A stretch of DNA of 64,000 nucleotides, from NCBI GenBank assembly GCA_963555995.3, contig OY821641.1:1536001-1600000 (forward strand). Direction: 5' to 3'. How positions within the stretch are numbered: the first letter of the stretch is position 1; each line of letters opens with the position of its first letter. Source of the DNA: Vicinamibacteria bacterium (GTDB taxonomy: Bacteria; Acidobacteriota; Vicinamibacteria; Marinacidobacterales; Marinacidobacteraceae). Below, in pieces: positions 1-64,000 of the stretch. The notes beneath the pieces are model-generated. The model was not told where the DNA came from. It saw only the letters and a program-made list of their open reading frames with translations, and made no database searches. The translations under genes were made by a program, and so were the position numbers.

Positions 1-220
1 GTTCGTCGGGACGGAGCGGACAGGCGACCCCGTCGCCGGAGGACCCTCCGGGCTGCGCTTCGGGTTCGCTTCTGGCGGTCTCCACGACCCGCGACGTGTA
101 GGTCCCGAGCACCTTGCGGGCGGCCAGCAGGTTCCGGGTTCGCGTTTCTCCCTCGGGAGGCGCGACCGACGCCAGGGCGGCGATGCGAAAGAACTCGTCG
201 CTCTTGATGCCGTCTGCCAC
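1..220 (-). CDS. gatC: Probable Asp/Glu-tRNA amidotransferase subunit C (3' end outside window)
   Basis: Manual translation from GTG at 220: MADGIKSDEFFRIAALASV...CPLRPDE. Resembles GatC (IAxLA.. near the N-terminus, LRxDE motif) but is divergent; not in the ORF track. Confidence 0.45.
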   Translation of the reverse strand, partial: MADGIKSDEFFRIAALASVAPPEGETRTRNLLAARKVLGTYTSRVVETARSEPEAQPGGSSGDGVACPLRPDE

Positions 221-265
221 CCGGTGCCCTAATGATCCAGTGCGGCCGCGAGTATAGTCGGGGCG

Positions 266-1600
266 GTGCGGCGTCCCGGCGGTATCTCGACCGCCCTGAA
301 TCCCGGGACGGCCGTGCTCCTGACCGCGATCTGCGCGTGCGGGGGAGAGCCCCGAGTGGCCCCGGAAGCGGACTCCGCAGCCGAGTCCTTCGTGTTCCCG
401 GCCGAGTTCGAACGGCACCGCGCTCTCTGGATGGCGTGGCCGACCTACGAGAACAAGCGCGGGCTGCCGACCGAGCCGCTCCTCATCGAGATCATTCGCG
501 CCACCGAGGGCAGGGTGGCCATCGAACTGCTGGCCCAGGACGACGGCGAAGCGGCTGCCATCCGCGAGCGCTTTCGGACGGAGCAAGTGCCGGACGGGCA
601 CGTAACCATCCACGCCGTGCCCCACGGCGACGTCTGGATGCGGGACATGGGGCCGATCTTCCTGCGCGGCGATCGGGGCGGTCTCCGGGTGGCCGATTTC
701 GGATTCAACATGTGGGGTTACGAGTCCCCGGACAGCCCGGGTTCGCGCCTCGAAGAGGCGGTGGACCGGCGCGTCGCCGATCTCCTCGGTCTGGAGGTGG
801 AGAAGTCCACGCTCATCAGCGAGGGCGGATCCCGCGAGTTCAACGGCAGGGGGGTGATGCTCGCCGTGGAGGCGGTGGAGCTCCAGCGGAACCCGGGATG
901 GACGCTCGAAGCCATGGAGGAGGAGTTCCGGCGCACTCTGGGAGTTTCCAAGGTCATCTGGCTCGCCGAGGGCATGGCCGAGGATGAACTCACGTTCCGC
1001 GGGCGGCTCCCTGGGGACGTCTACACGGTCATCACCACCGGCGGCCACGTGGACGAGTTCGCCCGCTTCGCGGACCCGGAGACCATCCTGCTCGCGGAGA
1101 TCACGGAGGAGGAACGCCGGACCGACCCCATCGCCGCCATCAGCCACGCACGGCTCGAGGAGAGCTTCCGGAGGCTGAGCGCCGCGACGGACCAGGACGG
1201 AAACCCGTTCCGCATCGTGCGCGTGCCCGCGCCGGATTCGCTCTTCGACACGATGCGGGCCGGCGACGGGGTGTTCGACTACATCCAGCCCCTCGAATAC
1301 GAGGACGGGACCTCGATCGCGCCGGACGACGAGATCAAGGTGGTCGCGGCGGCGAGCTATCTGAACTTCCAGGTGACGAACGGCCTCGTGCTGGCCCAGA
1401 AGTACTGGAAGCCCGGCATGCCGGAGAGCCTGCGGGAAAAGGACGAACGCGCGCTCGCCATCCTGCGCGAGGCATTTCCGGGCCGCGAAGTGCTGCCCCT
1501 AGATGCGATGGCGGTGAACTTGGGAGGGGGTGGAATCCACTGCATCCTTCAACAGGAACCGGAACGCGTCGGAGCGCCCGCCTCCGGCCGGCATCCGTAA
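266..1600 (+). CDS. aguA: Agmatine deiminase / porphyromonas-type peptidylarginine deiminase, with N-terminal signal or lipoprotein-like peptide
   Basis: FPAEFE..ALWMAWP, DVWMRDMGP, EGG, GHVDEFARF, SYLNF and catalytic GGGGIHCILQQ motifs; N-terminal hydrophobic stretch ending ICAC-GG. Confidence 0.88.
   Translation: MRRPGGISTALNPGTAVLLTAICACGGEPRVAPEADSAAESFVFPAEFERHRALWMAWPTYENKRGLPTEPLLIEIIRATEGRVAIELLAQDDGEAAAIRERFRTEQVPDGHVTIHAVPHGDVWMRDMGPIFLRGDRGGLRVADFGFNMWGYESPDSPGSRLEEAVDRRVADLLGLEVEKSTLISEGGSREFNGRGVMLAVEAVELQRNPGWTLEAMEEEFRRTLGVSKVIWLAEGMAEDELTFRGRLPGDVYTVITTGGHVDEFARFADPETILLAEITEEERRTDPIAAISHARLEESFRRLSAATDQDGNPFRIVRVPAPDSLFDTMRAGDGVFDYIQPLEYEDGTSIAPDDEIKVVAAASYLNFQVTNGLVLAQKYWKPGMPESLREKDERALAILREAFPGREVLPLDAMAVNLGGGGIHCILQQEPERVGAPASGRHP
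1571..1596. repeat. REP-like short palindrome overlapping the 3' end of aguA
   Basis: GGAGCGCCCGCCTCCGGCCGGCATCC, nearly identical to GGAGCGCCGGCCTCCGGCGGGCATC at 17846-17870. Confidence 0.5.
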
Positions 1601-1658
1601 GGATGCGAACACGCGGCGTGAGCAGCGGCAGGGAACACCCCCCGAGAGTCCTCGGCGC

Positions 1659-3038
1659 GTGACTGGCGCGGAGGGTTGGGGCGCGCTCAGCCTGGTTCCC
1701 AGCCTCGCGGTTCTGGGGCTCGCGGTCTGGACCCGCCGGCCCCTCGAAGCCCTGATCTTCGGATCGCTGCTCGGCCACCTCATGCTCTCGCGGGGGGGCT
1801 TTCTGGGGGCGTTCCTCGAGAACGCGCAGTCCGTGATGGCCGAAACGGCGAGCGTCTGGGTGGTCCTGGTGGTGATGCTCTTTGGCGCCCTGATCGGCAT
1901 CCTGGCCCGCGCCGGAGGGTCGAAAGCGTTCGGCGAGGCGCTCTCCCGGCGGCTTCGGACCCGCCGGGGGGTCCTGCTGGGCGCCTTCGGACTCGGCGTC
2001 GTGACTTTCGTTGACGACTACCTGAACGCGCTGGCGGTCGGGGCGGCGTTCCGGGGCGCGGCGGACCGGATCGGGATCTCGCGGGCTCGCCTCGCCTACG
2101 TGGTGGACAGCACGGCGGCGCCGATCTGCGTGCTGATTCCGGCCTCGACCTGGACGGTCTTCATCGCCGGGCTCTTCGAGGCGAACGGACTCGCCGAAGC
2201 AGGTGGGGGCATCGGTCTCTACGTCTCCCTGATCCCGTATCTCCTCTATCCGTGGTTTGCGATTCTGCTGGTGTTCGCGGTGATCCTGGGGGCGGTCCGC
2301 GATCTCGGGCCGATGGCGGACGCCGAGCGCCAACTCCGTTCGGGAATGGCTCCGGTGACCGCGGCCCTCGACGAAAGCCTGGAACCGGCCACGACCCAGG
2401 CCCCGGCGCGTCCCGGCCTGCGGACCCCCGCCTTCCTCGTCCCGATCCTGGTTCTGCCGGCGGCCACCCTGGCGCTCGGCGGGGATGCACTCTTCGGCGT
2501 GGTGGCGGCTTTGGGAGTTGCTCTGGCGCTGACGGCGCTCGTGCGGCCGGCCGGCGGTTTGGGACCCGTCGCCGACGGAGCGTTCCTGGGGATGGAGAAG
2601 ATGGTCTATCCCCTGGGGATCGTGCTCGTCTCCTTCATCCTGCGGGACGTGAACGCCGCGCTCGGGCTGACCGAGTTCGTGATCGGCAGCGTGCAACCGA
2701 TTGCGAGCGCGTGGATGCTGCCGGCGCTCGTGTTCGTCACCCTCTCGGGAGTGGCGTTCGCCACCGGATCGTTCTGGGGGGCCTACACGGTCAGCCTGCC
2801 GGTCGTCATCGGGCTCGCTGCCGAGCTGGGAGCTCCGCTGCCGCTGACGCTCGGAGCGCTCGTTTCGGCCGGCGCCTTCGGCTCCCACGCCTGCTTCTAC
2901 GGTGACGCCACCGTCCTCGCCGCGCGCAGCGCCGGGTGTTCCATCATGGAACACGTCAGGACGCAGTTGCCGTACGCCCTGGTGGGCGCTGGGGCCGCAC
3001 TCGCCGGATTCGTGCTTCTCGGCCTGATGGCCGGTTAG
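1659..3038 (+). CDS. NhaC-family (Na+/H+ antiporter-like, probably amino-acid or amine) transporter
   Basis: FVDDYLNAL, LAYVVDSTAAP, AFATGSFWG and GAFGSHACFYGDATVL motifs; many TM segments; start moved to in-frame GTG 1659. Confidence 0.8.
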   Translation: MTGAEGWGALSLVPSLAVLGLAVWTRRPLEALIFGSLLGHLMLSRGGFLGAFLENAQSVMAETASVWVVLVVMLFGALIGILARAGGSKAFGEALSRRLRTRRGVLLGAFGLGVVTFVDDYLNALAVGAAFRGAADRIGISRARLAYVVDSTAAPICVLIPASTWTVFIAGLFEANGLAEAGGGIGLYVSLIPYLLYPWFAILLVFAVILGAVRDLGPMADAERQLRSGMAPVTAALDESLEPATTQAPARPGLRTPAFLVPILVLPAATLALGGDALFGVVAALGVALALTALVRPAGGLGPVADGAFLGMEKMVYPLGIVLVSFILRDVNAALGLTEFVIGSVQPIASAWMLPALVFVTLSGVAFATGSFWGAYTVSLPVVIGLAAELGAPLPLTLGALVSAGAFGSHACFYGDATVLAARSAGCSIMEHVRTQLPYALVGAGAALAGFVLLGLMAG

Positions 3039-3068
3039 CGTGATCGTTCCCCGGCCCGTTCCGTCGCC

Positions 3069-3096
3069 TTGCCAAAGGGCCCGCGCACGGCAGAAT
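3069..3096 (+). promoter_or_regulatory. Putative sigma70 promoter for leaderless aguB
   Basis: TTGCCA-16 nt-CAGAAT, then 6 nt to ATG 3103; no SD. Confidence 0.45.
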
Positions 3097-3102
3097 TAGC
3101 CG

Positions 3103-3990
3103 ATGCCCGCGGACTCGCAGCCAACCGGCCGCCCCCGGCTCGCCCTGATCCAGCGGGCGGTCGAGCCCGAGCGCGCCGCCGCCCACCGGGACGCTCTGGA
3201 GTCCGTGCGCGCCGCGGCGGCCGGCGGCGCGCAGATCGTGTGCCTGCCCGAGCTCTACGACCTCCCCTACTTTCCGCGCCGGGTCGCGGTGGAATGCTGG
3301 CGGCTGGCGGAGCGGCAGCCGTCCGACCGGGTGCGGGAACTCGGCCGGCTCGCCGCCGAACTCGGCATCGTGCTGGTCGTACCGGTCTTCGAGGAAGCGG
3401 CCCCCGGCGTGCTCTTCAACGCCGCGGTGCTCTACGACGCGGACGGCAGGCTGCTCGGCCGCTACCGCAAGAACCACATTCCCGATGGCCCCGGCTACCA
3501 CGAGAAGTACTACTTCACGCCCGGTGACTCCGGGTATCCCGTCTGGGAGACCGCCTTCGGCCGCATCGGGGTCGGCGTCTGCTGGGACTCATGGTTTCCC
3601 GAGACCGCCCGCCTGCTCGCCCTCGGCGGCGCCGATCTGCTGCTCTTCCCGACGGCGATCGGCAGCGAGCCGGATCGTCCCGGCTATTCGTCGGAGGACG
3701 CCTGGAGGACCGTGATGCGCGGCCACGCCATCGCGAACGGCGTCTTCGTCGGGGCTCCGAACCGGGTGGGGGTGGAGGGGCCCATGACCTACTACGGCGG
3801 AAGCTTCGTGTGCGATCCCTTCGGCGAGGTGGTCGCCCGCGCCGGCGCCGATCCGGACATCGTGTTCGCCGATCTCGACTTCGGCAGGAATCGGGAACTC
3901 AGGGAACTGCTCCAGTTCTTCCGGGACCGGCGGACGGACACCTACGGCGGCCTGTTACGGGTCTCGCCGGACTCCGGGAAAGCGCCCTAA
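3103..3990 (+). CDS. aguB: N-carbamoylputrescine amidohydrolase (nitrilase family)
   Basis: Catalytic E (LPEL), K (YRKNHIPDGPGYHEKYYFTPGD) and C (VCWDSWFPE); PTAIGSEP; adjacent to aguA. Confidence 0.87.
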   Translation: MPADSQPTGRPRLALIQRAVEPERAAAHRDALESVRAAAAGGAQIVCLPELYDLPYFPRRVAVECWRLAERQPSDRVRELGRLAAELGIVLVVPVFEEAAPGVLFNAAVLYDADGRLLGRYRKNHIPDGPGYHEKYYFTPGDSGYPVWETAFGRIGVGVCWDSWFPETARLLALGGADLLLFPTAIGSEPDRPGYSSEDAWRTVMRGHAIANGVFVGAPNRVGVEGPMTYYGGSFVCDPFGEVVARAGADPDIVFADLDFGRNRELRELLQFFRDRRTDTYGGLLRVSPDSGKAP

Positions 3991-3996
3991 CCCATC

Positions 3997-4722
3997 GTGG
4001 AAAGTCCTCGCGTCCGCGAGCAGGTCTTCCTGACCCTGGCGGCGGTCTTCATCGCGGCGCTCATCGCCTGCAACCTCATCTTCCGGAAGTTCTTCGTCTG
4101 GGAGATTCCCGTTCTCGGCCTGATCGGCCTGGAGCCGCGGATGGAGCTCTCGGTGGGGATCCTGGCGTATCCGGTCACCTTCATCTGCACCGATGTCCTG
4201 TCGGAGTTCTACGGCCGCCGGCGGGTGAGCCAACTGGTGACCGCCGGCTTCTTCGCCAGCGTCTTCGTGGTGGGCCTGGTGATGCTCTCCAACTGGGTGC
4301 CGGCCGCGGGCTGGAGCGCCGTGGACGACGCCATGTTCGACCTGGTCTTCGGGATTCAGGGGGTGGCGGTCACGGCTTCGATGTGCGCCTACCTGGGGGC
4401 GCAGTACCTCGACATCCGGCTCTTCCACTATTGGAAGCGCCGGACCGCGGGACGCCACCTGTGGCTTCGGAACAACGCCTCCACGTTCACCTCGCAACTC
4501 GTGGACACGATCCTCGTGACCACCATCCTCTCCTTGCTCGGGGCAAGCGAGATCACCCCGGAGCGGCTGCCGATCCTGATCGCCAACGGGGTGGTCTTCA
4601 AGTGGTTCGTCGCCGTCGTCGACACCCCGCTGGTGTACGGGGCGGTGTGGTTCCTGCGGAACCGGCTCGGGATCGAGGAAGCCCCGGCGGACGACACGGT
4701 GGCGCGAACGCGGATCTTCTGA
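3997..4722 (+). CDS. yhhQ: Queuosine precursor transporter (YhhQ/Vut_1 family)
   Basis: YPVTFICTDVLSEFYG, AYLGAQYLDIRLFH and LWLRNNASTFTSQLVDT motifs. Confidence 0.88.
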   Translation: MESPRVREQVFLTLAAVFIAALIACNLIFRKFFVWEIPVLGLIGLEPRMELSVGILAYPVTFICTDVLSEFYGRRRVSQLVTAGFFASVFVVGLVMLSNWVPAAGWSAVDDAMFDLVFGIQGVAVTASMCAYLGAQYLDIRLFHYWKRRTAGRHLWLRNNASTFTSQLVDTILVTTILSLLGASEITPERLPILIANGVVFKWFVAVVDTPLVYGAVWFLRNRLGIEEAPADDTVARTRIF

Positions 4723-4728
4723 CGGCCG

Positions 4729-4746
4729 GCGGCGGCGGTCCGCCGC
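4729..4746. terminator. GC hairpin between convergent yhhQ and alaS
   Basis: GCGGCGG-CGGT-CCGCCGC; no U-tract. Confidence 0.25.
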
Positions 4747-4755
4747 GCCCGGCGG

Positions 4756-7431
4756 TCAGTTTCCGAACGTGCTGCGGATGGCGGCCCGGACGTGGTCGTT
4801 CAGGGCGGGAAGACCGCCCGGATCGGGACCCCCTCCCTCGGCGCGGTCGGCGCGGCCGCCGGCGCGGCCCCCGATGGCCGCCGCCGCTTCCCGGAGGAGC
4901 CGGTCGGCCGGCAGTCGCTCGGCGACTTCGGGCGAGACCCCCAGGATGACCGCGGCGCGCCCGTCCCGGACGGCGGCCGAAACCGCGACCCAGGCACGGC
5001 CGTCCTGCCCGTCGCGGAACGCGTCCATGAGCCGGCGGTGCTCGTTCTTCGAAACCCCGTCGAAAGGGGGCGGCATCCAGACCAGGATGCCCGCGATGGT
5101 TTCGGTCTCGGCGGGCGCACCGGCTTCCGAGGCCGGCGCTCTGCCGCCGCCGAGCGCGAGGCGATCCTGGAGCCGTTCCACCTCGCGTTCCATGCGCCTG
5201 AGGTCGGACCGCATCTTCTCCACCTTCTCCGCCACGTCCTCGGCGCGGGTATTCGCCGCCCGTCCGATGTCCCCGAGGAGGCGGCGTCCGCGGACCACGT
5301 GTTCGACCGCCGGGCGGCCGGTGAGCGCCTCGACGCGGCGGACTCCGGCGGACACCGACTCCTCGGAGACGATCACGAACAGTCCGGCCTGGCCGGTCGC
5401 CCCGAGATGCGTGCCGCCGCAGAGCTCGATGCTGAACTCCGGTACCTCGATCACGCGGACCTCGGCGCCGTACTTGTCGCCGAAGAACGCGAGGGCGCCG
5501 CGGGAAAGGGCGGCGTCGAGGGACATCACGCTCGCCAGCACTTCCCGGTCGGCCCGGATCTGCTCGTTCACGCGGCCCTCGATGGTCTCGATCTCGGTCG
5601 GAGTGAGGGCCGCGAAGTGGGTGAAGTCGAACCGCAGCCGGTCCGGGGCAACCAGCGAGCCGGCCTGTTTCACGTGCGGCCCGAGGGTGTCCCGGAGCGC
5701 CGCGTGCAGGAGATGGGTCATGGTGTGGTGCTCCGCCGCGCCCCGGCGGCGAATCCCGTCCACGAAGGCCTCGACCGGTTCCCCGGCGCCGATGGAACCC
5801 TCCCGCATGCGGACCGAGTGCACCACCAGGCCGTCGCGGTTCCGGGCGTCCAGCACCTCGGCCACCCCGCCGGCCGCGCGGAGCAGCCCCCGGTCCCCGA
5901 CCTGTCCGCCTCCCTCGGGGTAGAACGGCGTCCGGTCGAGAATCAGTTCTCCGGCCGCGCCTTCCGGCAGCGCCGGGACGGCGACCGGGGCCTCTCCTTC
6001 CCCCGTGGCGAGCGTCGCGAGCACGCGGCACCCGTCCGCTTCCGTGCCCTCGTAGCCGAGGAAACGGGTCGGCTCGGCGCCCGCAAGGCCGCGGTAGGCG
6101 GTGGAAGCAGCGGCCGGTCTGCCCTTCCACGACTGGCGCGCGCGTTCCCGCTGCTCCTGCATCCGGGTCTCGAACGCGGCGTGGTCCACCGACATGCCGT
6201 GTTCCCGCGCGACTTCGTCCACGAGATCGAGCGGGAGTCCGAAGGTGTCGTAGAGGCGGAAGGCATCATCGCCCGGCACCTCGGCGGCCTCCCGCACCGA
6301 ATCCCGCGTGAGCACGCGATCGAGCTGGCTCATCGCCGTCGAGAGCGTCCCCGAGAAACGTTCCTCCTCGAACGCCGCGACGCGCAGGATCAGGTCCCGC
6401 GATAGGCCCAATTCCGGCCACGCGTCCTCCATTCCGGAGATGGCGAGCCCGGTGATCCCGGGCAGGACCGGCTCCGGCATCCTCGCCTTGCGCCCGAAAC
6501 GCAGGGCGCGGCGGATGATCTTGCGGAGCACGTATCCCCGGCCCTCGTTCGCCGGGAGAACGCCGTCCGCGATCAGGAACGCGGTGGCGCGGGCGTGGTC
6601 CGCGATCACCCGCGCCGCCGTATGTACGGTCCCGGGATCCGCCTCGCCGGCGGCGCGATCGTGGACGGCGCGGATGAGCGGGGCGAAGAGGTCGGTCTCG
6701 TAGTTCGAGCCCACCCCGGAAAGCACCGCGGCGAGGCGCTCCAGTCCCATCCCGGTATCCACCGAAGGCGCGGGCAGCGGGTGCAGGACGCCCGCCTCGT
6801 TGCGGTCGAACTGCATGAACACGAGGTTCCAGATCTCGAGGTACCGGTCGTCCCCCCGGTAGTCGGGACCCTGGTCGTAGTGGATCTCGGAGCAGGGGCC
6901 GCACGGCCCGGTATCGCCCATGGACCAGAAGTTCTCGGCGGCCGGGAGTGAGGCGATCCGGTCCTCGGGCAGGTACGACCTCCAGATTTCGCGCGCCTCG
7001 TCGTCCCCGGGAGTGCTCTCGTCACCGGCGAAGACGGACGCCGAGAGCCGCCCCGGGGCGAGTCCCAGATCCCGGGTCAGGAACTCCCAGGCGAGGGCGA
7101 CGGCCTCCTCCTTGAAGTAGTCGCCGAAGGAGAAGTTCCCGAGCATCTCGAAGAAGGTGTGATGCCGCGCGGTCAGGCCCACGTTCTCGAGGTCGTTGTG
7201 CTTGCCCCCGGCGCGGACGCATTTCTGGACGCTCACGGCGCGGGGTTTCGGCGGCGTCTCGCGCCCCAGGAAGTAGTTCTTGAACTGGTTCATCCCGGCG
7301 TTCGCGAACAGCAGGGTCGGGTCGTCCCGCGGGACGAGCGGCGAGCTCTTGACCACCAGGTGGTCGCGCGCGGCGAAGAAATCGAGGAAGGCCCGCCGCA
7401 GTTCGGCCCCGGTGGCCGGCAGGGACGTCAT
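4756..7431 (-). CDS. alaS: Alanine--tRNA ligase
   Basis: DPTLLFANAGMNQFK, HHTFFEMLGNFSFGDYFK, DTGMGLER; editing domain HTMTHLLH...ELCGGTH. Confidence 0.98.
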   Translation of the reverse strand: MTSLPATGAELRRAFLDFFAARDHLVVKSSPLVPRDDPTLLFANAGMNQFKNYFLGRETPPKPRAVSVQKCVRAGGKHNDLENVGLTARHHTFFEMLGNFSFGDYFKEEAVALAWEFLTRDLGLAPGRLSASVFAGDESTPGDDEAREIWRSYLPEDRIASLPAAENFWSMGDTGPCGPCSEIHYDQGPDYRGDDRYLEIWNLVFMQFDRNEAGVLHPLPAPSVDTGMGLERLAAVLSGVGSNYETDLFAPLIRAVHDRAAGEADPGTVHTAARVIADHARATAFLIADGVLPANEGRGYVLRKIIRRALRFGRKARMPEPVLPGITGLAISGMEDAWPELGLSRDLILRVAAFEEERFSGTLSTAMSQLDRVLTRDSVREAAEVPGDDAFRLYDTFGLPLDLVDEVAREHGMSVDHAAFETRMQEQRERARQSWKGRPAAASTAYRGLAGAEPTRFLGYEGTEADGCRVLATLATGEGEAPVAVPALPEGAAGELILDRTPFYPEGGGQVGDRGLLRAAGGVAEVLDARNRDGLVVHSVRMREGSIGAGEPVEAFVDGIRRRGAAEHHTMTHLLHAALRDTLGPHVKQAGSLVAPDRLRFDFTHFAALTPTEIETIEGRVNEQIRADREVLASVMSLDAALSRGALAFFGDKYGAEVRVIEVPEFSIELCGGTHLGATGQAGLFVIVSEESVSAGVRRVEALTGRPAVEHVVRGRRLLGDIGRAANTRAEDVAEKVEKMRSDLRRMEREVERLQDRLALGGGRAPASEAGAPAETETIAGILVWMPPPFDGVSKNEHRRLMDAFRDGQDGRAWVAVSAAVRDGRAAVILGVSPEVAERLPADRLLREAAAAIGGRAGGRADRAEGGGPDPGGLPALNDHVRAAIRSTFGN

Positions 7432-7985
7432 GCTTCGAGTTCCGGGGCGCGCTCTGGTTCAAGGGTCCGTTCGTCCGCGAGCACCGCGTGGCGCGCCGCC
7501 TCCCGGGAGTACCCCCGCGCGACCAGCCGCCGGAAGAGGCGGCCGGCCGCCTTTTGTCGCTCCGCGGGTGGTGACGCGCTGTCCCGCCGGCGCCCGCCCA
7601 CGGCGGCCGAGGCCGGTTGCAGCCGCCGGAGGGCGATCACGGCGCGTTCCCCCTCCGCGCCGTCGGGGAACTCCAGCCGGACCGCCTCGAGCGCGAGGGC
7701 TTCGGGAATCCGGCGCCGCCGCAAGTGGGCCCGGACCTTGAGCGGGCCCTGGTGTTTCGTCCGCGCCTGGGTCCGGGCCACCGCCTCGGCCAGCGAGCGG
7801 TCATCGAGGTAGCGGCGTTCCCGCAGCCGGGCGATGGCCTCCTCGACCTCGGGTTCGCCGAAGTCGCGCGCCCGCAGCTTCATCCGGACCTCTCCCTCGC
7901 TGAGGTCCCGCCGCGCCAGCAGACCGATGGCGGCGCCCCACGCCGTGGCCGGGCGGGAGGAGGACGGGTTGACGGTCCGGGACAT
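7428..7985 (-). CDS. recX: Regulatory protein RecX
   Basis: AIGLLARRDLSEGEVRMKL, YLDDRSLA, GPLKVRAHLRRRRI, LVARGYS. Confidence 0.85.
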   Translation of the reverse strand: MSRTVNPSSSRPATAWGAAIGLLARRDLSEGEVRMKLRARDFGEPEVEEAIARLRERRYLDDRSLAEAVARTQARTKHQGPLKVRAHLRRRRIPEALALEAVRLEFPDGAEGERAVIALRRLQPASAAVGGRRRDSASPPAERQKAAGRLFRRLVARGYSREAARHAVLADERTLEPERAPELEA

Positions 7986-8017
7986 GGGCGGGAGAGTAAC
8001 GCGGAGTTCTCAGCGCG

Positions 8018-8947
8018 CTACGCGCCGCAGTGCGCGCACCGCGTGGCCTCGGGGTGGCGCCGGCGGCCACAGTTCCAACAGGTGCGCGGAGGCCGCTCCG
8101 CTTCCCGGATCCGATCCATGACCGCCTTTCGCTCTTCAGGCGGGGGGCCGAACGAGGCCAGCTCGCGGAGGTCGCTGAGCATGCTCTCGGCGCCCGCGTA
8201 GCGGTTCGAGACCCGCGGGGCGAGCGCCTTCGCGACCACCGCGTCGAGATCCGCCGAGACCGAGGGGACGTGCCGCCGGGGATGTTCGTTGCCGCCCGCC
8301 TCGACGAGTGCCCGCTGCCGCTCGGGATCGGGATCCTGATAGGGAAGGCTGCCGGTGAGCATCTGGTAGAGCACCACCCCGACCCCGTACACGTCGGAGG
8401 CAAAGACCGCCTCGGCGTGGAACTGTTCGGGCGCCAGGTAGTAGGGATTACCGATCCGGCGGGCGCCGTGTTCCGCGATGTGGACCGTCCGGGCCATCCC
8501 GAAGTCCGTGATCTTGGCGACCTCCCCGGAGAGCAGGATGTTGTCGGCGCTGATGTCGCCGTGGAGCAGCTTGCGGTCGTGGGCGTGGGCGATTCCGGCC
8601 AGCACCTGGCGGGCGATCCGCGTGGAGAGGGTTGCCGAGAGCGGGGCTTCGTCGTCGAGCCGCCGCGCGAGGGAAGTCCCCTCCACCCACTCCATGACCA
8701 GGAACAGGGTGTCCTCGTGTTCGTTGCAGGCGATCAGACGCACGATGTTCGGGTGTTCGAGCGCGGCCAGCAGGCGCGATTCCCGCAGGATCGCTTCCCG
8801 TCCGGCGGGTGATTGGTCGTGGGGCACCTTGATGGCCCGGAGCTTTTCCAGGAACACGTCCCGGACCAGATAGACGGCCCCGAACGTCCCGCGGCCGATG
8901 CTCTTCTGGATCTCGTAGTTTCCGATCCGCTGTCCGAGCAGAAACAT
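8018..8947 (-). CDS. Soluble Hanks-type Ser/Thr protein kinase with C-terminal zinc ribbon
   Basis: IGRGTFGAVY, AIK, HPNIV, HGDISADN, DFG, YLAPE, SDVYGVG; C-terminal CWNC...CAHC; no TM segment. Confidence 0.9.
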   Translation of the reverse strand: MFLLGQRIGNYEIQKSIGRGTFGAVYLVRDVFLEKLRAIKVPHDQSPAGREAILRESRLLAALEHPNIVRLIACNEHEDTLFLVMEWVEGTSLARRLDDEAPLSATLSTRIARQVLAGIAHAHDRKLLHGDISADNILLSGEVAKITDFGMARTVHIAEHGARRIGNPYYLAPEQFHAEAVFASDVYGVGVVLYQMLTGSLPYQDPDPERQRALVEAGGNEHPRRHVPSVSADLDAVVAKALAPRVSNRYAGAESMLSDLRELASFGPPPEERKAVMDRIREAERPPRTCWNCGRRRHPEATRCAHCGA

Positions 8948-8958
8948 CGGTTTCGATG

Positions 8959-9678
8959 CTACCCCGCCGGCCGGAGCAGGAGGGCGGCCGCCACCACCGC
9001 GGCCGTTCCGGTGCGCAGCGTCCGTTCGCCGAGGTCGAGACGGCGGAATCCGTGGCGGTGGGCGTCCTCGAGTTCCCGGACGGAGAAACCGCCTTCGGGC
9101 CCGATGGCGAGGACGCGTCCGCCGGCCGCTTCCGGGGCGGGAGCGGCGCCGGGGGCGGCCCGCGCCGTGCGGGGCGAAGCGATCCAGCGATCGGGCGGCA
9201 GCGCCTCGCGGAGCCAGGCTTCGAACGGGGCCGGCGCGGCGACCGTGGGCAGGGTGGCCCGCCCCGACTGGCGCGTCCCGGACAGGGCCGCGGCGCGCCA
9301 GCGGGTGAGTCGGGCGGGGGTCGCGCGCCCCTCCGAGTGCTCGCTGGTCAGCGGAACGATCGTGTCGGCGCCGACCTCGGCGAGCTGGCGGACGATGGCG
9401 GTCAGGCCGTCCCCCTTGGGGACCGCCACGCCCACCGCGAGGCGAATCCCGGGTTCCCGCGCGGGGAGGGCCGCGCCCCGCTCCACCAGGCAGCGCGCCT
9501 CGCCGTCCACGCCCGCGAAGCGGGCCGCGAATGCGTTGCCGGCGCCATCGAAGACCTCGATCTCCGCACCCGGGACGAGGCGCAGCACCCGGAGCAGCCG
9601 GTGCGTTTCCGCCGCGTCAAGCCGCAGCTCGCGGCGATCGGCCGCCCGCGGGGCGAAGAAGCGGCGAGCGGCGCCCAT
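8959..9678 (-). CDS. rsmE: 16S rRNA m3U1498 methyltransferase
   Basis: HRLLRVLRL, QSGR, IGPEGGFS and LGERTLRTGTA SPOUT motifs. Confidence 0.92.
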   Translation of the reverse strand: MGAARRFFAPRAADRRELRLDAAETHRLLRVLRLVPGAEIEVFDGAGNAFAARFAGVDGEARCLVERGAALPAREPGIRLAVGVAVPKGDGLTAIVRQLAEVGADTIVPLTSEHSEGRATPARLTRWRAAALSGTRQSGRATLPTVAAPAPFEAWLREALPPDRWIASPRTARAAPGAAPAPEAAGGRVLAIGPEGGFSVRELEDAHRHGFRRLDLGERTLRTGTAAVVAAALLLRPAG

Positions 9679-9775
9679 GGTCAGCGCGCGGCTGCCACTC
9701 GCGGTGCGGGGTCCGACGAGCCGGGCGCGCTCCGCTCGCCGGCGTGAATTCGGGCGGGATCGTTCGGGGGTCCCG

Positions 9776-10975
9776 TCAGGAAAAGATGCGGTCGAAGAAG
9801 GACGACCGGGGTCTGTCCGCGCCGTCGCCGTTCGCTTCGGCGCTCGGGTGTATATCCGGTTCGCCGGGGCCGGGATGCCGACCGGCCGGCGCCGGCGAGG
9901 CTTCGGACGGCCGGTCGAACTCCTCGGCGAGCGCCTCGACCGCGGCCCGCGACCGATCGCTCAGTTTCCGCGGCACCTCGACGAGGATGCGCACCAGGTG
10001 ACTGCCACGCCCCCGGCTCCGCAGGGCAGGGAATCCCCTGTTCCGTAGGCGGAGGGTCGTGTGCGGCTGGGTGCCGGCGGGGACCCGCAGCGTTTCCTCC
10101 CCCCAGATGGTGGAGATCGGGATCTCGGTGCCCAGCACCGCCTGGGGAAAGCTGATGGTGGCTTCGCTGAGGACATCGCTGTCTTCGCGTCGCAGCCCCC
10201 GCCGGGGCCGGACGTGGACCCGTACGTAGAGATCACCGGGTGGTCCGCCGCGCGCGCCGGGTTCCCCCTCGCCCCGGACGCGCAACTGGTCCCCATCCGC
10301 GATCCCGGCGGGGAGTCGAACGGTGATCTCCCGTTCCCGCGGCGTTCTCCCGTTGCCGGCGCACTCCCGGCAGGGATCGCGAACGATCTTCCCGGTTCCG
10401 CCGCAGCCGGAACAGGTGCGGCTCATGACCATGAAGCCCCGTGAGAAGGTCTCCTGGCCGCGCCCACCGCACCTGCCGCAGAGGATCGGCTGCTTGCCGG
10501 CCTCGATGCCGCTTCCCCGGCAGGAGTCGCAGGGTTCCGCGCGGGAGACGAGGATCCGCTTGCGGTTCTCCTCCTTCGGCTCGTCGAACTCGATGCTCAG
10601 CTCGTACTGGATGTCGCGTCCGCGGGCGGGGCCGTGCCGGTCTCCGCCCCCGAACAGGTCGCCGAACAGGTCGAAACCGCTGCCGCGGAAGAGATCCTGG
10701 AAGTCCGCAAAGATCTCGCTGTTCACCGGCTGTCCGGCGCCGCCGACTCCGGCGTGGCCGAAACGGTCGTAACGGGACCGCTTCTCCGGGTCGCCAAGGA
10801 CGCCGTAGGCCTCGGAGGCCTCCTTGAACTGCTCCTCCGCGGACTTGTCGCCCGGGTTGCGGTCGGGGTGATGCCGGACCGCGAGCTTGCGGTAGGCCTT
10901 CTTGATCTCGTCCGAACTCGCGTCCCGGCCGACGCCGAGGACGTCGTAGTAGTCGCGCTGTGCAGTGCCGGGCAT
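9776..10975 (-). CDS. dnaJ: Chaperone DnaJ
   Basis: J-domain with HPD, G/F region, four CxxCxGxG zinc motifs. Confidence 0.97.
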
Positions 10976-10983
10976 CGAATGGA

Positions 10984-11727
10984 TCAGGCGGACAGCGGTT
11001 CGGAGTCGGATCCCGGCGCCGCGGGACCCTTGGTCGATGATCCTTCGTCACCCGGGGCGTCCCCGTCCGCTTCGGTTCCCCCGGAAGGTTCCGCCGGCTC
11101 GGGAGGCGCGCCCGCCACGATCACGGTGGCCGGACGGATCACGCGGCCGTCGAGGAGGTATCCGCGGCGCAACACCTCGGTTACGTCGCCCTCGCGTTGC
11201 CCCGGCCCGGCCGGGATCTCCTGCACCGCCTCGTGCAGGCGGGGATCGAACGGAGCGCCGTCCGCCTCGATCTCGAGGAGTCCCTGGCGCTTCAGCGTCT
11301 CCCGGAAACGGCGGAGCACCAGGCGAAGTCCCTCGGAGAGCCCCCGGACCACGTTCCCCGCCGGATCGTCGTCGCCGTTGCCGTCCCAGCGCTCGGTCGT
11401 CCGTTCCACCTCGAGAGCGGCGCGCTGGAGGTCGTCCAATACGGGCAGCAGGGCCGAGCAGACCTCCTCGGTGGCGCGCGAGCGGAACTCGGCCCGCTCG
11501 TTCCGGGCTCTGCGGCGCACGTTCGCGAGGTCCGCCTGCGCCCGCCGGGCGAGGTCCTTGGCGTCCGTGAGTTCCTGATGGAGGGCGGCGATCCGGCGCT
11601 CCTGATCCTCGGCGCCGGCAAGCTCCGCCGCCTCCGGCAGGTCCGTGGAATCCCCGTCCGCGGCGCCGTTCGCCCCGGGGGCTTCCGCGAGCGGCTCGGG
11701 TGGTTCTCCCTGTGAAGAATCGTTCAT
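10984..11727 (-). CDS. grpE: Nucleotide exchange factor GrpE
   Basis: [43 protein letters not shown]; SD AGGAG 6 nt before ATG 11727. Confidence 0.95.
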
Positions 11728-11762
11728 CAATCACTCCTGAAGATCGGTCGGAAACGCGGAAA

Positions 11763-12506
11763 TCAAATTAGCACGCGGCAAGTCGGGTCCCGGCGGAACG
11801 CGGTGTCCAGCGCGGCGGCCACGTCGGCAACGGAGGGCGGCGCGTTCGCCGGACCGAGCGGCGCGAGTTCCAGGAGGCCGACGGCGTCCACGGGGGAGTC
11901 GGCGGGGAGCCCGGCGAGCGAGTTCGTGAGGGCGCGGTCCACCGTCCAGGGGATCGAACCGTGCTGGAGAAAAGCGCCCCGGCGCCAGCGTTGGGCCCCC
12001 GCCACCAGCTTGTGGCCGCGGGCGGTGATCTCGTGGCCGGTAGCCACGGCTTGACAGGGCAGCCGGGGCGGGGCGGCGTCGCGGGGCAGGGCGCCGGCCG
12101 GCGGAGGATCGAGGCGAACGAAACGGGAGAGGGCCTTCCAGATGGAGCCCATGACCCGGAAGTACGCCGCCCGGACCCCCGGAGCCCAGCCGCGGGGCGC
12201 CGCGAAGGCATAGGTGAGTTCGTCCGGGAGGTGGAGGAGCGCCCTGCCTCCGGTGGGACGGCGGACCCACGGGATGCCGGAACTGGCGAGCGCCTCCGGA
12301 TCGGTGGCGTCCCCGGCGGTCTGTCCGTGTCCGAGCGTCAGCGTCGGACGGGACCAGCGATAGAGGCGCAGGGCCGGAGGCGCGCCCGCGGCGGCTTCCG
12401 TGAGGAGTGTCCGGTCCCGCCGCATGTTCACCGGCCCCTCGGCGGGGACCGTCCAGTCCGCGAACAGGCGCAGCCCTCCGCCGGATGCGGCAGCGGTGAC
12501 GTTCAC
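11763..12506 (-). CDS. Lipoate-protein ligase A family / LipM-like octanoyltransferase
   Basis: NMRRDRTLL, LRLYRWSRPTLTLGHGQ, VRRPTGGRALLH, KLVAGAQR, LQHGSI. Confidence 0.85.
   Translation of the reverse strand: MNVTAAASGGGLRLFADWTVPAEGPVNMRRDRTLLTEAAAGAPPALRLYRWSRPTLTLGHGQTAGDATDPEALASSGIPWVRRPTGGRALLHLPDELTYAFAAPRGWAPGVRAAYFRVMGSIWKALSRFVRLDPPPAGALPRDAAPPRLPCQAVATGHEITARGHKLVAGAQRWRRGAFLQHGSIPWTVDRALTNSLAGLPADSPVDAVGLLELAPLGPANAPPSVADVAAALDTAFRRDPTCRVLI
11766..11776 (-). promoter_or_regulatory. Extended -10 (TGCTAATTT) or CIRCE half-site upstream of grpE
   Basis: Minus strand reads GCGTGCTAATTT; resembles the CIRCE right arm GAGTGCTAA but the left arm is missing. Confidence 0.35.
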
Positions 12507-12540
12507 CTTCCTCTTCGCCGTCCCGTCCCGTTCCGGCGGC

Positions 12541-13652
<1,112 letters not shown>

Positions 13653-13656
<4 letters not shown>

Positions 13657-14090
13657 GCAGCTTTCTCGTCCTTCGGTGCTTTCTTCTCCGGCTTCGGTTC
13701 CGGCTTGCTGCGGCGCCGCACGGTCCCCTCGAAGGTGGCTCCCGCATGGACGACCACCGTGGCGGCGAGGATTCCTCCGGTAAGGACTCCCGACGCCCCG
13801 ATTTCCGCCTTCTCGACCGCTTCCACGTCGCCGGTGACCCGGCCATGAATGGTCACGTTCCGGGCCAGGAGGTTGGCTTCGACCTGGCCGCCCTCCGGAA
13901 TCAGCACCGCGGCGGTGCTTTCCACCGAGCCCTTGAGGCGACCCTGGATGCAGATGTCCTCCCGGGTCGTGATCTTGCCTTCGACGAGGGTGTCCTGCCC
14001 GATCCAGGTCGAGCGGGCGCCCCGTTCGGGAGCGGGAGGCGCTTCGGTCATGAATGCCTCGTCTTCATTGGTGCGACGGAATATGGCCAT
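13653..14090 (-). CDS. Bactofilin (polymer-forming cytoskeletal protein)
   Basis: [14 protein letters not shown]...IQGRLKGSV...[11 protein letters not shown] beta-helix pattern; start at ATG 14090; ATGA overlap with ald. Confidence 0.88.
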
Positions 14091-14120
14091 GGGACGGAAC
14101 GGAACAAGGAAACAGAACGG

Positions 14121-14193
14121 AGCGGGCGACGGGGCTCGAACCCGCGACACCGAGCTTGGGAAGCTCGTACTCTGCCAACTGAGATACGCCCGC
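14121..14193 (-). tRNA. tRNA-Gly (CCC)
   Basis: GCGGGCG/CGCCCGC acceptor stem, CGAGC-TTCCCAA-GCTCG anticodon arm, GTTCGAG T-loop, U73 discriminator; followed by CCG, so CCA is not fully encoded. Confidence 0.95.
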
Positions 14194-14249
14194 CCGGGGC
14201 CGGGGATTCTACTCGGCAGCGACCGGCCGCATGGGCGCAATCCGGGGCG

Positions 14250-14312
14250 ATGCTGGCGCAGACGGCGGTCATCGTCGGATTCGTCGTCGGCGTCGCGTCC
14301 CTCCTGAAGTAG
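14250..14312 (+). other. 20-aa hydrophobic small ORF or gene remnant
   Basis: MLAQTAVIVGFVVGVASLLK*, a single TM-like segment between tRNA-Gly and PMM. Confidence 0.3.
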
Positions 14313-14339
14313 CCGCTTCCGCCCGCCCGCGCGGGCGTT

Positions 14340-15713
14340 TCAGCGCAGGCTCTCCAGCAGCGCCAGGATTTCGTCGCGGCGGGTTTCGGCCAGTCCCTCG
14401 CGGTACGCCTCGAGGGTCAGCCGCATCACGGGCTCGGTGTTCGACGGCCGGAGGGTGAAGCGCCAATCCGGGAAATCAACCGCGAGTCCGTCCAGCGTGT
14501 TCACCTCCCCGCCCGGAAAGCTCGCGCGCACCAGGCGGAAGGCGGCGGCCGGGTCAGGGACGACCCGGCTCTCCTCGTCCACCGTGAAGTAGCGCCGGCG
14601 CAGATCCCCCGCCAGTTCGGAGAGCGGCCTTCCCGAGTCGCGGATCCTCTCGATCATCAGCAGGATGGGCAGCAGGGCGTTGTCCGCGTAGCCGGCGGCC
14701 CGAAAGAAGAAGTGACCGCTGAGTTCGCCGCCGAATCGCGCGTCCTCCTGCCGCATCCGCCGCTTCAGGTAGGCGTGTCCCACCCGGCCGGCGCGCGGCA
14801 GGCCCCCGGCCCGCGTCACTTCGTCCGGCACCGCCCGCGAGGACCGCAGGTCGAAAACGATCGGAGTGCCCGGTTCCTTGGCGATCTCGGCCGGCGCCAG
14901 GAGGGCCGTCGTGAAGTCTCCGGGGATGTGCAGTCCCCGGTCGTCCACGAACACGCACCGGTCCGCATCCCCGTCCCAGAGGACGCCGAAGTCGGCTTCC
15001 TCTTCGAGGACCCGGCGCACGAGGGGCTCCCGGTTCCGGGGATCGAGGGGGTTGGCGCCGCGGCTCGGGAAGGCGCCGTCGGGCCGGAACTCCACCGCGA
15101 GAAACTCGCCGGGAACCGTGGAGAACACCTCGGCCGCCATGAGTCCCCCCATGCCGTGGCCGGCGTCGAGCACCACGCGGAGCGCCGGCAGGGAGCGGAA
15201 GTCCACGACGCTCGCGAGGAACGCCCGGTAGTGGGCGGCGATCTCGCGCGGCGGCCGGGTATCCGGGGTCGGCGGCAAGTTCTCCGGCGGGTCGGGAACC
15301 TCGTCCACCAGCCGGCGCACTTCCGGCAACCCGTTCTCCTGGAACACGGGCGCCGCATCGCGTTCGACGAGCTTGATGCCGTTGTCCCCGGGGGGGTTGT
15401 GGGAGGCCGTGATCACCGCGCCGCCGTCCAGGCGGTCATGCCGGACGGCGAACCACATTGCGTCGGTCGGCAGCATCCCGTAGTCGAAGATTTCGACGTT
15501 CGGCCCTTCGAGACCGGCGGCGAACGCCCCGGCGAGCGCCGGGCTGGTTAGCCGGGCGTCGCGGGCGATGCCGATCCGCCCGCCCCCGAGCCAGGTGGCG
15601 AACGCGCGGCCGACGCGCCACGCCAGGGCCGGAGACAGGGGCGCGGGCGCCGTCCCGCGGATGTCGTAGGCCTTGAACAGCCCGGCTTCGCCGGCGTTCA
15701 GTCGTCGAGCCAT
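14340..15713 (-). CDS. Phosphomannomutase/phosphoglucomutase
   Basis: FKAYDIRG, ITASHNP, DGDADR, GGELSGH, RPSNTEP; start ATG 15713. Confidence 0.94.
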   Translation of the reverse strand: MARRLNAGEAGLFKAYDIRGTAPAPLSPALAWRVGRAFATWLGGGRIGIARDARLTSPALAGAFAAGLEGPNVEIFDYGMLPTDAMWFAVRHDRLDGGAVITASHNPPGDNGIKLVERDAAPVFQENGLPEVRRLVDEVPDPPENLPPTPDTRPPREIAAHYRAFLASVVDFRSLPALRVVLDAGHGMGGLMAAEVFSTVPGEFLAVEFRPDGAFPSRGANPLDPRNREPLVRRVLEEEADFGVLWDGDADRCVFVDDRGLHIPGDFTTALLAPAEIAKEPGTPIVFDLRSSRAVPDEVTRAGGLPRAGRVGHAYLKRRMRQEDARFGGELSGHFFFRAAGYADNALLPILLMIERIRDSGRPLSELAGDLRRRYFTVDEESRVVPDPAAAFRLVRASFPGGEVNTLDGLAVDFPDWRFTLRPSNTEPVMRLTLEAYREGLAETRRDEILALLESLR

Positions 15714-16774
15714 GGAACCGTGCTGTGGGCGGCGACCGTGCTCTTGTCGCCGAGGACCGCTCCCGAGAGCCGGGCTCCCGGGCCCACGAAGCTGCTGACT
15801 CCGACAATCGTGCCCGACACCGCCGCTTCCTCGCTGATGCGGGTGTGCGCCCACAGGATCGAGTCCTTCACCCGGGCGCCCTTCTCGACCCGAACCTGGC
15901 GCCCGAGCACCGCGTAGGGACCGATTTCGGCCCCTTCGCGAACCTGTGCCCCGGGGCCCACGAGCGATGGGCCCACGAGGCGGGCGCGCGGGTGGACGGA
16001 GGCGGTTTCGTCCACGATGACTCCCCCTGGATTGGGCCGCCCCACTCCCGGAATCCGTATCTTGCCGTCGAGGGCGTCCCGGTGGGCCTGCCGGTAGCGC
16101 GAAGGAACGCCGATATCCGTGAAGTAGCCCTCGTGCCGGTGCGCCGCGACCGGACGGCCGGCCGCCAGCACGGCGGGGAAGACCTCGTGTTCGAGCGAGC
16201 ACGCGCCCCGGCCGGGGACGAACTCGAAGATGCCCGGATCCATGACGTAGGCGCCGATGCTGATCTCGCCCGATCCCGGCGAATCCGGCTTCTCGGTGAA
16301 GTCGAGGACACGGCGGGTCTCCCCGGCCCGGGACGCTTCGGTCCGGACCATTCCGTAGGGCGAACCGTCGGCCACCGGCGTCAGCGCGAGCGTGAGCAGG
16401 GCGCCGGCGGATTCGTGGCTCCGGACGAGCGCGCGAAGGTCGAGATCGGTCAGCGAGTCGCCGTTCAGGCACACGAAGGGTTCGGAGAGCAGGGACCTCA
16501 CGTGTCCGATGGCGCCACCCGTACCGAGGGGCTTCGGCTCCACCGAGTATCGGAGAGAAACGCCGAACGCGTTCCCGTCCCCGAAGGTGGCCTCGATCCG
16601 CCGGGGGAGCGAGGCCAGGCAGAGAATGACGTCGCTGATTCCCGCGCGCCGGAGCAGTTCGAACTGGGTTGCGAGGAAGGGACGGCCAAGGAGAGGGACG
16701 ATCGCCTTGGGACGGCGGAACGTGAGGGGGCGCAGCCGCAGCGCTTTTCCCCCGATGAGAATGACCGCCTTCAT
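15698..16774 (-). CDS. Mannose-1-phosphate guanylyltransferase-like NDP-sugar synthase
   Basis: KAVILIGGKALRLRPLT..PK, EPKPLGTGGA, NGD, EKP; C-terminal hexapeptide beta-helix. Confidence 0.88.
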   Translation of the reverse strand: MKAVILIGGKALRLRPLTFRRPKAIVPLLGRPFLATQFELLRRAGISDVILCLASLPRRIEATFGDGNAFGVSLRYSVEPKPLGTGGAIGHVRSLLSEPFVCLNGDSLTDLDLRALVRSHESAGALLTLALTPVADGSPYGMVRTEASRAGETRRVLDFTEKPDSPGSGEISIGAYVMDPGIFEFVPGRGACSLEHEVFPAVLAAGRPVAAHRHEGYFTDIGVPSRYRQAHRDALDGKIRIPGVGRPNPGGVIVDETASVHPRARLVGPSLVGPGAQVREGAEIGPYAVLGRQVRVEKGARVKDSILWAHTRISEEAAVSGTIVGVSSFVGPGARLSGAVLGDKSTVAAHSTVPWLDD

Positions 16775-16879
16775 CGAACAGTCGGACAGGATACTGCCCC
16801 GGGGCTCCGGCGGCCCGCTGCTGATAGCATCCCGTTCCGCGCTGCGGGCGCGGAGAATTCCTTCGAACGTGTACCGGAG

Positions 16880-17413
16880 ATGAGCGTTGCGAACCGCCTC
16901 ACGCTACTGCGGATTCTGCTGACGCCGCTGGTGGCGGCGGCTCTGCTCGCCTCGTTCCCCGGCTGGCAGCTCGTGAGCGCGGGTCTCGTGGCCGGCGGGG
17001 CGCTCACCGATCTGCTCGACGGGCATATCGCCCGCCGCCGGAACCAGATCACGGCGCTCGGAACCCTGCTGGACCCGATCGCGGACAAGTTCTTCATTTC
17101 CACGATCTTCATCTGCCTGGTGGCTCGGGGGCTCTGTCCCGCCTGGGTCGCGATCGTGATCGTGGGACGGGAGTTCGCGGTGACGGCGCTCCGGATGGTG
17201 GCGCTCCAGCGGGGGAGCAGCGTGCCGGTCAATCTGCTCGGGAAGATCAAGATGCACGCTCAGGTGTACGCCGCCCTCCTGGTGCTCGCCGGCGCCTTCT
17301 ATGAGGTGCTGGCTCCCTTCGGGGCGCCGGGTCTCTGGATCGCGGCTCTCCTTACCGCGTGGTCCGGCTTCTCCTACTTCGCCGGAGCGCGAAGCGTCGC
17401 GCTCTCTGGCTGA
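16880..17413 (+). CDS. pgsA: CDP-diacylglycerol--glycerol-3-phosphate 3-phosphatidyltransferase
   Basis: NRLTLLRI, TDLLDGHIARRRNQITALGTLLDPIADK, REFAVTALR, GKIK. Confidence 0.88.
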   Translation: MSVANRLTLLRILLTPLVAAALLASFPGWQLVSAGLVAGGALTDLLDGHIARRRNQITALGTLLDPIADKFFISTIFICLVARGLCPAWVAIVIVGREFAVTALRMVALQRGSSVPVNLLGKIKMHAQVYAALLVLAGAFYEVLAPFGAPGLWIAALLTAWSGFSYFAGARSVALSG

Positions 17414-17429
17414 CCCGAGCGCCGGCGGG

Positions 17430-17897
17430 GTGAGTCCGGCCCCGCGTCGCCTCGTGCACGCACTGCCCGAAGTGTTCCTGGGCGCGGACGCCGTGGCCGG
17501 TCTGGATGGGTCCCGGGGGTTCCTGGTGGGAGAGAAACGCCACCGCCAGGTGGATGTCCTGGGGTTCGAACCGGCAGCCGGGGCGGCGCGAGGTTCGCGG
17601 GCGCTCGCAGTTCTGGTGCAGGGCAGACTCGACCGGTCCGAGATTCAGGGATGGCGCATCGTCGGGGTGGCGGTGGCGATGGCGGACATCGAACGTGGCG
17701 GGGAAACGCTGCTGGAGGGCCTGGTGGCGGGTGATGTCGTGATTGCCGCCGGCGCTGCCGGCCCCGGTCGGCGGCCGGCACTCAGGATCCTGGTCCATCG
17801 GGGAGACTGCCTGACGGAGTTGAGGAACCCGTCCCGCTCCAACTCGGAGCGCCGGCCTCCGGCGGGCATCACCGAGCGCGGCGAGGCGAAACGCTGA
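17430..17897 (+). CDS. Hypothetical protein (possibly degenerate MPN/JAB-like fold)
   Basis: In-frame GTG 17430 after pgsA; GFLVGE..VDVLGFEP..GWRIVG pattern; no JAMM HxH. Confidence 0.45.
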   Translation: MSPAPRRLVHALPEVFLGADAVAGLDGSRGFLVGEKRHRQVDVLGFEPAAGAARGSRALAVLVQGRLDRSEIQGWRIVGVAVAMADIERGGETLLEGLVAGDVVIAAGAAGPGRRPALRILVHRGDCLTELRNPSRSNSERRPPAGITERGEAKR

Positions 17898-17901
17898 CGA
17901 C

Positions 17902-18086
17902 TAACAGCCGGTGGTGAAACCCACGTGAGCGCCGAGAGTGGCGAGGCGCCCGACTGACAAGGCGCGTGAGGGAGGAATACCGGGTGTATTCCGACCGAAA
18001 CGCAACGCAGAGCGGCTCGGAGAGGCGCGGTTCAGGCGGGATGCATCGCCGCTCGAACGCCGCGAGGGTTTTGCCACAGGCTGTTA
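17902..18086 (+). mobile_element. 181-bp TA-flanked palindromic MITE-like element, copy 1
   Basis: TA-ACAGCCGGTGG...CCACAGGCTGT-TA; same length and core as 44124-44308 (inverted) and 48790-48974; right end contains the bamD TAA stop. Confidence 0.85.
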
Positions 18087-18890
18087 AGTGCGGGCGAGAA
18101 TCTCCCGAATCCGTTCGCGGGCCGCTTCCGTGAAGGGGCTCCCGGAGTGCTCTTCCACGATCTTCTGGTAGTGGACCAGCGCCTCCTGTTCGCGGCCGCA
18201 CTCGGTGAGCGCCCGGCCCAGCCGGTGGCGGACCTCGGCGAGGCGGTCGAATTCGGGGTAGTTCGTCAGGATCTCCTCGAGCCGGGGAATGGCGCCCCGG
18301 CACCAATTCCGGTGGTCCTGGTAGAACTCCGCCTTCAGCAGCACGGAGGTGGCGAGGTCGTTCCGGCAGTCCACGAGGTGGCCCCGCGCCTCTTCCGCAT
18401 AGCGGGAGTTGGGGTAGAGCTCGAGCAGCTTCTCGAACTCGGTCGCCGCCAGTTCGGTGTCTTCCTGATCCCGGTCGGCGCTGCGGCGCCGCTTGAAGTG
18501 CCCGAACGCGATCTGGAACTGCGCGTAGTCCGCTCGCGGATGGTTCGGGAAAAAGGTGAGGTAGTCCCGGTACTCGGTGGCCGCCAACAGCGCGTTCTGG
18601 GCGCCGCGCTGGTTGTTGTAGGTGTCTGCGATCCCGAGACGGGCATCCCCGGCGAACTGGCTGCGCGGGTAGCTGTCGAGCAACTGGCGAAACCAGGTGC
18701 GGGCTGTCTCCCAATCGCGGTCCTCGAGGCTCTGCTGCCCGAGCGCCAGCAGCCGCCGGTCGGCCTGCGCTCCGGTCGGAACCTCCGCCAGCGGCCCGGA
18801 ACTGCACGCGAGAGCCGCCAGGACGACGGCTCCCGCCAGGGCGGGGGTCAGGGAGGTCCGGCGGACGGAACCGGCGGGGTCAGGAACCAT
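18084..18890 (-). CDS. bamD: Outer membrane protein assembly factor BamD
   Basis: Lipobox LAC; TPR-like YPRSQFA, FPNHPRADYAQFQIA, DRDQEDT, YPNSRYA. Confidence 0.9.
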   Translation of the reverse strand: MVPDPAGSVRRTSLTPALAGAVVLAALACSSGPLAEVPTGAQADRRLLALGQQSLEDRDWETARTWFRQLLDSYPRSQFAGDARLGIADTYNNQRGAQNALLAATEYRDYLTFFPNHPRADYAQFQIAFGHFKRRRSADRDQEDTELAATEFEKLLELYPNSRYAEEARGHLVDCRNDLATSVLLKAEFYQDHRNWCRGAIPRLEEILTNYPEFDRLAEVRHRLGRALTECGREQEALVHYQKIVEEHSGSPFTEAARERIREILART

Positions 18891-18925
18891 GCAACACAGT
18901 GGAAGGGCCGCAGCCGACGAAATGC

Positions 18926-18945
18926 TAGCAACCTGTGGACGAAGT
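18926..18945. repeat. Solo terminal fragment of the 181-bp element
   Basis: TAGCAACCTGTGGACGAAGT versus copy-3 end TAGCAGCCTGTGGATGAAGT. Confidence 0.6.
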
Positions 18946-19589
18946 CACGCCGCGAGCATCTCCCGAACCGCCGCGGCGGGATCGGCCGCCCCGAACACCG
19001 CCGATCCCGCCACCAGCACGTCGGCTCCCGCGTCGCGGGCCGCTGCCACCCGGGAGGCGTTGATTCCGCCGTCCACCACGATTTCGAGGGATGGGTTGCG
19101 TCGTTCCGCGAGGCTCCGGACCTGGCGGACGCGGTCCATGCTGCCTTCGATGAAGCGCTGCCCACCCCACCCCGGGTTGACGGACATGACGATCACGTAG
19201 TCCACGGCCGCCAGCGCCTCCTCGAGCGATGCCAGCGGGGAGAGCGGGTTCAGGGCCAGTCCGGGCCGGACGTCGAGGGAGCGGAGGTCGGAAACCGTCT
19301 TGTGGAGATGGGGCACGGCCTCCGGATGCACCGCGATCGCATCCGCGCCCGCTTCCGCGTAGGCCGCGATGTGTTCCGGGGCGTTCTCGATCATCAGGTG
19401 GGCGTCGAGCGGCAGGTCCGTGCAGCGGCGGACCGCCGCCACCACCATCGGCCCGAAGGTCAGGTTGGGGACGTAGTGCCCATCCATGACGTCGAGGTGC
19501 AACCCGTGCGCCCCGGCCTCTTCCACCGTCCGGATCTCTTCCGCCAGCCGCGTGAAGTCGGCGGAGAGCAGCGAGGGAGTGAGCCGCAT
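18945..19589 (-). CDS. rpe: Ribulose-phosphate 3-epimerase
   Basis: PSLLSADF, HLDVMDGHYVPNLTFG, DAHLMI, MSVNPGWGGQ, VDGGIN. Confidence 0.97.
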   Translation of the reverse strand: MRLTPSLLSADFTRLAEEIRTVEEAGAHGLHLDVMDGHYVPNLTFGPMVVAAVRRCTDLPLDAHLMIENAPEHIAAYAEAGADAIAVHPEAVPHLHKTVSDLRSLDVRPGLALNPLSPLASLEEALAAVDYVIVMSVNPGWGGQRFIEGSMDRVRQVRSLAERRNPSLEIVVDGGINASRVAAARDAGADVLVAGSAVFGAADPAAAVREMLAA

Positions 19590-19602
19590 CCGATGCGTGA
19601 AT

Positions 19603-20367
19603 TTACCGGCTCAGGGTGAGCACGATCCGGTCGGTACGGCTTACCTTGGCGCCCGCCGCGGGCACCTGGTCCACGACGATGCCCGCCGGAACCCCCCGGT
19701 AGGGGACGCTCCGGACATCGCGCACGCGGACGGCGCTCCGGCTCAGGTCATCGGCGATCTCCCCGTAGCGGCGGCCGATGAAATCCGGCATGACGAAGGA
19801 CTCGGGCTCCGATCCGGCGGAGAGGAGCACCGAGACCGACGTGTCGGGAACCGTCTCGCTGTAGGCGACCGGGGACTGGGCGATGACCCGGCCGGCGAGA
19901 TAGGTGTCGCTCTCCACCTCGGCCACGCGGCCCACGGCGAGTTCGGCGGCTTCGAGCTGCCGCCGGGCTTCGGTGAGGGTACTGCCCTCGAGCCGCGGAA
20001 CGACTCGTCGGGTGGGCCCGAGGCTCCGGAACACCTGGACGGAACGCCCGCGTTTGAAGAACGATCCCGGAGGGGGTTCCTGGAAGACGATGCGGCCTTC
20101 CGGAACGTGGTCATCGAAACGGGCCTGGCCCTCCGCGAGCCGCAGCCCCACGCTGCCGAGCACGGCTTCGGCGGCCGCCACTTCGAGGCCGGTGAGATCC
20201 GGGACGGTGGGGTCCGCGGCGGAGGAGGCAACCAGGAAGGTCGCCGCGGCGGCGAAGGCGAAGGTGGCGCCGAGCAGCGACCCGATCAGGAGGTAGTAGA
20301 GACCGCGCGACAGGCGTGAGGTGGAGGGTTTCCCGCCGCGCGCCCAGCGGATCCGGAGACTGCCCAA
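19603..20367 (-). CDS. Membrane-anchored PASTA-domain protein (three PASTA repeats, no kinase)
   Basis: One TM helix, then three VPDLTG / VPRLEG / MPDFIG ... Q.P..G repeats. Confidence 0.85.
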   Translation of the reverse strand: MGSLRIRWARGGKPSTSRLSRGLYYLLIGSLLGATFAFAAAATFLVASSAADPTVPDLTGLEVAAAEAVLGSVGLRLAEGQARFDDHVPEGRIVFQEPPPGSFFKRGRSVQVFRSLGPTRRVVPRLEGSTLTEARRQLEAAELAVGRVAEVESDTYLAGRVIAQSPVAYSETVPDTSVSVLLSAGSEPESFVMPDFIGRRYGEIADDLSRSAVRVRDVRSVPYRGVPAGIVVDQVPAAGAKVSRTDRIVLTLSR

Positions 20368-20457
20368 GGTGTCGGTACCTGCCGGAAGTGTAGTGTCGCC
20401 GGGGGTTCCGCGAACGGACCGCGCGCTGGCTCGGGCGGCCGCCCGGTTCGGACTCCC

Positions 20458-21879
20458 TCAGCCGTCCGTGCGCTGCACGAGCGCCGCGAAATACCCATCG
20501 GTTCCGTGCGCTTCGGGGGCGATCCGGAGTGCGCCGGTGTCGTCCACGAGGGGGGCCAGGGCTTCGGGCAGGCGGTCCGCGAGGGAGAGCTGCCGGAGGC
20601 CGGGTCTTCCGGAGAGCAGGCCGCGGACCGCCTCGGTCGTCTCCTCCGGCTCGAGCGAGCAGGCCGAGTAGAGCAGCATGCCGCCGGCGGCGAGAAGGTC
20701 CGCGGCCGCCCGGGCGATGCGGCCGGCGGTCTCCGCGAGCTCCCGAATGCGCGCGGGAGAAGCGGTCCACTTGATGTCGGGATTCCGCGCCAGGGTTCCG
20801 AGGCCGCTACAGGGGACGTCCAGGAGGATCCGGTCGAACGTTGCCGCCGCGAAGGGAGGACGGGCGGCGTCGGCGGCGAGCCGCAGCACGTTCCCGGCCG
20901 CGAGGCGGCGGACCGTCGCGTCCAGCAGGTTCACCCGGCGCGGCCGGAGGTCGGCGGCGATCAGTGGCCGCGGTTCGATCCGCTCGGCGAGGATGGCGGC
21001 TTTCCCGCCGGGAGCGGCGCAGGCATCGAGACACCGGCGCGCCCCGTCCACGGGAAGCAGCCAGGCCATGAGCTGCGACCCCGCGTCCTGCAGGTGAATC
21101 GCGCCCTCCCGGTACAGCGACGCATCCTGGGGGTTTCCGCTGACGACCCGGAGACAGCGGGGAGCGATCGGGAAACGCTCGGTCTCCACGCCCTCCTGCG
21201 CGAGCCGTTTCCTGACTTCCTCGAGGGCCAGCCGCCGGCCCACGCGCAGGAAGGCCGCCGGGGAGCGGTTGCCGGCCGTGAGCCTCCGTTTGGCGCCTTC
21301 GGGTCCGAGTTGCCCCAGACAGCGGTCCACCATCCAGTCCGGATAGGACAGCCCGGCGCGCAGATAGAGGTCCCGGTCGCCGCCGGGGCGGGGCCACGGG
21401 TGGTCGGCCCTGAGGTAGGCGCGGAGCACGGCGTTGACCAGACCGGCCGCCCCGGGCCGGGCGGAAGCGGCGGCGAGGGAGACGGACTCGTGGACCGCGG
21501 CGCTGGCCGGCACCCGGTCCAGGTAGCGAAGCTGGTAGAGGCCGAGCCGGAGCGCGATCCGCACCGGGAGGTCGAGTTTGCCGACCGGCCGGTGCGAGTA
21601 GCTGTCGAGGGCGTAGTCGAGGGAGCGCCTCCAGCGCAGCACCCCGAACACGAGTTCTCTGGCGAGCGCCCGGTCGCGATCGTTCGGCGGCTGCCCCCCA
21701 GCGTCCTCCAGGCGGGCGATCAGCGCGTCGGGACGGGGTGGATGGGGCCGCTCCCGGGTGGGTTCCAGCCGCAGGAGAACCGCGAAGGCGGCCCGCCGGG
21801 CGGGGGAGGCCAGGCGGGAGGCCGGGGCGGGTCCCCCTCGTGCGCGCCGGCCCGTCTTCTTTCGGGGTGCTCCGGGCAT
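20458..21879 (-). CDS. rsmB: 16S rRNA m5C967 methyltransferase
   Basis: NusB-like N-terminal domain, QDAGSQ, DACAAPGGK, DVPCSGLG, YSACS. Confidence 0.93.
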   Translation of the reverse strand: MPGAPRKKTGRRARGGPAPASRLASPARRAAFAVLLRLEPTRERPHPPRPDALIARLEDAGGQPPNDRDRALARELVFGVLRWRRSLDYALDSYSHRPVGKLDLPVRIALRLGLYQLRYLDRVPASAAVHESVSLAAASARPGAAGLVNAVLRAYLRADHPWPRPGGDRDLYLRAGLSYPDWMVDRCLGQLGPEGAKRRLTAGNRSPAAFLRVGRRLALEEVRKRLAQEGVETERFPIAPRCLRVVSGNPQDASLYREGAIHLQDAGSQLMAWLLPVDGARRCLDACAAPGGKAAILAERIEPRPLIAADLRPRRVNLLDATVRRLAAGNVLRLAADAARPPFAAATFDRILLDVPCSGLGTLARNPDIKWTASPARIRELAETAGRIARAAADLLAAGGMLLYSACSLEPEETTEAVRGLLSGRPGLRQLSLADRLPEALAPLVDDTGALRIAPEAHGTDGYFAALVQRTDG

Positions 21880-21880
21880 T

Positions 21881-22774
21881 TCAGTGGCAGGCGGCGATGA
21901 CTGCCGAGAGCGCCTGCGGATCGTCGGTGAGGATGCCGTCCACTCCCAGCGCGAGCAGGCGCTGCATGTCTTCGGCCCGGTTCACGGTCCAGACGAACAC
22001 CGGAAGGCCGGCCCGGCGCGCGGAGCGCAGCAGCCGGGGGGTCACCACCCGGACGGGGCCGCTGGTTTCGCTCACGAGAAGCGCATCGAACGGGGGGGCG
22101 TAGAGGCCGGCCAGCTGCCCGAGGGACATGGCGAGGAAGACCACGACCTCTCCGAAGGAGCCTCCGGTGGCAACGGCGGGACAGGCGCCGCGGAAGCGCT
22201 CCAGGGACTCGCCCCCGAAAGCGGCCACCAGGGTCCGGTCCTCTCTCCCCGCTTCCCGGATCGCCCGGCAGAGCGGCTCCGCGGTGTCCAGGGTCTTCAT
22301 CTCGACGACGAAGGGAACATCCGGATGGGCGGTCTGGACTTCCTCGAAGGTCGGGATGGACAGGCGTTCCGCGCGATAGGGAAAACTTCCGTCGGGCGCC
22401 CGGAAACGGTGGCCGGCGTTCAGGGAGCGCAGTTCCTCGAGGCGCAGTTCCCCGACCGCGCCGCTCCCGTCGGTGGTGCGGTCCACCGTGCTGTCGTGGA
22501 TCACGACCAGCGCGCCGTCGGCGGTCAGTCGGACGTCCATTTCGAGGACGTCCGCCCCCGCCCGGACAGCGGCCCCGAACGCCGCCAGCGTGGCCTCGGG
22601 CGCCAGCATGCCACCTCCCCGGTGAGCGACGTTCCGGACCGGCGCGGTGAAGAAGTCATGCACCGGTCTCGGAGGGCGCGTGCTCGCCACCAGAACCAGC
22701 ACCCCGTAGGCGGCGGCCAGAATTCCCAGGGTTCCGACCAGGAAGAACGCGAGGCGTCGGAGCCGCGGGTGCAT
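21881..22774 (-). CDS. Glycerophosphodiester phosphodiesterase, N-terminally anchored
   Basis: AHRGG..PEATLAAF, EMDVRLTADG..VIHD.TVDRTT, WTVN, GILTDDP. Confidence 0.9.
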   Translation of the reverse strand: MHPRLRRLAFFLVGTLGILAAAYGVLVLVASTRPPRPVHDFFTAPVRNVAHRGGGMLAPEATLAAFGAAVRAGADVLEMDVRLTADGALVVIHDSTVDRTTDGSGAVGELRLEELRSLNAGHRFRAPDGSFPYRAERLSIPTFEEVQTAHPDVPFVVEMKTLDTAEPLCRAIREAGREDRTLVAAFGGESLERFRGACPAVATGGSFGEVVVFLAMSLGQLAGLYAPPFDALLVSETSGPVRVVTPRLLRSARRAGLPVFVWTVNRAEDMQRLLALGVDGILTDDPQALSAVIAACH

Positions 22775-22776
22775 CG

Positions 22777-23787
22777 CTATCCGGATTCCGTCAGCCGGAC
22801 CGCCTCGGCGGCGCTCGCGAAACGGCCGGCGGGAGGGACGGCGTTCCCCTGCAGGAAGGGGGCGATGGGGAGCCGGCGGCGTCCCGCGGCCTGGACCTCG
22901 AGGGGCCAGAGCGCGGTGCCGCCCCCGCAGGCCACGACGAGGCGGGGCGCGCGCCGGCTGCCGGCGATCCGGAACGACCCCGGCGGCCGGCCCGTTTCCG
23001 GTGGACCGTCGTGGGCGGCGGCGCGGTGAATCCGGAGCGGGGCGGCGGCCCCGGACGTCCCGTCGCCGAGCGCCGTGAAGGCCACCGGAGCGGGAGAGAA
23101 GGCGCGCACCCGGCTCGCCAACGCCGGAGCCTCCAGTTCCCAGTCGAGGGCGGCGTCGGCCTTGCCGACCCGGGGGGCGAACGTGGCTGCATCGTCGTCC
23201 TGGGGGCGCGGAGTGATCCGTCGGGCCGCCAGCCCGGACAGGGTTTCGATCAGGAGTTCGGCGCCCAGGGGAGCCAGCCGGGCCAGGAGTTCACCCGCGG
23301 ATTCGTCATCGCCGATGTCCGTTTCCCGCTGGAGCAGGATCGGCCCGGTGTCGAGTCCGGTGTCCATGAGCATGGTCGTTACCCCGGTGCGGCGATAGCC
23401 GCGGGCCACCGCCCAGATCGCCGGGGCGGCGCCGCGGAGTTCGGGAAGCAGCGAGGCGTGGACGTTGACGGCCCCCAGCCGCGGCGCCGCCAGCAGGCGG
23501 GCGGAGAGGATCTGGCCGTAGTCGGCGACGACAAGAACATCGGGCTCGAGGTCCGCCACCGGTTCCCAGGCGCTCCGGCGCCGGATCCGTTCCGGTTGCC
23601 GGACCGGGATCCCGAACTCCTGCGCCCGGCGCTTGATCCGGCTGAGGCGGGGGCGGCGGCCTCGGCCCGCGGGCCGGTCCGGCTGGGTGAGCACCGCCAG
23701 TACCTGGTGACGGGCGTGCAGCGCGCCGAGCACCGGAACCGCGAAGGCCGAGGTCCCCAGGAAGACCACGCGGAGGCGCTCCACCAC
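22777..23787 (-). CDS. fmt: Methionyl-tRNA formyltransferase
   Basis: FLGTSAFA, TQPDRPAGRG, NVHASLLPELRGAAP, LDTGPIL. Confidence 0.95.
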   Translation of the reverse strand: MVERLRVVFLGTSAFAVPVLGALHARHQVLAVLTQPDRPAGRGRRPRLSRIKRRAQEFGIPVRQPERIRRRSAWEPVADLEPDVLVVADYGQILSARLLAAPRLGAVNVHASLLPELRGAAPAIWAVARGYRRTGVTTMLMDTGLDTGPILLQRETDIGDDESAGELLARLAPLGAELLIETLSGLAARRITPRPQDDDAATFAPRVGKADAALDWELEAPALASRVRAFSPAPVAFTALGDGTSGAAAPLRIHRAAAHDGPPETGRPPGSFRIAGSRRAPRLVVACGGGTALWPLEVQAAGRRRLPIAPFLQGNAVPPAGRFASAAEAVRLTESG

Positions 23788-23823
23788 CGTTCCTCCGCCA
23801 GCGCCGCGCCGGATCGCCGGGCG

Positions 23824-24336
23824 CTACCAGTCGCCGCGGCGCATGCGGCGGCGCAGCTTGCGAACGATGAGGTCCCGCTTGAGGAGTCCGAGCCGGTCCA
23901 GGAAGAGGCGGCCGTTGAGGTGGTCCACCTCGTGGGCGAACGCCCGGGCCAGCAGTCCTTCCCCCTCCATTTCGTAGGACGAACCGTCGAGACGTTGCCC
24001 GCGGACGCGGACCCACCGCGGCCGCCGGGTCACCCCCGAATACCCCGGCACGGAGAGGCATCCCTCCTCTTCGGACTGGCTCCCCTCCGATTCGAGGATC
24101 TCCGGATTGGCCATCACGATCAGCTCTCCGTCCTGCTCGCCGACCGTGATGTCAATCACCATCAGGCGGACTCCCACCCCGATCTGGGGCGCGGCAAGGC
24201 CGACTCCGGGGGCGGCGTACATGGTCGCCACCATGTCGTCCACCAGTTCCCGCCAGTTCCGGTCGAAGTCCTCGATGGGTTCGGAGGGAGTCGTGAGGGT
24301 GGAAGCCCCGTAGCGCAGGATCGGACGGACTGGCAA
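23824..24336 (-). CDS. def: Peptide deformylase
   Basis: GVGLAAPQIG, EGCLS, HEVDHLNG. Confidence 0.97.
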   Translation of the reverse strand: MPVRPILRYGASTLTTPSEPIEDFDRNWRELVDDMVATMYAAPGVGLAAPQIGVGVRLMVIDITVGEQDGELIVMANPEILESEGSQSEEEGCLSVPGYSGVTRRPRWVRVRGQRLDGSSYEMEGEGLLARAFAHEVDHLNGRLFLDRLGLLKRDLIVRKLRRRMRRGDW

Positions 24337-24408
24337 AACGGCTCGCGATTGTAGCCGTGGAACACCGGCGGATCCCCGAAAGTAGAATCGGCCCCGGAGG
24401 GGTCAGGA

Positions 24409-25446
24409 ATGAGGACGAAGAGGACAAGGACCGGGGCCGGAGTCCTGCTGTTCGCCGGTGTGGCGCTCGCGGCCGCGATCGGCTGGACGGCGGCGACGCC
24501 CGATGTCGCCGAAGAGATGATGGATCGGGCGCGGCACTTCCTGATGTCGCTCGACGCCGATCAGCGAGCCCAGGCGACGTTCGCGTTCGATGACGAGGAG
24601 CGGCTCAACTGGCACTTCATTCCGCGGGACCGGGAGGGCGTGCCGTACGGGGATTTCAGCCCACCCCAGCGCCGGCTCGCCGACCGCCTGCTCGGCACCG
24701 CGCTGAGCCACGACGGGATCAGCAAGGCGCTCGGCATCATGTACCTCGAACAGATCCTCTACGAGCGCGAAGGGCGCGACATCCGCGATTCCGACCGCTA
24801 CCACTTCACGGTCTTCGACGAGCCGTCGGAGTCGGGTCCCTGGGGCTGGCGCGTCGAGGGGCATCACCTGTCGCTCAACGTCACCCTCAGGGGAGGCGAG
24901 GTGGTCGCGGCGCCGGCGTTCATGGGCAGCAATCCGGCGGTCGTGGACGAAGGCCGGCACACCGGTCTCGAGGTGCTCGCCGCGGAACAGACGGTTGCGA
25001 GGGAACTGCTCGGACTCTTCGCGGGCGAGGCGCGCGAGCAGGTCATCTTTGATGCCGAGGCGCCGCCCGACATCCTGACCGGCACGGATCGGATCGCCGA
25101 TCCCGGAGACCCGCTGGGGCTCGCGATCGGAGGCATGACGGACGAGCAGGGCGAGAAGGTCGTCGAGCTGATCCAGGTCTACCTGGGCCGGATGCGGCTC
25201 GATCTCGCGAAGGCGGAGTTCGAGCGGATCACCGCGGCCGGCCTGCGCGACATCCACTTCGCGTGGGCCGGGAGCGCCGCGCCCGGCGAGCCGCACTACT
25301 ACCGGATCCACGGCCCGACCTTCCTCATCGAGTACGACAACACCCAGAACGGCGCGAACCACATCCACTCGGTGTGGCGCGACCTGACCGGCGACTTCGG
25401 CCGGGACCTCCTCGCCGAGCACTACGAGGCCGCCCACTCCCACTAG
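24409..25446 (+). CDS. DUF3500-like exported protein
   Basis: Signal peptide; [48 protein letters not shown]; SD GGAGG and TAGAAT upstream. Confidence 0.8.
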
Positions 25447-25473
25447 ACACGGTTCAGGGCGCTTCCCCCCCAG

Positions 25474-25702
25474 GATGACGCCCACGGCCTGGAACGCCGG
25501 TCTCCAGACCGGCACGCGCGGTGCTCCGCATCGCGCAGGGCGCGACTTCCACACGCAGGGTGCTTCTATCCTGCTCGTTCACCTGAACGAACTGGAGGTC
25601 GCCGTACGGCGTCCCGTGAAGGCGGACAGCGTCACGTCGGCCGCGGGCCTTCGGCCCGCTGTGCCGGTCTGGAGACCGGCGTTCCAAGCCGTGGGCGCCA
25701 TC
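25474..25702. repeat. Pair of inverted REP-like repeats (REPIN/BIME-like)
   Basis: 25474-25515 and 25661-25702 are reverse complements (40/42); core GGAACGCCGGTCTCCAGACCGGC is itself a hairpin; internal GCGGGCC-TTC-GGCCCGC hairpin. Confidence 0.8.
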
Positions 25703-25880
25703 TCCGCTCTGGAGCTCCACGCCGTGACAGGAGCCACCCGTTCCGGGTGGGATTGCGGCGTGCGCGGCGCTCCGCGCCGCGCACGGCGTGACCCCTGTAC
25801 ACCCTCACGGCGCGGACGACTTCGAGCAGCGACCGGAGCTCCCCTCGCCGACCCCCTGTTCCTATACTCCGGGCGACGCG

Positions 25881-28121
25881 ATGAACCCTGCCGCAGAACC
25901 GCGCATGCCGGAACGGGAGACCGCCGGAAACGGCCGGTTCGAGGCCCGGGTTGTCGGGATGCACTGCGCCGGCTGCGTGGCGAGCATCGAAAAGGCGGTC
26001 GGGGACCTTCCGGGGGTCGAGCGGGCGGAGGTGAGCCTGCTCACCGGCGACCTTTCGGTGAGCCTCGCGGACACGGGACCGGTGAACTCCGGCCTCGCGG
26101 CGGACATCGCGGGGGCGGTCGAATCCGCCGGTCCGTATTGCGTCGAGACGGCCTCGCCGGCCGCCGCCGCGGAGCCCGGGGAGTCCGCCGCCGGCTCCCG
26201 CTGGCGGGACGGATTCCTTCCCGTTGCCGGAGCCCTGGCGCTCGCCGGCGCGGCGATGGGGGTTGCGATGAGCGGCTTCGGGGCGTCCACGGCCGGGCGC
26301 TACGCCCAGTTCGCGCTGGCGACCCCCGTTTGCCTGTTCTTCGGGTGGGCCTTCGTCAAGGCGCTCGGGAGCTCGCTCCGCAACGGGACGTTCGGCATGG
26401 ACAGCCTGATCGGGCTGGGCGCCGGGGCCGCCTACGCCTCCTCCGTGGTGGCGCTGGCGGCTGGCGGGACGGAGATGCTGTTCTTCGATACCGCCGCGCT
26501 CATCGTCGCCATCGTCCGGCTCGGCCGCTGGCTCGAGGACCGCGCCCGGGGCCGGGCAACCGACGCGCTCACCGAGCTGCTGGCCTTGGCTCCCGACCGG
26601 GCGCGCGTGGTGCGGGACGGCGTCGAGCGCCTCGTGCCGGTGGCGGAAGTGCGCCGGGGCGAGCACATTCGCGTGAGCCCAGGAGAGCGGGCGCCGCTCG
26701 ACGGAAGGATCGTGCGGGGCGGGGCGGCGATGGACGAGTCGCTCCTGACCGGGGAGAGCGTCCCCGTCGAACGGACCGTCTCGGACCGGGTCGTCGCAGG
26801 GGCGCTGAACCTCACCGGAGCCGCCGAGATCGAAGTGACCCGTCCCGCCGCCGACAGCACGGTGTCCCGGATCGCCGCGGCCGTCCGGAAGGCGCAGACG
26901 GAGAAGATTCCCATCCAGCGAACCGCGGACCGGGTGGCGGGGGTCTTCGTCCCCGCCGTCATGGCGGCGGCCGTCCTGACCATCGCCGCCTGGCTGCTGG
27001 CGGAAGGCGCGCTCGATTTCGCGCTGGCCCGCGGGGTGGCGGTGCTGGTGGTGGCCTGTCCCTGCGCCATCGGGCTCGCGGCGCCGATCGCGGTGCTGGT
27101 GGCCACCGGGCGCAGCGCCCGGCAGGGAATCCTGTTCCGCTCCGGCGGGGCGCTGGAGGCGCTGGCGGCGGTGCGCGCGGTCGCGCTGGACAAGACCGGA
27201 ACCGTGACCACCGGGACACCCGTGGTCGTGGCGGCGGAACCCGGGCCGGCCTGGACGCGCGAGGAGCTGCTCCGGTTCGCGGCCTCGGCGGAACAGGGGT
27301 CCGAACATCCGCTCGGCGTGGCGCTCGTCGCGCATGCCCGCGGAAAAGCGATGGACCTCCGGATACCGGAACGCTTCGAGGCGCTCCCGGGACGCGGCGT
27401 CACGGCCACGTTCAGCGGAGGGACCAGCGCATGGGTGGGCAGCGAGCGTCTGCTCCGAGAGCGGGGGCTGGCGGTACCCGAGGATCCCGCCGGGAGCGGC
27501 GCCTCCGGCTGGCTGCGGGTGGTTTCGGAATCGGACGGCCGGACCGAGTTCGCCGGGAGCATCGGGTTCCGCGACCGGCCGCGCCCGGAAGCGGCGGACC
27601 TGGTCCGGAGACTGGACGACGACGGGCTGGCGGTTTCCCTGGTCTCGGGCGACGAGGCTGCGGCCGTCGCGGCGACCGGTTCGGAGATCGGCGTCCAGAA
27701 CGTCGAGGGCGGCCTCCTCCCGGACGAGAAGCTCTCCGCCGTGGACCGTCTGCGGGAACGCTACGGCCAGGTAGCGATGGTCGGCGACGGGATCAACGAC
27801 GCTCCGGCGCTCGCCCGCGCCGACGTGGGAATCGCGCTCGCCCAGGGCGCCGAGATCGCGCGGGAGGCCGCCGGGGTGACCCTGATGCGCCCGGACCTCC
27901 GCCTGGTGAGCGTCGCGGTGCGCCTCGCGCGCCGTTCGCTCCGCATCATCCGGCAGAACCTGTTCTGGGCCTTCATCTACAACGTGGCGGCCCTGCCGCT
28001 CGCCGCGGGGGTCCTCTATCCGACGACCGGCCTGCTGCTGCCGCCGGAAGCGGCCGCCGCCGCCATGGCGCTCTCCTCGCTCACCGTGGTCGGCAACGCC
28101 CTGCGGCTCAGGATCGGATAG
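25881..28121 (+). CDS. copA: Cu(I)-translocating P1B-type ATPase
   Basis: HMA GMHCAGC, TGES, CPC, DKTGT, HP, GDGINDAP, YN and MxxSS motifs; start after TATACT at 25863. Confidence 0.92.
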   Translation: MNPAAEPRMPERETAGNGRFEARVVGMHCAGCVASIEKAVGDLPGVERAEVSLLTGDLSVSLADTGPVNSGLAADIAGAVESAGPYCVETASPAAAAEPGESAAGSRWRDGFLPVAGALALAGAAMGVAMSGFGASTAGRYAQFALATPVCLFFGWAFVKALGSSLRNGTFGMDSLIGLGAGAAYASSVVALAAGGTEMLFFDTAALIVAIVRLGRWLEDRARGRATDALTELLALAPDRARVVRDGVERLVPVAEVRRGEHIRVSPGERAPLDGRIVRGGAAMDESLLTGESVPVERTVSDRVVAGALNLTGAAEIEVTRPAADSTVSRIAAAVRKAQTEKIPIQRTADRVAGVFVPAVMAAAVLTIAAWLLAEGALDFALARGVAVLVVACPCAIGLAAPIAVLVATGRSARQGILFRSGGALEALAAVRAVALDKTGTVTTGTPVVVAAEPGPAWTREELLRFAASAEQGSEHPLGVALVAHARGKAMDLRIPERFEALPGRGVTATFSGGTSAWVGSERLLRERGLAVPEDPAGSGASGWLRVVSESDGRTEFAGSIGFRDRPRPEAADLVRRLDDDGLAVSLVSGDEAAAVAATGSEIGVQNVEGGLLPDEKLSAVDRLRERYGQVAMVGDGINDAPALARADVGIALAQGAEIAREAAGVTLMRPDLRLVSVAVRLARRSLRIIRQNLFWAFIYNVAALPLAAGVLYPTTGLLLPPEAAAAAMALSSLTVVGNALRLRIG

Positions 28122-28281
28122 GGCGCCCCTGCTGAGCCTCACGGCGCGCCGGCTGGGACCGCCGGTCTGGAGGCCTCCCGGGAGAACTGGTCGGCGCTCC
28201 AGGCCGTTGCGACACCTGGGTTGTTGAACTTCGGGCCGAGGCGGGAGTCATCCTTTCCGGGTGGGGTCGGGACGTGCGCGG

Positions 28282-28328
28282 TGCGGAGCACCGCGCGTGC
28301 CGGTCTGGAGACCGGCGTTCCAAGCCGT
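28282..28328. repeat. REP-like repeat, inverted partner of 25484-25530
   Basis: 47-bp reverse complement with 46/47 matches; degenerate copies at about 28156 and 28190. Confidence 0.8.
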
Positions 28329-28391
28329 ACGCGCCTTCCCCGCGGTCAGCGCCGCGCGCCCCGCTACCTGCGCGCGCGCCGGTAAACCGCG

Positions 28392-31316
28392 CTAGCGCCG
28401 GGGCGGGCGCCGGCCGCGGGACCGGGAGCGGGCTCGGTCCCGCCCCTCCTCGAGCGACGGCGCCCGGGCAATGACCTTCCGGGCGAGCCCGTCAATCCGC
28501 TTCAGGGTCTCGGTCGCCGGCCCGGACAGTGCCGGCCCGGCGGCGCGCGCGCGCTCGAGGATCCGGGTCGCGGCCTGCGCGTCTTCCCGAAGGGCGGCGC
28601 CGCGATCGGCGGCTCGTCCCGCCAGCAGGGTGCGCTGCAGGTGCTCCGCGAAGTGGGCCACCCCGCCTTCCGACGAAACGGGAGCGCGGGGTTGCGCCAG
28701 CGATTCCATTTCTTCGAGCAGTTCCGCAAGCCGCGAGGCGAGTCGTTCCTGATCGAGGCGCGTCCCCGCGAAGGCGTCGGGATCCTGTTCGAGGGCCTCC
28801 CGGAGGCAACCGAAGAGGGCGCTCTCGGTTTCGCGGGCGAGGCGGTCCGTCGAGTGGCAGGCGCGCCGGTACTCGTCCCAGAGCGAGACGGCGGCGTCAG
28901 GCCGCGCTTCGGCTGGTTGGGCGGCGAGTTCCGCGATGCGGGTGCGGAGGCCGGCGTCGGCCTCGCTTCGCGGACTGGTTTCGGGAGGGCCGGCGTCGGA
29001 CTTCGCGTCCCGCGCCGCTTCCCGAAAGCGGTCGCGGGCCGCGTCGCAGGCGCCCCGGAAGTCCTCCCAGAGGCGGTCGCCCTCCTTGCGGGGGACGGGT
29101 GGCGACTCCTTCCACGCGCGCATCAGGTCGCGAACCGCGTTCCGCACGGTCTCGGCATCGGCCTCGTCGAAGAGCGCCTTCGCGCGGGCGATCAGGTCCT
29201 CGCGGATCGGGATGTTGGCGGCGAACTCCTCGTAGCGCTGTTTCCTCAGCGCCTTGAGTTCGGTGAAATACCGGTCGTTCGCGGCGCGGAACCGCTTCCA
29301 GAGCCGCTCCGAGCGTTTGCCCATGCCCTTGGCGCGCTCGCGCCACGCGGGCATCAGCGAGCGCATCTCGGCGGCCCGCCGGGGGTCGGCGCCCTCGGCG
29401 ATCTCCTCCGCCTTCTCGACGAGCGCGCGAAGTCCCCCCAGCTTCTCGTTGAGCTCGCGCTCGGCGGCTTCCCTGAGGGGGCCGATCCGTTCGAGGATCG
29501 CTTCCCGTACCTTGCCCCACTCTTCCCAGAGTTCCTGACCCCGGTCGCGCCCCGTGTGCCGGGCCTGGTGCCAGGCGCGTTCGAGAACGGCGAGTTCGCG
29601 GTCCACCCGCTCAAGGTCCTCGACCTCGGCGAGCGCCCGCGCCCGGCGGATGAGTTCCGCCTGCTCTTCGAGGTTGGACCAGTGACGCCACTCGCGAAGT
29701 TCCCGGGCCTCCCGCAGCCTCGGCATGAGCGCGGCCTGGAGGCGCTGGAAACGGGTCTGCCGTTCCGGCCCCACGCGGCGCCAGACCGAGGCGTCGTTTC
29801 TCAGCGCCCCGAGTTCACGAAGGGCGGACTCCCCCGCTTCGAGCGGAAACGGGTCCGACGATTCGAGCGAGGCGAGCCGTTCCTCGAGTCCGGTGATCCG
29901 TTCCTCGGACTTGCGGACCTGCTCCTCGCGTGCCGACTCGGCGGCGCTGAGCGCCTGCTCTGCCTGTTGGGCGGCGGTCTGGAACCGCGCGGCGTCGGGC
30001 GTCTCGGATGGCTCCAGGCGATCGAAGCGGCGCGCCAACCGCGAGAGTTCCCGGCGGGCCTGGGCAATCTCGGGGCCGGAGGATCGTTCGCCGAGGGACT
30101 TGGCGAGGGCCACCGCGTGATCCGCCAGTTCGGCGACCTGGAACTCCCGGATGCGAGCCTTCTTCCGCTCGAGCGCCCGTTCCTTCGCGCCCTCCGCAGC
30201 GGCGCGCAGCCGGGCGCCGCCCACCTCGGCGCCCGCCGTCCCCTCGAGCAGCTTCCGGCACTCCCGCTCGGCTGCTTCCACGTCGGCCAGGCTCAGGACG
30301 GCTTCGGCATCCTCCAGCCGGGTGAGGATCTCTCCGGCCGCCGGCGGCGGATCCGGCAGGGGCGCGGCCGGCTCGGCCGGCGCGCGCTCCCCGTCGTCCG
30401 ACCGGGCATCTTCCTCGGGAAAGGCGAGGCGAACCGCACTCTCGCCGCGAGATCCTCCGCCCGCGAGACTCCCCCGCAGTTCACCGAGCCGCGCGGTGAG
30501 TTCGTCCGCCACCGGGCCGGAGGCGATCACGGCGTCGGCCTCCGCGAGCAGGCTCGCGCTCTGCGCCGGGGTGGCCGGATCCGCGGCGGCAAGGCGATCG
30601 AGCAGGCCACCGAGCGTCTTCTCCCGCAACTGCACCCGCTCCGGATGGTCCGGAGGCAGCCGTTCCTCGGCCCGGCGCCGGGCCAGCCGGCGCACGCTCT
30701 TCGAGTTGCTCCCGGTTGCCGCGGTGAGCAGCAGTTCCGGATCCTCGAGCCGGCGGACCGCGGCCTGGGCGCTCTCGCGGTCTTCCGCCGACACCGCCAC
30801 CTGCAGGAGGCCGGGCGGACTGGAGATGGCCTCGAGGGCGTGGCTTCGAAGCGCGGGTTCCGCGGCCCGTCCGGCCACCGTCGCGAGGGCCGCATCGCGA
30901 CCGACCGCTGCCGCGGGAACGGCGGTCAGGCGCGTGAGCGCCTCGGTGCGAATCGCCTCGAAATGGGCCCGGCATGCCACCTCGGCGACCGCGCGCAGCG
31001 GGACGAGGAGCCCGAGCGCTCGCCGCGACTCGTCCTCGTCCCGGTCGTCGGCGGCGATCTTGACCAGGAGCGCCTCGCCTCGGGAACGGGCCAGCCGGCG
31101 GGCGGCTTCGTCGCCGGCGCTGTCCGTCAGTTCGAGCAGCACCCGAGGCGCTTCGAGGCGCCGCACCGCCTCCTTGCGCACACGGGCATCGGGATCGGAG
31201 CGGGCGAGACCCGCGAGGGTCCCGGTGTCTTCGGGAGGGTGTTTCTGCACCGCCTTGAGGCGTACAGCGGCGTCGCGGCTCTTGATGGGGGAGGCGAATC
31301 GTTCGAGAACGGACAT
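28392..31316 (-). CDS. DUF349-domain protein with N-terminal HEAT-like repeats
   Basis: DPDARVRKEAVRRL-type repeats; WSNLEEQAELI..., and LWEEW, LWKRFRAANDRYF, LWEDFRGACD repeats; start ATG 31316. Confidence 0.75.
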   Translation of the reverse strand: MSVLERFASPIKSRDAAVRLKAVQKHPPEDTGTLAGLARSDPDARVRKEAVRRLEAPRVLLELTDSAGDEAARRLARSRGEALLVKIAADDRDEDESRRALGLLVPLRAVAEVACRAHFEAIRTEALTRLTAVPAAAVGRDAALATVAGRAAEPALRSHALEAISSPPGLLQVAVSAEDRESAQAAVRRLEDPELLLTAATGSNSKSVRRLARRRAEERLPPDHPERVQLREKTLGGLLDRLAAADPATPAQSASLLAEADAVIASGPVADELTARLGELRGSLAGGGSRGESAVRLAFPEEDARSDDGERAPAEPAAPLPDPPPAAGEILTRLEDAEAVLSLADVEAAERECRKLLEGTAGAEVGGARLRAAAEGAKERALERKKARIREFQVAELADHAVALAKSLGERSSGPEIAQARRELSRLARRFDRLEPSETPDAARFQTAAQQAEQALSAAESAREEQVRKSEERITGLEERLASLESSDPFPLEAGESALRELGALRNDASVWRRVGPERQTRFQRLQAALMPRLREARELREWRHWSNLEEQAELIRRARALAEVEDLERVDRELAVLERAWHQARHTGRDRGQELWEEWGKVREAILERIGPLREAAERELNEKLGGLRALVEKAEEIAEGADPRRAAEMRSLMPAWRERAKGMGKRSERLWKRFRAANDRYFTELKALRKQRYEEFAANIPIREDLIARAKALFDEADAETVRNAVRDLMRAWKESPPVPRKEGDRLWEDFRGACDAARDRFREAARDAKSDAGPPETSPRSEADAGLRTRIAELAAQPAEARPDAAVSLWDEYRRACHSTDRLARETESALFGCLREALEQDPDAFAGTRLDQERLASRLAELLEEMESLAQPRAPVSSEGGVAHFAEHLQRTLLAGRAADRGAALREDAQAATRILERARAAGPALSGPATETLKRIDGLARKVIARAPSLEEGRDRARSRSRGRRPPRR

Positions 31317-31477
31317 GTGAGGTCTCGGGAGGCGCGAAAATATAGAGGCTTGGACGCGCAAACGTCAGAAGCGGGTCGCCGAGCCCGGAAGTTCGAGCCT
31401 GAAACGGGGGATGCAGGGGCGAGGAGCGCCGGGGAGTTTCGGCATGCGGCCGGCGTGCGGAAAGTAGGCTTCGCCCC

Positions 31478-32680
31478 TTGAAGACCCGCCCGGAGACTTC
31501 CTCGTTCACCTGGCCGGGCGCGGTGCTGGGCACGGTGATCGCGCTCGGGTTGCTCGACCAGCAGGTGATCACGCCGCTGATCGCGGCCCTCGCGGGAGGC
31601 CTCCGGGTGGGAGTTGCCGAGATCGGCCTCGCCATTTCCGCCTACTCCTTTGCGGCCGCCCTGGCGGCCCTGGTCATGGGCCCGCTCTCGGACACCCGCG
31701 GGCGCCGCCCCTACCTGCTCCTCGGGGCCGTGCTGATGCTGGCGTCCGCCGGCGTGATCTCCCTGACGCCCCACTACGCCGGGTTCCTGCTGGCGCGGCT
31801 CGCCGCCGGATTCGCCGGCGGCACGATCGCGGCGATCGCCGTCGCCTGGATCGCCGACCTGGTGCCCTACCGGCGGCGCGGCAGGGTCATGTCCTTTCTC
31901 ATGGGGGGAGCGATGGGGGCCGCGATTCTGGGACAGGTCGGTGCGGCCTTCGCCGCCGGCCGTTTCGGACACCAGGTCGTCTATGGGGCGATCGCGATCC
32001 TCGCGGCCCTGACGCTCGCGATGCTCCTCGCGCTCCCGGAAGCGCGGTCGCGGGAGACGGTTCCCGAACCGCTCGGACGCAGGCTGGCCGGCCACCTGGA
32101 GTTCGTGAAGAGCCCGGTCCACCGGACGGCGGCGCTCGCCGCGTTCTGCATGTCCGGGAGCCTGGTGGGGATTTCCGCCTACGCCTCGGGGTGGCTCCAG
32201 GAGGTGCGCGGGTTTTCCCTCGAAGCGGTGGGTGTGCTCTACGGGGGACTTGGCGCCGCGATCATGGCCGCGCAGCTCCTTGCCGGACCGCTTGCCGACC
32301 GCGTCGGGAAGCGTCGTTTCACCGTACTGGCCTCCGTCGCCGTGGCGGCCATGACCCCGGTCCTGCCGTGGCTCACGAGTACCCCACTGGTGGTGGCCAT
32401 ACTTCTCTTCGGGTGCCTCGCGGTGGCCCGTATCGCCGCGTTCACCGCGCTCCGCAGCGAGCTGGTGCCCCCGACGCGCCGCGCGAGTTTTCTGGGGTTT
32501 TCGAACGTCTTCTCACAGCTCGGCATCGCGGCGGCGGTCGCGGCCGGAGGGCTGCTGTATCCGTACGGGTTCGAACCGGTCTGCTGGCTGATGGCGGGTC
32601 TCGGCGCACTCGCGGTGGTCCTGATCGCGCGAGTTCCGGAACCCGGATCGGCGCCGGGAACGGCGTCCGCGAACGGATGA
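31478..32680 (+). CDS. MFS transporter
   Basis: GPLSDTRGRR and GPLADRVGKRR motif A; about 12 TM segments. Confidence 0.88.
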   Translation: MKTRPETSSFTWPGAVLGTVIALGLLDQQVITPLIAALAGGLRVGVAEIGLAISAYSFAAALAALVMGPLSDTRGRRPYLLLGAVLMLASAGVISLTPHYAGFLLARLAAGFAGGTIAAIAVAWIADLVPYRRRGRVMSFLMGGAMGAAILGQVGAAFAAGRFGHQVVYGAIAILAALTLAMLLALPEARSRETVPEPLGRRLAGHLEFVKSPVHRTAALAAFCMSGSLVGISAYASGWLQEVRGFSLEAVGVLYGGLGAAIMAAQLLAGPLADRVGKRRFTVLASVAVAAMTPVLPWLTSTPLVVAILLFGCLAVARIAAFTALRSELVPPTRRASFLGFSNVFSQLGIAAAVAAGGLLYPYGFEPVCWLMAGLGALAVVLIARVPEPGSAPGTASANG

Positions 32681-33644
32681 CCTCGGCGGGGAATCGCCGC
32701 CGGAGGGTGCGGCGGATCCTGTGCGGGCTGGCGGCTCTCACGCTGCTGGTCGCCCTGTCGCTCCCCACGGCGGTGGGGGTGCTGCTCGCCAGTTACTCGG
32801 GGACGCGCCCCCAGGACCTCCTCGATCGGGCGACGCCCGGGGACTACGGGGTGTCCTACCGGACCGTCCTGCTCCGGAGCGAAGACGGAGTGCGGCTTGC
32901 TTCCTGGCTCCTGAGGGCGCGGCGCGCGGGCGGGTGTTCGGTGGTGCTCGCCCACGGCCTCTTCCGGTCGCGCCGCGAGATGCTCGACCGCGCCGCCTAC
33001 CTGTCGGCGCGCGGCTGCCATGCCCTGACCCTCGACCTCAGACGCCACGGCGACAGCGCGGGGAGGCGAACGAGCCTCGGGTACTTCGAGGGGCTGGACG
33101 TGATCGCGGCGGCGCGGTTCCTCCGTCGCGAGTTCCCCGAAGATCGCCTCTATCTCCTCGGGGTATCCATGGGAGGAGCGGCGGCGGCGCGGGCGGGGGC
33201 GGCGATGACGGACGACATCGCGGGGGTTGTCCTCGACAGCACCTTCCGCAACGTCCCCGAAGTGGTGGATCGCTACGCCGCGCTCCTGGTCGGGCTGCCT
33301 CCTTTTCCGGCCGGGGACCTGACCCTGCTCGGGCTCGAGTTCGCCGCCCGTTTCGAACCACGGAAGATGGATGTGGAGCGGTTCTCCGCGCGGCTGGGGG
33401 AGGCAGGGGTCCCGATCCTGGTGATTGCGGGGGATGAGGACCGGAGAGCGCCGCTCGAGGCGCAGGCCGCGGTCTTTCGGGCAAACGGTCATCCCCGGAG
33501 CCGGATGAACGTCGTCGAGGGCGCGACCCACGGGCGGCCGTGCCTCCTGGAACCGCGGACATGCGAAGCGGCGCTCGCGGAATTCCTGGATCTTGCCCCG
33601 GAAGAGGCCGGAACGGCGATGAAACTGCTCTACGATCCCGGACC

Positions 33645-33648
<4 letters not shown>
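32677..33648 (+). CDS. Membrane-anchored alpha/beta hydrolase
   Basis: AHGL, DLRRHGDS, GVSMGG nucleophile elbow, GDED, ATHG; ATGA overlaps on both sides. Confidence 0.85.
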
Positions 33649-35075
<1,427 letters not shown>

Positions 35076-35107
35076 TCCGGCTCCGCCCCTGAGCGCCTCC
35101 TCCTCCG

Positions 35108-35641
35108 ATGACGATCGCCAATCAGCTCACCGTGCTCCGGCTGCTGCTGGCCCCGGTGGTGGTCATCTGCATCCTCTACGGACGCTTCGGACTCGCCCTG
35201 GGAGCGCTCGTGCTGGCCGGCCTCACCGACGTGATGGACGGGGTGCTCGCCCGCCGCCTCGGAGAGAACAGCCACCTCGGCGCGCTCCTCGACCCGCTCG
35301 CCGACAAGGTGCTGATCGTGTCGGCGGTGGTGACCCTGGCCGCGCCCATCGAGGCGGTCTCGGTGCGGATCCCGGCCTGGGTCGCGATCATGGTGCTGTC
35401 CCGGGACGCCACGATCCTGTTCGTGGCCGGGGCCTACAACCTGGCGGTCGAGCGCCGCAACTTCATCCCCAGCCGGCTCGGCAAGGCCGCGACCGTGATC
35501 AACGTGGTGGGCATCTTCTGGTTCCTGGCCGCGAACCTGCTCGGGCTCGACAGCGTCGTCACCCCGCTGCTGCTGGCGGCGATGGTGACCCTCACGGTGA
35601 TCACCTCGCTCCAATACCTCTGGCGGGTGCGCTTGCTCTAG
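35108..35641 (+). CDS. Second CDP-alcohol phosphatidyltransferase (PgsA-like or eukaryote-type cardiolipin synthase)
   Basis: TIANQLTVLR, TDVMDGVLARRLGENSHLGALLDPLADK, SRD, GKAAT. Confidence 0.85.
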   Translation: MTIANQLTVLRLLLAPVVVICILYGRFGLALGALVLAGLTDVMDGVLARRLGENSHLGALLDPLADKVLIVSAVVTLAAPIEAVSVRIPAWVAIMVLSRDATILFVAGAYNLAVERRNFIPSRLGKAATVINVVGIFWFLAANLLGLDSVVTPLLLAAMVTLTVITSLQYLWRVRLL

Positions 35642-35660
35642 CAGGTTTCCCGGCTTTTCC

Positions 35661-37541
35661 TCACGGCCGGCGGCCCCGGAACTGGGGCAGGAAACCGAGC
35701 GCCGCCAACCCGGCGCCGATCAGGCGCAGTATGGGGTCCGGAAAGAGCAGGAGCAGCGCCGCCGCGGCCAGCAGCAGGCGCAGGGGCCAGGAGACGGCGC
35801 GCACGCCGTGTCCGTAGAGCGCCAGCGCGGCCGCCGCCATGGCGAGGAGGCCGCCGGCAAAAGCCAGACCCTGTGCGAAGCCCAGGGGTTCTCCTCCACC
35901 GGGAAGCAGCGGCGTGTAGGCCATGAGCAGCGGCACCATGAAGAGTCCGGCGGCCAGCCGCACCGCCTGGAAGGCGGTCGGCATCGGACGGCCACCCGCC
36001 ACGCCGGCGCCGGCGAAGGCGGCGAGCGCGATGGGAGGGGTCACGTTGGAAGTCTGGGAGAGCCAGAAGAGAATGAGGTGGGCCGTCAGCAGCGGTACTC
36101 CGAGCCCGGTGAGGGCGGGCGCGGCGACCACCGCGACGACGATGTAGGCGGCGGTCACCGGCAGACCCATTCCGAGCACCAGCGCCACCAGCGCGGACAA
36201 CCCCAGGGCAGGGAGGAGGGCTCCCTCGGAAGCGCTGAGCAGGAGTTCGGCGAACTGCAGGCCCACTCCCGTCTGTCCGATCACCCCGACGACGATCCCC
36301 GCCGCCGCGCAGGCGAGGGACACCGGGACCGCGGTCACGGCGCCCTGCGCCAACCCCTCGAGCAGTTGCCGGAGCCCCACCCGCGTGCGGCGCCGCAGCG
36401 CGCCGGTCACCACGACGGCGAGGCACCCGGCGGCGCCCACCAGCGGGGGCGAGTAGTTCATGAGGAGGAGCGCCACGACGACCGCGACGGCGGCCAGGAA
36501 GTGGGCCCCCTCGGCGAGCGTGGCGAGGACTCGGGGGCGCGAGGGCATGGCCTCGATCCCGCGCCGGACCGCGAGTCCGTGGACGAAGAAGAGGGTTCCG
36601 GCAAAGAACAGGACCGCCGGGAGGAGCGACACGAGGACGATCCGCGGATAGGGCGTATTCGTGAGTTCCGCCATCAGGAACGCGCCCGCTCCCATGATGG
36701 GCGGCATCAGTTGGCCGCCCGTGGAGGCGGCGGCTTCGATGCCGCCGGCTTCCTCGCGCGAGAAGCCGAGGCGCTTCATCATCGGAATGGTGAGCGCTCC
36801 GGTCGTCACGGTATTGGCGATGGCGGAACCGGAAACCGAACCGAGCGCCGCCGATGCCAGCACCGCCGCTTTCGCGGGTCCGCCCCGCGCCCGCCCGGCG
36901 GCGGCGAAGGCCAGGTTGATGAAGAACCGGCCGCCGCCGGTGCATTCGAGCAGGGCTCCGAACAGCACGAAGACGAACACCGTGCTGCTCGCCACGCCGA
37001 TCGGAAGGCCGAAGAGCCCCGCCCCGGTGAAGACCTCGAAACGGACGATCCGTTCGAGTTCGAAGCCGCGGTGCGCCAGGATGCCGGGGAGCGAGGCGCC
37101 GAAGGCGTTGTAGGCGAGGAACACGGCGACCACCGAGGTCATCACCGCGCCCACCCGCCGGCGGGTGGCTTCGAGCAGCAGCGCGATCAGAACGGCGCCG
37201 GCGGCGAGATCGGCGGCGTTCAGCCCGTAGAGGATGTGGTCAATCCCCTGCCGGTCGAAACGGATGACCATGACCCCGGCGGCCACGGAGAGCGCGGCCA
37301 GCAGGAGATCGGCGGCGCGCGCCCGCCGCGGACCACCGGCGGCGCTGGCCAGAAAACCGAGGGCGAGGATCCAGGTCAGGTGGATGGGCCGCATCCAGGT
37401 GGCTCCGAGGGCGCCGAAGACGGCCTGCCAGAGCTGAAAGAGCGAGAGGGCGGCTCCGGTCAACAGGACCGGCAGCGACAGGGCGGGCCGTGGCTCTTCC
37501 GGAAGCGCAACGGTCCCGGCGGGGCCGGGAGGACTCGTCAG
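35661..37541 (-). CDS. TRAP transporter fused 4TM/12TM permease (TAXI type)
   Basis: GGPAKAAV, SGSAIANTVTTG, EAAASTGGQLMPPIMGAGAFLMAE, GMGLPVTAAY, SNVTPP; frame open back to CTG 37541, alternative start TTG 37463. Confidence 0.9.
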   Translation of the reverse strand: MTSPPGPAGTVALPEEPRPALSLPVLLTGAALSLFQLWQAVFGALGATWMRPIHLTWILALGFLASAAGGPRRARAADLLLAALSVAAGVMVIRFDRQGIDHILYGLNAADLAAGAVLIALLLEATRRRVGAVMTSVVAVFLAYNAFGASLPGILAHRGFELERIVRFEVFTGAGLFGLPIGVASSTVFVFVLFGALLECTGGGRFFINLAFAAAGRARGGPAKAAVLASAALGSVSGSAIANTVTTGALTIPMMKRLGFSREEAGGIEAAASTGGQLMPPIMGAGAFLMAELTNTPYPRIVLVSLLPAVLFFAGTLFFVHGLAVRRGIEAMPSRPRVLATLAEGAHFLAAVAVVVALLLMNYSPPLVGAAGCLAVVVTGALRRRTRVGLRQLLEGLAQGAVTAVPVSLACAAAGIVVGVIGQTGVGLQFAELLLSASEGALLPALGLSALVALVLGMGLPVTAAYIVVAVVAAPALTGLGVPLLTAHLILFWLSQTSNVTPPIALAAFAGAGVAGGRPMPTAFQAVRLAAGLFMVPLLMAYTPLLPGGGEPLGFAQGLAFAGGLLAMAAAALALYGHGVRAVSWPLRLLLAAAALLLLFPDPILRLIGAGLAALGFLPQFRGRRP

Positions 37542-38521
37542 GGGAGACTCCCCGGCGCTTGGCCACCCGGTGCCCGCGCTTCCTCGTAGAAGGCTCTCGC
37601 TCCCGGATGGAGCGGGAGACTCCCGACGTCCCCGAGGCTCTCGACCCGGATGAAGTCCGCGTTCCGGGTCACCGAACGGAACTCATCGCGGCCCGCGAGG
37701 AGTGAGGCGGTCAGCCGTTTCGCGAGATCGGCGGGCAGGTCGCGATGCACGAAGAGGATGTTCCAGAGCGAGGGCGTCAGCGTCGGAACGTCCACCCCGC
37801 GGTAGACCCCGGGCGGGACCTCGATTCCCTGGTACGCGGCGCCCGCCTTCTCGACGGCGGCGATCTCCTCCGAGGTGAACGGCACCAGCACCAGGTCGCG
37901 GGTGAGCCCCAGTTCGACCACCGAGGACACTCCCAGACCCGCGGCCAGGAACACCGCGTCCACGGTTCCGTCCTTGAGACCGTTGATGCTCTGGTTGTAG
38001 TTCATCTGGCGGACCCGGAACTCGTCTTCGGCGATCCCCACCGCGCCGAGCACGTTGCGGGCGGTCACTTCGTTCCCGGATCCCGGGGGGCCGAGCGATA
38101 CCCGTTTCCCCCGCAGGTCGGGCACCGAACGCACGTCCCGGCCTTCGACGCTCAGCAGGTGGACGATGTTCGGATAGATTCGGCCGAGGACCGCCAGCGG
38201 GAGCGGCTCCGGGAAGCGTCCCGTTCCCCCGAACGCGTCGGCGACCGCGTCCGCCTGGCCGAAACCGATGTCGCTTTCTCCCTTGGCGACCTGGATCAGG
38301 TTCGTCACCGAACCGGCGCTGACCTCCGCCTTGACCACCAGCCCGGGAAGGTCGCGCGTCCAGCGGCTCGCCATCGCGCCCCCGAGCGGGTAGTAGACGC
38401 CCGCCGTGGTCCCGGTCGCGAGCGCCAGAGGCCGCGGCCGCTCCGCTCCGCACCCGGCGAGGAGGGCGATTCCCGCAGCGGTGGCGAGAAGCGTCAGCGA
38501 ACGGCGCCGGCTGGTGAACAC
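37538..38521 (-). CDS. TAXI-family TRAP solute receptor (lipoprotein)
   Basis: Lipobox LAGC; ATGTTAGVYYPLG, GSVTN, DLRGKRVSLGPPGSG, PLHPGA. Confidence 0.92.
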   Translation of the reverse strand: MFTSRRRSLTLLATAAGIALLAGCGAERPRPLALATGTTAGVYYPLGGAMASRWTRDLPGLVVKAEVSAGSVTNLIQVAKGESDIGFGQADAVADAFGGTGRFPEPLPLAVLGRIYPNIVHLLSVEGRDVRSVPDLRGKRVSLGPPGSGNEVTARNVLGAVGIAEDEFRVRQMNYNQSINGLKDGTVDAVFLAAGLGVSSVVELGLTRDLVLVPFTSEEIAAVEKAGAAYQGIEVPPGVYRGVDVPTLTPSLWNILFVHRDLPADLAKRLTASLLAGRDEFRSVTRNADFIRVESLGDVGSLPLHPGARAFYEEARAPGGQAPGSLP

Positions 38522-38574
38522 GGTTGCGCGACGAAGTATGGTCGAGATGCGGGGGCCGGGGGGCCGGGTCGCGC

Positions 38575-41319
38575 TCAGGGCTCGTCGGGTTCCACGCCCG
38601 GCTCGTCGTCGGGACCGCTTGCCGCGGGATCCAGTTGCCGCCGGAGGCGGTAGAGGAGATCGAGCGCCTCCCGGGGACTGAGCCGGTCCGGATCGCAGGA
38701 TCGCACCGCTTCGGCCACCTGGTTCTCGGCCGGTTCGAGCAGCGAGTAGGGCCCGCCCGGTTCGGGCGCGGGCAGCCGCGCCCCGCGTCCGTCGAGCCCC
38801 CCGCTGAGGCCCTCGAGCACCTCGTGCGCGCGCCGCACCACGGAGCGCGGGACCCCGGCGAGGCGCGCCACCTGGATGCCGTAGCTGCGGTTCGTTCCCC
38901 CGGGCGCCACCCGGTGCAGGAAGACGATCTCGCTCTGGTGTTCGCGCGCTTCGACGTGGAAGTTGACGACGCCGTCCTCGGCGCTGGCGAGCGCGGTCAG
39001 CTCGTGGTAGTGGGTGGCGAAGAGCGTCTTCATCCGCAGTCCGGCGTCGCGGGCGATGTGCTCGACGATGGCCCAGGCCAGCGAGAGGCCGTCGTAGGTC
39101 GCGGTGCCGCGGCCCACCTCGTCGAGCAGCACGAGGCTGCGGTTCGTGGCGTGGTGGAGGATGTGGGCCGTTTCCTCCATTTCCATGAGGAAGGTGGACC
39201 GGCCGCGCGAAAGGTCGTCGGACGCCCCGACGCGCGCGAACACCCGGTCCACCACGGGAAGGCGGGCGGACTCCGCGGGAACGAACGAGCCCATCTGCGC
39301 CATCACCGCGTGGAGCGCCGTCTGGCGCAGGAAGGTGGACTTCCCGCCCATGTTGGGCCCGGTCAGGATCATCAGGAACCGGTCCTCACCGAGGCTCAGG
39401 TCGTTGGGGACGAACTCGTCGGCGGACAGGGCTTCGACCACCGGGTGTCTCCCGCCGCGCACCTCGATCTCGAACCCCTCGTGGATTTCGGGTTTCACGT
39501 ACCGGTGGGTGATGGCGGCCTGCGCAAGACCCGCGGCGACGTCCGCTTCCGCGAGCGCGCCCGCCATGTCGAGGATTTCGCGGACGGCGTCCCCGACGTC
39601 GTCCTCGAGGGCCCGGAAGAGCGATGCCTCGAGTTCGGCGATCTTCTCGTCGGCCTGCGCCACCCGCGCCTCGAACTCCTTCAGCTCCTCGGTGACGTAG
39701 CGTTCCGCGCCCACCAGGGTCTGCCGGCGCACGTAGTCCGGCGGAACCCGGCCGGCCTGCGTCTTGGGGACCTCGATCGTGTAGCCGAAGACCTGGTTGT
39801 GCCTGATCCTGAGCGTGGTGATCCCGGTGCGCGCCTTCTCGCTGGTCTCCATGTTCCGGATGCACTCACGGCCGTGGAACCGGAGTTGCCGCAGTTCGTC
39901 GAGTTCCGGAGAAAACCCCTCCCGGATCACGCCGCCGTCGCGCGCCAGCACCGGGGCCTCCGGCGAGACCGTCTCCCGGATCCGCTCGAGCAGTTCGGGC
40001 AGTTCCCGGATCCGGGCGCCGATTTCCCGCAGGGTGGGCGCCTCGGCGGCCTCGAGCGCGGTCCGCAACGCAGAAGCGGTCCGGAGCCCGTCGGCGACCC
40101 GGAGGTATTCCCGAGGGCCGGCGATCCGGAGCGCCACGCGGGAAGCGAGCCGCTCGAGGTCGGGAGCGCCGGCGAGTGCTCCGGCGACCTCCTGCCGCAG
40201 CTTCCGGTCGCGGGTGAACGCCTCCACCGCGAGATGGCGTTCGCGAATCCGCTCCGGATCGAGCAGCGGGTGGGCAAGGCGCCGCCGCAGCAGGCGGGCG
40301 CCCATCGCGGTCGCCGTGCGGTCGAGGGTCTCGACGAGGGTGGCGCCGGGCGGAGCCCCCGACTCGGCCGACAGCGGCCGGAAGAGTTCCAGGTTCCGCT
40401 GGGTCAGGTGGTCGATCTGCATGCGCCCCGAGGTGTCGAGGCGCTTGAGGCTGCCGATGTGGTGAAGCTGGCCGCGCTGGGTCTCGGTCAGATAGCTGAT
40501 CGCGGCCCCCGCCGCGCAAACGGCGGCCGGGGTTCCCTCGACACCGAACGATTCGAGCGAGAGCGTCCCGAAGTGACGGCGCAGCGCGTCGCGGGCGTGC
40601 TCGAACTCGAACCACAGGTCGGGCCGCGCCGTGAGCAGGGGAAGGTCTCCCAGCACCGGAAGGAGGTCCCGGGGCGGGGCGCTCTCGGCGACCAGCAGTT
40701 CGCGGGGCCGGAAGCCCGCCATCGCTTCGGCGCACTCGCGCTGCCGGCCCCCTCCGGAGAACTCGGCGGCGGTGAACTCCCCGGTGGAGAGATCCACCCA
40801 CGCCGCCCCCAGCCGGGGCTTGCTCCGCGTTCCGGACTCGGCCACCACCATCAGGTAGGCGGCTTCCGGTCCCGCCAGGTAGGCCGGGTCGAGATACGTC
40901 GAAGGGGTAGCGACCCGGACGATCTCCCGCCGGACGGGTCCCTTGGAGAGGCCGGGCGGCTCCACCTGTTCGCAGACCGCAACCCGGACCCCGGCGCGGA
41001 CGAGGCGGGCGATGTACCCCTCGGCGGCGTGGTACGGAACCCCCGCCATGGGGATCGCCTTCCCTTCCGCGTCGTTCTGCCGGGAGGTGACCGCGATCCC
41101 GAGGAGTTCGCCCGCCTGCCTCGCGTCCTCGAAGAACACCTCGTAGAAGTCCCCCATGCGGAAGAACAGCATGGCGTCTTCGGCTTCCCGCTTGAGGTCG
41201 TGGTACTGCTGCATCGCGGGCGAGACGCCGCGCCCTTTCGGCTTTCCGCGCCGTGCAGCGGCCGCGGTCCCGGCCGGCGGCGGCTGAACCTCGGGGAAGA
41301 GCCGCGGGGCCGTGGTCAC
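38575..41319 (-). CDS. mutS: DNA mismatch repair protein MutS
   Basis: SPAMQQY, FRMGDFYEVF, TGPNMGGKST, STFLMEM, DEVGRGT, SYGIQVA; start moved to GTG 41319. Confidence 0.97.
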   Translation of the reverse strand: MTTAPRLFPEVQPPPAGTAAAARRGKPKGRGVSPAMQQYHDLKREAEDAMLFFRMGDFYEVFFEDARQAGELLGIAVTSRQNDAEGKAIPMAGVPYHAAEGYIARLVRAGVRVAVCEQVEPPGLSKGPVRREIVRVATPSTYLDPAYLAGPEAAYLMVVAESGTRSKPRLGAAWVDLSTGEFTAAEFSGGGRQRECAEAMAGFRPRELLVAESAPPRDLLPVLGDLPLLTARPDLWFEFEHARDALRRHFGTLSLESFGVEGTPAAVCAAGAAISYLTETQRGQLHHIGSLKRLDTSGRMQIDHLTQRNLELFRPLSAESGAPPGATLVETLDRTATAMGARLLRRRLAHPLLDPERIRERHLAVEAFTRDRKLRQEVAGALAGAPDLERLASRVALRIAGPREYLRVADGLRTASALRTALEAAEAPTLREIGARIRELPELLERIRETVSPEAPVLARDGGVIREGFSPELDELRQLRFHGRECIRNMETSEKARTGITTLRIRHNQVFGYTIEVPKTQAGRVPPDYVRRQTLVGAERYVTEELKEFEARVAQADEKIAELEASLFRALEDDVGDAVREILDMAGALAEADVAAGLAQAAITHRYVKPEIHEGFEIEVRGGRHPVVEALSADEFVPNDLSLGEDRFLMILTGPNMGGKSTFLRQTALHAVMAQMGSFVPAESARLPVVDRVFARVGASDDLSRGRSTFLMEMEETAHILHHATNRSLVLLDEVGRGTATYDGLSLAWAIVEHIARDAGLRMKTLFATHYHELTALASAEDGVVNFHVEAREHQSEIVFLHRVAPGGTNRSYGIQVARLAGVPRSVVRRAHEVLEGLSGGLDGRGARLPAPEPGGPYSLLEPAENQVAEAVRSCDPDRLSPREALDLLYRLRRQLDPAASGPDDEPGVEPDEP

Positions 41320-41363
41320 GCGGCGATTGTGCCTTGGAGTCGCCCCCTCCGGGAAGGGGGGAG

Positions 41364-41392
41364 CGGAGCGCCGGCCCCCAGCGGGCGCTCCG
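41364..41392. repeat. REP-like hairpin between divergent mutS and tsaB
   Basis: CGGAGCGCC-GGCCCCCAGCG-GGCGCTCCG; same GGAGCGCCGG head as the other REP-like units. Confidence 0.45.
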
Positions 41393-41434
41393 AATAGGAT
41401 TTCCCGCGCATTGCGAGAACGGGATTCCGGGTCC

Positions 41435-42148
41435 GTGGCGGCCGCACCGATCTCCGGGCCGGTGCTGGCCCTCGATACGACGGGCACGCTCGGCAGCGTC
41501 GCGCTGGGGTCCGCCGGCCCGGACGGCGCCGTGACCGGTGACGTCGTCGAGGCCTTCGAACCCTCGAACCTCCACGCGCGGAACCTCCTGCCCGCGATCC
41601 GCGGCCTCCTGGCGCGGGCGGGGCTCGAAACCTCGGACCTCGCCCTGGTGGTGGCGACCCGGGGACCGGGTTCGTTCACCGGACTGCGGATCGGCCTCGC
41701 CACCGCGCAGGGGTTCGCGCTGGCCGCCGGAGTCCGGGCCGCCGGGGTCTCGAGCCTGGATGCGGCCGCCCTGGCGGATGCGGCCGCGAGCCGTTCCGCG
41801 CTCCGCCGCCTGGTGGTTGTGGACGCGCTACGGGGGGAACTCTTCGCCGCCCTCTACGAGGGGGCCGGTCCCGACGCCCTCGTCCGGGGGCCCTGCCGCC
41901 TGCTCCCGGAAGACGCCGCGCGCCGGGCCGCGGAGCACGGGGCCGCCCGGATCTGCGGACCGGCGGTGCGGCGCTACCGCGGCGCGATCGGCCGAGGGCG
42001 CCCGGACATCGAGATCGTGGAGGACCGGCGGGCGCTCGCGCCGGCCGCGCTCCGTCTGGGGCTTCAGGCGGCGCGCCGCGGGGAAACCACCCTGGAGCCG
42101 CTCTACCTCCGGGAACCGGACATCCACGGCCGTTCCGTTACGCTATAG
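41435..42148 (+). CDS. tsaB: tRNA threonylcarbamoyladenosine biosynthesis protein TsaB
   Basis: VLALDTTG, GPGSFTGLRIG, DALRGE, EPLYLR; start uncertain (41411, 41435 or 41462). Confidence 0.9.
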   Translation: MAAAPISGPVLALDTTGTLGSVALGSAGPDGAVTGDVVEAFEPSNLHARNLLPAIRGLLARAGLETSDLALVVATRGPGSFTGLRIGLATAQGFALAAGVRAAGVSSLDAAALADAAASRSALRRLVVVDALRGELFAALYEGAGPDALVRGPCRLLPEDAARRAAEHGAARICGPAVRRYRGAIGRGRPDIEIVEDRRALAPAALRLGLQAARRGETTLEPLYLREPDIHGRSVTL

Positions 42149-42155
42149 CTGCTTG

Positions 42156-42304
42156 CAACCTGTGGAAAAAGTCACGCGGCCCTCATCGTTGCGTTTCGGG
42201 AATGCATCCCGGCCGGTCCTCCCGGCAGGGGTTTCTCCCTCGCGGGGCGCCCGCGCCGGGACAACCGGCGTTCCCGGCGCCCGCGTCGCTTTCTCCACGG
42301 GCGG
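42156..42304 (-). mobile_element. Degenerate, shortened relative of the 181-bp element
   Basis: CAACCTGTGGAAAAAGTCACGCGG...CCGCGTCGCTTTCTCCACGGGCGG ends; contains CGTTGCGTTTCGG and a segment matching the copy-3 left arm. Confidence 0.6.
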
Positions 42305-42367
42305 CTCGGTGATGTTTGTCCGAGGCGGTTCCGGACCCGCGGTCCGGACGGCCTGGTGGAGGCCTTC

Positions 42368-42613
42368 ATGAAACACCAAGATGAGATCGAGACGGAACCC
42401 CGCGCATCGGCCGGGCCGGAGCCGGCAGCCCCGGCCGCGGCGGCGCCCGATCTTGAGGAATTGGTCCGGAAACACCGGGAACTCGACGAACAGCTCGAGG
42501 AACTCACCAGGTACGGCCACCTCTCTCCCCTCCAGCAGCACGAAGCCGCGGTCATGAAGAAGCGCAAACTGGCCCTCAAGGACCGGATCGCCGCGCTCGC
42601 GGCCTCGTCGTGA
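42368..42613 (+). CDS. DUF465/YdcH-family small coiled-coil protein
   Basis: HRELDEQL...KKRKLALKDRI; SD GGAGG. Confidence 0.8.
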   Translation: MKHQDEIETEPRASAGPEPAAPAAAAPDLEELVRKHRELDEQLEELTRYGHLSPLQQHEAAVMKKRKLALKDRIAALAASS

Positions 42614-42672
42614 CGGTCTGGAACGACGGACTGGAACGACCGACCTGACGCGGCACCCGGCCGCACGGGCGC

Positions 42673-43314
42673 ATGAGACTGCCGATCGCCCCGGAGGGCA
42701 GGGTGTTCGTGGCGGTCCCGCTCCTCGCGGCCATCCTCGCGCTCGCCGCGGCCGGCGCCGGCGGCGAGGCCTTCGCCTGGGCCGGCGGGGCGCTGTTCGC
42801 CGGCGCCGGGTTCTGCGCGTTTTTCTTCCGGGATCCGGAGCGGCGTCCGCCCCGTGATGCGGCGGTACTCACCGCTCCCGCGGACGGCCGCGTCACCGAA
42901 GCCGGACCCGCGGACGAAGGCGAGCCGGGGACCCAGCGCGTGAGCATTTTCCTCTCGATCTTCGACGTCCACATCAACCGGGCGCCGGCCGCGGGGGAGG
43001 TGCGGGCCGTGCGCTATCGTCAGGGCGCGTTCCGGGCGGCCTTCCGGAGAGACGCCGCCGAGCGGAACGAGCGGAACGAGTTGGAGATGACCACCGAGCG
43101 GGGCACGATCCGGATACGCCAGATCGCCGGAGTCGTCGCCCGGCGCATCGTGTGCCGGGTCCGGGCCGGAGACCGGCTCGCGCTGGGCGAGCGCTTCGGA
43201 CTGATCCGTTTCGGCTCGAGGACCGATCTGCTCCTGCCGCCGGGGGTCACCCTTTCGGTTCGTTCCGGAGACCGGGTGCGCGGCGGGCTGAGCGTCATCG
43301 GGAAGTGGGAATGA
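42673..43314 (+). CDS. psd: Phosphatidylserine decarboxylase proenzyme
   Basis: FFFRDPER, APADG, IFLSIFDVHINR, QIAG, RFGSR self-cleavage site. Confidence 0.93.
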   Translation: MRLPIAPEGRVFVAVPLLAAILALAAAGAGGEAFAWAGGALFAGAGFCAFFFRDPERRPPRDAAVLTAPADGRVTEAGPADEGEPGTQRVSIFLSIFDVHINRAPAAGEVRAVRYRQGAFRAAFRRDAAERNERNELEMTTERGTIRIRQIAGVVARRIVCRVRAGDRLALGERFGLIRFGSRTDLLLPPGVTLSVRSGDRVRGGLSVIGKWE

Positions 43315-44126
43315 AACGCCAGCGACTCCGGACGCGCCGGGGAGTGTTCCTGCTTCCGGCCGTGTTCACCGTCGGCAACATTTTCCTGGGCTTTTTCTCC
43401 ATCGTGCAGAGCTTCCGCGGGGAGTTCGGCAGCGCCGGACTCATCATCGGGTTCGCCATCCTCGCGGACGTGGTGGACGGCCGGGTGGCCCGGTTCGCCG
43501 GCGCCGCCAGCGAGTTCGGCCGTGAACTGGATTCCCTCGCGGACGTGGTTTCCTTCGGAGTGGCGCCGGCGGTGCTGGCGTACGCGTGGGTTCTCTATCG
43601 CTGGCCGCAGACCGGATGGCTGGTGGCCGCACTGTTCACGATCTGCGCCGCCGTCCGTCTCGCCCGGTTCAACGTAGGGCGGTTGAGCACCGATCCCCGC
43701 TACTACACGGGGATGTCGTCGCCGGCCGCGGCGGCGGTGGTCGGGGCGGTGACCTACTGGCATCCGGCGCCGCCCGGGAACTCGCTGGCCGCGGCGGCCT
43801 GCCTCTTTGGAACCCTCGGGCTCGCCCTGCTGATGAACAGTCCGGTGCGCTACCCGAGCTTCAAGAACCAGACCGGACGAAAGCCCCAGTCCCACCGGAT
43901 GCTGGTCGTGCTGGCGGTGTTCATCGTGGCCACGATCGCGGAACCGGTGGCGATGTTCCTGGTTCTCGCCTTCGGATACGCGGCCTCGCCGCTGATCCGC
44001 GGGGTTCGCGGACTGGGCGGCCGGCTGGTCCGCTCGTCGTCGAGCGGTTCACCGAAGCCGGACCGGGTGGCGTTGGGGCGCGCCGGCCCTCGGGGAAGCG
44101 GGGACCGCCCGGCGGACCCTCCTTAA
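43311..44126 (+). CDS. pssA: CDP-diacylglycerol--serine O-phosphatidyltransferase
   Basis: DVVDGRVAR...SEFGRELDSLADVVSFGVAPA, RLARFN; ATGA overlap with psd. Confidence 0.93.
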   Translation: MKRQRLRTRRGVFLLPAVFTVGNIFLGFFSIVQSFRGEFGSAGLIIGFAILADVVDGRVARFAGAASEFGRELDSLADVVSFGVAPAVLAYAWVLYRWPQTGWLVAALFTICAAVRLARFNVGRLSTDPRYYTGMSSPAAAAVVGAVTYWHPAPPGNSLAAAACLFGTLGLALLMNSPVRYPSFKNQTGRKPQSHRMLVVLAVFIVATIAEPVAMFLVLAFGYAASPLIRGVRGLGGRLVRSSSSGSPKPDRVALGRAGPRGSGDRPADPP

Positions 44127-44308
44127 CAGCCTGTGGCAAAACCCTCGCGGCGTTCGACGGGCGATGCATCCCGGCTGAACCGCGCCTCTGCGAGGCGCTC
44201 TGCGTTGCGTTTCGGTCGGAATACACCCGGTATTCCTCCCTCACGCGCCTTGTCAGCCGGGCGCCTCGCCCGTCTCGGCGCTCACGTGGGTTTCACCACA
44301 GGCTGTTA
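44124..44308 (-). mobile_element. 181-bp TA-flanked palindromic element, copy 2 (inverted)
   Basis: TA-ACAGCCTGTGG...CCACAGGCTGT-TA; begins at the pssA TAA stop. Confidence 0.85.
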
Positions 44309-44350
44309 ACTGGCCGCAAGGACTCCGGCCCCCGCGGGAGCGGGCGCCGC

Positions 44351-44845
44351 TCACCGGGTCCAGGCGGTGAACTCGCGAATCTGCCACCGGGGGGGCGAAC
44401 CGGCCGCCGGCTCGGCCGCGACCCGTTCCAGACCGATCCGAAAGGACTCCACCACGTAGCGGTCGGTGCCGGTGGCCATGCTGGTCCACTCGGGAACGAA
44501 CAGGACGTAGCCGCCGTCCGCGGAGCGGCGGATGGAGGGCGGCCGCTCCTGGTAGCCGATCGGCGTGCGGTTCCGGAAGAACCGTTCCAGCCCGCGTCGC
44601 AGTTCATCCCCGGAAGCGCTGCGGCGGGTTTCCCCGGCGAGCGCCACGAGCGCCCAACCCGACGGATAGAGACCCTCGAGATGGCCGGCGTCGGACTCTT
44701 CGAACGCAAGCCGGAACCGCCCGAGAATCGCTTCGAGATCGTCCGGAGGCGGTGGGGCGGGAGCGCACATCGCGCACGCGACGATCGTCGCGGCAAGCAA
44801 CCGGACGATCCGGGGTGCGCCCCGTGTCCCGCGGTTGACGCTCAT
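44351..44845 (-). CDS. Exported hypothetical protein, possibly NTF2/SnoaL-like
   Basis: Signal peptide; LEAILGRFRLAFEESDAGHLEGLY...WQIREF pattern; ATGA-coupled to the sensor kinase. Confidence 0.6.
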   Translation of the reverse strand: MSVNRGTRGAPRIVRLLAATIVACAMCAPAPPPPDDLEAILGRFRLAFEESDAGHLEGLYPSGWALVALAGETRRSASGDELRRGLERFFRNRTPIGYQERPPSIRRSADGGYVLFVPEWTSMATGTDRYVVESFRIGLERVAAEPAAGSPPRWQIREFTAWTR

Positions 44846-47800
44846 CCCGCCTCCTTCTCGCGCGGGCCGTCCACCGGAAGCTCCACGACCAGGAGCAGGC
44901 CGGACCGGCGCTCGGCGCGGGCGCGGGCGCTGACTTGCCCCCCGTGGGCCTCGGTGAAGCGGCGGGCGTTCGCGAGCCCGAGCCCCGATCCCCGGGTCCT
45001 GGTGGAGAAGGCGGCGTCGAAGATCCGTTCGCGGAGTCCCTTCGGGACGCCGGGGCCGTTGTCCTCCACCTCGATGCGGATCCATCGGTCCCGGCGAACC
45101 GGGCGCACCCGCACCGAGACCTCCGCCTCCTCCGGCGGGATCTCGGGAAAGTCGAGGGTGGCCTCGAGCGCGTTCTGCAGGAGGTTCTCGACGATCCGCG
45201 CCACGATCTCGGGATCAACCCGCGCCGCCGGGGTCGGTGAGCCCTGGAAACGGACCCGCGGCCGCGCGTGGGGGCGCCGATACGGGCCGACGGTGTCCTC
45301 GACCAGCTTCGTCACGTCGGTTTCCCGGAGCCGAAGCGGGGCTCCGAGAGCGGAAAACTCCGAAGAGATGCGCCGGAGACGCTCCACCTGATCGAGGATT
45401 TCGGAGACGCCTTCATCCACCGCCGCCTGCGGGTCCCGGCCGCGGGGTTCCCTGAACACCCGCCGGATGTAGTCCGCCGCCAGTCCGATCGGGGCGAGGG
45501 CGTTCTTGACGTCGTGGGCGACGCGTCTTGCCAGATCGGCCGCCGCCTCCTCGCGCATCTGCCGGCGGACATCGGGAATCCGCCGCACCAGCCGTTCCAC
45601 GCTGGCCGCGAGCAGGCGCAGTTCGGTCAGCGTGCCGTGCACGGGCACCCGGGCCTGGAGATCGCCATCGGCAATCCGGCCGGTCGCGCGCGCCAGCCCC
45701 CGCACCGGGGCGGCCAGGCGCCGCGCGACCAGCGCGGGCAGCACGATCGCGAAGATCAGCGCCAGCGACCCGCTCCCGAGAATGAGGGTCCGCTGGATGG
45801 CCCGGACGCTCTCGAGGCGGGCGGCCTCGTCCGCCGGCAGCGGGACGGCGAGAAGCAGGGGGCCGTGCAGGCGGGCGGGGGTGTCGAGGTGGATCCAGAC
45901 GATCCGATACCGGAGCGGGCCGGCGTCCTGGATGCTCAGGAACGGATCGGGTGAGGCGGTGGGCAGGATCGCCGCGGGCGGAGGTCGTGGCGGGAGGAGT
46001 CCCGTCTGCGCCAGTTCGGGACGGCTGACCGCAACCAGTTCCCCGCCGTTGTAGAGCGCGGCATCGGTATCGAGCTGGTCGGCCGCCTGGGCGAGGCGCA
46101 GGGCGAGTTCCTCCCGCGGAATGAGCGGATCGAGGGCGGCGAGTTCCTGCGCCACGCGCCGCACCGAAAACGACCGGGAGACGGCTTCCCGGTCGCTGGC
46201 GGACTCGAGGAGGACGCCGAGGCGCTGCTGCGCGAAGACCGCGACGCCCAGCATCGCGATGAGGACGGCCGCGGCGAGCGCCTCCGTCAACTGCATCTGG
46301 AAACTCCGCCTCCGGAACCGGCCCTCCCGATGCGGGAAGACGAGGCGGGCGCGCGCGGCGACCGCGACCAGCAGTGCGATCAGGGCGGCCAGGAAGCCCC
46401 AGCCGAGCAGCGCGCCGGCGTGGTCGGCGAGTCCGGTCCGCCGCCAGGAGACGACGAAGGGCTCGCCATGTACCAGGACACCGAGCTCGACCCGCCGTTC
46501 GCCGCGTTCCGGGGGCAGGGAAGAGCGGCGGCTGAGCCGGAGGTCTCTGCCGCGAAACACGGCGGGGGCCGCGTCGCCGCGCAACAGGAAGTGATCCGCG
46601 ATCCCCGCGGCCCGGGGCAGGAAGGGAATCTCCGACGCCCGGTCGGCGACCCGGAGGGTCACGCTGGCCCCCGAAGGGAACTGGCGCTCGGTCTCCAGGA
46701 CGGCCTCGATGCCGGAGGCCGCCTCGCATTCGGGGATGGGACTCCAGCGAGGGGGGGAGGGAGCGGAGGACGGAGGATCGGGCCGCCGGGGCAGGCCCAC
46801 CCCGAAGCGGGAGCGCTCACCACCGGGTCCCCGAACCTCCAGCGCGCTCGCCACCGTCAACCGGGGCAGCCCGGTCGAGAGCCACAGCCGGTAGGCGCTG
46901 TCCGGACGAAGTTGCGCGAGGGAAGCGGCTTCGCCGTCGAGCGTGCGCGTCGCTTCCTCCAGCGCGTGGCAGACCGCGAAGCGGTGTCTCAGGGCCTGGA
47001 GCGGGGCTGCGTCCGCCGCGTAGCGCTGCCGGACGTTGTCCTCGTGCCACGCCATCGCCGGGTAGAGAAGGACCCCCGGGACGGCGAAGAGCAGGAAGGC
47101 CACGAGGAAGGAGAAGCCGGGCTCATGGGCGACGAGCGGTTGCCGGAGGTGCCTGAGGGACAGCCGTCCGCGGCGCCAGAAAACCACCGAGGCGCCGGCC
47201 AGCAAGGGAAGCCCGGCAAACAGGAAGGAACCGCCCGGCAGGAATGCGACCGAAACGGCAACGACCGCGGCGGCGGTCACCAGTACCGGAACTTCCAGCC
47301 GGAGGAGACTCTGGAGGAGGAGCAGGAGTCCGGCGAGGGCGAGAAGCAGGGCGGCCCAGCCGAGGACTTCCGGCCACCGGGTATGGAGCGTCCAGGTCGG
47401 GGTGAGCGGCGCGCCGCCCGAGAACCCGGCGCTGCGGACGAGGGCGGCGGCCAGGACCGCCGCTCCGCCGGCGCCGAGGCCGCGCAGCAGGGCATGGATC
47501 CCTCCCGGTGTCCTGCTGCCGGAGCCGGGGCGGAGCCGGATGGCGACGATACGCGCCGAAGCCAGCACGGCTGCCGCGGTGACGACCGCCATGAGCGGCG
47601 AGTCGCCCAGCACCGGCAGCAGGGGCGCGTCCGAGAGGAAAGCCGGAAGCGCGGCGCCGGGTCCCGACGGGAGGGTTCCGAGCAGCGCGGCGAAACCGAA
47701 GGTCAGCGTCCAGATCGCCCCCAGCGTACCGAGGTCTCCGGAGCGCCGGAGAGCGGGAAGAGCGGCCAGGATGCCGAGCAGGAGCGCCAGGGTCGCGTAG

Positions 47801-48786
47801 AGCGCGGCCTCGGCTTCGCGTTCCGCGCGGCGCGCGGCCGCCGGGGCCACGGCAGTGCTGGCGGCGCCGAGCAACTGACCGTCGTAGGCCCGGAGGGCGA
47901 AGTAGTAGCGCTGCGCATCCCCGGCGCCGTCCACGAAACGGTCGCCGCGGCGCTCGAAGAGCTGCGCCAGCGCCGCGAGGTCGGCGGCGCCATCCACGAA
48001 CTGCGTCTCGATCCCTCGTCCGGCGGCGAACTCGAGCGCCGAGAGCGGGGCGGCGCCCGAGGAGGGGGGGGACGCCTCCCGGACGGGCACCTCCACGGTG
48101 ACCACCCCGAGCAGGTTCCGGGTGCATTCGGCGGCGGCCAGGTAGCCGCGCCGACCCCCCTCGCTGTACACGAAGAGCGGAAACGCCGGATCGGGGCAGC
48201 GCTCTTCGCGGACTCCGTCGGGGAACACCCCGGAGAGGGCGGCTTCGAAGTCCGGGTTGCCTCCCGACCACGCCACCGGACGCAACTGCCGGTCGTAGAG
48301 GGTCGCGCCACCGTCGCCGATCCCGGTTCCAGGGAGCGCCCACTCGGAGAGCGCGCGGAAGGCGCGGGCCTCCGTGCCGCCCGCATCCGAGCCTTCCAGC
48401 GCGGCGGCCACCGGCGCCGTCCGCGCGACCAGGTAAGCGGCATCCCCCACCTCCCGGGTGAGGTCGGCGAGAAAGGCGTCCACCCGGTCCGCCGCCCGGG
48501 AAGCGGACTCCGGGCCCGCGGTGATCGTCCGGCTGAGCGGAAGGCGGCACGAAAGCGCCACCAGGGCGGCGGCAGCCAGGCTCAGGGCAATTCGCCGGCT
48601 GCCGGGAGGCAGGAGGTCACGCCGGACCAGGGCGAAGAGGAACAGCAGCGCGGTGGCTGCCGTCAGCGTGGTGTGGACGGCGCCCGGGAAGGCGGCGAAC
48701 CGGTTGGCGGCGTCGGCAAGGGCGGCCCCGAACGCCGCGAAGGCGCCAGCGACCAACAGGAGCGGCGGCAGACGATCGGTCTTCAT
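44842..48786 (-). CDS. Very large multi-TM HAMP sensor histidine kinase (NtrY-like kinase core)
   Basis: HAMP domain; H-box ARRVAHDVKNALAPI, N-box NLLQNALEA, DNGPG, GSGLGL; start ATG 48786. Confidence 0.88.
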   Translation of the reverse strand: MKTDRLPPLLLVAGAFAAFGAALADAANRFAAFPGAVHTTLTAATALLFLFALVRRDLLPPGSRRIALSLAAAALVALSCRLPLSRTITAGPESASRAADRVDAFLADLTREVGDAAYLVARTAPVAAALEGSDAGGTEARAFRALSEWALPGTGIGDGGATLYDRQLRPVAWSGGNPDFEAALSGVFPDGVREERCPDPAFPLFVYSEGGRRGYLAAAECTRNLLGVVTVEVPVREASPPSSGAAPLSALEFAAGRGIETQFVDGAADLAALAQLFERRGDRFVDGAGDAQRYYFALRAYDGQLLGAASTAVAPAAARRAEREAEAALYATLALLLGILAALPALRRSGDLGTLGAIWTLTFGFAALLGTLPSGPGAALPAFLSDAPLLPVLGDSPLMAVVTAAAVLASARIVAIRLRPGSGSRTPGGIHALLRGLGAGGAAVLAAALVRSAGFSGGAPLTPTWTLHTRWPEVLGWAALLLALAGLLLLLQSLLRLEVPVLVTAAAVVAVSVAFLPGGSFLFAGLPLLAGASVVFWRRGRLSLRHLRQPLVAHEPGFSFLVAFLLFAVPGVLLYPAMAWHEDNVRQRYAADAAPLQALRHRFAVCHALEEATRTLDGEAASLAQLRPDSAYRLWLSTGLPRLTVASALEVRGPGGERSRFGVGLPRRPDPPSSAPSPPRWSPIPECEAASGIEAVLETERQFPSGASVTLRVADRASEIPFLPRAAGIADHFLLRGDAAPAVFRGRDLRLSRRSSLPPERGERRVELGVLVHGEPFVVSWRRTGLADHAGALLGWGFLAALIALLVAVAARARLVFPHREGRFRRRSFQMQLTEALAAAVLIAMLGVAVFAQQRLGVLLESASDREAVSRSFSVRRVAQELAALDPLIPREELALRLAQAADQLDTDAALYNGGELVAVSRPELAQTGLLPPRPPPAAILPTASPDPFLSIQDAGPLRYRIVWIHLDTPARLHGPLLLAVPLPADEAARLESVRAIQRTLILGSGSLALIFAIVLPALVARRLAAPVRGLARATGRIADGDLQARVPVHGTLTELRLLAASVERLVRRIPDVRRQMREEAAADLARRVAHDVKNALAPIGLAADYIRRVFREPRGRDPQAAVDEGVSEILDQVERLRRISSEFSALGAPLRLRETDVTKLVEDTVGPYRRPHARPRVRFQGSPTPAARVDPEIVARIVENLLQNALEATLDFPEIPPEEAEVSVRVRPVRRDRWIRIEVEDNGPGVPKGLRERIFDAAFSTRTRGSGLGLANARRFTEAHGGQVSARARAERRSGLLLVVELPVDGPREKEAG

Positions 48787-48789
48787 GCC

Positions 48790-48974
48790 TAGCAGCCTGT
48801 GGATGAAGTGACGTGAGCACCGAGAACGCCGGGGCGCCCGGCTGACAAGGCGCGTGAGGGAGGAATACCGAATGTATTCCGACCGAAACGCAACGCAGAG
48901 CGCCTCGTAGAGGCGCGGTTCAGGCGGGATGCATCGGCGTTCGAATGCCGCGTTACTTTGTCCACAGGCTGCTA
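48790..48974 (+). mobile_element. 181-bp TA-flanked palindromic element, copy 3
   Basis: TA-GCAGCCTGTGG...CCACAGGCTGC-TA within a CTAG context; same length as copies 1 and 2. Confidence 0.85.
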
Positions 48975-49001
48975 GGATGGCCGGCGGTCGGCAGTCTGCG
49001 G

Positions 49002-49043
49002 ATCGCCACTCGAACGCCGCGAGGGTCTTGCCACAGCCTGCTA
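49002..49043 (+). repeat. Solo right arm of the 181-bp element
   Basis: ATCGCCACTCGAACGCCGCGAGGGTCTTGCCACAGCCTGCTA matches the copy-1 right arm. Confidence 0.7.
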
Positions 49044-49055
49044 GGGTAAAGGTTC

Positions 49056-50576
49056 GTGCGGCCCTCAAGCGGGAAAACCGGGTCCGCCCGGCGCCTCTGC
49101 CGCGCCGCGGCGTGGCTCGCGACCTTGTCGCTGCTGAACGCGGGCATCGCGCTGTCTCGGGAAGGTCCTCCGGGGGTGCGCTCGGCCGCTGCGGGTCCCC
49201 GGCAACCTCCCGGGCAACCGCCGGAACAGCCCCCCGAGGAACCGCCTGGCGAAGCGGAGGAGGCGGAAGCGCCGCCGGCGCCGGTCGAGGAGGTTGTTCC
49301 GGCCGGGGAAGCGCCGGCGGAGGAGACTCCCGCCGGGGAAACCGCCGACGAACCGGTGGAGGGCGCAGCCGGCGAGGCGGAAGGCGAGGAGCCCGAGGAC
49401 GAGGGAGCGGAGCCGGCGCGCCGGGCGCCGGAGGTCGTGACCGCACCGGTGGGAATCCTCCCCGGACGGCTGGTGGCGACCCCCGCCCCCGTTCCCGGAG
49501 GGGCGATCATCGGGATGGTCCTGGGAGCCGACGGATTCCTGCTCCAGACGGCCGGCGGCGACGTCGTCGCCTACGCGCCCGACGGGGAACGGACCCGCTG
49601 GGGCCTGACGGGAGTCGGCGCGGCGTTCGTCGCCGAGGATGCGGGCGCCGTGGTACTGCTCGGCGAGAACGGCGACGTGGTCGTGCGGCAGCGCGCCGAC
49701 GGGGCGCGGACGGGAGGGTTCTCGACCGGTTTCGCGCCGGATCGGGCAACCCCTGCCGGGTCGGTGCGTCGTCCGGCGCCCGCCGCGCTGGCGTCCGGGG
49801 TGCTCTACTGGGTCTCTTCGGGAACGCTCCGGGGATACCGGATCCCGGCGGGGGGCCTGGTGATGGAAACGAAGCTTCCGGAGGGCGAAGCGACGAGCGT
49901 CGTAGTGGCGCCGGCTCCCGCGGATGGCGCCGGGGAGGTCCCGCCGCTCCTCCTGGTTTCGCTCGGCAGCGGCGGCGTGGCCGCGGTGGAAGCGTCGCCG
50001 GGAACGACTTCCGCGAGGGTCCGCTGGCAGGTGGCGGGGGCCGGTCCGGTGACCGGCCCGGTCCTGCCGTTTCCGGAGGAACGCCTGGCGTTCTTCGGAG
50101 ACGAGGGCGGCGACCTCACCGCCGTGGATCTGGAATCCGGTCGCGAGCGTTGGCGATGGCGGCTCGCGGAAGGGTTCCACCATCCGCCGCTCCTGAGCCG
50201 CGGGCGGCTCTACGCGGCCACCAAGGCGAACAGCCTCTATTGCTTCGACGCGAAGCGGGGGGGCGAGCGCTGGCGCGCGGGGCTTCCCGGCCGGCCGGCG
50301 GCGCCCCCGCTGCGAATCGCCGGCGCCATCGTGGTCGTCACGCGGGACGGACTGCTCGTGGAGCTGAATGCGGAGACCGGCGCGCGGATCGGCCGGGCTC
50401 GCGACCTCGATGCCGAGGTTGTCGGGGTGGTGCACCGGTTGGGCGACGGCGCCCGCGAGGATGGATGGCGTGACCGGCGTCTCTTCCTGGGCCTCCGCGA
50501 TGGACGGCTGGCCGTCTTCGGCCCCCGGATCGGCGGCGAGGACCCTCGACCGGAACCGTCCGGCGAGGGCGGCTGA
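49056..50576 (+). CDS. Exported PQQ-like beta-propeller (BamB-like) protein with acidic Pro/Glu linker
   Basis: Signal peptide, E/P/A-rich linker; AVDLESGRERWR, CFDAKRGGERWR and ELNAETG repeats. Confidence 0.75.
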   Translation: MRPSSGKTGSARRLCRAAAWLATLSLLNAGIALSREGPPGVRSAAAGPRQPPGQPPEQPPEEPPGEAEEAEAPPAPVEEVVPAGEAPAEETPAGETADEPVEGAAGEAEGEEPEDEGAEPARRAPEVVTAPVGILPGRLVATPAPVPGGAIIGMVLGADGFLLQTAGGDVVAYAPDGERTRWGLTGVGAAFVAEDAGAVVLLGENGDVVVRQRADGARTGGFSTGFAPDRATPAGSVRRPAPAALASGVLYWVSSGTLRGYRIPAGGLVMETKLPEGEATSVVVAPAPADGAGEVPPLLLVSLGSGGVAAVEASPGTTSARVRWQVAGAGPVTGPVLPFPEERLAFFGDEGGDLTAVDLESGRERWRWRLAEGFHHPPLLSRGRLYAATKANSLYCFDAKRGGERWRAGLPGRPAAPPLRIAGAIVVVTRDGLLVELNAETGARIGRARDLDAEVVGVVHRLGDGAREDGWRDRRLFLGLRDGRLAVFGPRIGGEDPRPEPSGEGG

Positions 50577-50767
50577 CCCTGTTTTGGAGACGAAGAAGCG
50601 GCTTGGCGGCGGTCGCTGCCGCACCGTCGCGCCGCACCGGACCGGGCGCCGGAAACCATCTCCACGAGCGGGTCGTCGCGCTTACAATGCGGGTGGATGG
50701 CGCGACCCCTTCTGCGACCCGGAGAGGGGTTGACAACCGCCCGCCCGAAGAGGGGCCGCCGTCGCTG

Positions 50768-52309
50768 ATGGATCCCGCGGAGTCGCTCCTCGTCCTTGAT
50801 TTCGGCTCGCAGTACACGCAACTGATCGCCCGGCGGCTCCGGGAACTGGGGGTGTACTGCGAGATCCTGCCGTGCACGACGCCGAACCGGGAGATCTGGA
50901 GGCGCAATCCCATCGGCGTGGTCCTCTCCGGGGGGCCCGAGAGCGTCTATGGGGATGGCGCTCCGGCGGCTCCGGACGGAGTCCTCGCGCCGCCGGTCCC
51001 GGTGCTGGGCGTCTGTTACGGGATGCAGCTCCTGGCGCGCGGGAGCGGTGGCGACGTGCGTCCGGCGCCGCGCCGCTCGTACGGCCCGGCGAACCTCGAG
51101 CACGACGGGAACGGACGGCTCTTTCGGGGGGTGCCGGAACGGTTTCGGGCCTGGGCGAGCCACGGAGATCTCGTCCACGCCCTGCCGGAGGGGTTCCGCC
51201 GCACCGCGGGGACCGGGCAGGCGCGCATCGCCGCCTTCGAGAACCCGGGCCGCCGGCTCTACGGGGTGCAGTTCCATCCGGAGGTCGTGCACACCGAGCA
51301 CGGCGCCGACATCCTGAGGAACTTCGCGTTCGAGGTGTGCGGAGCCCGCGGCGGCTGGACGCCCCGCTCGCACGCGGAACGGACGATCGCCGCCATCCGG
51401 GCGCAGGTGGGCGAGGGGCAGGTGGTCTGCGGCGCCTCCGGCGGGGTGGATTCGACGGTCACCGCCATGCTGGTCCACCGGGCGATCGGAGACCGCCTGC
51501 ACTGCATCTTCGTGGACAACGGCGTGCTTCGGAAGGACGAGGCCGCGCGGGTCCGGTCCTCGTTCGAGGAAGGTCTGGGGATCCCGCTCCAGGTCGTGGA
51601 CGCCGCCGACCGCTTCCTTGCCCGACTGAAGGGGGTGCGCAGTCCCGAACGGAAACGGAAGATCATCGGGCGCGAGTTCATCCGGGTCTTCGAAGAGGCG
51701 TCGCGGGACATCCCGGACGTGCGTTTCCTCGCGCAGGGGACGCTCTATCCCGATGTCATCGAGAGCGTCTCGGTGAAGGGGCCTTCGGCGGTGATCAAGA
51801 GCCACCACAACGTGGGCGGCCTGCCGAAGCGCATGCGGCTCGAACTCATCGAACCGCTCCGCGAACTCTTCAAGGACGAGGTCCGGGTGCTGGGACGGCA
51901 GTTGGGAGCGCCCGAGGGGCTCGTGAACCGGCATCCCTTCCCGGGCCCCGGCCTGGCGGTTCGGATGCTGGGCGCCGTCGAGGAATCCGGGCTCGAGGTC
52001 CTGCGCGAGGCGGACGCGATCCTCGAGGAGGAGATCCGGTCCGCCGGCTGCTACGACAGCATCTGGCAGGCGTTCGTGGTGCTCCTGCCGCTGCGCACCG
52101 TCGGCGTCATGGGAGACGCCCGGACGTACGAACGGGTCGCGGTCATCCGGGCGGTGGAGAGCCGCGACGGGATGACCGCGGACTGGGCGGCGCTGCCCCA
52201 CGAGCTGCTGGTGCGGGTCTCGAACCGCATCACCGGCGAAGTGCGGGGCGTGAACCGGGTGGTCCTCGACATCACCTCCAAACCCCCCGGCACGATCGAG
52301 TGGGAGTGA
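50768..52309 (+). CDS. guaA: GMP synthase (glutamine-hydrolyzing)
   Basis: LDFGSQYTQLIARR, GVCYGMQ, QFHPEV, SGGVDS, KSHHNVGG, KPPGTIEWE. Confidence 0.98.
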   Translation: MDPAESLLVLDFGSQYTQLIARRLRELGVYCEILPCTTPNREIWRRNPIGVVLSGGPESVYGDGAPAAPDGVLAPPVPVLGVCYGMQLLARGSGGDVRPAPRRSYGPANLEHDGNGRLFRGVPERFRAWASHGDLVHALPEGFRRTAGTGQARIAAFENPGRRLYGVQFHPEVVHTEHGADILRNFAFEVCGARGGWTPRSHAERTIAAIRAQVGEGQVVCGASGGVDSTVTAMLVHRAIGDRLHCIFVDNGVLRKDEAARVRSSFEEGLGIPLQVVDAADRFLARLKGVRSPERKRKIIGREFIRVFEEASRDIPDVRFLAQGTLYPDVIESVSVKGPSAVIKSHHNVGGLPKRMRLELIEPLRELFKDEVRVLGRQLGAPEGLVNRHPFPGPGLAVRMLGAVEESGLEVLREADAILEEEIRSAGCYDSIWQAFVVLLPLRTVGVMGDARTYERVAVIRAVESRDGMTADWAALPHELLVRVSNRITGEVRGVNRVVLDITSKPPGTIEWE

Positions 52310-52316
52310 GGCTCCC

Positions 52317-55300
52317 TTGAGCGGCGCCGCTTCCGGGGCCGTGGGGAACCGTCCCTTCGTCCACCTCCACACCCACACCGAGTACTCGCTGCTGGACGGG
52401 ATGAGCCGGCTCTCCGATGTCGTCGGACGGGCGGCGCGCGAGGGGATGCCGGCGGTGGCGATCACGGACCACGGAAACCTCATCGGCGCCCTCAAATTCC
52501 ACGAGGCAGCCCGCGAGGTCGGCGTGAAGCCCATCCTCGGGTGCGAGGCCTACGTCGCGCCGGGAAGCCGGCGCGAGCAGAACCCCGATTCGGAAAACCA
52601 GCACCTGGTGCTGCTCGCGAAGAACCGGACCGGCTTCCGGAACCTCATGCGGCTCAGCTCGATCGCCTACTCCGAGGGGTTCTACTTCAAACCGCGGATG
52701 GACTTCGAGCTCCTGGCGGAGCACCACGAGGGCCTGATCGCGCTGTCGGCGTGTCCCAAGGGGATCGTGCCCCGCGAAGTGGTCACCGGCGGCGATCCGG
52801 TCGAGTGGGCCGGCCGCTACCAGGAGGTCTTCGGCAAGGACAACTACTACCTCGAGATCATGGATCACACCCCGCCGGGCGGGGCCACTCCGGAAGGCGC
52901 CCGGCTCTCCGACCTGGAGCTGAGGATTCGCAGCGGGGTGGTCGAGGTCGCCCGGAAGACCGGGATTCCGCTCGTGGGCACGAACGACTCGCACTATGCC
53001 TCGGCCCGGGATGCGGATGCCCACGACCTGCGCCTGTGCATCAGCACGAACCGGCCGGTCAAGGACCCCCGGCGGCTGAAGTTCCATTCCGACCAGTTCT
53101 TCTTCAAGACCTCCAGGCAGATGGAAGCGGTGTTCGAGGACTGCCCGGAGGCGTACCGCAACACGCTCGAGATCGCCGGGCGGATCGAGGACTTCGAACT
53201 GGTGGACGAACGGAGTCTGCTGCCCGATTTCGAGGTGCCCGCGGGGACGACGCTGGACGCGCACTTCGAGGAAAGCGCCCGCAGCGGCCTCGCCCGGCGC
53301 CTCGACTCGCCGGAAGTGCATGGCGCGCGGCCGCCGCGCGGCGACTACGAGGACCGGCTCGGCGTGGAGCTGGACGTGATCCGGCAGACCGGCTACTCCG
53401 CCTATTTCCTCATCGTGCAGGACTTCGTGCGCTTCGCCCAGGACCGCGGGATCCCGGTGGGCCCGGGGCGGGGTTCCGCGGCCGGCAGCCTCGTCGCCTA
53501 CGCCCTCGGCATCACCGACATTGACCCGCTCCCGCACGGCCTGCTCTTCGAGCGGTTCCTCAATTCCGAACGGATCAGCCCGCCCGACATTGACGTGGAT
53601 TTCTGCGAGGTCCGGCGGGAGGAAGTGCTCGACTACGTCACGGAGACCTACGGCAGCGACCGGGTGGCGCAGATCATGACGCTCGGGACCATGCAGGCCA
53701 AGCTGGTGGTCCGCGACGTGGGCCGGATGCTGGAGTTGCCGCCGCCCCAGGTGGACCGGCTGGCGAAGCTGATCCCGGAGCGCATGAGCCTCGCGCAGGC
53801 GCTGGAGAGCGTCTCGGAGCTTCGGGAAGCGCGCCGGAACCCGGACTTCGACCGTCTCTTCGGACTCGCGGAAAGGCTCGAGGGGCTGCCGCGCAGCGTC
53901 GGGACCCACGCCGCCGGGGTGGTCATCGCCCCGGGGCCGCTCGAGGAGATTCTGCCGCTCTACCGCGACGTGGAAACGAAACGCCTCGATTCCGGCGGGG
54001 GCGCGGCGTCCGGGCAGGGGGTGATCGTGCGCCGCCGCACGCAGTGGGACATGAAGGACTGCGAGCGCGCCGGACTCTTCAAGATGGATTTCCTCGGGCT
54101 CCGGAACCTCACCCAGATCGAGGATTGCGCCCGCCGGGTGCAGGAGGATCCGAACACGGCCCGCACCGCCGGGGAAGGGGAGGCGCTCGCCCTCATCCGC
54201 GCCGGGCGCTTCGAAAAGGTGCCGCCGGATCCCGAGACCTTCCGGCTGTTCGCCCGGGCGGACACCGACGGGATCTTTCAGTTCGAGAGTCCCGGGATGC
54301 GCGATCTGCTGTCCCGGTACAAACCCGAAAACCTGGATGACCTCGCGGCCATGAACGCGCTCTACCGGCCCGGCCCGCTGGAGAGCGGGATGGCGGACGA
54401 CTTCGTGGCCGCGAAGGCCAACGGCCGGCTCTCCGACAAACTGGATCCGCGCGTGCGCAACCTCGTCCCGGAGACGCGGGGCCTGATCGTGTATCAGGAG
54501 CAGGTGATGCTGGTGGCGCAGAAGCTCGCCGGTTTCTCGTTGAACCGGGCGGACGGCCTGCGGAAGGCGATGGGGAAGAAGGACCCCGAGGCGATGGCCC
54601 GGGAAGAGGGGGGGTTTGTCGAGGGAGCGGTCGCCGGGGGGCTTTCCCGCCGGGTCGCGCAGGAGACCTTCCAGCAGATCGCCAAGTTCGCCGGGTACGG
54701 ATTCAACCGCTCCCACGCCGTCGGCTACGCGCTCGTCGCCTACGTGGCGGGTTGGCTCAAGACCCATTTTCCCCTGCACTTCATCGCGTCGCTGCTGACC
54801 GCGCAACACCGGGCGGGCGACAAGGACGAGCGGATCGCGCGGATCCGGCAGGGCGCCCTGGCGCGGGGAGTCGAGGTGCTGCCCGCGGACATTCAGCACA
54901 GCGGGGCCGAGGCGCTGGTGGAAGGCGGCGGCGTCCGCTACGGCCTCGGGGCGATTAAGCAGGTGGGTGATCGCGCCGCGCGGGAAATCGAACGGGCCCG
55001 GCGTGAATGCGGCCGGTTCGACTCGCTTCGCCATTTCCTCGAGGCGGTGGAACCGAAGTCGCTCAACCGCGCCGTCGTGGAGTCGCTCGCCTGCGCCGGA
55101 GCGCTCGATTTTCTCGGCGTGCCGCGCTCCCGGATCCTTCCCGCGATCCCGGACGCCCTGGACGCGGCGAACCGGGCGCGCGGCCGGCAGGAGGCCGGAG
55201 TCCAGTCGCTCTTCGGGGGCGGGTCCGAACCTCCCGTGGACGTCTTTCCCGAGGCGCCCGCCTGGAGCGATGCGGAGCGGTTGCGGCGCGAGCGCGAGGC

Positions 55301-55940
55301 GCTCGGCTTCTACTGGGAAGGACATCCCGCAACGGAATACCGGACGGCGCTCGAGACGATCATCACCGGTCCGGTGAAGGCGGCGCTCGATGCGAAGCCG
55401 AAGGCGGCGGCCGGGATCGTCGGACTCGTGCGCGAGTTGCGGAAGCGGACGACGAGGGCCGGCCGGCCGATGGGCCAGTTCAGCCTCGAAGATGAAACCG
55501 GGGTGATCGGGGTGGTGGTTTTCCCCGACCTGTGGGAGTCCTGCCCGACTCTCGACGGCGAGCCCGTCGTGGTGGTCCAGGGAAACCTGCGGGGGGACGG
55601 CCCGGAGGCCGCCGGAGGCGGCCGCCGCCGTAGCCAGCGGGGCGAACTGGCCGCTTCCGAGATTCTGCTTGCGGACGAGGCGCCCTACCTGCTGGCCCGC
55701 GAGGTGGAACTGCTGGTGGCGGAGCCGGAACGGTTGGCGGGCGCACTGCGGGACCTGCTCCGGGAGCACCCCGGGCGGAGACCGCTGCGCCTGCGGGTCC
55801 GGGTTCGCGGAATCGAGGTCCTGATCGAGACCGCGACGCCGGTCCGGCCAAGCCGGGCCTTCGCCCGCGCCGCCTGGGAGCTGCTGGGGCCCGACACCGT
55901 GCTCCTCGACGGCCAGGCGCCCCCTTCCTTCGCCCACTGA
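52317..55940 (+). CDS. dnaE: DNA polymerase III alpha subunit
   Basis: HLHTHTEYSLLDG, GRGSAAGS, PDIDVDF, KMDFLGL, FAGYGFNRSH; C-terminal OB fold. Confidence 0.97.
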   Translation: MSGAASGAVGNRPFVHLHTHTEYSLLDGMSRLSDVVGRAAREGMPAVAITDHGNLIGALKFHEAAREVGVKPILGCEAYVAPGSRREQNPDSENQHLVLLAKNRTGFRNLMRLSSIAYSEGFYFKPRMDFELLAEHHEGLIALSACPKGIVPREVVTGGDPVEWAGRYQEVFGKDNYYLEIMDHTPPGGATPEGARLSDLELRIRSGVVEVARKTGIPLVGTNDSHYASARDADAHDLRLCISTNRPVKDPRRLKFHSDQFFFKTSRQMEAVFEDCPEAYRNTLEIAGRIEDFELVDERSLLPDFEVPAGTTLDAHFEESARSGLARRLDSPEVHGARPPRGDYEDRLGVELDVIRQTGYSAYFLIVQDFVRFAQDRGIPVGPGRGSAAGSLVAYALGITDIDPLPHGLLFERFLNSERISPPDIDVDFCEVRREEVLDYVTETYGSDRVAQIMTLGTMQAKLVVRDVGRMLELPPPQVDRLAKLIPERMSLAQALESVSELREARRNPDFDRLFGLAERLEGLPRSVGTHAAGVVIAPGPLEEILPLYRDVETKRLDSGGGAASGQGVIVRRRTQWDMKDCERAGLFKMDFLGLRNLTQIEDCARRVQEDPNTARTAGEGEALALIRAGRFEKVPPDPETFRLFARADTDGIFQFESPGMRDLLSRYKPENLDDLAAMNALYRPGPLESGMADDFVAAKANGRLSDKLDPRVRNLVPETRGLIVYQEQVMLVAQKLAGFSLNRADGLRKAMGKKDPEAMAREEGGFVEGAVAGGLSRRVAQETFQQIAKFAGYGFNRSHAVGYALVAYVAGWLKTHFPLHFIASLLTAQHRAGDKDERIARIRQGALARGVEVLPADIQHSGAEALVEGGGVRYGLGAIKQVGDRAAREIERARRECGRFDSLRHFLEAVEPKSLNRAVVESLACAGALDFLGVPRSRILPAIPDALDAANRARGRQEAGVQSLFGGGSEPPVDVFPEAPAWSDAERLRREREALGFYWEGHPATEYRTALETIITGPVKAALDAKPKAAAGIVGLVRELRKRTTRAGRPMGQFSLEDETGVIGVVVFPDLWESCPTLDGEPVVVVQGNLRGDGPEAAGGGRRRSQRGELAASEILLADEAPYLLAREVELLVAEPERLAGALRDLLREHPGRRPLRLRVRVRGIEVLIETATPVRPSRAFARAAWELLGPDTVLLDGQAPPSFAH

Positions 55941-55982
55941 CCGCACGGGTTTCCGTTTCCTGCGTCCCTTTCCGCGCGCCTG

Positions 55983-55999
55983 TTGGTACGAGATTTGCC
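55983..55999 (+). promoter_or_regulatory. Putative sigma54 -24/-12 site upstream of accA-lpt-rpoN
   Basis: TTGGTACGAGATTTGCC: GG-N10-GC, one mismatch to TGGCAC-N5-TTGC. Confidence 0.55.
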
Positions 56000-56026
56000 T
56001 GACGCGCGCTCGCTACACTTCCCATC

Positions 56027-57082
56027 GTGCAGCGCGAGTTCCTCGACTTCGAGGCTGACATCCAGGCGATCGTTCAGCGGATCGAAGCACTGACCGGATA
56101 TCCCGACAGCCACCGGGCGGAGATCGCCGGGCTGGAACGGGAACTGCTACGCCGTCGTCGGCGAATCTATGCCGGCCTGACACCCTGGCAGCGGGTGCGG
56201 GTGGCGCGCCACCCCGAGCGTCCCTACGCGCTCGACCACGTGAACCGGATCTTCACCGGCTTCACGGAGATCCACGGGGACCGCCGCTACGCGGACGATC
56301 CGGCCGTCATCGGGGGGCCGGCGTGGCTCGCGGGAGCGCCGGTCATGGTGATCGGACAGCAAAAGGGCCGGGACACGGCCGAGCGCATCCACCGCAACTA
56401 CGGCATGCCGCGCCCGGAGGGCTACCGAAAGGCCCTCCGCCTCATGAAAATGGCCGAAAAGTTCGGCAGACCGGTGGTCGCGCTGGTGGACACGCCGGGG
56501 GCGTTTCCCGGTATCGAAGCCGAGGAGCGGGGCCAGGCCGAGGCCATCGCGCTCAATCTGCGCGAGATGGCCCGGCTCGACGTCCCGGTGGTGGTTGCCA
56601 TCATCGGGGAGGGAGGGAGTGGCGGGGCGCTCGGGATCGCCGTGGGCGACCGGATCCTGATGATGGAGAACGCGATCTACTCGGTGATCTCTCCCGAGGG
56701 GTGCGCCGCGATCCTGTGGAAGGACCCGGAACGCGCCTACGCGGCGACCGAGGAGGCGGCAGCGCGCATGCGCGTCACCGCACCGGAGCATCTCAGGAAC
56801 GGCCTGATCGACGAGATCGTCCCGGAACCGCCGGGAGGGGCCCACGCGGACCACGAGGCCGCAGCGGAACTCCTCGGGGAGCGCCTGCGCGCCGCGCTCC
56901 GCGATGTTTCGGAACGTTCTCCGGTGGACCGCCGTGAGACGCGCTACCGGAAGTTCCGGAGTATGGGGAACTCCGGTCTGGAGGAGGCCCCCTCCCTGGT
57001 AGATCGGGGTCCGTCCGCTCCGGTGGACCGAGAAGCGGGGGGAGGCCGCGCCGCGGGCCGCCGGCCGGCGAACCCGGCCTGA
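56027..57082 (+). CDS. accA: Acetyl-CoA carboxylase carboxyltransferase alpha
   Basis: FLDFE, ARHPERP, HGDR, GMPRPEGYRKA, DTPGA, GEGGSGGA, YSVISPEGCA. Confidence 0.97.
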   Translation: MQREFLDFEADIQAIVQRIEALTGYPDSHRAEIAGLERELLRRRRRIYAGLTPWQRVRVARHPERPYALDHVNRIFTGFTEIHGDRRYADDPAVIGGPAWLAGAPVMVIGQQKGRDTAERIHRNYGMPRPEGYRKALRLMKMAEKFGRPVVALVDTPGAFPGIEAEERGQAEAIALNLREMARLDVPVVVAIIGEGGSGGALGIAVGDRILMMENAIYSVISPEGCAAILWKDPERAYAATEEAAARMRVTAPEHLRNGLIDEIVPEPPGGAHADHEAAAELLGERLRAALRDVSERSPVDRRETRYRKFRSMGNSGLEEAPSLVDRGPSAPVDREAGGGRAAGRRPANPA

Positions 57083-57087
57083 TCCAG

Positions 57088-59220
57088 TTGTTCCCTCGCG
57101 CCCGTTCCCGCGCGCGCCGCCCGGGCGCGCCCGTCTTCTCGAGATGGATCGGCCCGGCGATCAGCGTGCTCCTCTTCGCGGGGTTCACGGTGTTCCTGGT
57201 CCTGCGGCTCCAGGAAGGATTCGAGCGGCGGGCCGGGGAATGGTTCGGATCGGCCGACGAGGTGCCCGTCGAACCGGAGGAGGTGGTCTCGACCGAGGTC
57301 GAGTTCACGCGCTTCGATGAACAGGGCCGGCTGGTGCTCGAAGGGCGGGCGGAGCAGGCGCTTGGCCGGAGCGATGGCCAGCAGCGCTTTCTCGAGGTCG
57401 AGGTCCGCCTGATCGACGTCCTTGCCGACGGAGATGCAGTGGTGGCCGCCGACGAACTCCTGCTCGATCCCCGGACCGAGGCGGTCGAGTTCATCGGCAA
57501 TGCCCTCCTCAGCGTCGAGGGTCTCGAGCTCTCGGGACCGCACCTCCACTTCCGGACCGCGCCGGACCGCCTCTGGTCACGCGACCCGGTGCAGTTCCGG
57601 AGCGACGACTTCGTCGGGATCGCCGCCTCGATGCAGTTCGAGGTCGCTGCCGGCAACGTGTCCCTGCAGGGTGTGGTGGCGGCCCCGGCCGCCGAGGACG
57701 GTTTCGCCGTCGTCGCGGAGCGGGTGCGCTTCGACGGCGAGACGGCCGACACGTCGCTCTTCGGCGATGTCGAGATCACCTCGGAGGCGCTCGTCCTCTT
57801 CTCGCAGGACGCGGTCATCGCCCGCCGCGACCGGGAGCGCGGCCGGATGCGTTCCATCGAAGCCGGGTTCGGAACCGAACTCACCTTTCTGGATCCGTCG
57901 GACCCGGCGGATGACCTCCCGGTGGCGGAGGCGGCCGCGGAGCCATGGACGCTGCGCGGAGACGCACTCGAAATCAGCCTCGAGGATGGACGGATTCCGC
58001 GCCGCGTGCGGGTGCAGGAGAACCCCTCGCTGCAGCAGGGCGCCGGAATCGAGCTGCGCGGCGACGAGGGAACGTTCGAGCTCGATCCCGGCGGGACTCC
58101 CGAGCGGCTGAGCCTGACGGGTGAGGTGAGGTCGCGTCTTCCCGGCGGTCCGGGAGCGAGGTATCTGGTCTCCGTCGAGTCGTCGGAGCTGGAGGTGGTT
58201 TTCGATCCGCGGGGGGACATCGCCGAAGCCGCGTTCCACGGGCGGGTCGGGGCGCGCCACGGCCGGGCGTCCGCCACCGCGGAGAGCGCCCGCTGGGACG
58301 GCGTGGACACGCTCGTGCTCGAAGGCAATCCACGGCTGGTGGATTCGTCGCTCCTGGAACTCGAGAGCGGCGATCTGCGGCTCGTGATCGCGGAGCCCAG
58401 TCGCGTCGAGGCGAAGGATGCGGTGACCGCCCGGTTCCTCCCGGCCCGCCTGGACTGGTTGCCGGGCCGGTTCGAAGGAGTGGTGCTGACCGGAGATTCC
58501 GCGGTGATGGAGACGGGCAGTGGGGTGGGCGTCTTCACGGGAGGGGTGCGGCTGCTGTTCGGCAGGAACCGGCTGCTGTCGGAGCGGGTCAACGTGGACG
58601 CGGAAGCCCGAACGCTGGAGGGCACGGGTCAGGTCGTCACGTCGCTCGAACTCGAAATCCCGCCCCCGGCCGCCCGGGAGCCGGATCGGCAGGATCTCGA
58701 TGCCGTTCTCCCGGCGGCGGAGACCGCCCCGGCCGCCGTCCCGACGGCGGGGGCGGATGCCGCTCCTCCCCCGGAGGGCGAGGCTTCTCCGTCGCCGTTC
58801 GTGTTCCGGGCCCGGGCCGAGCGGTTCCGCTACGAAGCGAACAGCTCGCAACTTTCCTACCGAGGGAACCCCGGGTTGGAACGGGTGGACGCTTCGGGTG
58901 AGGTCAGCCGGCTCGTCGCCGGGCGGATCGAGGCGGACCTGACGGAGGAGGGATCGCTCGGAGCGCTGCGCGGGGTTCAGGGAGCCCGCTTCGAGCGGGA
59001 CGGCGACCTGGTGCGCGGCTCCCGCATCCGCTACGAGCCCGGCGCCGACCTCCTGCTGGCGTGGGGTTCGCCGGCCGTGGTGAGGGTCGAGGGCAGGACC
59101 TCGGAGGGCGGCCTCCTGGAACTCGGCCTGGGCGACGATCGGACCGAGATTCACCCGACCCGGCGGCGGCGCGCGCTCACCCGAGCCCTCATCACCCGCG
59201 AGGAGCCGTCCCGCCGGTGA
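57088..59220 (+). CDS. LptC/LptA-like long beta-jellyroll protein with a single N-terminal TM
   Basis: TM anchor followed by repeated beta-strand OstA-like motifs (FIGNA, FGDVEI, LEGNPRL, FTGGVRL, YRGNP); immediately upstream of lptB. Confidence 0.7.
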
Positions 59221-59227
59221 ACGGATC

Positions 59228-60067
59228 TTGAGCGTACCGGTAGCGGGACTGCCCGCCGCGCGGAACGCCGGTAGCGGCGCGCCTCGCGTTGCGGCGGGCG
59301 GAGGCGGAGCGCCGGCGACGGACCGGGAAGCGGGCGCGGCGCACGTCCTGGCCTGTCACGACCTGGTCAAGAGCTACGGCATGCGCCGGGTCGTGGATGA
59401 GGTGACGGTACGGGTGGAGAGCGGCGAGGTGGTGGGACTCCTGGGACCCAACGGCGCCGGCAAGACCACCACGTTCCGCATGATCGTCGGGTTGATCCAG
59501 CCGGACTCCGGAACCGTCTCGCTGGACGAACGGAACCTCACCGGACTGGCCATGCACCGCCGGGCGCGCTCGGGCATCGGATATCTCCCGCAGGAACCAT
59601 CCATCTTCCGGGGCCTCACCGTCGAGGAGAACGTGCTGGCCATCCTCGAGGCGGTGCCCCGGATGGGACGGCGCGAGCGGCGCGAGCGGGCCGGGGCGCT
59701 GCTCGCCGAGTTCGGCCTCACCGAGCGCCGGCGCAACCTGGGGCACTCCCTTTCCGGGGGAGAGCGCCGGCGGGCGGAGATCGCCCGCGCGCTCGCGCCA
59801 GATCCCCGCTTCCTGTTGCTGGACGAACCCTTCGCCGCCATTGATCCGATCGCGGTTTCCGAGCTGCAGCGGATCGTCGGCAGCCTGCGCGACCGGGGAC
59901 TCGGCGTGCTCGTCACCGATCACAGCGTGCGCGAGACCCTCCGGGTCACCGACCGGGCATACATCATTGAAGAAGGCCGCATCCTGTTCGAGGGCACGCC
60001 CGCGGAACTGGTGGAGAGCCCCGAGGTGCGCCGGGCCTACCTCGGCGAGGATTTCGACTGGCAGTGA
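59228..60067 (+). CDS. lptB: LPS export ABC transporter ATP-binding protein
   Basis: [44 protein letters not shown]. Confidence 0.95.
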
Positions 60068-61557
60068 GCACGAGGCCGGGAACCCGCACGGAGTTGCGGG
60101 TCGGGGCACGCCAGCAGCAGCGGCTCACGTTGACGCCGCAGGTGCGGCAGACCATCGAGATGCTCGTGCTGCCCCTCACCGAGCTCCGGGTTCGGGTGCA
60201 GCAGGAGCTGCTCCAGAACCCCGCGCTCGAGGAGGTGGCCGAAGAGGAGGAAGAGGATTCCGAATCCGAGGACCTGGAAGCGGAGGGGGAGAGCGAGGCG
60301 GAGGAGAGCGCGCCCGACGACGACCCCGACCCGATGGCGGAGATCGAGGCCGAGGACTTCTTCCAGGAGAACCAGGACAACACCGGAGGGCTGGCTCTCG
60401 GCGAGGAACCGCCCGCCCTCGAGCGGACGCTGGCGGCCGGCCGCACGCTCGCCCAGCACCTGATCGAGCAGCTCGGTCCGTCCGTCGAGACGGAACTCGA
60501 GCGGAGGATCGGCCTCGAGATCATCGGGAACCTCGACGAGCGCGGGTATCTCGACGCCTCGGTTGCCGAGATCGCCGCCGCCGTCGGAGTGCCGGACGAT
60601 CAGGTCGAGGCGATGCGCCGGCGCATCCTGCGTTTCGATCCGACCGGCGTCGCCGCCCTCGATCTGGCGGAGTGCCTGCTGGCGCAGCTCGAGGCGGCCG
60701 GCCAGTCCGCCGGGCCGCTCGGCAGGATCGTGGGGGAGCACCTGGATCTCGTCATCCGGGAGCGTTTTCGGGAACTCGCCCGCGTCATGGGCGCGGAGGT
60801 CACCGTCGTGATGCGTTGGGTTCGCCGGATCGGGGAACTGGATTTCCGCCCCGGCAGCCAGTTCGCGCCGGGTCCGGAGCAGGTGGTGGTGCCGGACGCC
60901 CGGGTCTACCTGTTCAACGGAGAGTGGCGGGTCGAGATGAGCGACGGGATTCCGAAGCTCCGCACCAGTCCGGCCTACCGGATGGTGTTGAAGAGTCCCG
61001 ACCGGCACACCCCGCAGGAGCAGGCGTTTGCGCGCGAGGCCTGGGTCCGCGCGAAGGGATTCCAGCGGTCGGTGCAGCAGCGCCAGGAGACCGTTCGGCT
61101 GGTCGCGGAGGACATCGTGCGCAAGCAGACCGCGTTCCTGAACCGGGGAATCGCCCACATCCGGCCGCTCGTCCTGAACGACGTCGCGCAGGACATCGGG
61201 CGCGCGGAATCCACGGTCTCGCGAGTGGTGAGCAACAAGTTCCTGGAGACTCCCCGCGGCGTCATCCCCTTCCGGCGTTTCTTCCACAGCGCCCTGGCGC
61301 TGCGCGACGGGCGCCAGGTGTCATCGGAGGCGGTCCGGGCTCGCGTGCAGCGGATCGTCGAACGCGAAGATCCCGAGCATCCGCTGGCTGACGACCAGAT
61401 CGTGCAGCTTCTCGACCGCGAGGGGATCATCATCGCGCGCCGCACGGTGGCCAAGTACCGCAAGTCCCTCCGAATCCCGTCCTCCAACGAACGGCGCGCC
61501 CGCTACCGCAACCGCGCCCCCGGACGGACTTCCGGCTGGGGATCCGCCAGAGGTTGA
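60064..61557 (+). CDS. rpoN: RNA polymerase sigma-54 factor
   Basis: Q/L-rich region I, NPALE, ESTVSR, RpoN box ARRTVAKYR. Confidence 0.96.
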
Positions 61558-61582
61558 CCGGCAGCGGCGGCTCCCGGATACT
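61554..61582 (+). promoter_or_regulatory. Putative internal sigma70 promoter for leaderless EIIA-ptsH-ptsI
   Basis: TTGACC-17 nt-GATACT, then 8 nt to ATG 61591. Confidence 0.5.
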
Positions 61583-61590
61583 GCCCGGCG

Positions 61591-62082
61591 ATGATCGGCA
61601 TCGTGGTGGTCACCCACGGGCAACTGGCGAGAGAGCTCGTAGCGGCCGCGGAAATGATCACCGGCGAGGACATTCCCAACGCCACCAGTGTTTCCATCGG
61701 CTGGCACGACGCTCCCGACGATGCCCAGCGAGCCATCGTGACGGCGGTGGAACGCGTCTCCGGAACGGAGGGGGCGGTCATCCTGACGGACATGTTCGGG
61801 GGGACGCCGTCCAACCTGGCGCTCAGCCTCCTCAACGAGGGCCAGGTGGAAGTCGTGACGGGGGTGAACCTTCCCATGCTCATCCGCCTGGTCTCGATCC
61901 GCGAGGAAGAACAGGTCGGCCCGGCCGAAGCGGCGCGGGCGGCGCTCTTCCAGGGCAAGGAGAACATCTATCTCGCCTCCGAACTGCTCGGGGGCGGGCT
62001 CCGGGCCGCAACGGCGAGCGAGGAGTCCGGCAAGGCGCCGGACACGGTTCCCGAGGATCAGGCCGGCCCGGACCGGGACTGA
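61591..62082 (+). CDS. PTS mannose/fructose-type EIIA component
   Basis: MIGIVVVTHG, LTDMFGGTPSN, TGVNLPMLI. Confidence 0.92.
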   Translation: MIGIVVVTHGQLARELVAAAEMITGEDIPNATSVSIGWHDAPDDAQRAIVTAVERVSGTEGAVILTDMFGGTPSNLALSLLNEGQVEVVTGVNLPMLIRLVSIREEEQVGPAEAARAALFQGKENIYLASELLGGGLRAATASEESGKAPDTVPEDQAGPDRD

Positions 62083-62100
62083 CCCGGAAAAGAAGGGAGC

Positions 62101-62409
62101 GTGCCGGAACGGATCGTCCTGGTCACGAACCAGTTGGGGATGCACGCCCGCGCGGCGGCGCGCTTCGTGAAGACCGCGGCGCGTTACGAAGCCGTGGTGA
62201 CGGTGACCCGCGGCGAGACCACCATTGACGGCAAGAGCATCCTGGGGCTTCTGTTCCTGGCCGCGGCCAAGGGCAGCCGGCTGCGGATCCACACCTCGGG
62301 GCGCGAGGCGGAACCGGCGCTCGAGGCCCTGACCAGGCTGGTCCGCGACGGGATCGGAGATCCGCCCGAGTCGGGGACCGACGGCGCCGGGGCGGGTGAG
62401 CGGCGATGA
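62101..62409 (+). CDS. ptsH: Phosphocarrier protein HPr
   Basis: GMHARAA (His15) and DGKSILGLL (Ser46). Confidence 0.94.
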   Translation: MPERIVLVTNQLGMHARAAARFVKTAARYEAVVTVTRGETTIDGKSILGLLFLAAAKGSRLRIHTSGREAEPALEALTRLVRDGIGDPPESGTDGAGAGERR

Positions 62410-64000
62410 TGGTCGCGGTCTCCCGGAGCGATGCCGGCCGGCCCCGCCCCGGGGAGACCGTTCTGCGCGGTGAACCGGCGGCGCCGGGAATCTGCGTGGC
62501 GCCCACGATCGTCTTCGAGCGGCGCGCCGTCCCGGTGTTCCGGGTGGAAGTCAGGCGGCGGGAGATCGGGCAGGAAATCCGCCGCTTCACCGAGGCCCGC
62601 GAGCGGGCAGCGGAACAACTCCGCGAGATCCGCGAGTCCACCCGGCGCGCGCTGGGACAGGACCGCGCCTACCTGTTCGAGGCGCAGCGCCTGATGCTCG
62701 GCGACCCGCTCCTGGTCGAGCGGGTGCAGGAAGTGATCCGGTCCGAGCGCGTGAACGCCGAGTGGGCGGTGCGGACCGTGCTGCGGGAACTCGAGGCGAT
62801 CTTCGACGGGCTCGCCGACGAGTACCTGCGGCAGCGGAAGGGTGACATCGCGGATGTCGGCGGGCGGCTGCTCCAGAACCTGGGCGGCGCCGCCCGTCCG
62901 TCCCTCGAACGCTGGGAACGCCGGCACGTGGTCGCCGCGGACGATCTGCGTCCCTCGGACACCGCCGAGCTCGACTGGGGCAAGGTCCAGGGCGTCATCA
63001 TGGAGGCGGGCGGGCCGACGTACCACACCGCGATCCTGGCCCGGACCCACGACGTGCCCTGCGTGACCGGGATTCCCGCTCTGCTCGACCACATCCATAC
63101 CGACCTGCCGGTCGTCGTGGACGGCTCCGAGGGAATCGTGGTAGTGAATCCGGCGCGGGAGACCGTGGCCGGGTACCGCCGGAAGCGTGAGCGGGAACGG
63201 GAACGCCGCCGCCGCCTGCTGGCCGCCACGGCGTCGCAGGCCCGTACCGCGAACGGCGAGCGGGTCGTCCTGATGGCGAACATGGACGAACCGGGCGAGA
63301 TTGATCTCGTCCGCCGCCACGGCGCCGAGGGGGTCGGCCTCTTCCGTACCGAACGGATCGCCGTCCAGGAGATCCCCTCCGAGGAGGAACAGTTCCGGAT
63401 CTACCGGGACCTGGCCCAGGCGCTCGAACCGCATCCGCTGGTGATCCGGGCGTTCGATCTCACCGCGACGGACATCGGCCGCGCGCCGGAGCTGAACCCC
63501 GCGCTCGGGCTGCGCGGCGCCCGGCTGCTGGTGATGGCGTCCGGCATCTTCGAGACCCAGATTCGGGCGGTGCTCCGTGCCGCGGTGCACGGCAAGGTCC
63601 AGTTGATGTTCCCGATGGTGGGCGGGCTCGAGGAGTTCCGGGCGGCGCGCACGCATGTCCGGGCGGCGATCCGGACGCTCCGCTACCGGGACGCGCCGTT
63701 TCGGGAGGTTCCGGTCGGCGCGATGCTGGAGGTGCCCTCGGCGGCGGCGACCGCCGACCTGCTGGGGCAGGAGGCGGAGTTCCTCAGCATCGGAACCAAC
63801 GATCTGATGCAGTACCTCTTCGGCGTGGACCGGGCGAACGAACGCGTCGCGCACTTCAGCGATCCGCTCCATCCCGCGCTCCTCCGCACCCTCCGGTTCG
63901 TGGCCCGCGTCTGCCGCCGTACCGGCCTGCCGCTGGCGGTCTGCGGCGAGGTCGCGGCGGAACCGCTCATGATTCCGCTGCTGCTGGGCTTCGGGGTGCG
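62406..64000 (+). CDS. ptsI: PEP-protein phosphotransferase (enzyme I), 3' end outside window
   Basis: Manual translation from ATG 62406: GGPTYHTAILAR, GVGLFRTE, ELNPALGLRG, SIGTNDLMQY, VCGEVA. Confidence 0.93.
   Translation, partial: MMVAVSRSDAGRPRPGETVLRGEPAAPGICVAPTIVFERRAVPVFRVEVRRREIGQEIRRFTEARERAAEQLREIRESTRRALGQDRAYLFEAQRLMLGDPLLVERVQEVIRSERVNAEWAVRTVLRELEAIFDGLADEYLRQRKGDIADVGGRLLQNLGGAARPSLERWERRHVVAADDLRPSDTAELDWGKVQGVIMEAGGPTYHTAILARTHDVPCVTGIPALLDHIHTDLPVVVDGSEGIVVVNPARETVAGYRRKRERERERRRRLLAATASQARTANGERVVLMANMDEPGEIDLVRRHGAEGVGLFRTERIAVQEIPSEEEQFRIYRDLAQALEPHPLVIRAFDLTATDIGRAPELNPALGLRGARLLVMASGIFETQIRAVLRAAVHGKVQLMFPMVGGLEEFRAARTHVRAAIRTLRYRDAPFREVPVGAMLEVPSAAATADLLGQEAEFLSIGTNDLMQYLFGVDRANERVAHFSDPLHPALLRTLRFVARVCRRTGLPLAVCGEVAAEPLMIPLLLGFGV

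Follow-up and report, generated by a model that had tools for sequence, protein, structure and literature searches.

A folded 179-bp MITE with an ERIC-like core layout and terminal repeats matching those of a resident insertion sequence

The spread of ERIC-type repeats and the reason for their folding have been open questions since 1990. PMC2229807 describes the mobilising route of ERIC as being without experimental support as of 2007, and reports that ERIC alters transcript stability in an orientation-dependent manner. RUP with IS630-Spn1, Nezha, and Correia/NEMIS are described as bacterial MITEs that are moved in trans by a cognate insertion sequence (IS) (PMC2229807, PMC3184786, PMC10969869). 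The element analysed here resembles these three systems, as far as they are portrayed in the same papers, in being short and gene-less, in its IS-matching terminal repeats, target duplication, and intergenic position, and in its end-to-end fold. It differs from them in its partner, an IS with a putative IS1182/IS5-clan transposase, in its 4-bp YTAR or AATT targets, and in its interior, which is a cross-phylum module found under many ends and not a deleted IS. The features shared with REPINs, in the portrayal of PMC3116915, are non-autonomous hairpins, the conservation of length and pairing over arm sequence, compensatory changes, and an arrangement in tandem or nested clusters. By contrast, no REP tetranucleotide was found here and no RAYT among 105 ORFs next to core elements, the termini are inverted repeats of the DDE type that come with a target duplication, and the conserved part is the centre of the element instead of its ends.

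The window, which is the whole 64,000-nucleotide stretch of DNA that was analysed, contains three copies of the element at the positions given in an earlier note. Each copy is 185 nt long from TA to TA, with 181 nt between the TAs, and the flanks are CTAA/TTAA, TTAA/TTAA, and CTAG/CTAG. The features of the window are:

17901..17904, plus strand: left target 4-mer of copy 1, CTAA
17905..18083, plus strand: MITE copy 1, element proper, 179 bp, CAG...CTG, bounds fixed by the IS ends and the 4-bp repeats
17905..17920, plus strand: left terminal inverted repeat of copy 1
17958..18010, plus strand: purine-rich core of copy 1, AAGGCG ... GGAG-hairpin-CGAC ... AACGCAG
18012..18028, plus strand: extra side hairpin of copy 1
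18068..18083, minus strand: right terminal inverted repeat of copy 1
18084..18087, plus strand: right target 4-mer of copy 1, TTAA
42174..42305, minus strand: decayed partial derivative (nhmmer 24.5 bits)
44127..44305, minus strand: MITE copy 2, 179 bp, flanks TTAA/TTAA
48793..48971, plus strand: MITE copy 3, 179 bp, second subfamily, flanks CTAG/CTAG
49002..49043, plus strand: lone right-end fragment of a further copy, just past copy 3

The TTA of the right target of copy 1 is the TAA stop codon of a minus-strand ORF (18084-18890, YfiO/TPR lipoprotein), and the TAA at 44124-44126 beside copy 2 is the stop codon of the ORF 43152-44126 (CDP-alcohol phosphatidyltransferase). The side hairpin lengthens the element of this lineage by about 20 nt beyond the 161–166-nt cross-phylum form. 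The RNA fold of copy 1 is a rod with an energy of −104.3 kcal/mol (z −7.7) for the purine-core strand versus −90.7 for the other strand, and the corresponding values for the DNA fold of copy 3 are −62.6 and −51.8. All of the paired arm changes that the earlier note had listed are recovered in the alignment. The change of the first pair from A-T to G-C is among them; however, its position belongs to the 4-bp target duplication and lies outside the element proper.

The 3.8-Mb genome (G000) contains 81 full-length copies and 57 partial matches identified by nhmmer; therefore, the three repeats of the window are not a product of chance. Each of the 75 copies with a length of exactly 185 nt folds better on the purine-core strand. 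The element has the properties of a MITE: it is short, non-coding, and multi-copy (81 full 179-bp copies), with terminal inverted repeats of about 16 bp, a target duplication, empty sites in relatives, and an autonomous partner with matching ends and target. The boundaries are CAG...CTG, enclosing 179 bp, together with a 4-bp target duplication, instead of the 181 bp and duplicated TA that had been proposed from the window. The 4-bp repeat is perfect in only 35 of the 75 copies, mostly in those with a close sibling, and the mean nearest-neighbour distance is 2.5 for the copies with a perfect repeat versus 10.8 for the others. At sites with non-palindromic outer bases, 85 of 98 copies from the genus have a complementary closing pair, which resembles a TA duplication around 181 bp. 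At such sites the IS has perfect repeats at five and hybrids at two.

The mobilising enzyme, which the earlier note had left unknown, now has a candidate. Three IS copies with a length of 1,515 bp, identical inside (G000:C1 362858, 2715918, and 3789945), bear the same terminal repeats as the MITE and are flanked by true 4-bp direct repeats, TTAA/TTAA, TTAG/TTAG, and GTAA/GTAA. In 44 of 45 copies of the main MITE subfamily, 14–16 of the 16 bases in the left terminal repeat are identical to those at the left end of the IS. The best local alignment of the MITE interior to the IS interior has a score of 25, which is reached by 42 of 200 shuffles; the interior is not a remnant of the IS. In the genome G001, 14 IS copies have paired ends, and 12 of these are flanked by perfect 4-bp repeats, three of them non-palindromic. 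Seven IS copies from this genome and G008 adjoin the end of a MITE, with one TTAA in common. The link between the transposase and the MITE is circumstantial; nevertheless, it is very probable that the cognate DDE transposase moves the MITE.

The IS encodes a 475-residue ORF with DUF772 and DDE_Tnp_1 domains above the cut-off, and the DDE triad D149, D298, and E363 is invariant in 17 aligned homologues. The predicted transposase looks intact and appears to be a DDE enzyme of the IS1182/IS5 clan, with which the IS shares the DUF772 and DDE domains, the CAG...CTG ends, and the 4-bp duplication. The transposase falls below every NCBIfam cut-off, its best match being IS1182, with 146 of 270 bits, followed by IS5_4, with 83 of 140. 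The transposase group is large, with at least 7,951 clusters, and a 48%-identical plasmid relative, annotated as IS5 family, is flanked by CTAA/CTAA. IS1272 from the IS1182 family is reported to target inverted repeats without duplication (PMC5678879); the partner IS shows no such behaviour. An IS1634-family element (four copies, also flanked by CTAG) was considered as the partner and ruled out because its ends differ. The searches revealed no cognate IS for the second arm type of G000, or for a third arm type in four other genomes (two mismatches).

A natural experiment in the relative G018 links the two elements by their targets. The IS of this genome is flanked by AATT/AATT in seven of seven copies. 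Among 19 MITE loci fetched, both ends could be read in 17, and the flanks are AATT/AATT in eight copies, AATT on one side in six, TATT/TATT in one, and TAG-type in two. AATT-led MITE copies number 13 in G018 and are absent from the 54 further genomes of the order that were searched. The presence of both the IS and the MITE at AATT supports a shared transposase and a 4-bp duplication.

Four copies are skipped by joints in the contigs of run X6, which represent empty sites. At the site of copy 1, 12 of 15 loci from relatives align on both sides, none with the element at that position, and insertion sites are not common to different species. Nine sites were displayed, three of them with clean equal-length alignments; one further searched site, in a mobile region, had no usable orthologue. 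The comparison did not separate the models of 179+4, 181+2, and 183+0 nucleotides because the relatives diverge by 10–20% at the sites. At one site, the empty form is TCAG in five of five relatives and the filled form is TCAA/TTAG, which a plain 4-bp duplication would not yield.

Genome and metagenome scans provided 137 core-plus-arm elements. The offset of the core from the terminal TA is 56–57 nt in 80 of them and 54–58 nt in 103. The same core, at a fixed distance of 53 nt from the element end, occurs under about 30 arm types (31 arm clusters) from six phyla, and in other phyla TA-centred arm types are in the majority. The proposal that the fold, and not the arm sequence, is conserved in a non-autonomous structured element agrees with these data: 33 of 44 pairs are changed on both sides among 27 arm representatives, and the covariation score is 0.562, whereas shuffles give 0.182 and sliding gives no more than 0.125. 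The divergence within G000 is 3.9% for the core, 12–13% for the arms, and 5–6% for the terminal repeats, so that the most conserved part is the core, which is mostly unpaired. The wobble bias is strand-specific, as had been noticed from the three copies. Among deviations from Watson–Crick pairing, G·T outnumbers A·C by 14 to 11 in types seen once and by 21 to 5 in types present in several copies. The excess of G·T only in multiplied variants suggests that one strand folds during copying. An alternative source of the G·T excess is deamination on the exposed strand instead of selection.

Searches of other collections delimit the family. In Rfam, the only match of the window at the gathering score is a tRNA, and 16 core loci gave one chance match at E up to 1. 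There was no match in plasmids, two short chance-level matches in phages, and no core-plus-arm element at 32 pattern loci in viral contigs. In a literature search, neither this family nor a core common to MITEs with different ends was found to be described; the sequences may be present in the supplementary MITE catalogue of PMC11602168.

A close likeness is to ERIC, IRU, and RU-1, which share the rod fold with the more stable purine-core strand (−52.3 versus −38.2 kcal/mol for ERIC). The order of the motifs AAGGCG, GGAG, a TAC-loop-GTA hairpin, YGAC, and AAC is also the same. By contrast, ERIC from enterobacteria and vibrios is 127 bp long and the MITE 179 bp, their arms are unrelated, and ERIC has a longer inner stem, a shorter outer arm, and TA ends. 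The MITE duplicates 4 bp, which in G018 are AATT, and not the TA of ERIC. A motif descriptor matches eight of eight fetched ERIC loci (two distinct sequences), 120 of the 137 cross-collection elements, and 71 of the 81 copies in G000, with none in 20,000 shuffles and no site outside the copies in G000; the descriptor was composed after viewing both sequences. The recurrence of the ERIC core layout thus holds at the level of motifs, together with the strand-specific rod fold. However, similarity at the level of models, a test named beforehand, failed: covariance model R1 gave 6.7 bits with an E of 0.49 and skipped the core.

The best explanation, which is probably correct, is that the 179-bp MITE is moved in trans by the transposase of the co-resident IS, and that an ancient folded core acts on one DNA strand during copying. 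The transposase would bind the terminal repeats, cut a target with a 4-bp stagger, and insert the element. The purine-core strand would become single-stranded during propagation and fold into the rod, and the core would then be read by a host factor. The favoured guess is a copy-out route in which the core signals priming or second-strand synthesis. The job of the core is probably to help the element multiply; that it acts as a single-strand signal in propagation has about an even chance of being right. The turnover of arms could result from the capture of the ends of resident ISs and the copying of one arm onto the other, and such arm-to-arm copying is proposed as the reason why the target base beside the repeat is usually complementary after insertion. 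A broader reading is possible but tentative: the core may be a module for amplification that is portable between elements and acts as a signal in single-stranded DNA for a conserved host factor, for example a priming or second-strand synthesis machine, with which a gene-less element captures the ends of resident DDE-type ISs and out-replicates them, ERIC being one branch of the superfamily. If so, MITEs of this kind would be an old lineage that swaps transposase partners and not decayed ISs, and a pair of the G018 type would be the first system in which an ERIC-type core can be assayed. The element is a member with an ERIC-like core and an identifiable transposase partner, tied to it by a natural target switch, so that a single protein and a substrate of 179 bp would suffice to test the function of the core.

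It is unlikely that a dedicated core-recognising enzyme, whether RAYT-like or of some other HUH or nicking type, mobilises every arm type by cutting at a fixed distance from the core, with the DDE transposase moving only some copies. Such an enzyme would explain the constant core-to-end distance across unrelated arms and the closing pairs that are usually complementary in the MITE but not in the IS. It would also fit the abundance of the MITE in genomes without a close transposase: a homologue more than 50% identical turned up in only 3 of 15 genomes of the genus, all 15 of which contain the MITE, and the transposase from G000 used as a query had no close homologue in G009, G014, or G013, the last of which (four contigs, 91% complete) has the most MITE candidates. 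However, the MITE target changes to AATT exactly where that of the IS does, the terminal repeats have diverged little and match the IS, and none of the 105 ORFs flanking core elements (80 metagenome loci) has a match at E 1e-6 to a family of transposases, HUH enzymes, or nucleases. MITEEc1_IS630 is presumably ERIC. This ISfinder name, printed in PMC11602168, favours the version of the earlier note, in which an IS630-type or other enzyme moves a 181-bp element and duplicates TA, as do the complementary closing pairs and the TA-centred arms of other phyla. This version is very improbable, because the IS that has the same ends produces repeats of 4 bp, G000 (93% complete) has no match to PF13358, which rules out IS630 as the partner, and both the IS and the MITE of G018 are inserted at AATT, or in one MITE copy TATT/TATT, without a duplicated TA at the ends. 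G018 largely refutes the version for the present arm type; it may hold for other arm types.

The fold could also be a by-product, although this is about as unlikely as the dedicated enzyme. Template switching from arm to arm would perfect the palindrome, strand-biased deamination would give G·T, and the core would be kept by descent or for a role in host RNA, such as the mRNA decay affected by ERIC in an orientation-dependent manner (PMC2229807). Even bases derived from the target turn complementary, with an A·C closing pair retained in 3 of 60 copies and a G·T closing pair in 10 of 38 copies (Fisher test, p = 0.004), and 20 of the 81 copies overlap a stop codon. However, transcription reads the strand with the weaker fold in 17 of these 20 cases and, among co-directional contexts, in 33 versus 19. 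A host role cannot be site-specific because the insertion sites differ between species, and palindrome repair cannot account for a mostly unpaired core being the best conserved part.

The distribution of the copies is without leading- or lagging-strand bias (40 versus 41 copies, with the origin and terminus located from the cumulative GC skew), and no recurrent neighbouring gene was detected among ORFs flanking core elements in the metagenome loci. The element is a heavy user of rare genomic sites: 51 of 150 TTAA sites and 77 of 715 CTAG sites in G000 adjoin a MITE end.

The gene-less repeat represented in the window by copies at 17905..18083 (+), 44127..44305 (−) and 48793..48971 (+) is a MITE whose transposase partner has been identified on strong circumstantial grounds and whose conserved interior is unusual. 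Checks of coordinates and alignment confirmed that the three copies exist where the earlier note placed them and were described correctly. In the 3.8-Mb, 70% GC source genome (G000, where the window spans C1:1536001-1600000), a profile derived from 44 clean copies detected 81 full-length copies and 57 partial matches, and 75 of the full-length copies measure exactly 185 nt from TA to TA. The genome also contains tandem arrays with a 183-nt period and four copies that sit inside the core of another copy. In all four of these 368-bp nestings (G000:C1 278026-278394, 861648-862013, 2494277-2494624 and 2890299-2890666), one element occupies the identical point within the core of the other, and the four may be a single composite that was mobilised as a whole. 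A 275-nt variant, present in ten copies (e.g., G000:C1 1471435-1471709), has a structured insert of 90 nt in its right arm. The MITE was found in 15 of 15 same-genus genomes and in 26 of the 31 genomes searched altogether. The same arm type occurs in records titled Acidobacteriota (loci L120, L142, L199 and L213), and the labels of some sequencing runs containing the region read sponge or marine metagenome.

Pairing of terminal motifs across the source genome identified three 1,515-bp elements that share the ends of the MITE. The interiors of these partner insertion sequences (ISs) are identical, and their flanks are TTAA/TTAA, TTAG/TTAG and GTAA/GTAA. The last two are non-palindromic direct repeats; the target duplication therefore measures 4 bp, and CAG and CTG form the ends of the element. 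The 475-residue-long product of the IS contains DUF772 and DDE_Tnp_1 domains, with three acidic residues that are invariant and ordered as expected. Because its best NCBIfam match is IS1182, below the cut-off, and a plasmid relative is annotated as IS5 family, the partner is provisionally called an IS1182/IS5-clan IS. No similarity was found between the interiors of the MITE and the partner IS. Of 45 copies in the main MITE subfamily, 44 agree with the left end of the IS at 14–16 of 16 bases. Agreement is mostly 12–13 of 16 bases in the second subfamily, which has a preference for CTAG (17 of its 23 Watson-Crick-closed copies versus 9 of 39; p = 1e-4) and may therefore have been spread by a related transposase. 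The genome also retains a remnant of the classical MITE type, derived from the partner IS by internal deletion (G000:C1 3647890-3648237), and an older, diverged remnant (G000:C1 2718408-2718954). An IS1634-family element with four copies (L001-L004; e.g., G000:C1 1698323-1700310) is likewise CTAG-flanked, and one of its copies adjoins a 275-nt MITE variant with a common CTAG between them.

Homologous ISs duplicate TTAA in the relatives G001 and G008, CTAG in G025, and AATT in G018 (seven of seven). Two IS copies in G001 (L352 and L354) have the reciprocal hybrid flanks CTAA/TTAA and TTAA/CTAA, possibly produced by recombination between them. Nineteen MITE loci were fetched from G018, and both ends are present in 17: eight are flanked by AATT on both sides, six by AATT on one side, one by TATT/TATT, and two are of the TAG type. 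All 13 AATT-led copies detected by an exact pattern search are in G018; the 54 other genomes of the order that were searched have none. Since the IS and most MITE copies of G018 lie at AATT, and AATT-led copies were found in no other searched genome, the target of the MITE follows the resident transposase; the support comes from one genome, and so from one event. A TA-duplicating enzyme cannot produce the AATT pattern. What counts against this simple picture is that a close transposase homologue was found in just 3 of the 15 same-genus genomes, and none in G013, G009 and G014, which are nearly closed assemblies containing the MITE. Loss of the IS after a burst would be the usual explanation for such genomes.

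A perfect 4-bp repeat flanks only 35 of 75 copies in the source genome. In the remaining copies the two target bases adjoining the element stay complementary and the outer ones vary, which is why the 181-bp element with TA duplication proposed by the earlier note looks right in this genome; the partner IS repeats and the AATT copies of G018 replace these boundaries with a 4-bp duplication and CAG...CTG. The outer bases T1 and A185 vary in 20% and 26% of copies, and the inner bases A2 and T184 in 7% and 1%. Exact-pattern copies from the genus with outer bases C...A comprise 27 CTAA/TTAA, 30 CTAG/CTAA and 3 CTAA/CTAA, and those with T...G comprise 13 TTAA/TTAG, 15 TTAG/CTAG and 10 TTAG/TTAG; the classes CTAG/TTAA and TTAA/CTAG were left out. 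The closing pair on the folding strand is kept as A·C in 3 of 60 copies and as G·T in 10 of 38 (p = 0.004, with related copies not independent). Near-AATT copies in G018 mostly show the same pattern with inner bases kept; therefore, it is not a TA effect. It could originate from repair of one arm by the other once the element has inserted, from drifting outer bases, or from an insertion step in which the closing bases are carried along, and empty sites in other species are too diverged to separate the three.

The consensus stem of the 75 copies contains 351 G·T cells versus 27 A·C cells. Where most copies have a Watson-Crick pair, the deviation types that occur once are balanced (14 G·T versus 11 A·C), whereas those common to several copies are not (21 versus 5). 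Therefore, copies decay without regard to strand once inserted, and the bias arises during their multiplication. This is predicted both by selection for the fold and by deamination of an exposed strand, and either one implies a purine-core strand that is single-stranded while the element propagates. The other strand is read more often by transcription (17 of 20 stop-codon overlaps, with gene calls resting on a simple GC3 rule), which speaks against a role of the fold in mRNA.

The conserved core is not confined to one set of ends. Further arm types occur in relatives within the order, and the source genome contains a second MITE family; its six copies have other ends, their interior is closely related, and no partner IS was found for them in this genome:

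G000:C1 62851-63022, 1514166, 2037385, 2141616, 2495597 and 2757874: second MITE family, about 170 bp, CTAG-flanked

Pattern scans for the core returned at least 118 genome, at least 122 metagenome and 32 viral loci. Among the matches listed, at least 137 are core-plus-arm elements (59 from genomes and 78 from metagenomes), with none among the 32 loci on viral contigs. The core occurs across phyla; titles among the matches listed name Acidobacteriota, Actinomycetota, Thermodesulfobacteriota/Deltaproteobacteria, Elusimicrobiota, Pseudomonadota and Nitrospirales. Also among these matches, a crude identity rule separates 133 elements with full flanks into at least 31 arm clusters, and in 80 of 137 elements the distance between the terminal TA and the start of the core is 56–57 nt, the same as in the window copies. 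When two of the latter were aligned with 25 cluster representatives, leaving out six clusters mostly with internal inserts or nested ends, both sides had changed in 33 of 44 predicted pairs. This is well above shuffled and slid controls, with the structure derived from the alignment under test and the first ten bases of the core fixed by the search pattern. The covariance model built from this alignment has matches in 12 of 61 genomes sampled from the phylum. In two other genomes of the phylum (L637 and L638) there are core variants of about 190 bp in which an additional stem is inserted within the core.

Eight loci fetched by the ERIC primer contain a 127-bp element in two sequence forms, which we take to be ERIC from the primer and the length. 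The covariance model of the core elements does not recognise this element. A descriptor of the core motif matches eight of eight ERIC loci and none of 20,000 shuffles; in the source genome it has no match beyond the known copies. Because the gaps of the descriptor were set with both MITE and ERIC sequences already in view, the match shows a shared plan, and common descent is not proven by it. A length of 127 bp is given for ERIC in one report (PMC2229807). The MITE would work like an ERIC-type rod; however, it departs in length, arms and duplication, and is not an ERIC.

No description of the MITE family or the shared core was found in the searchable literature, where most subscription journals are missing. 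What is new is the cognate IS of the putative IS1182/IS5 clan, together with the revised boundaries, the switch to an AATT target and the asymmetry of the closing pair.

Short decayed pieces in the window (18923-18960 and 48034-48060) resemble an end and inner arm of the MITE. An independent copy in G008 (L090) stops a few bases from the orthologue of the insertion site of the first window copy, which suggests that the same gene end is used repeatedly. A different palindromic repeat family lies on either side of a heavy-metal P-type ATPase gene (window 25473-25782 and 28209-28343), and a 224-bp element at G000:C1 2852764-2852987 combines the MITE ends with an unrelated interior that lacks the core.
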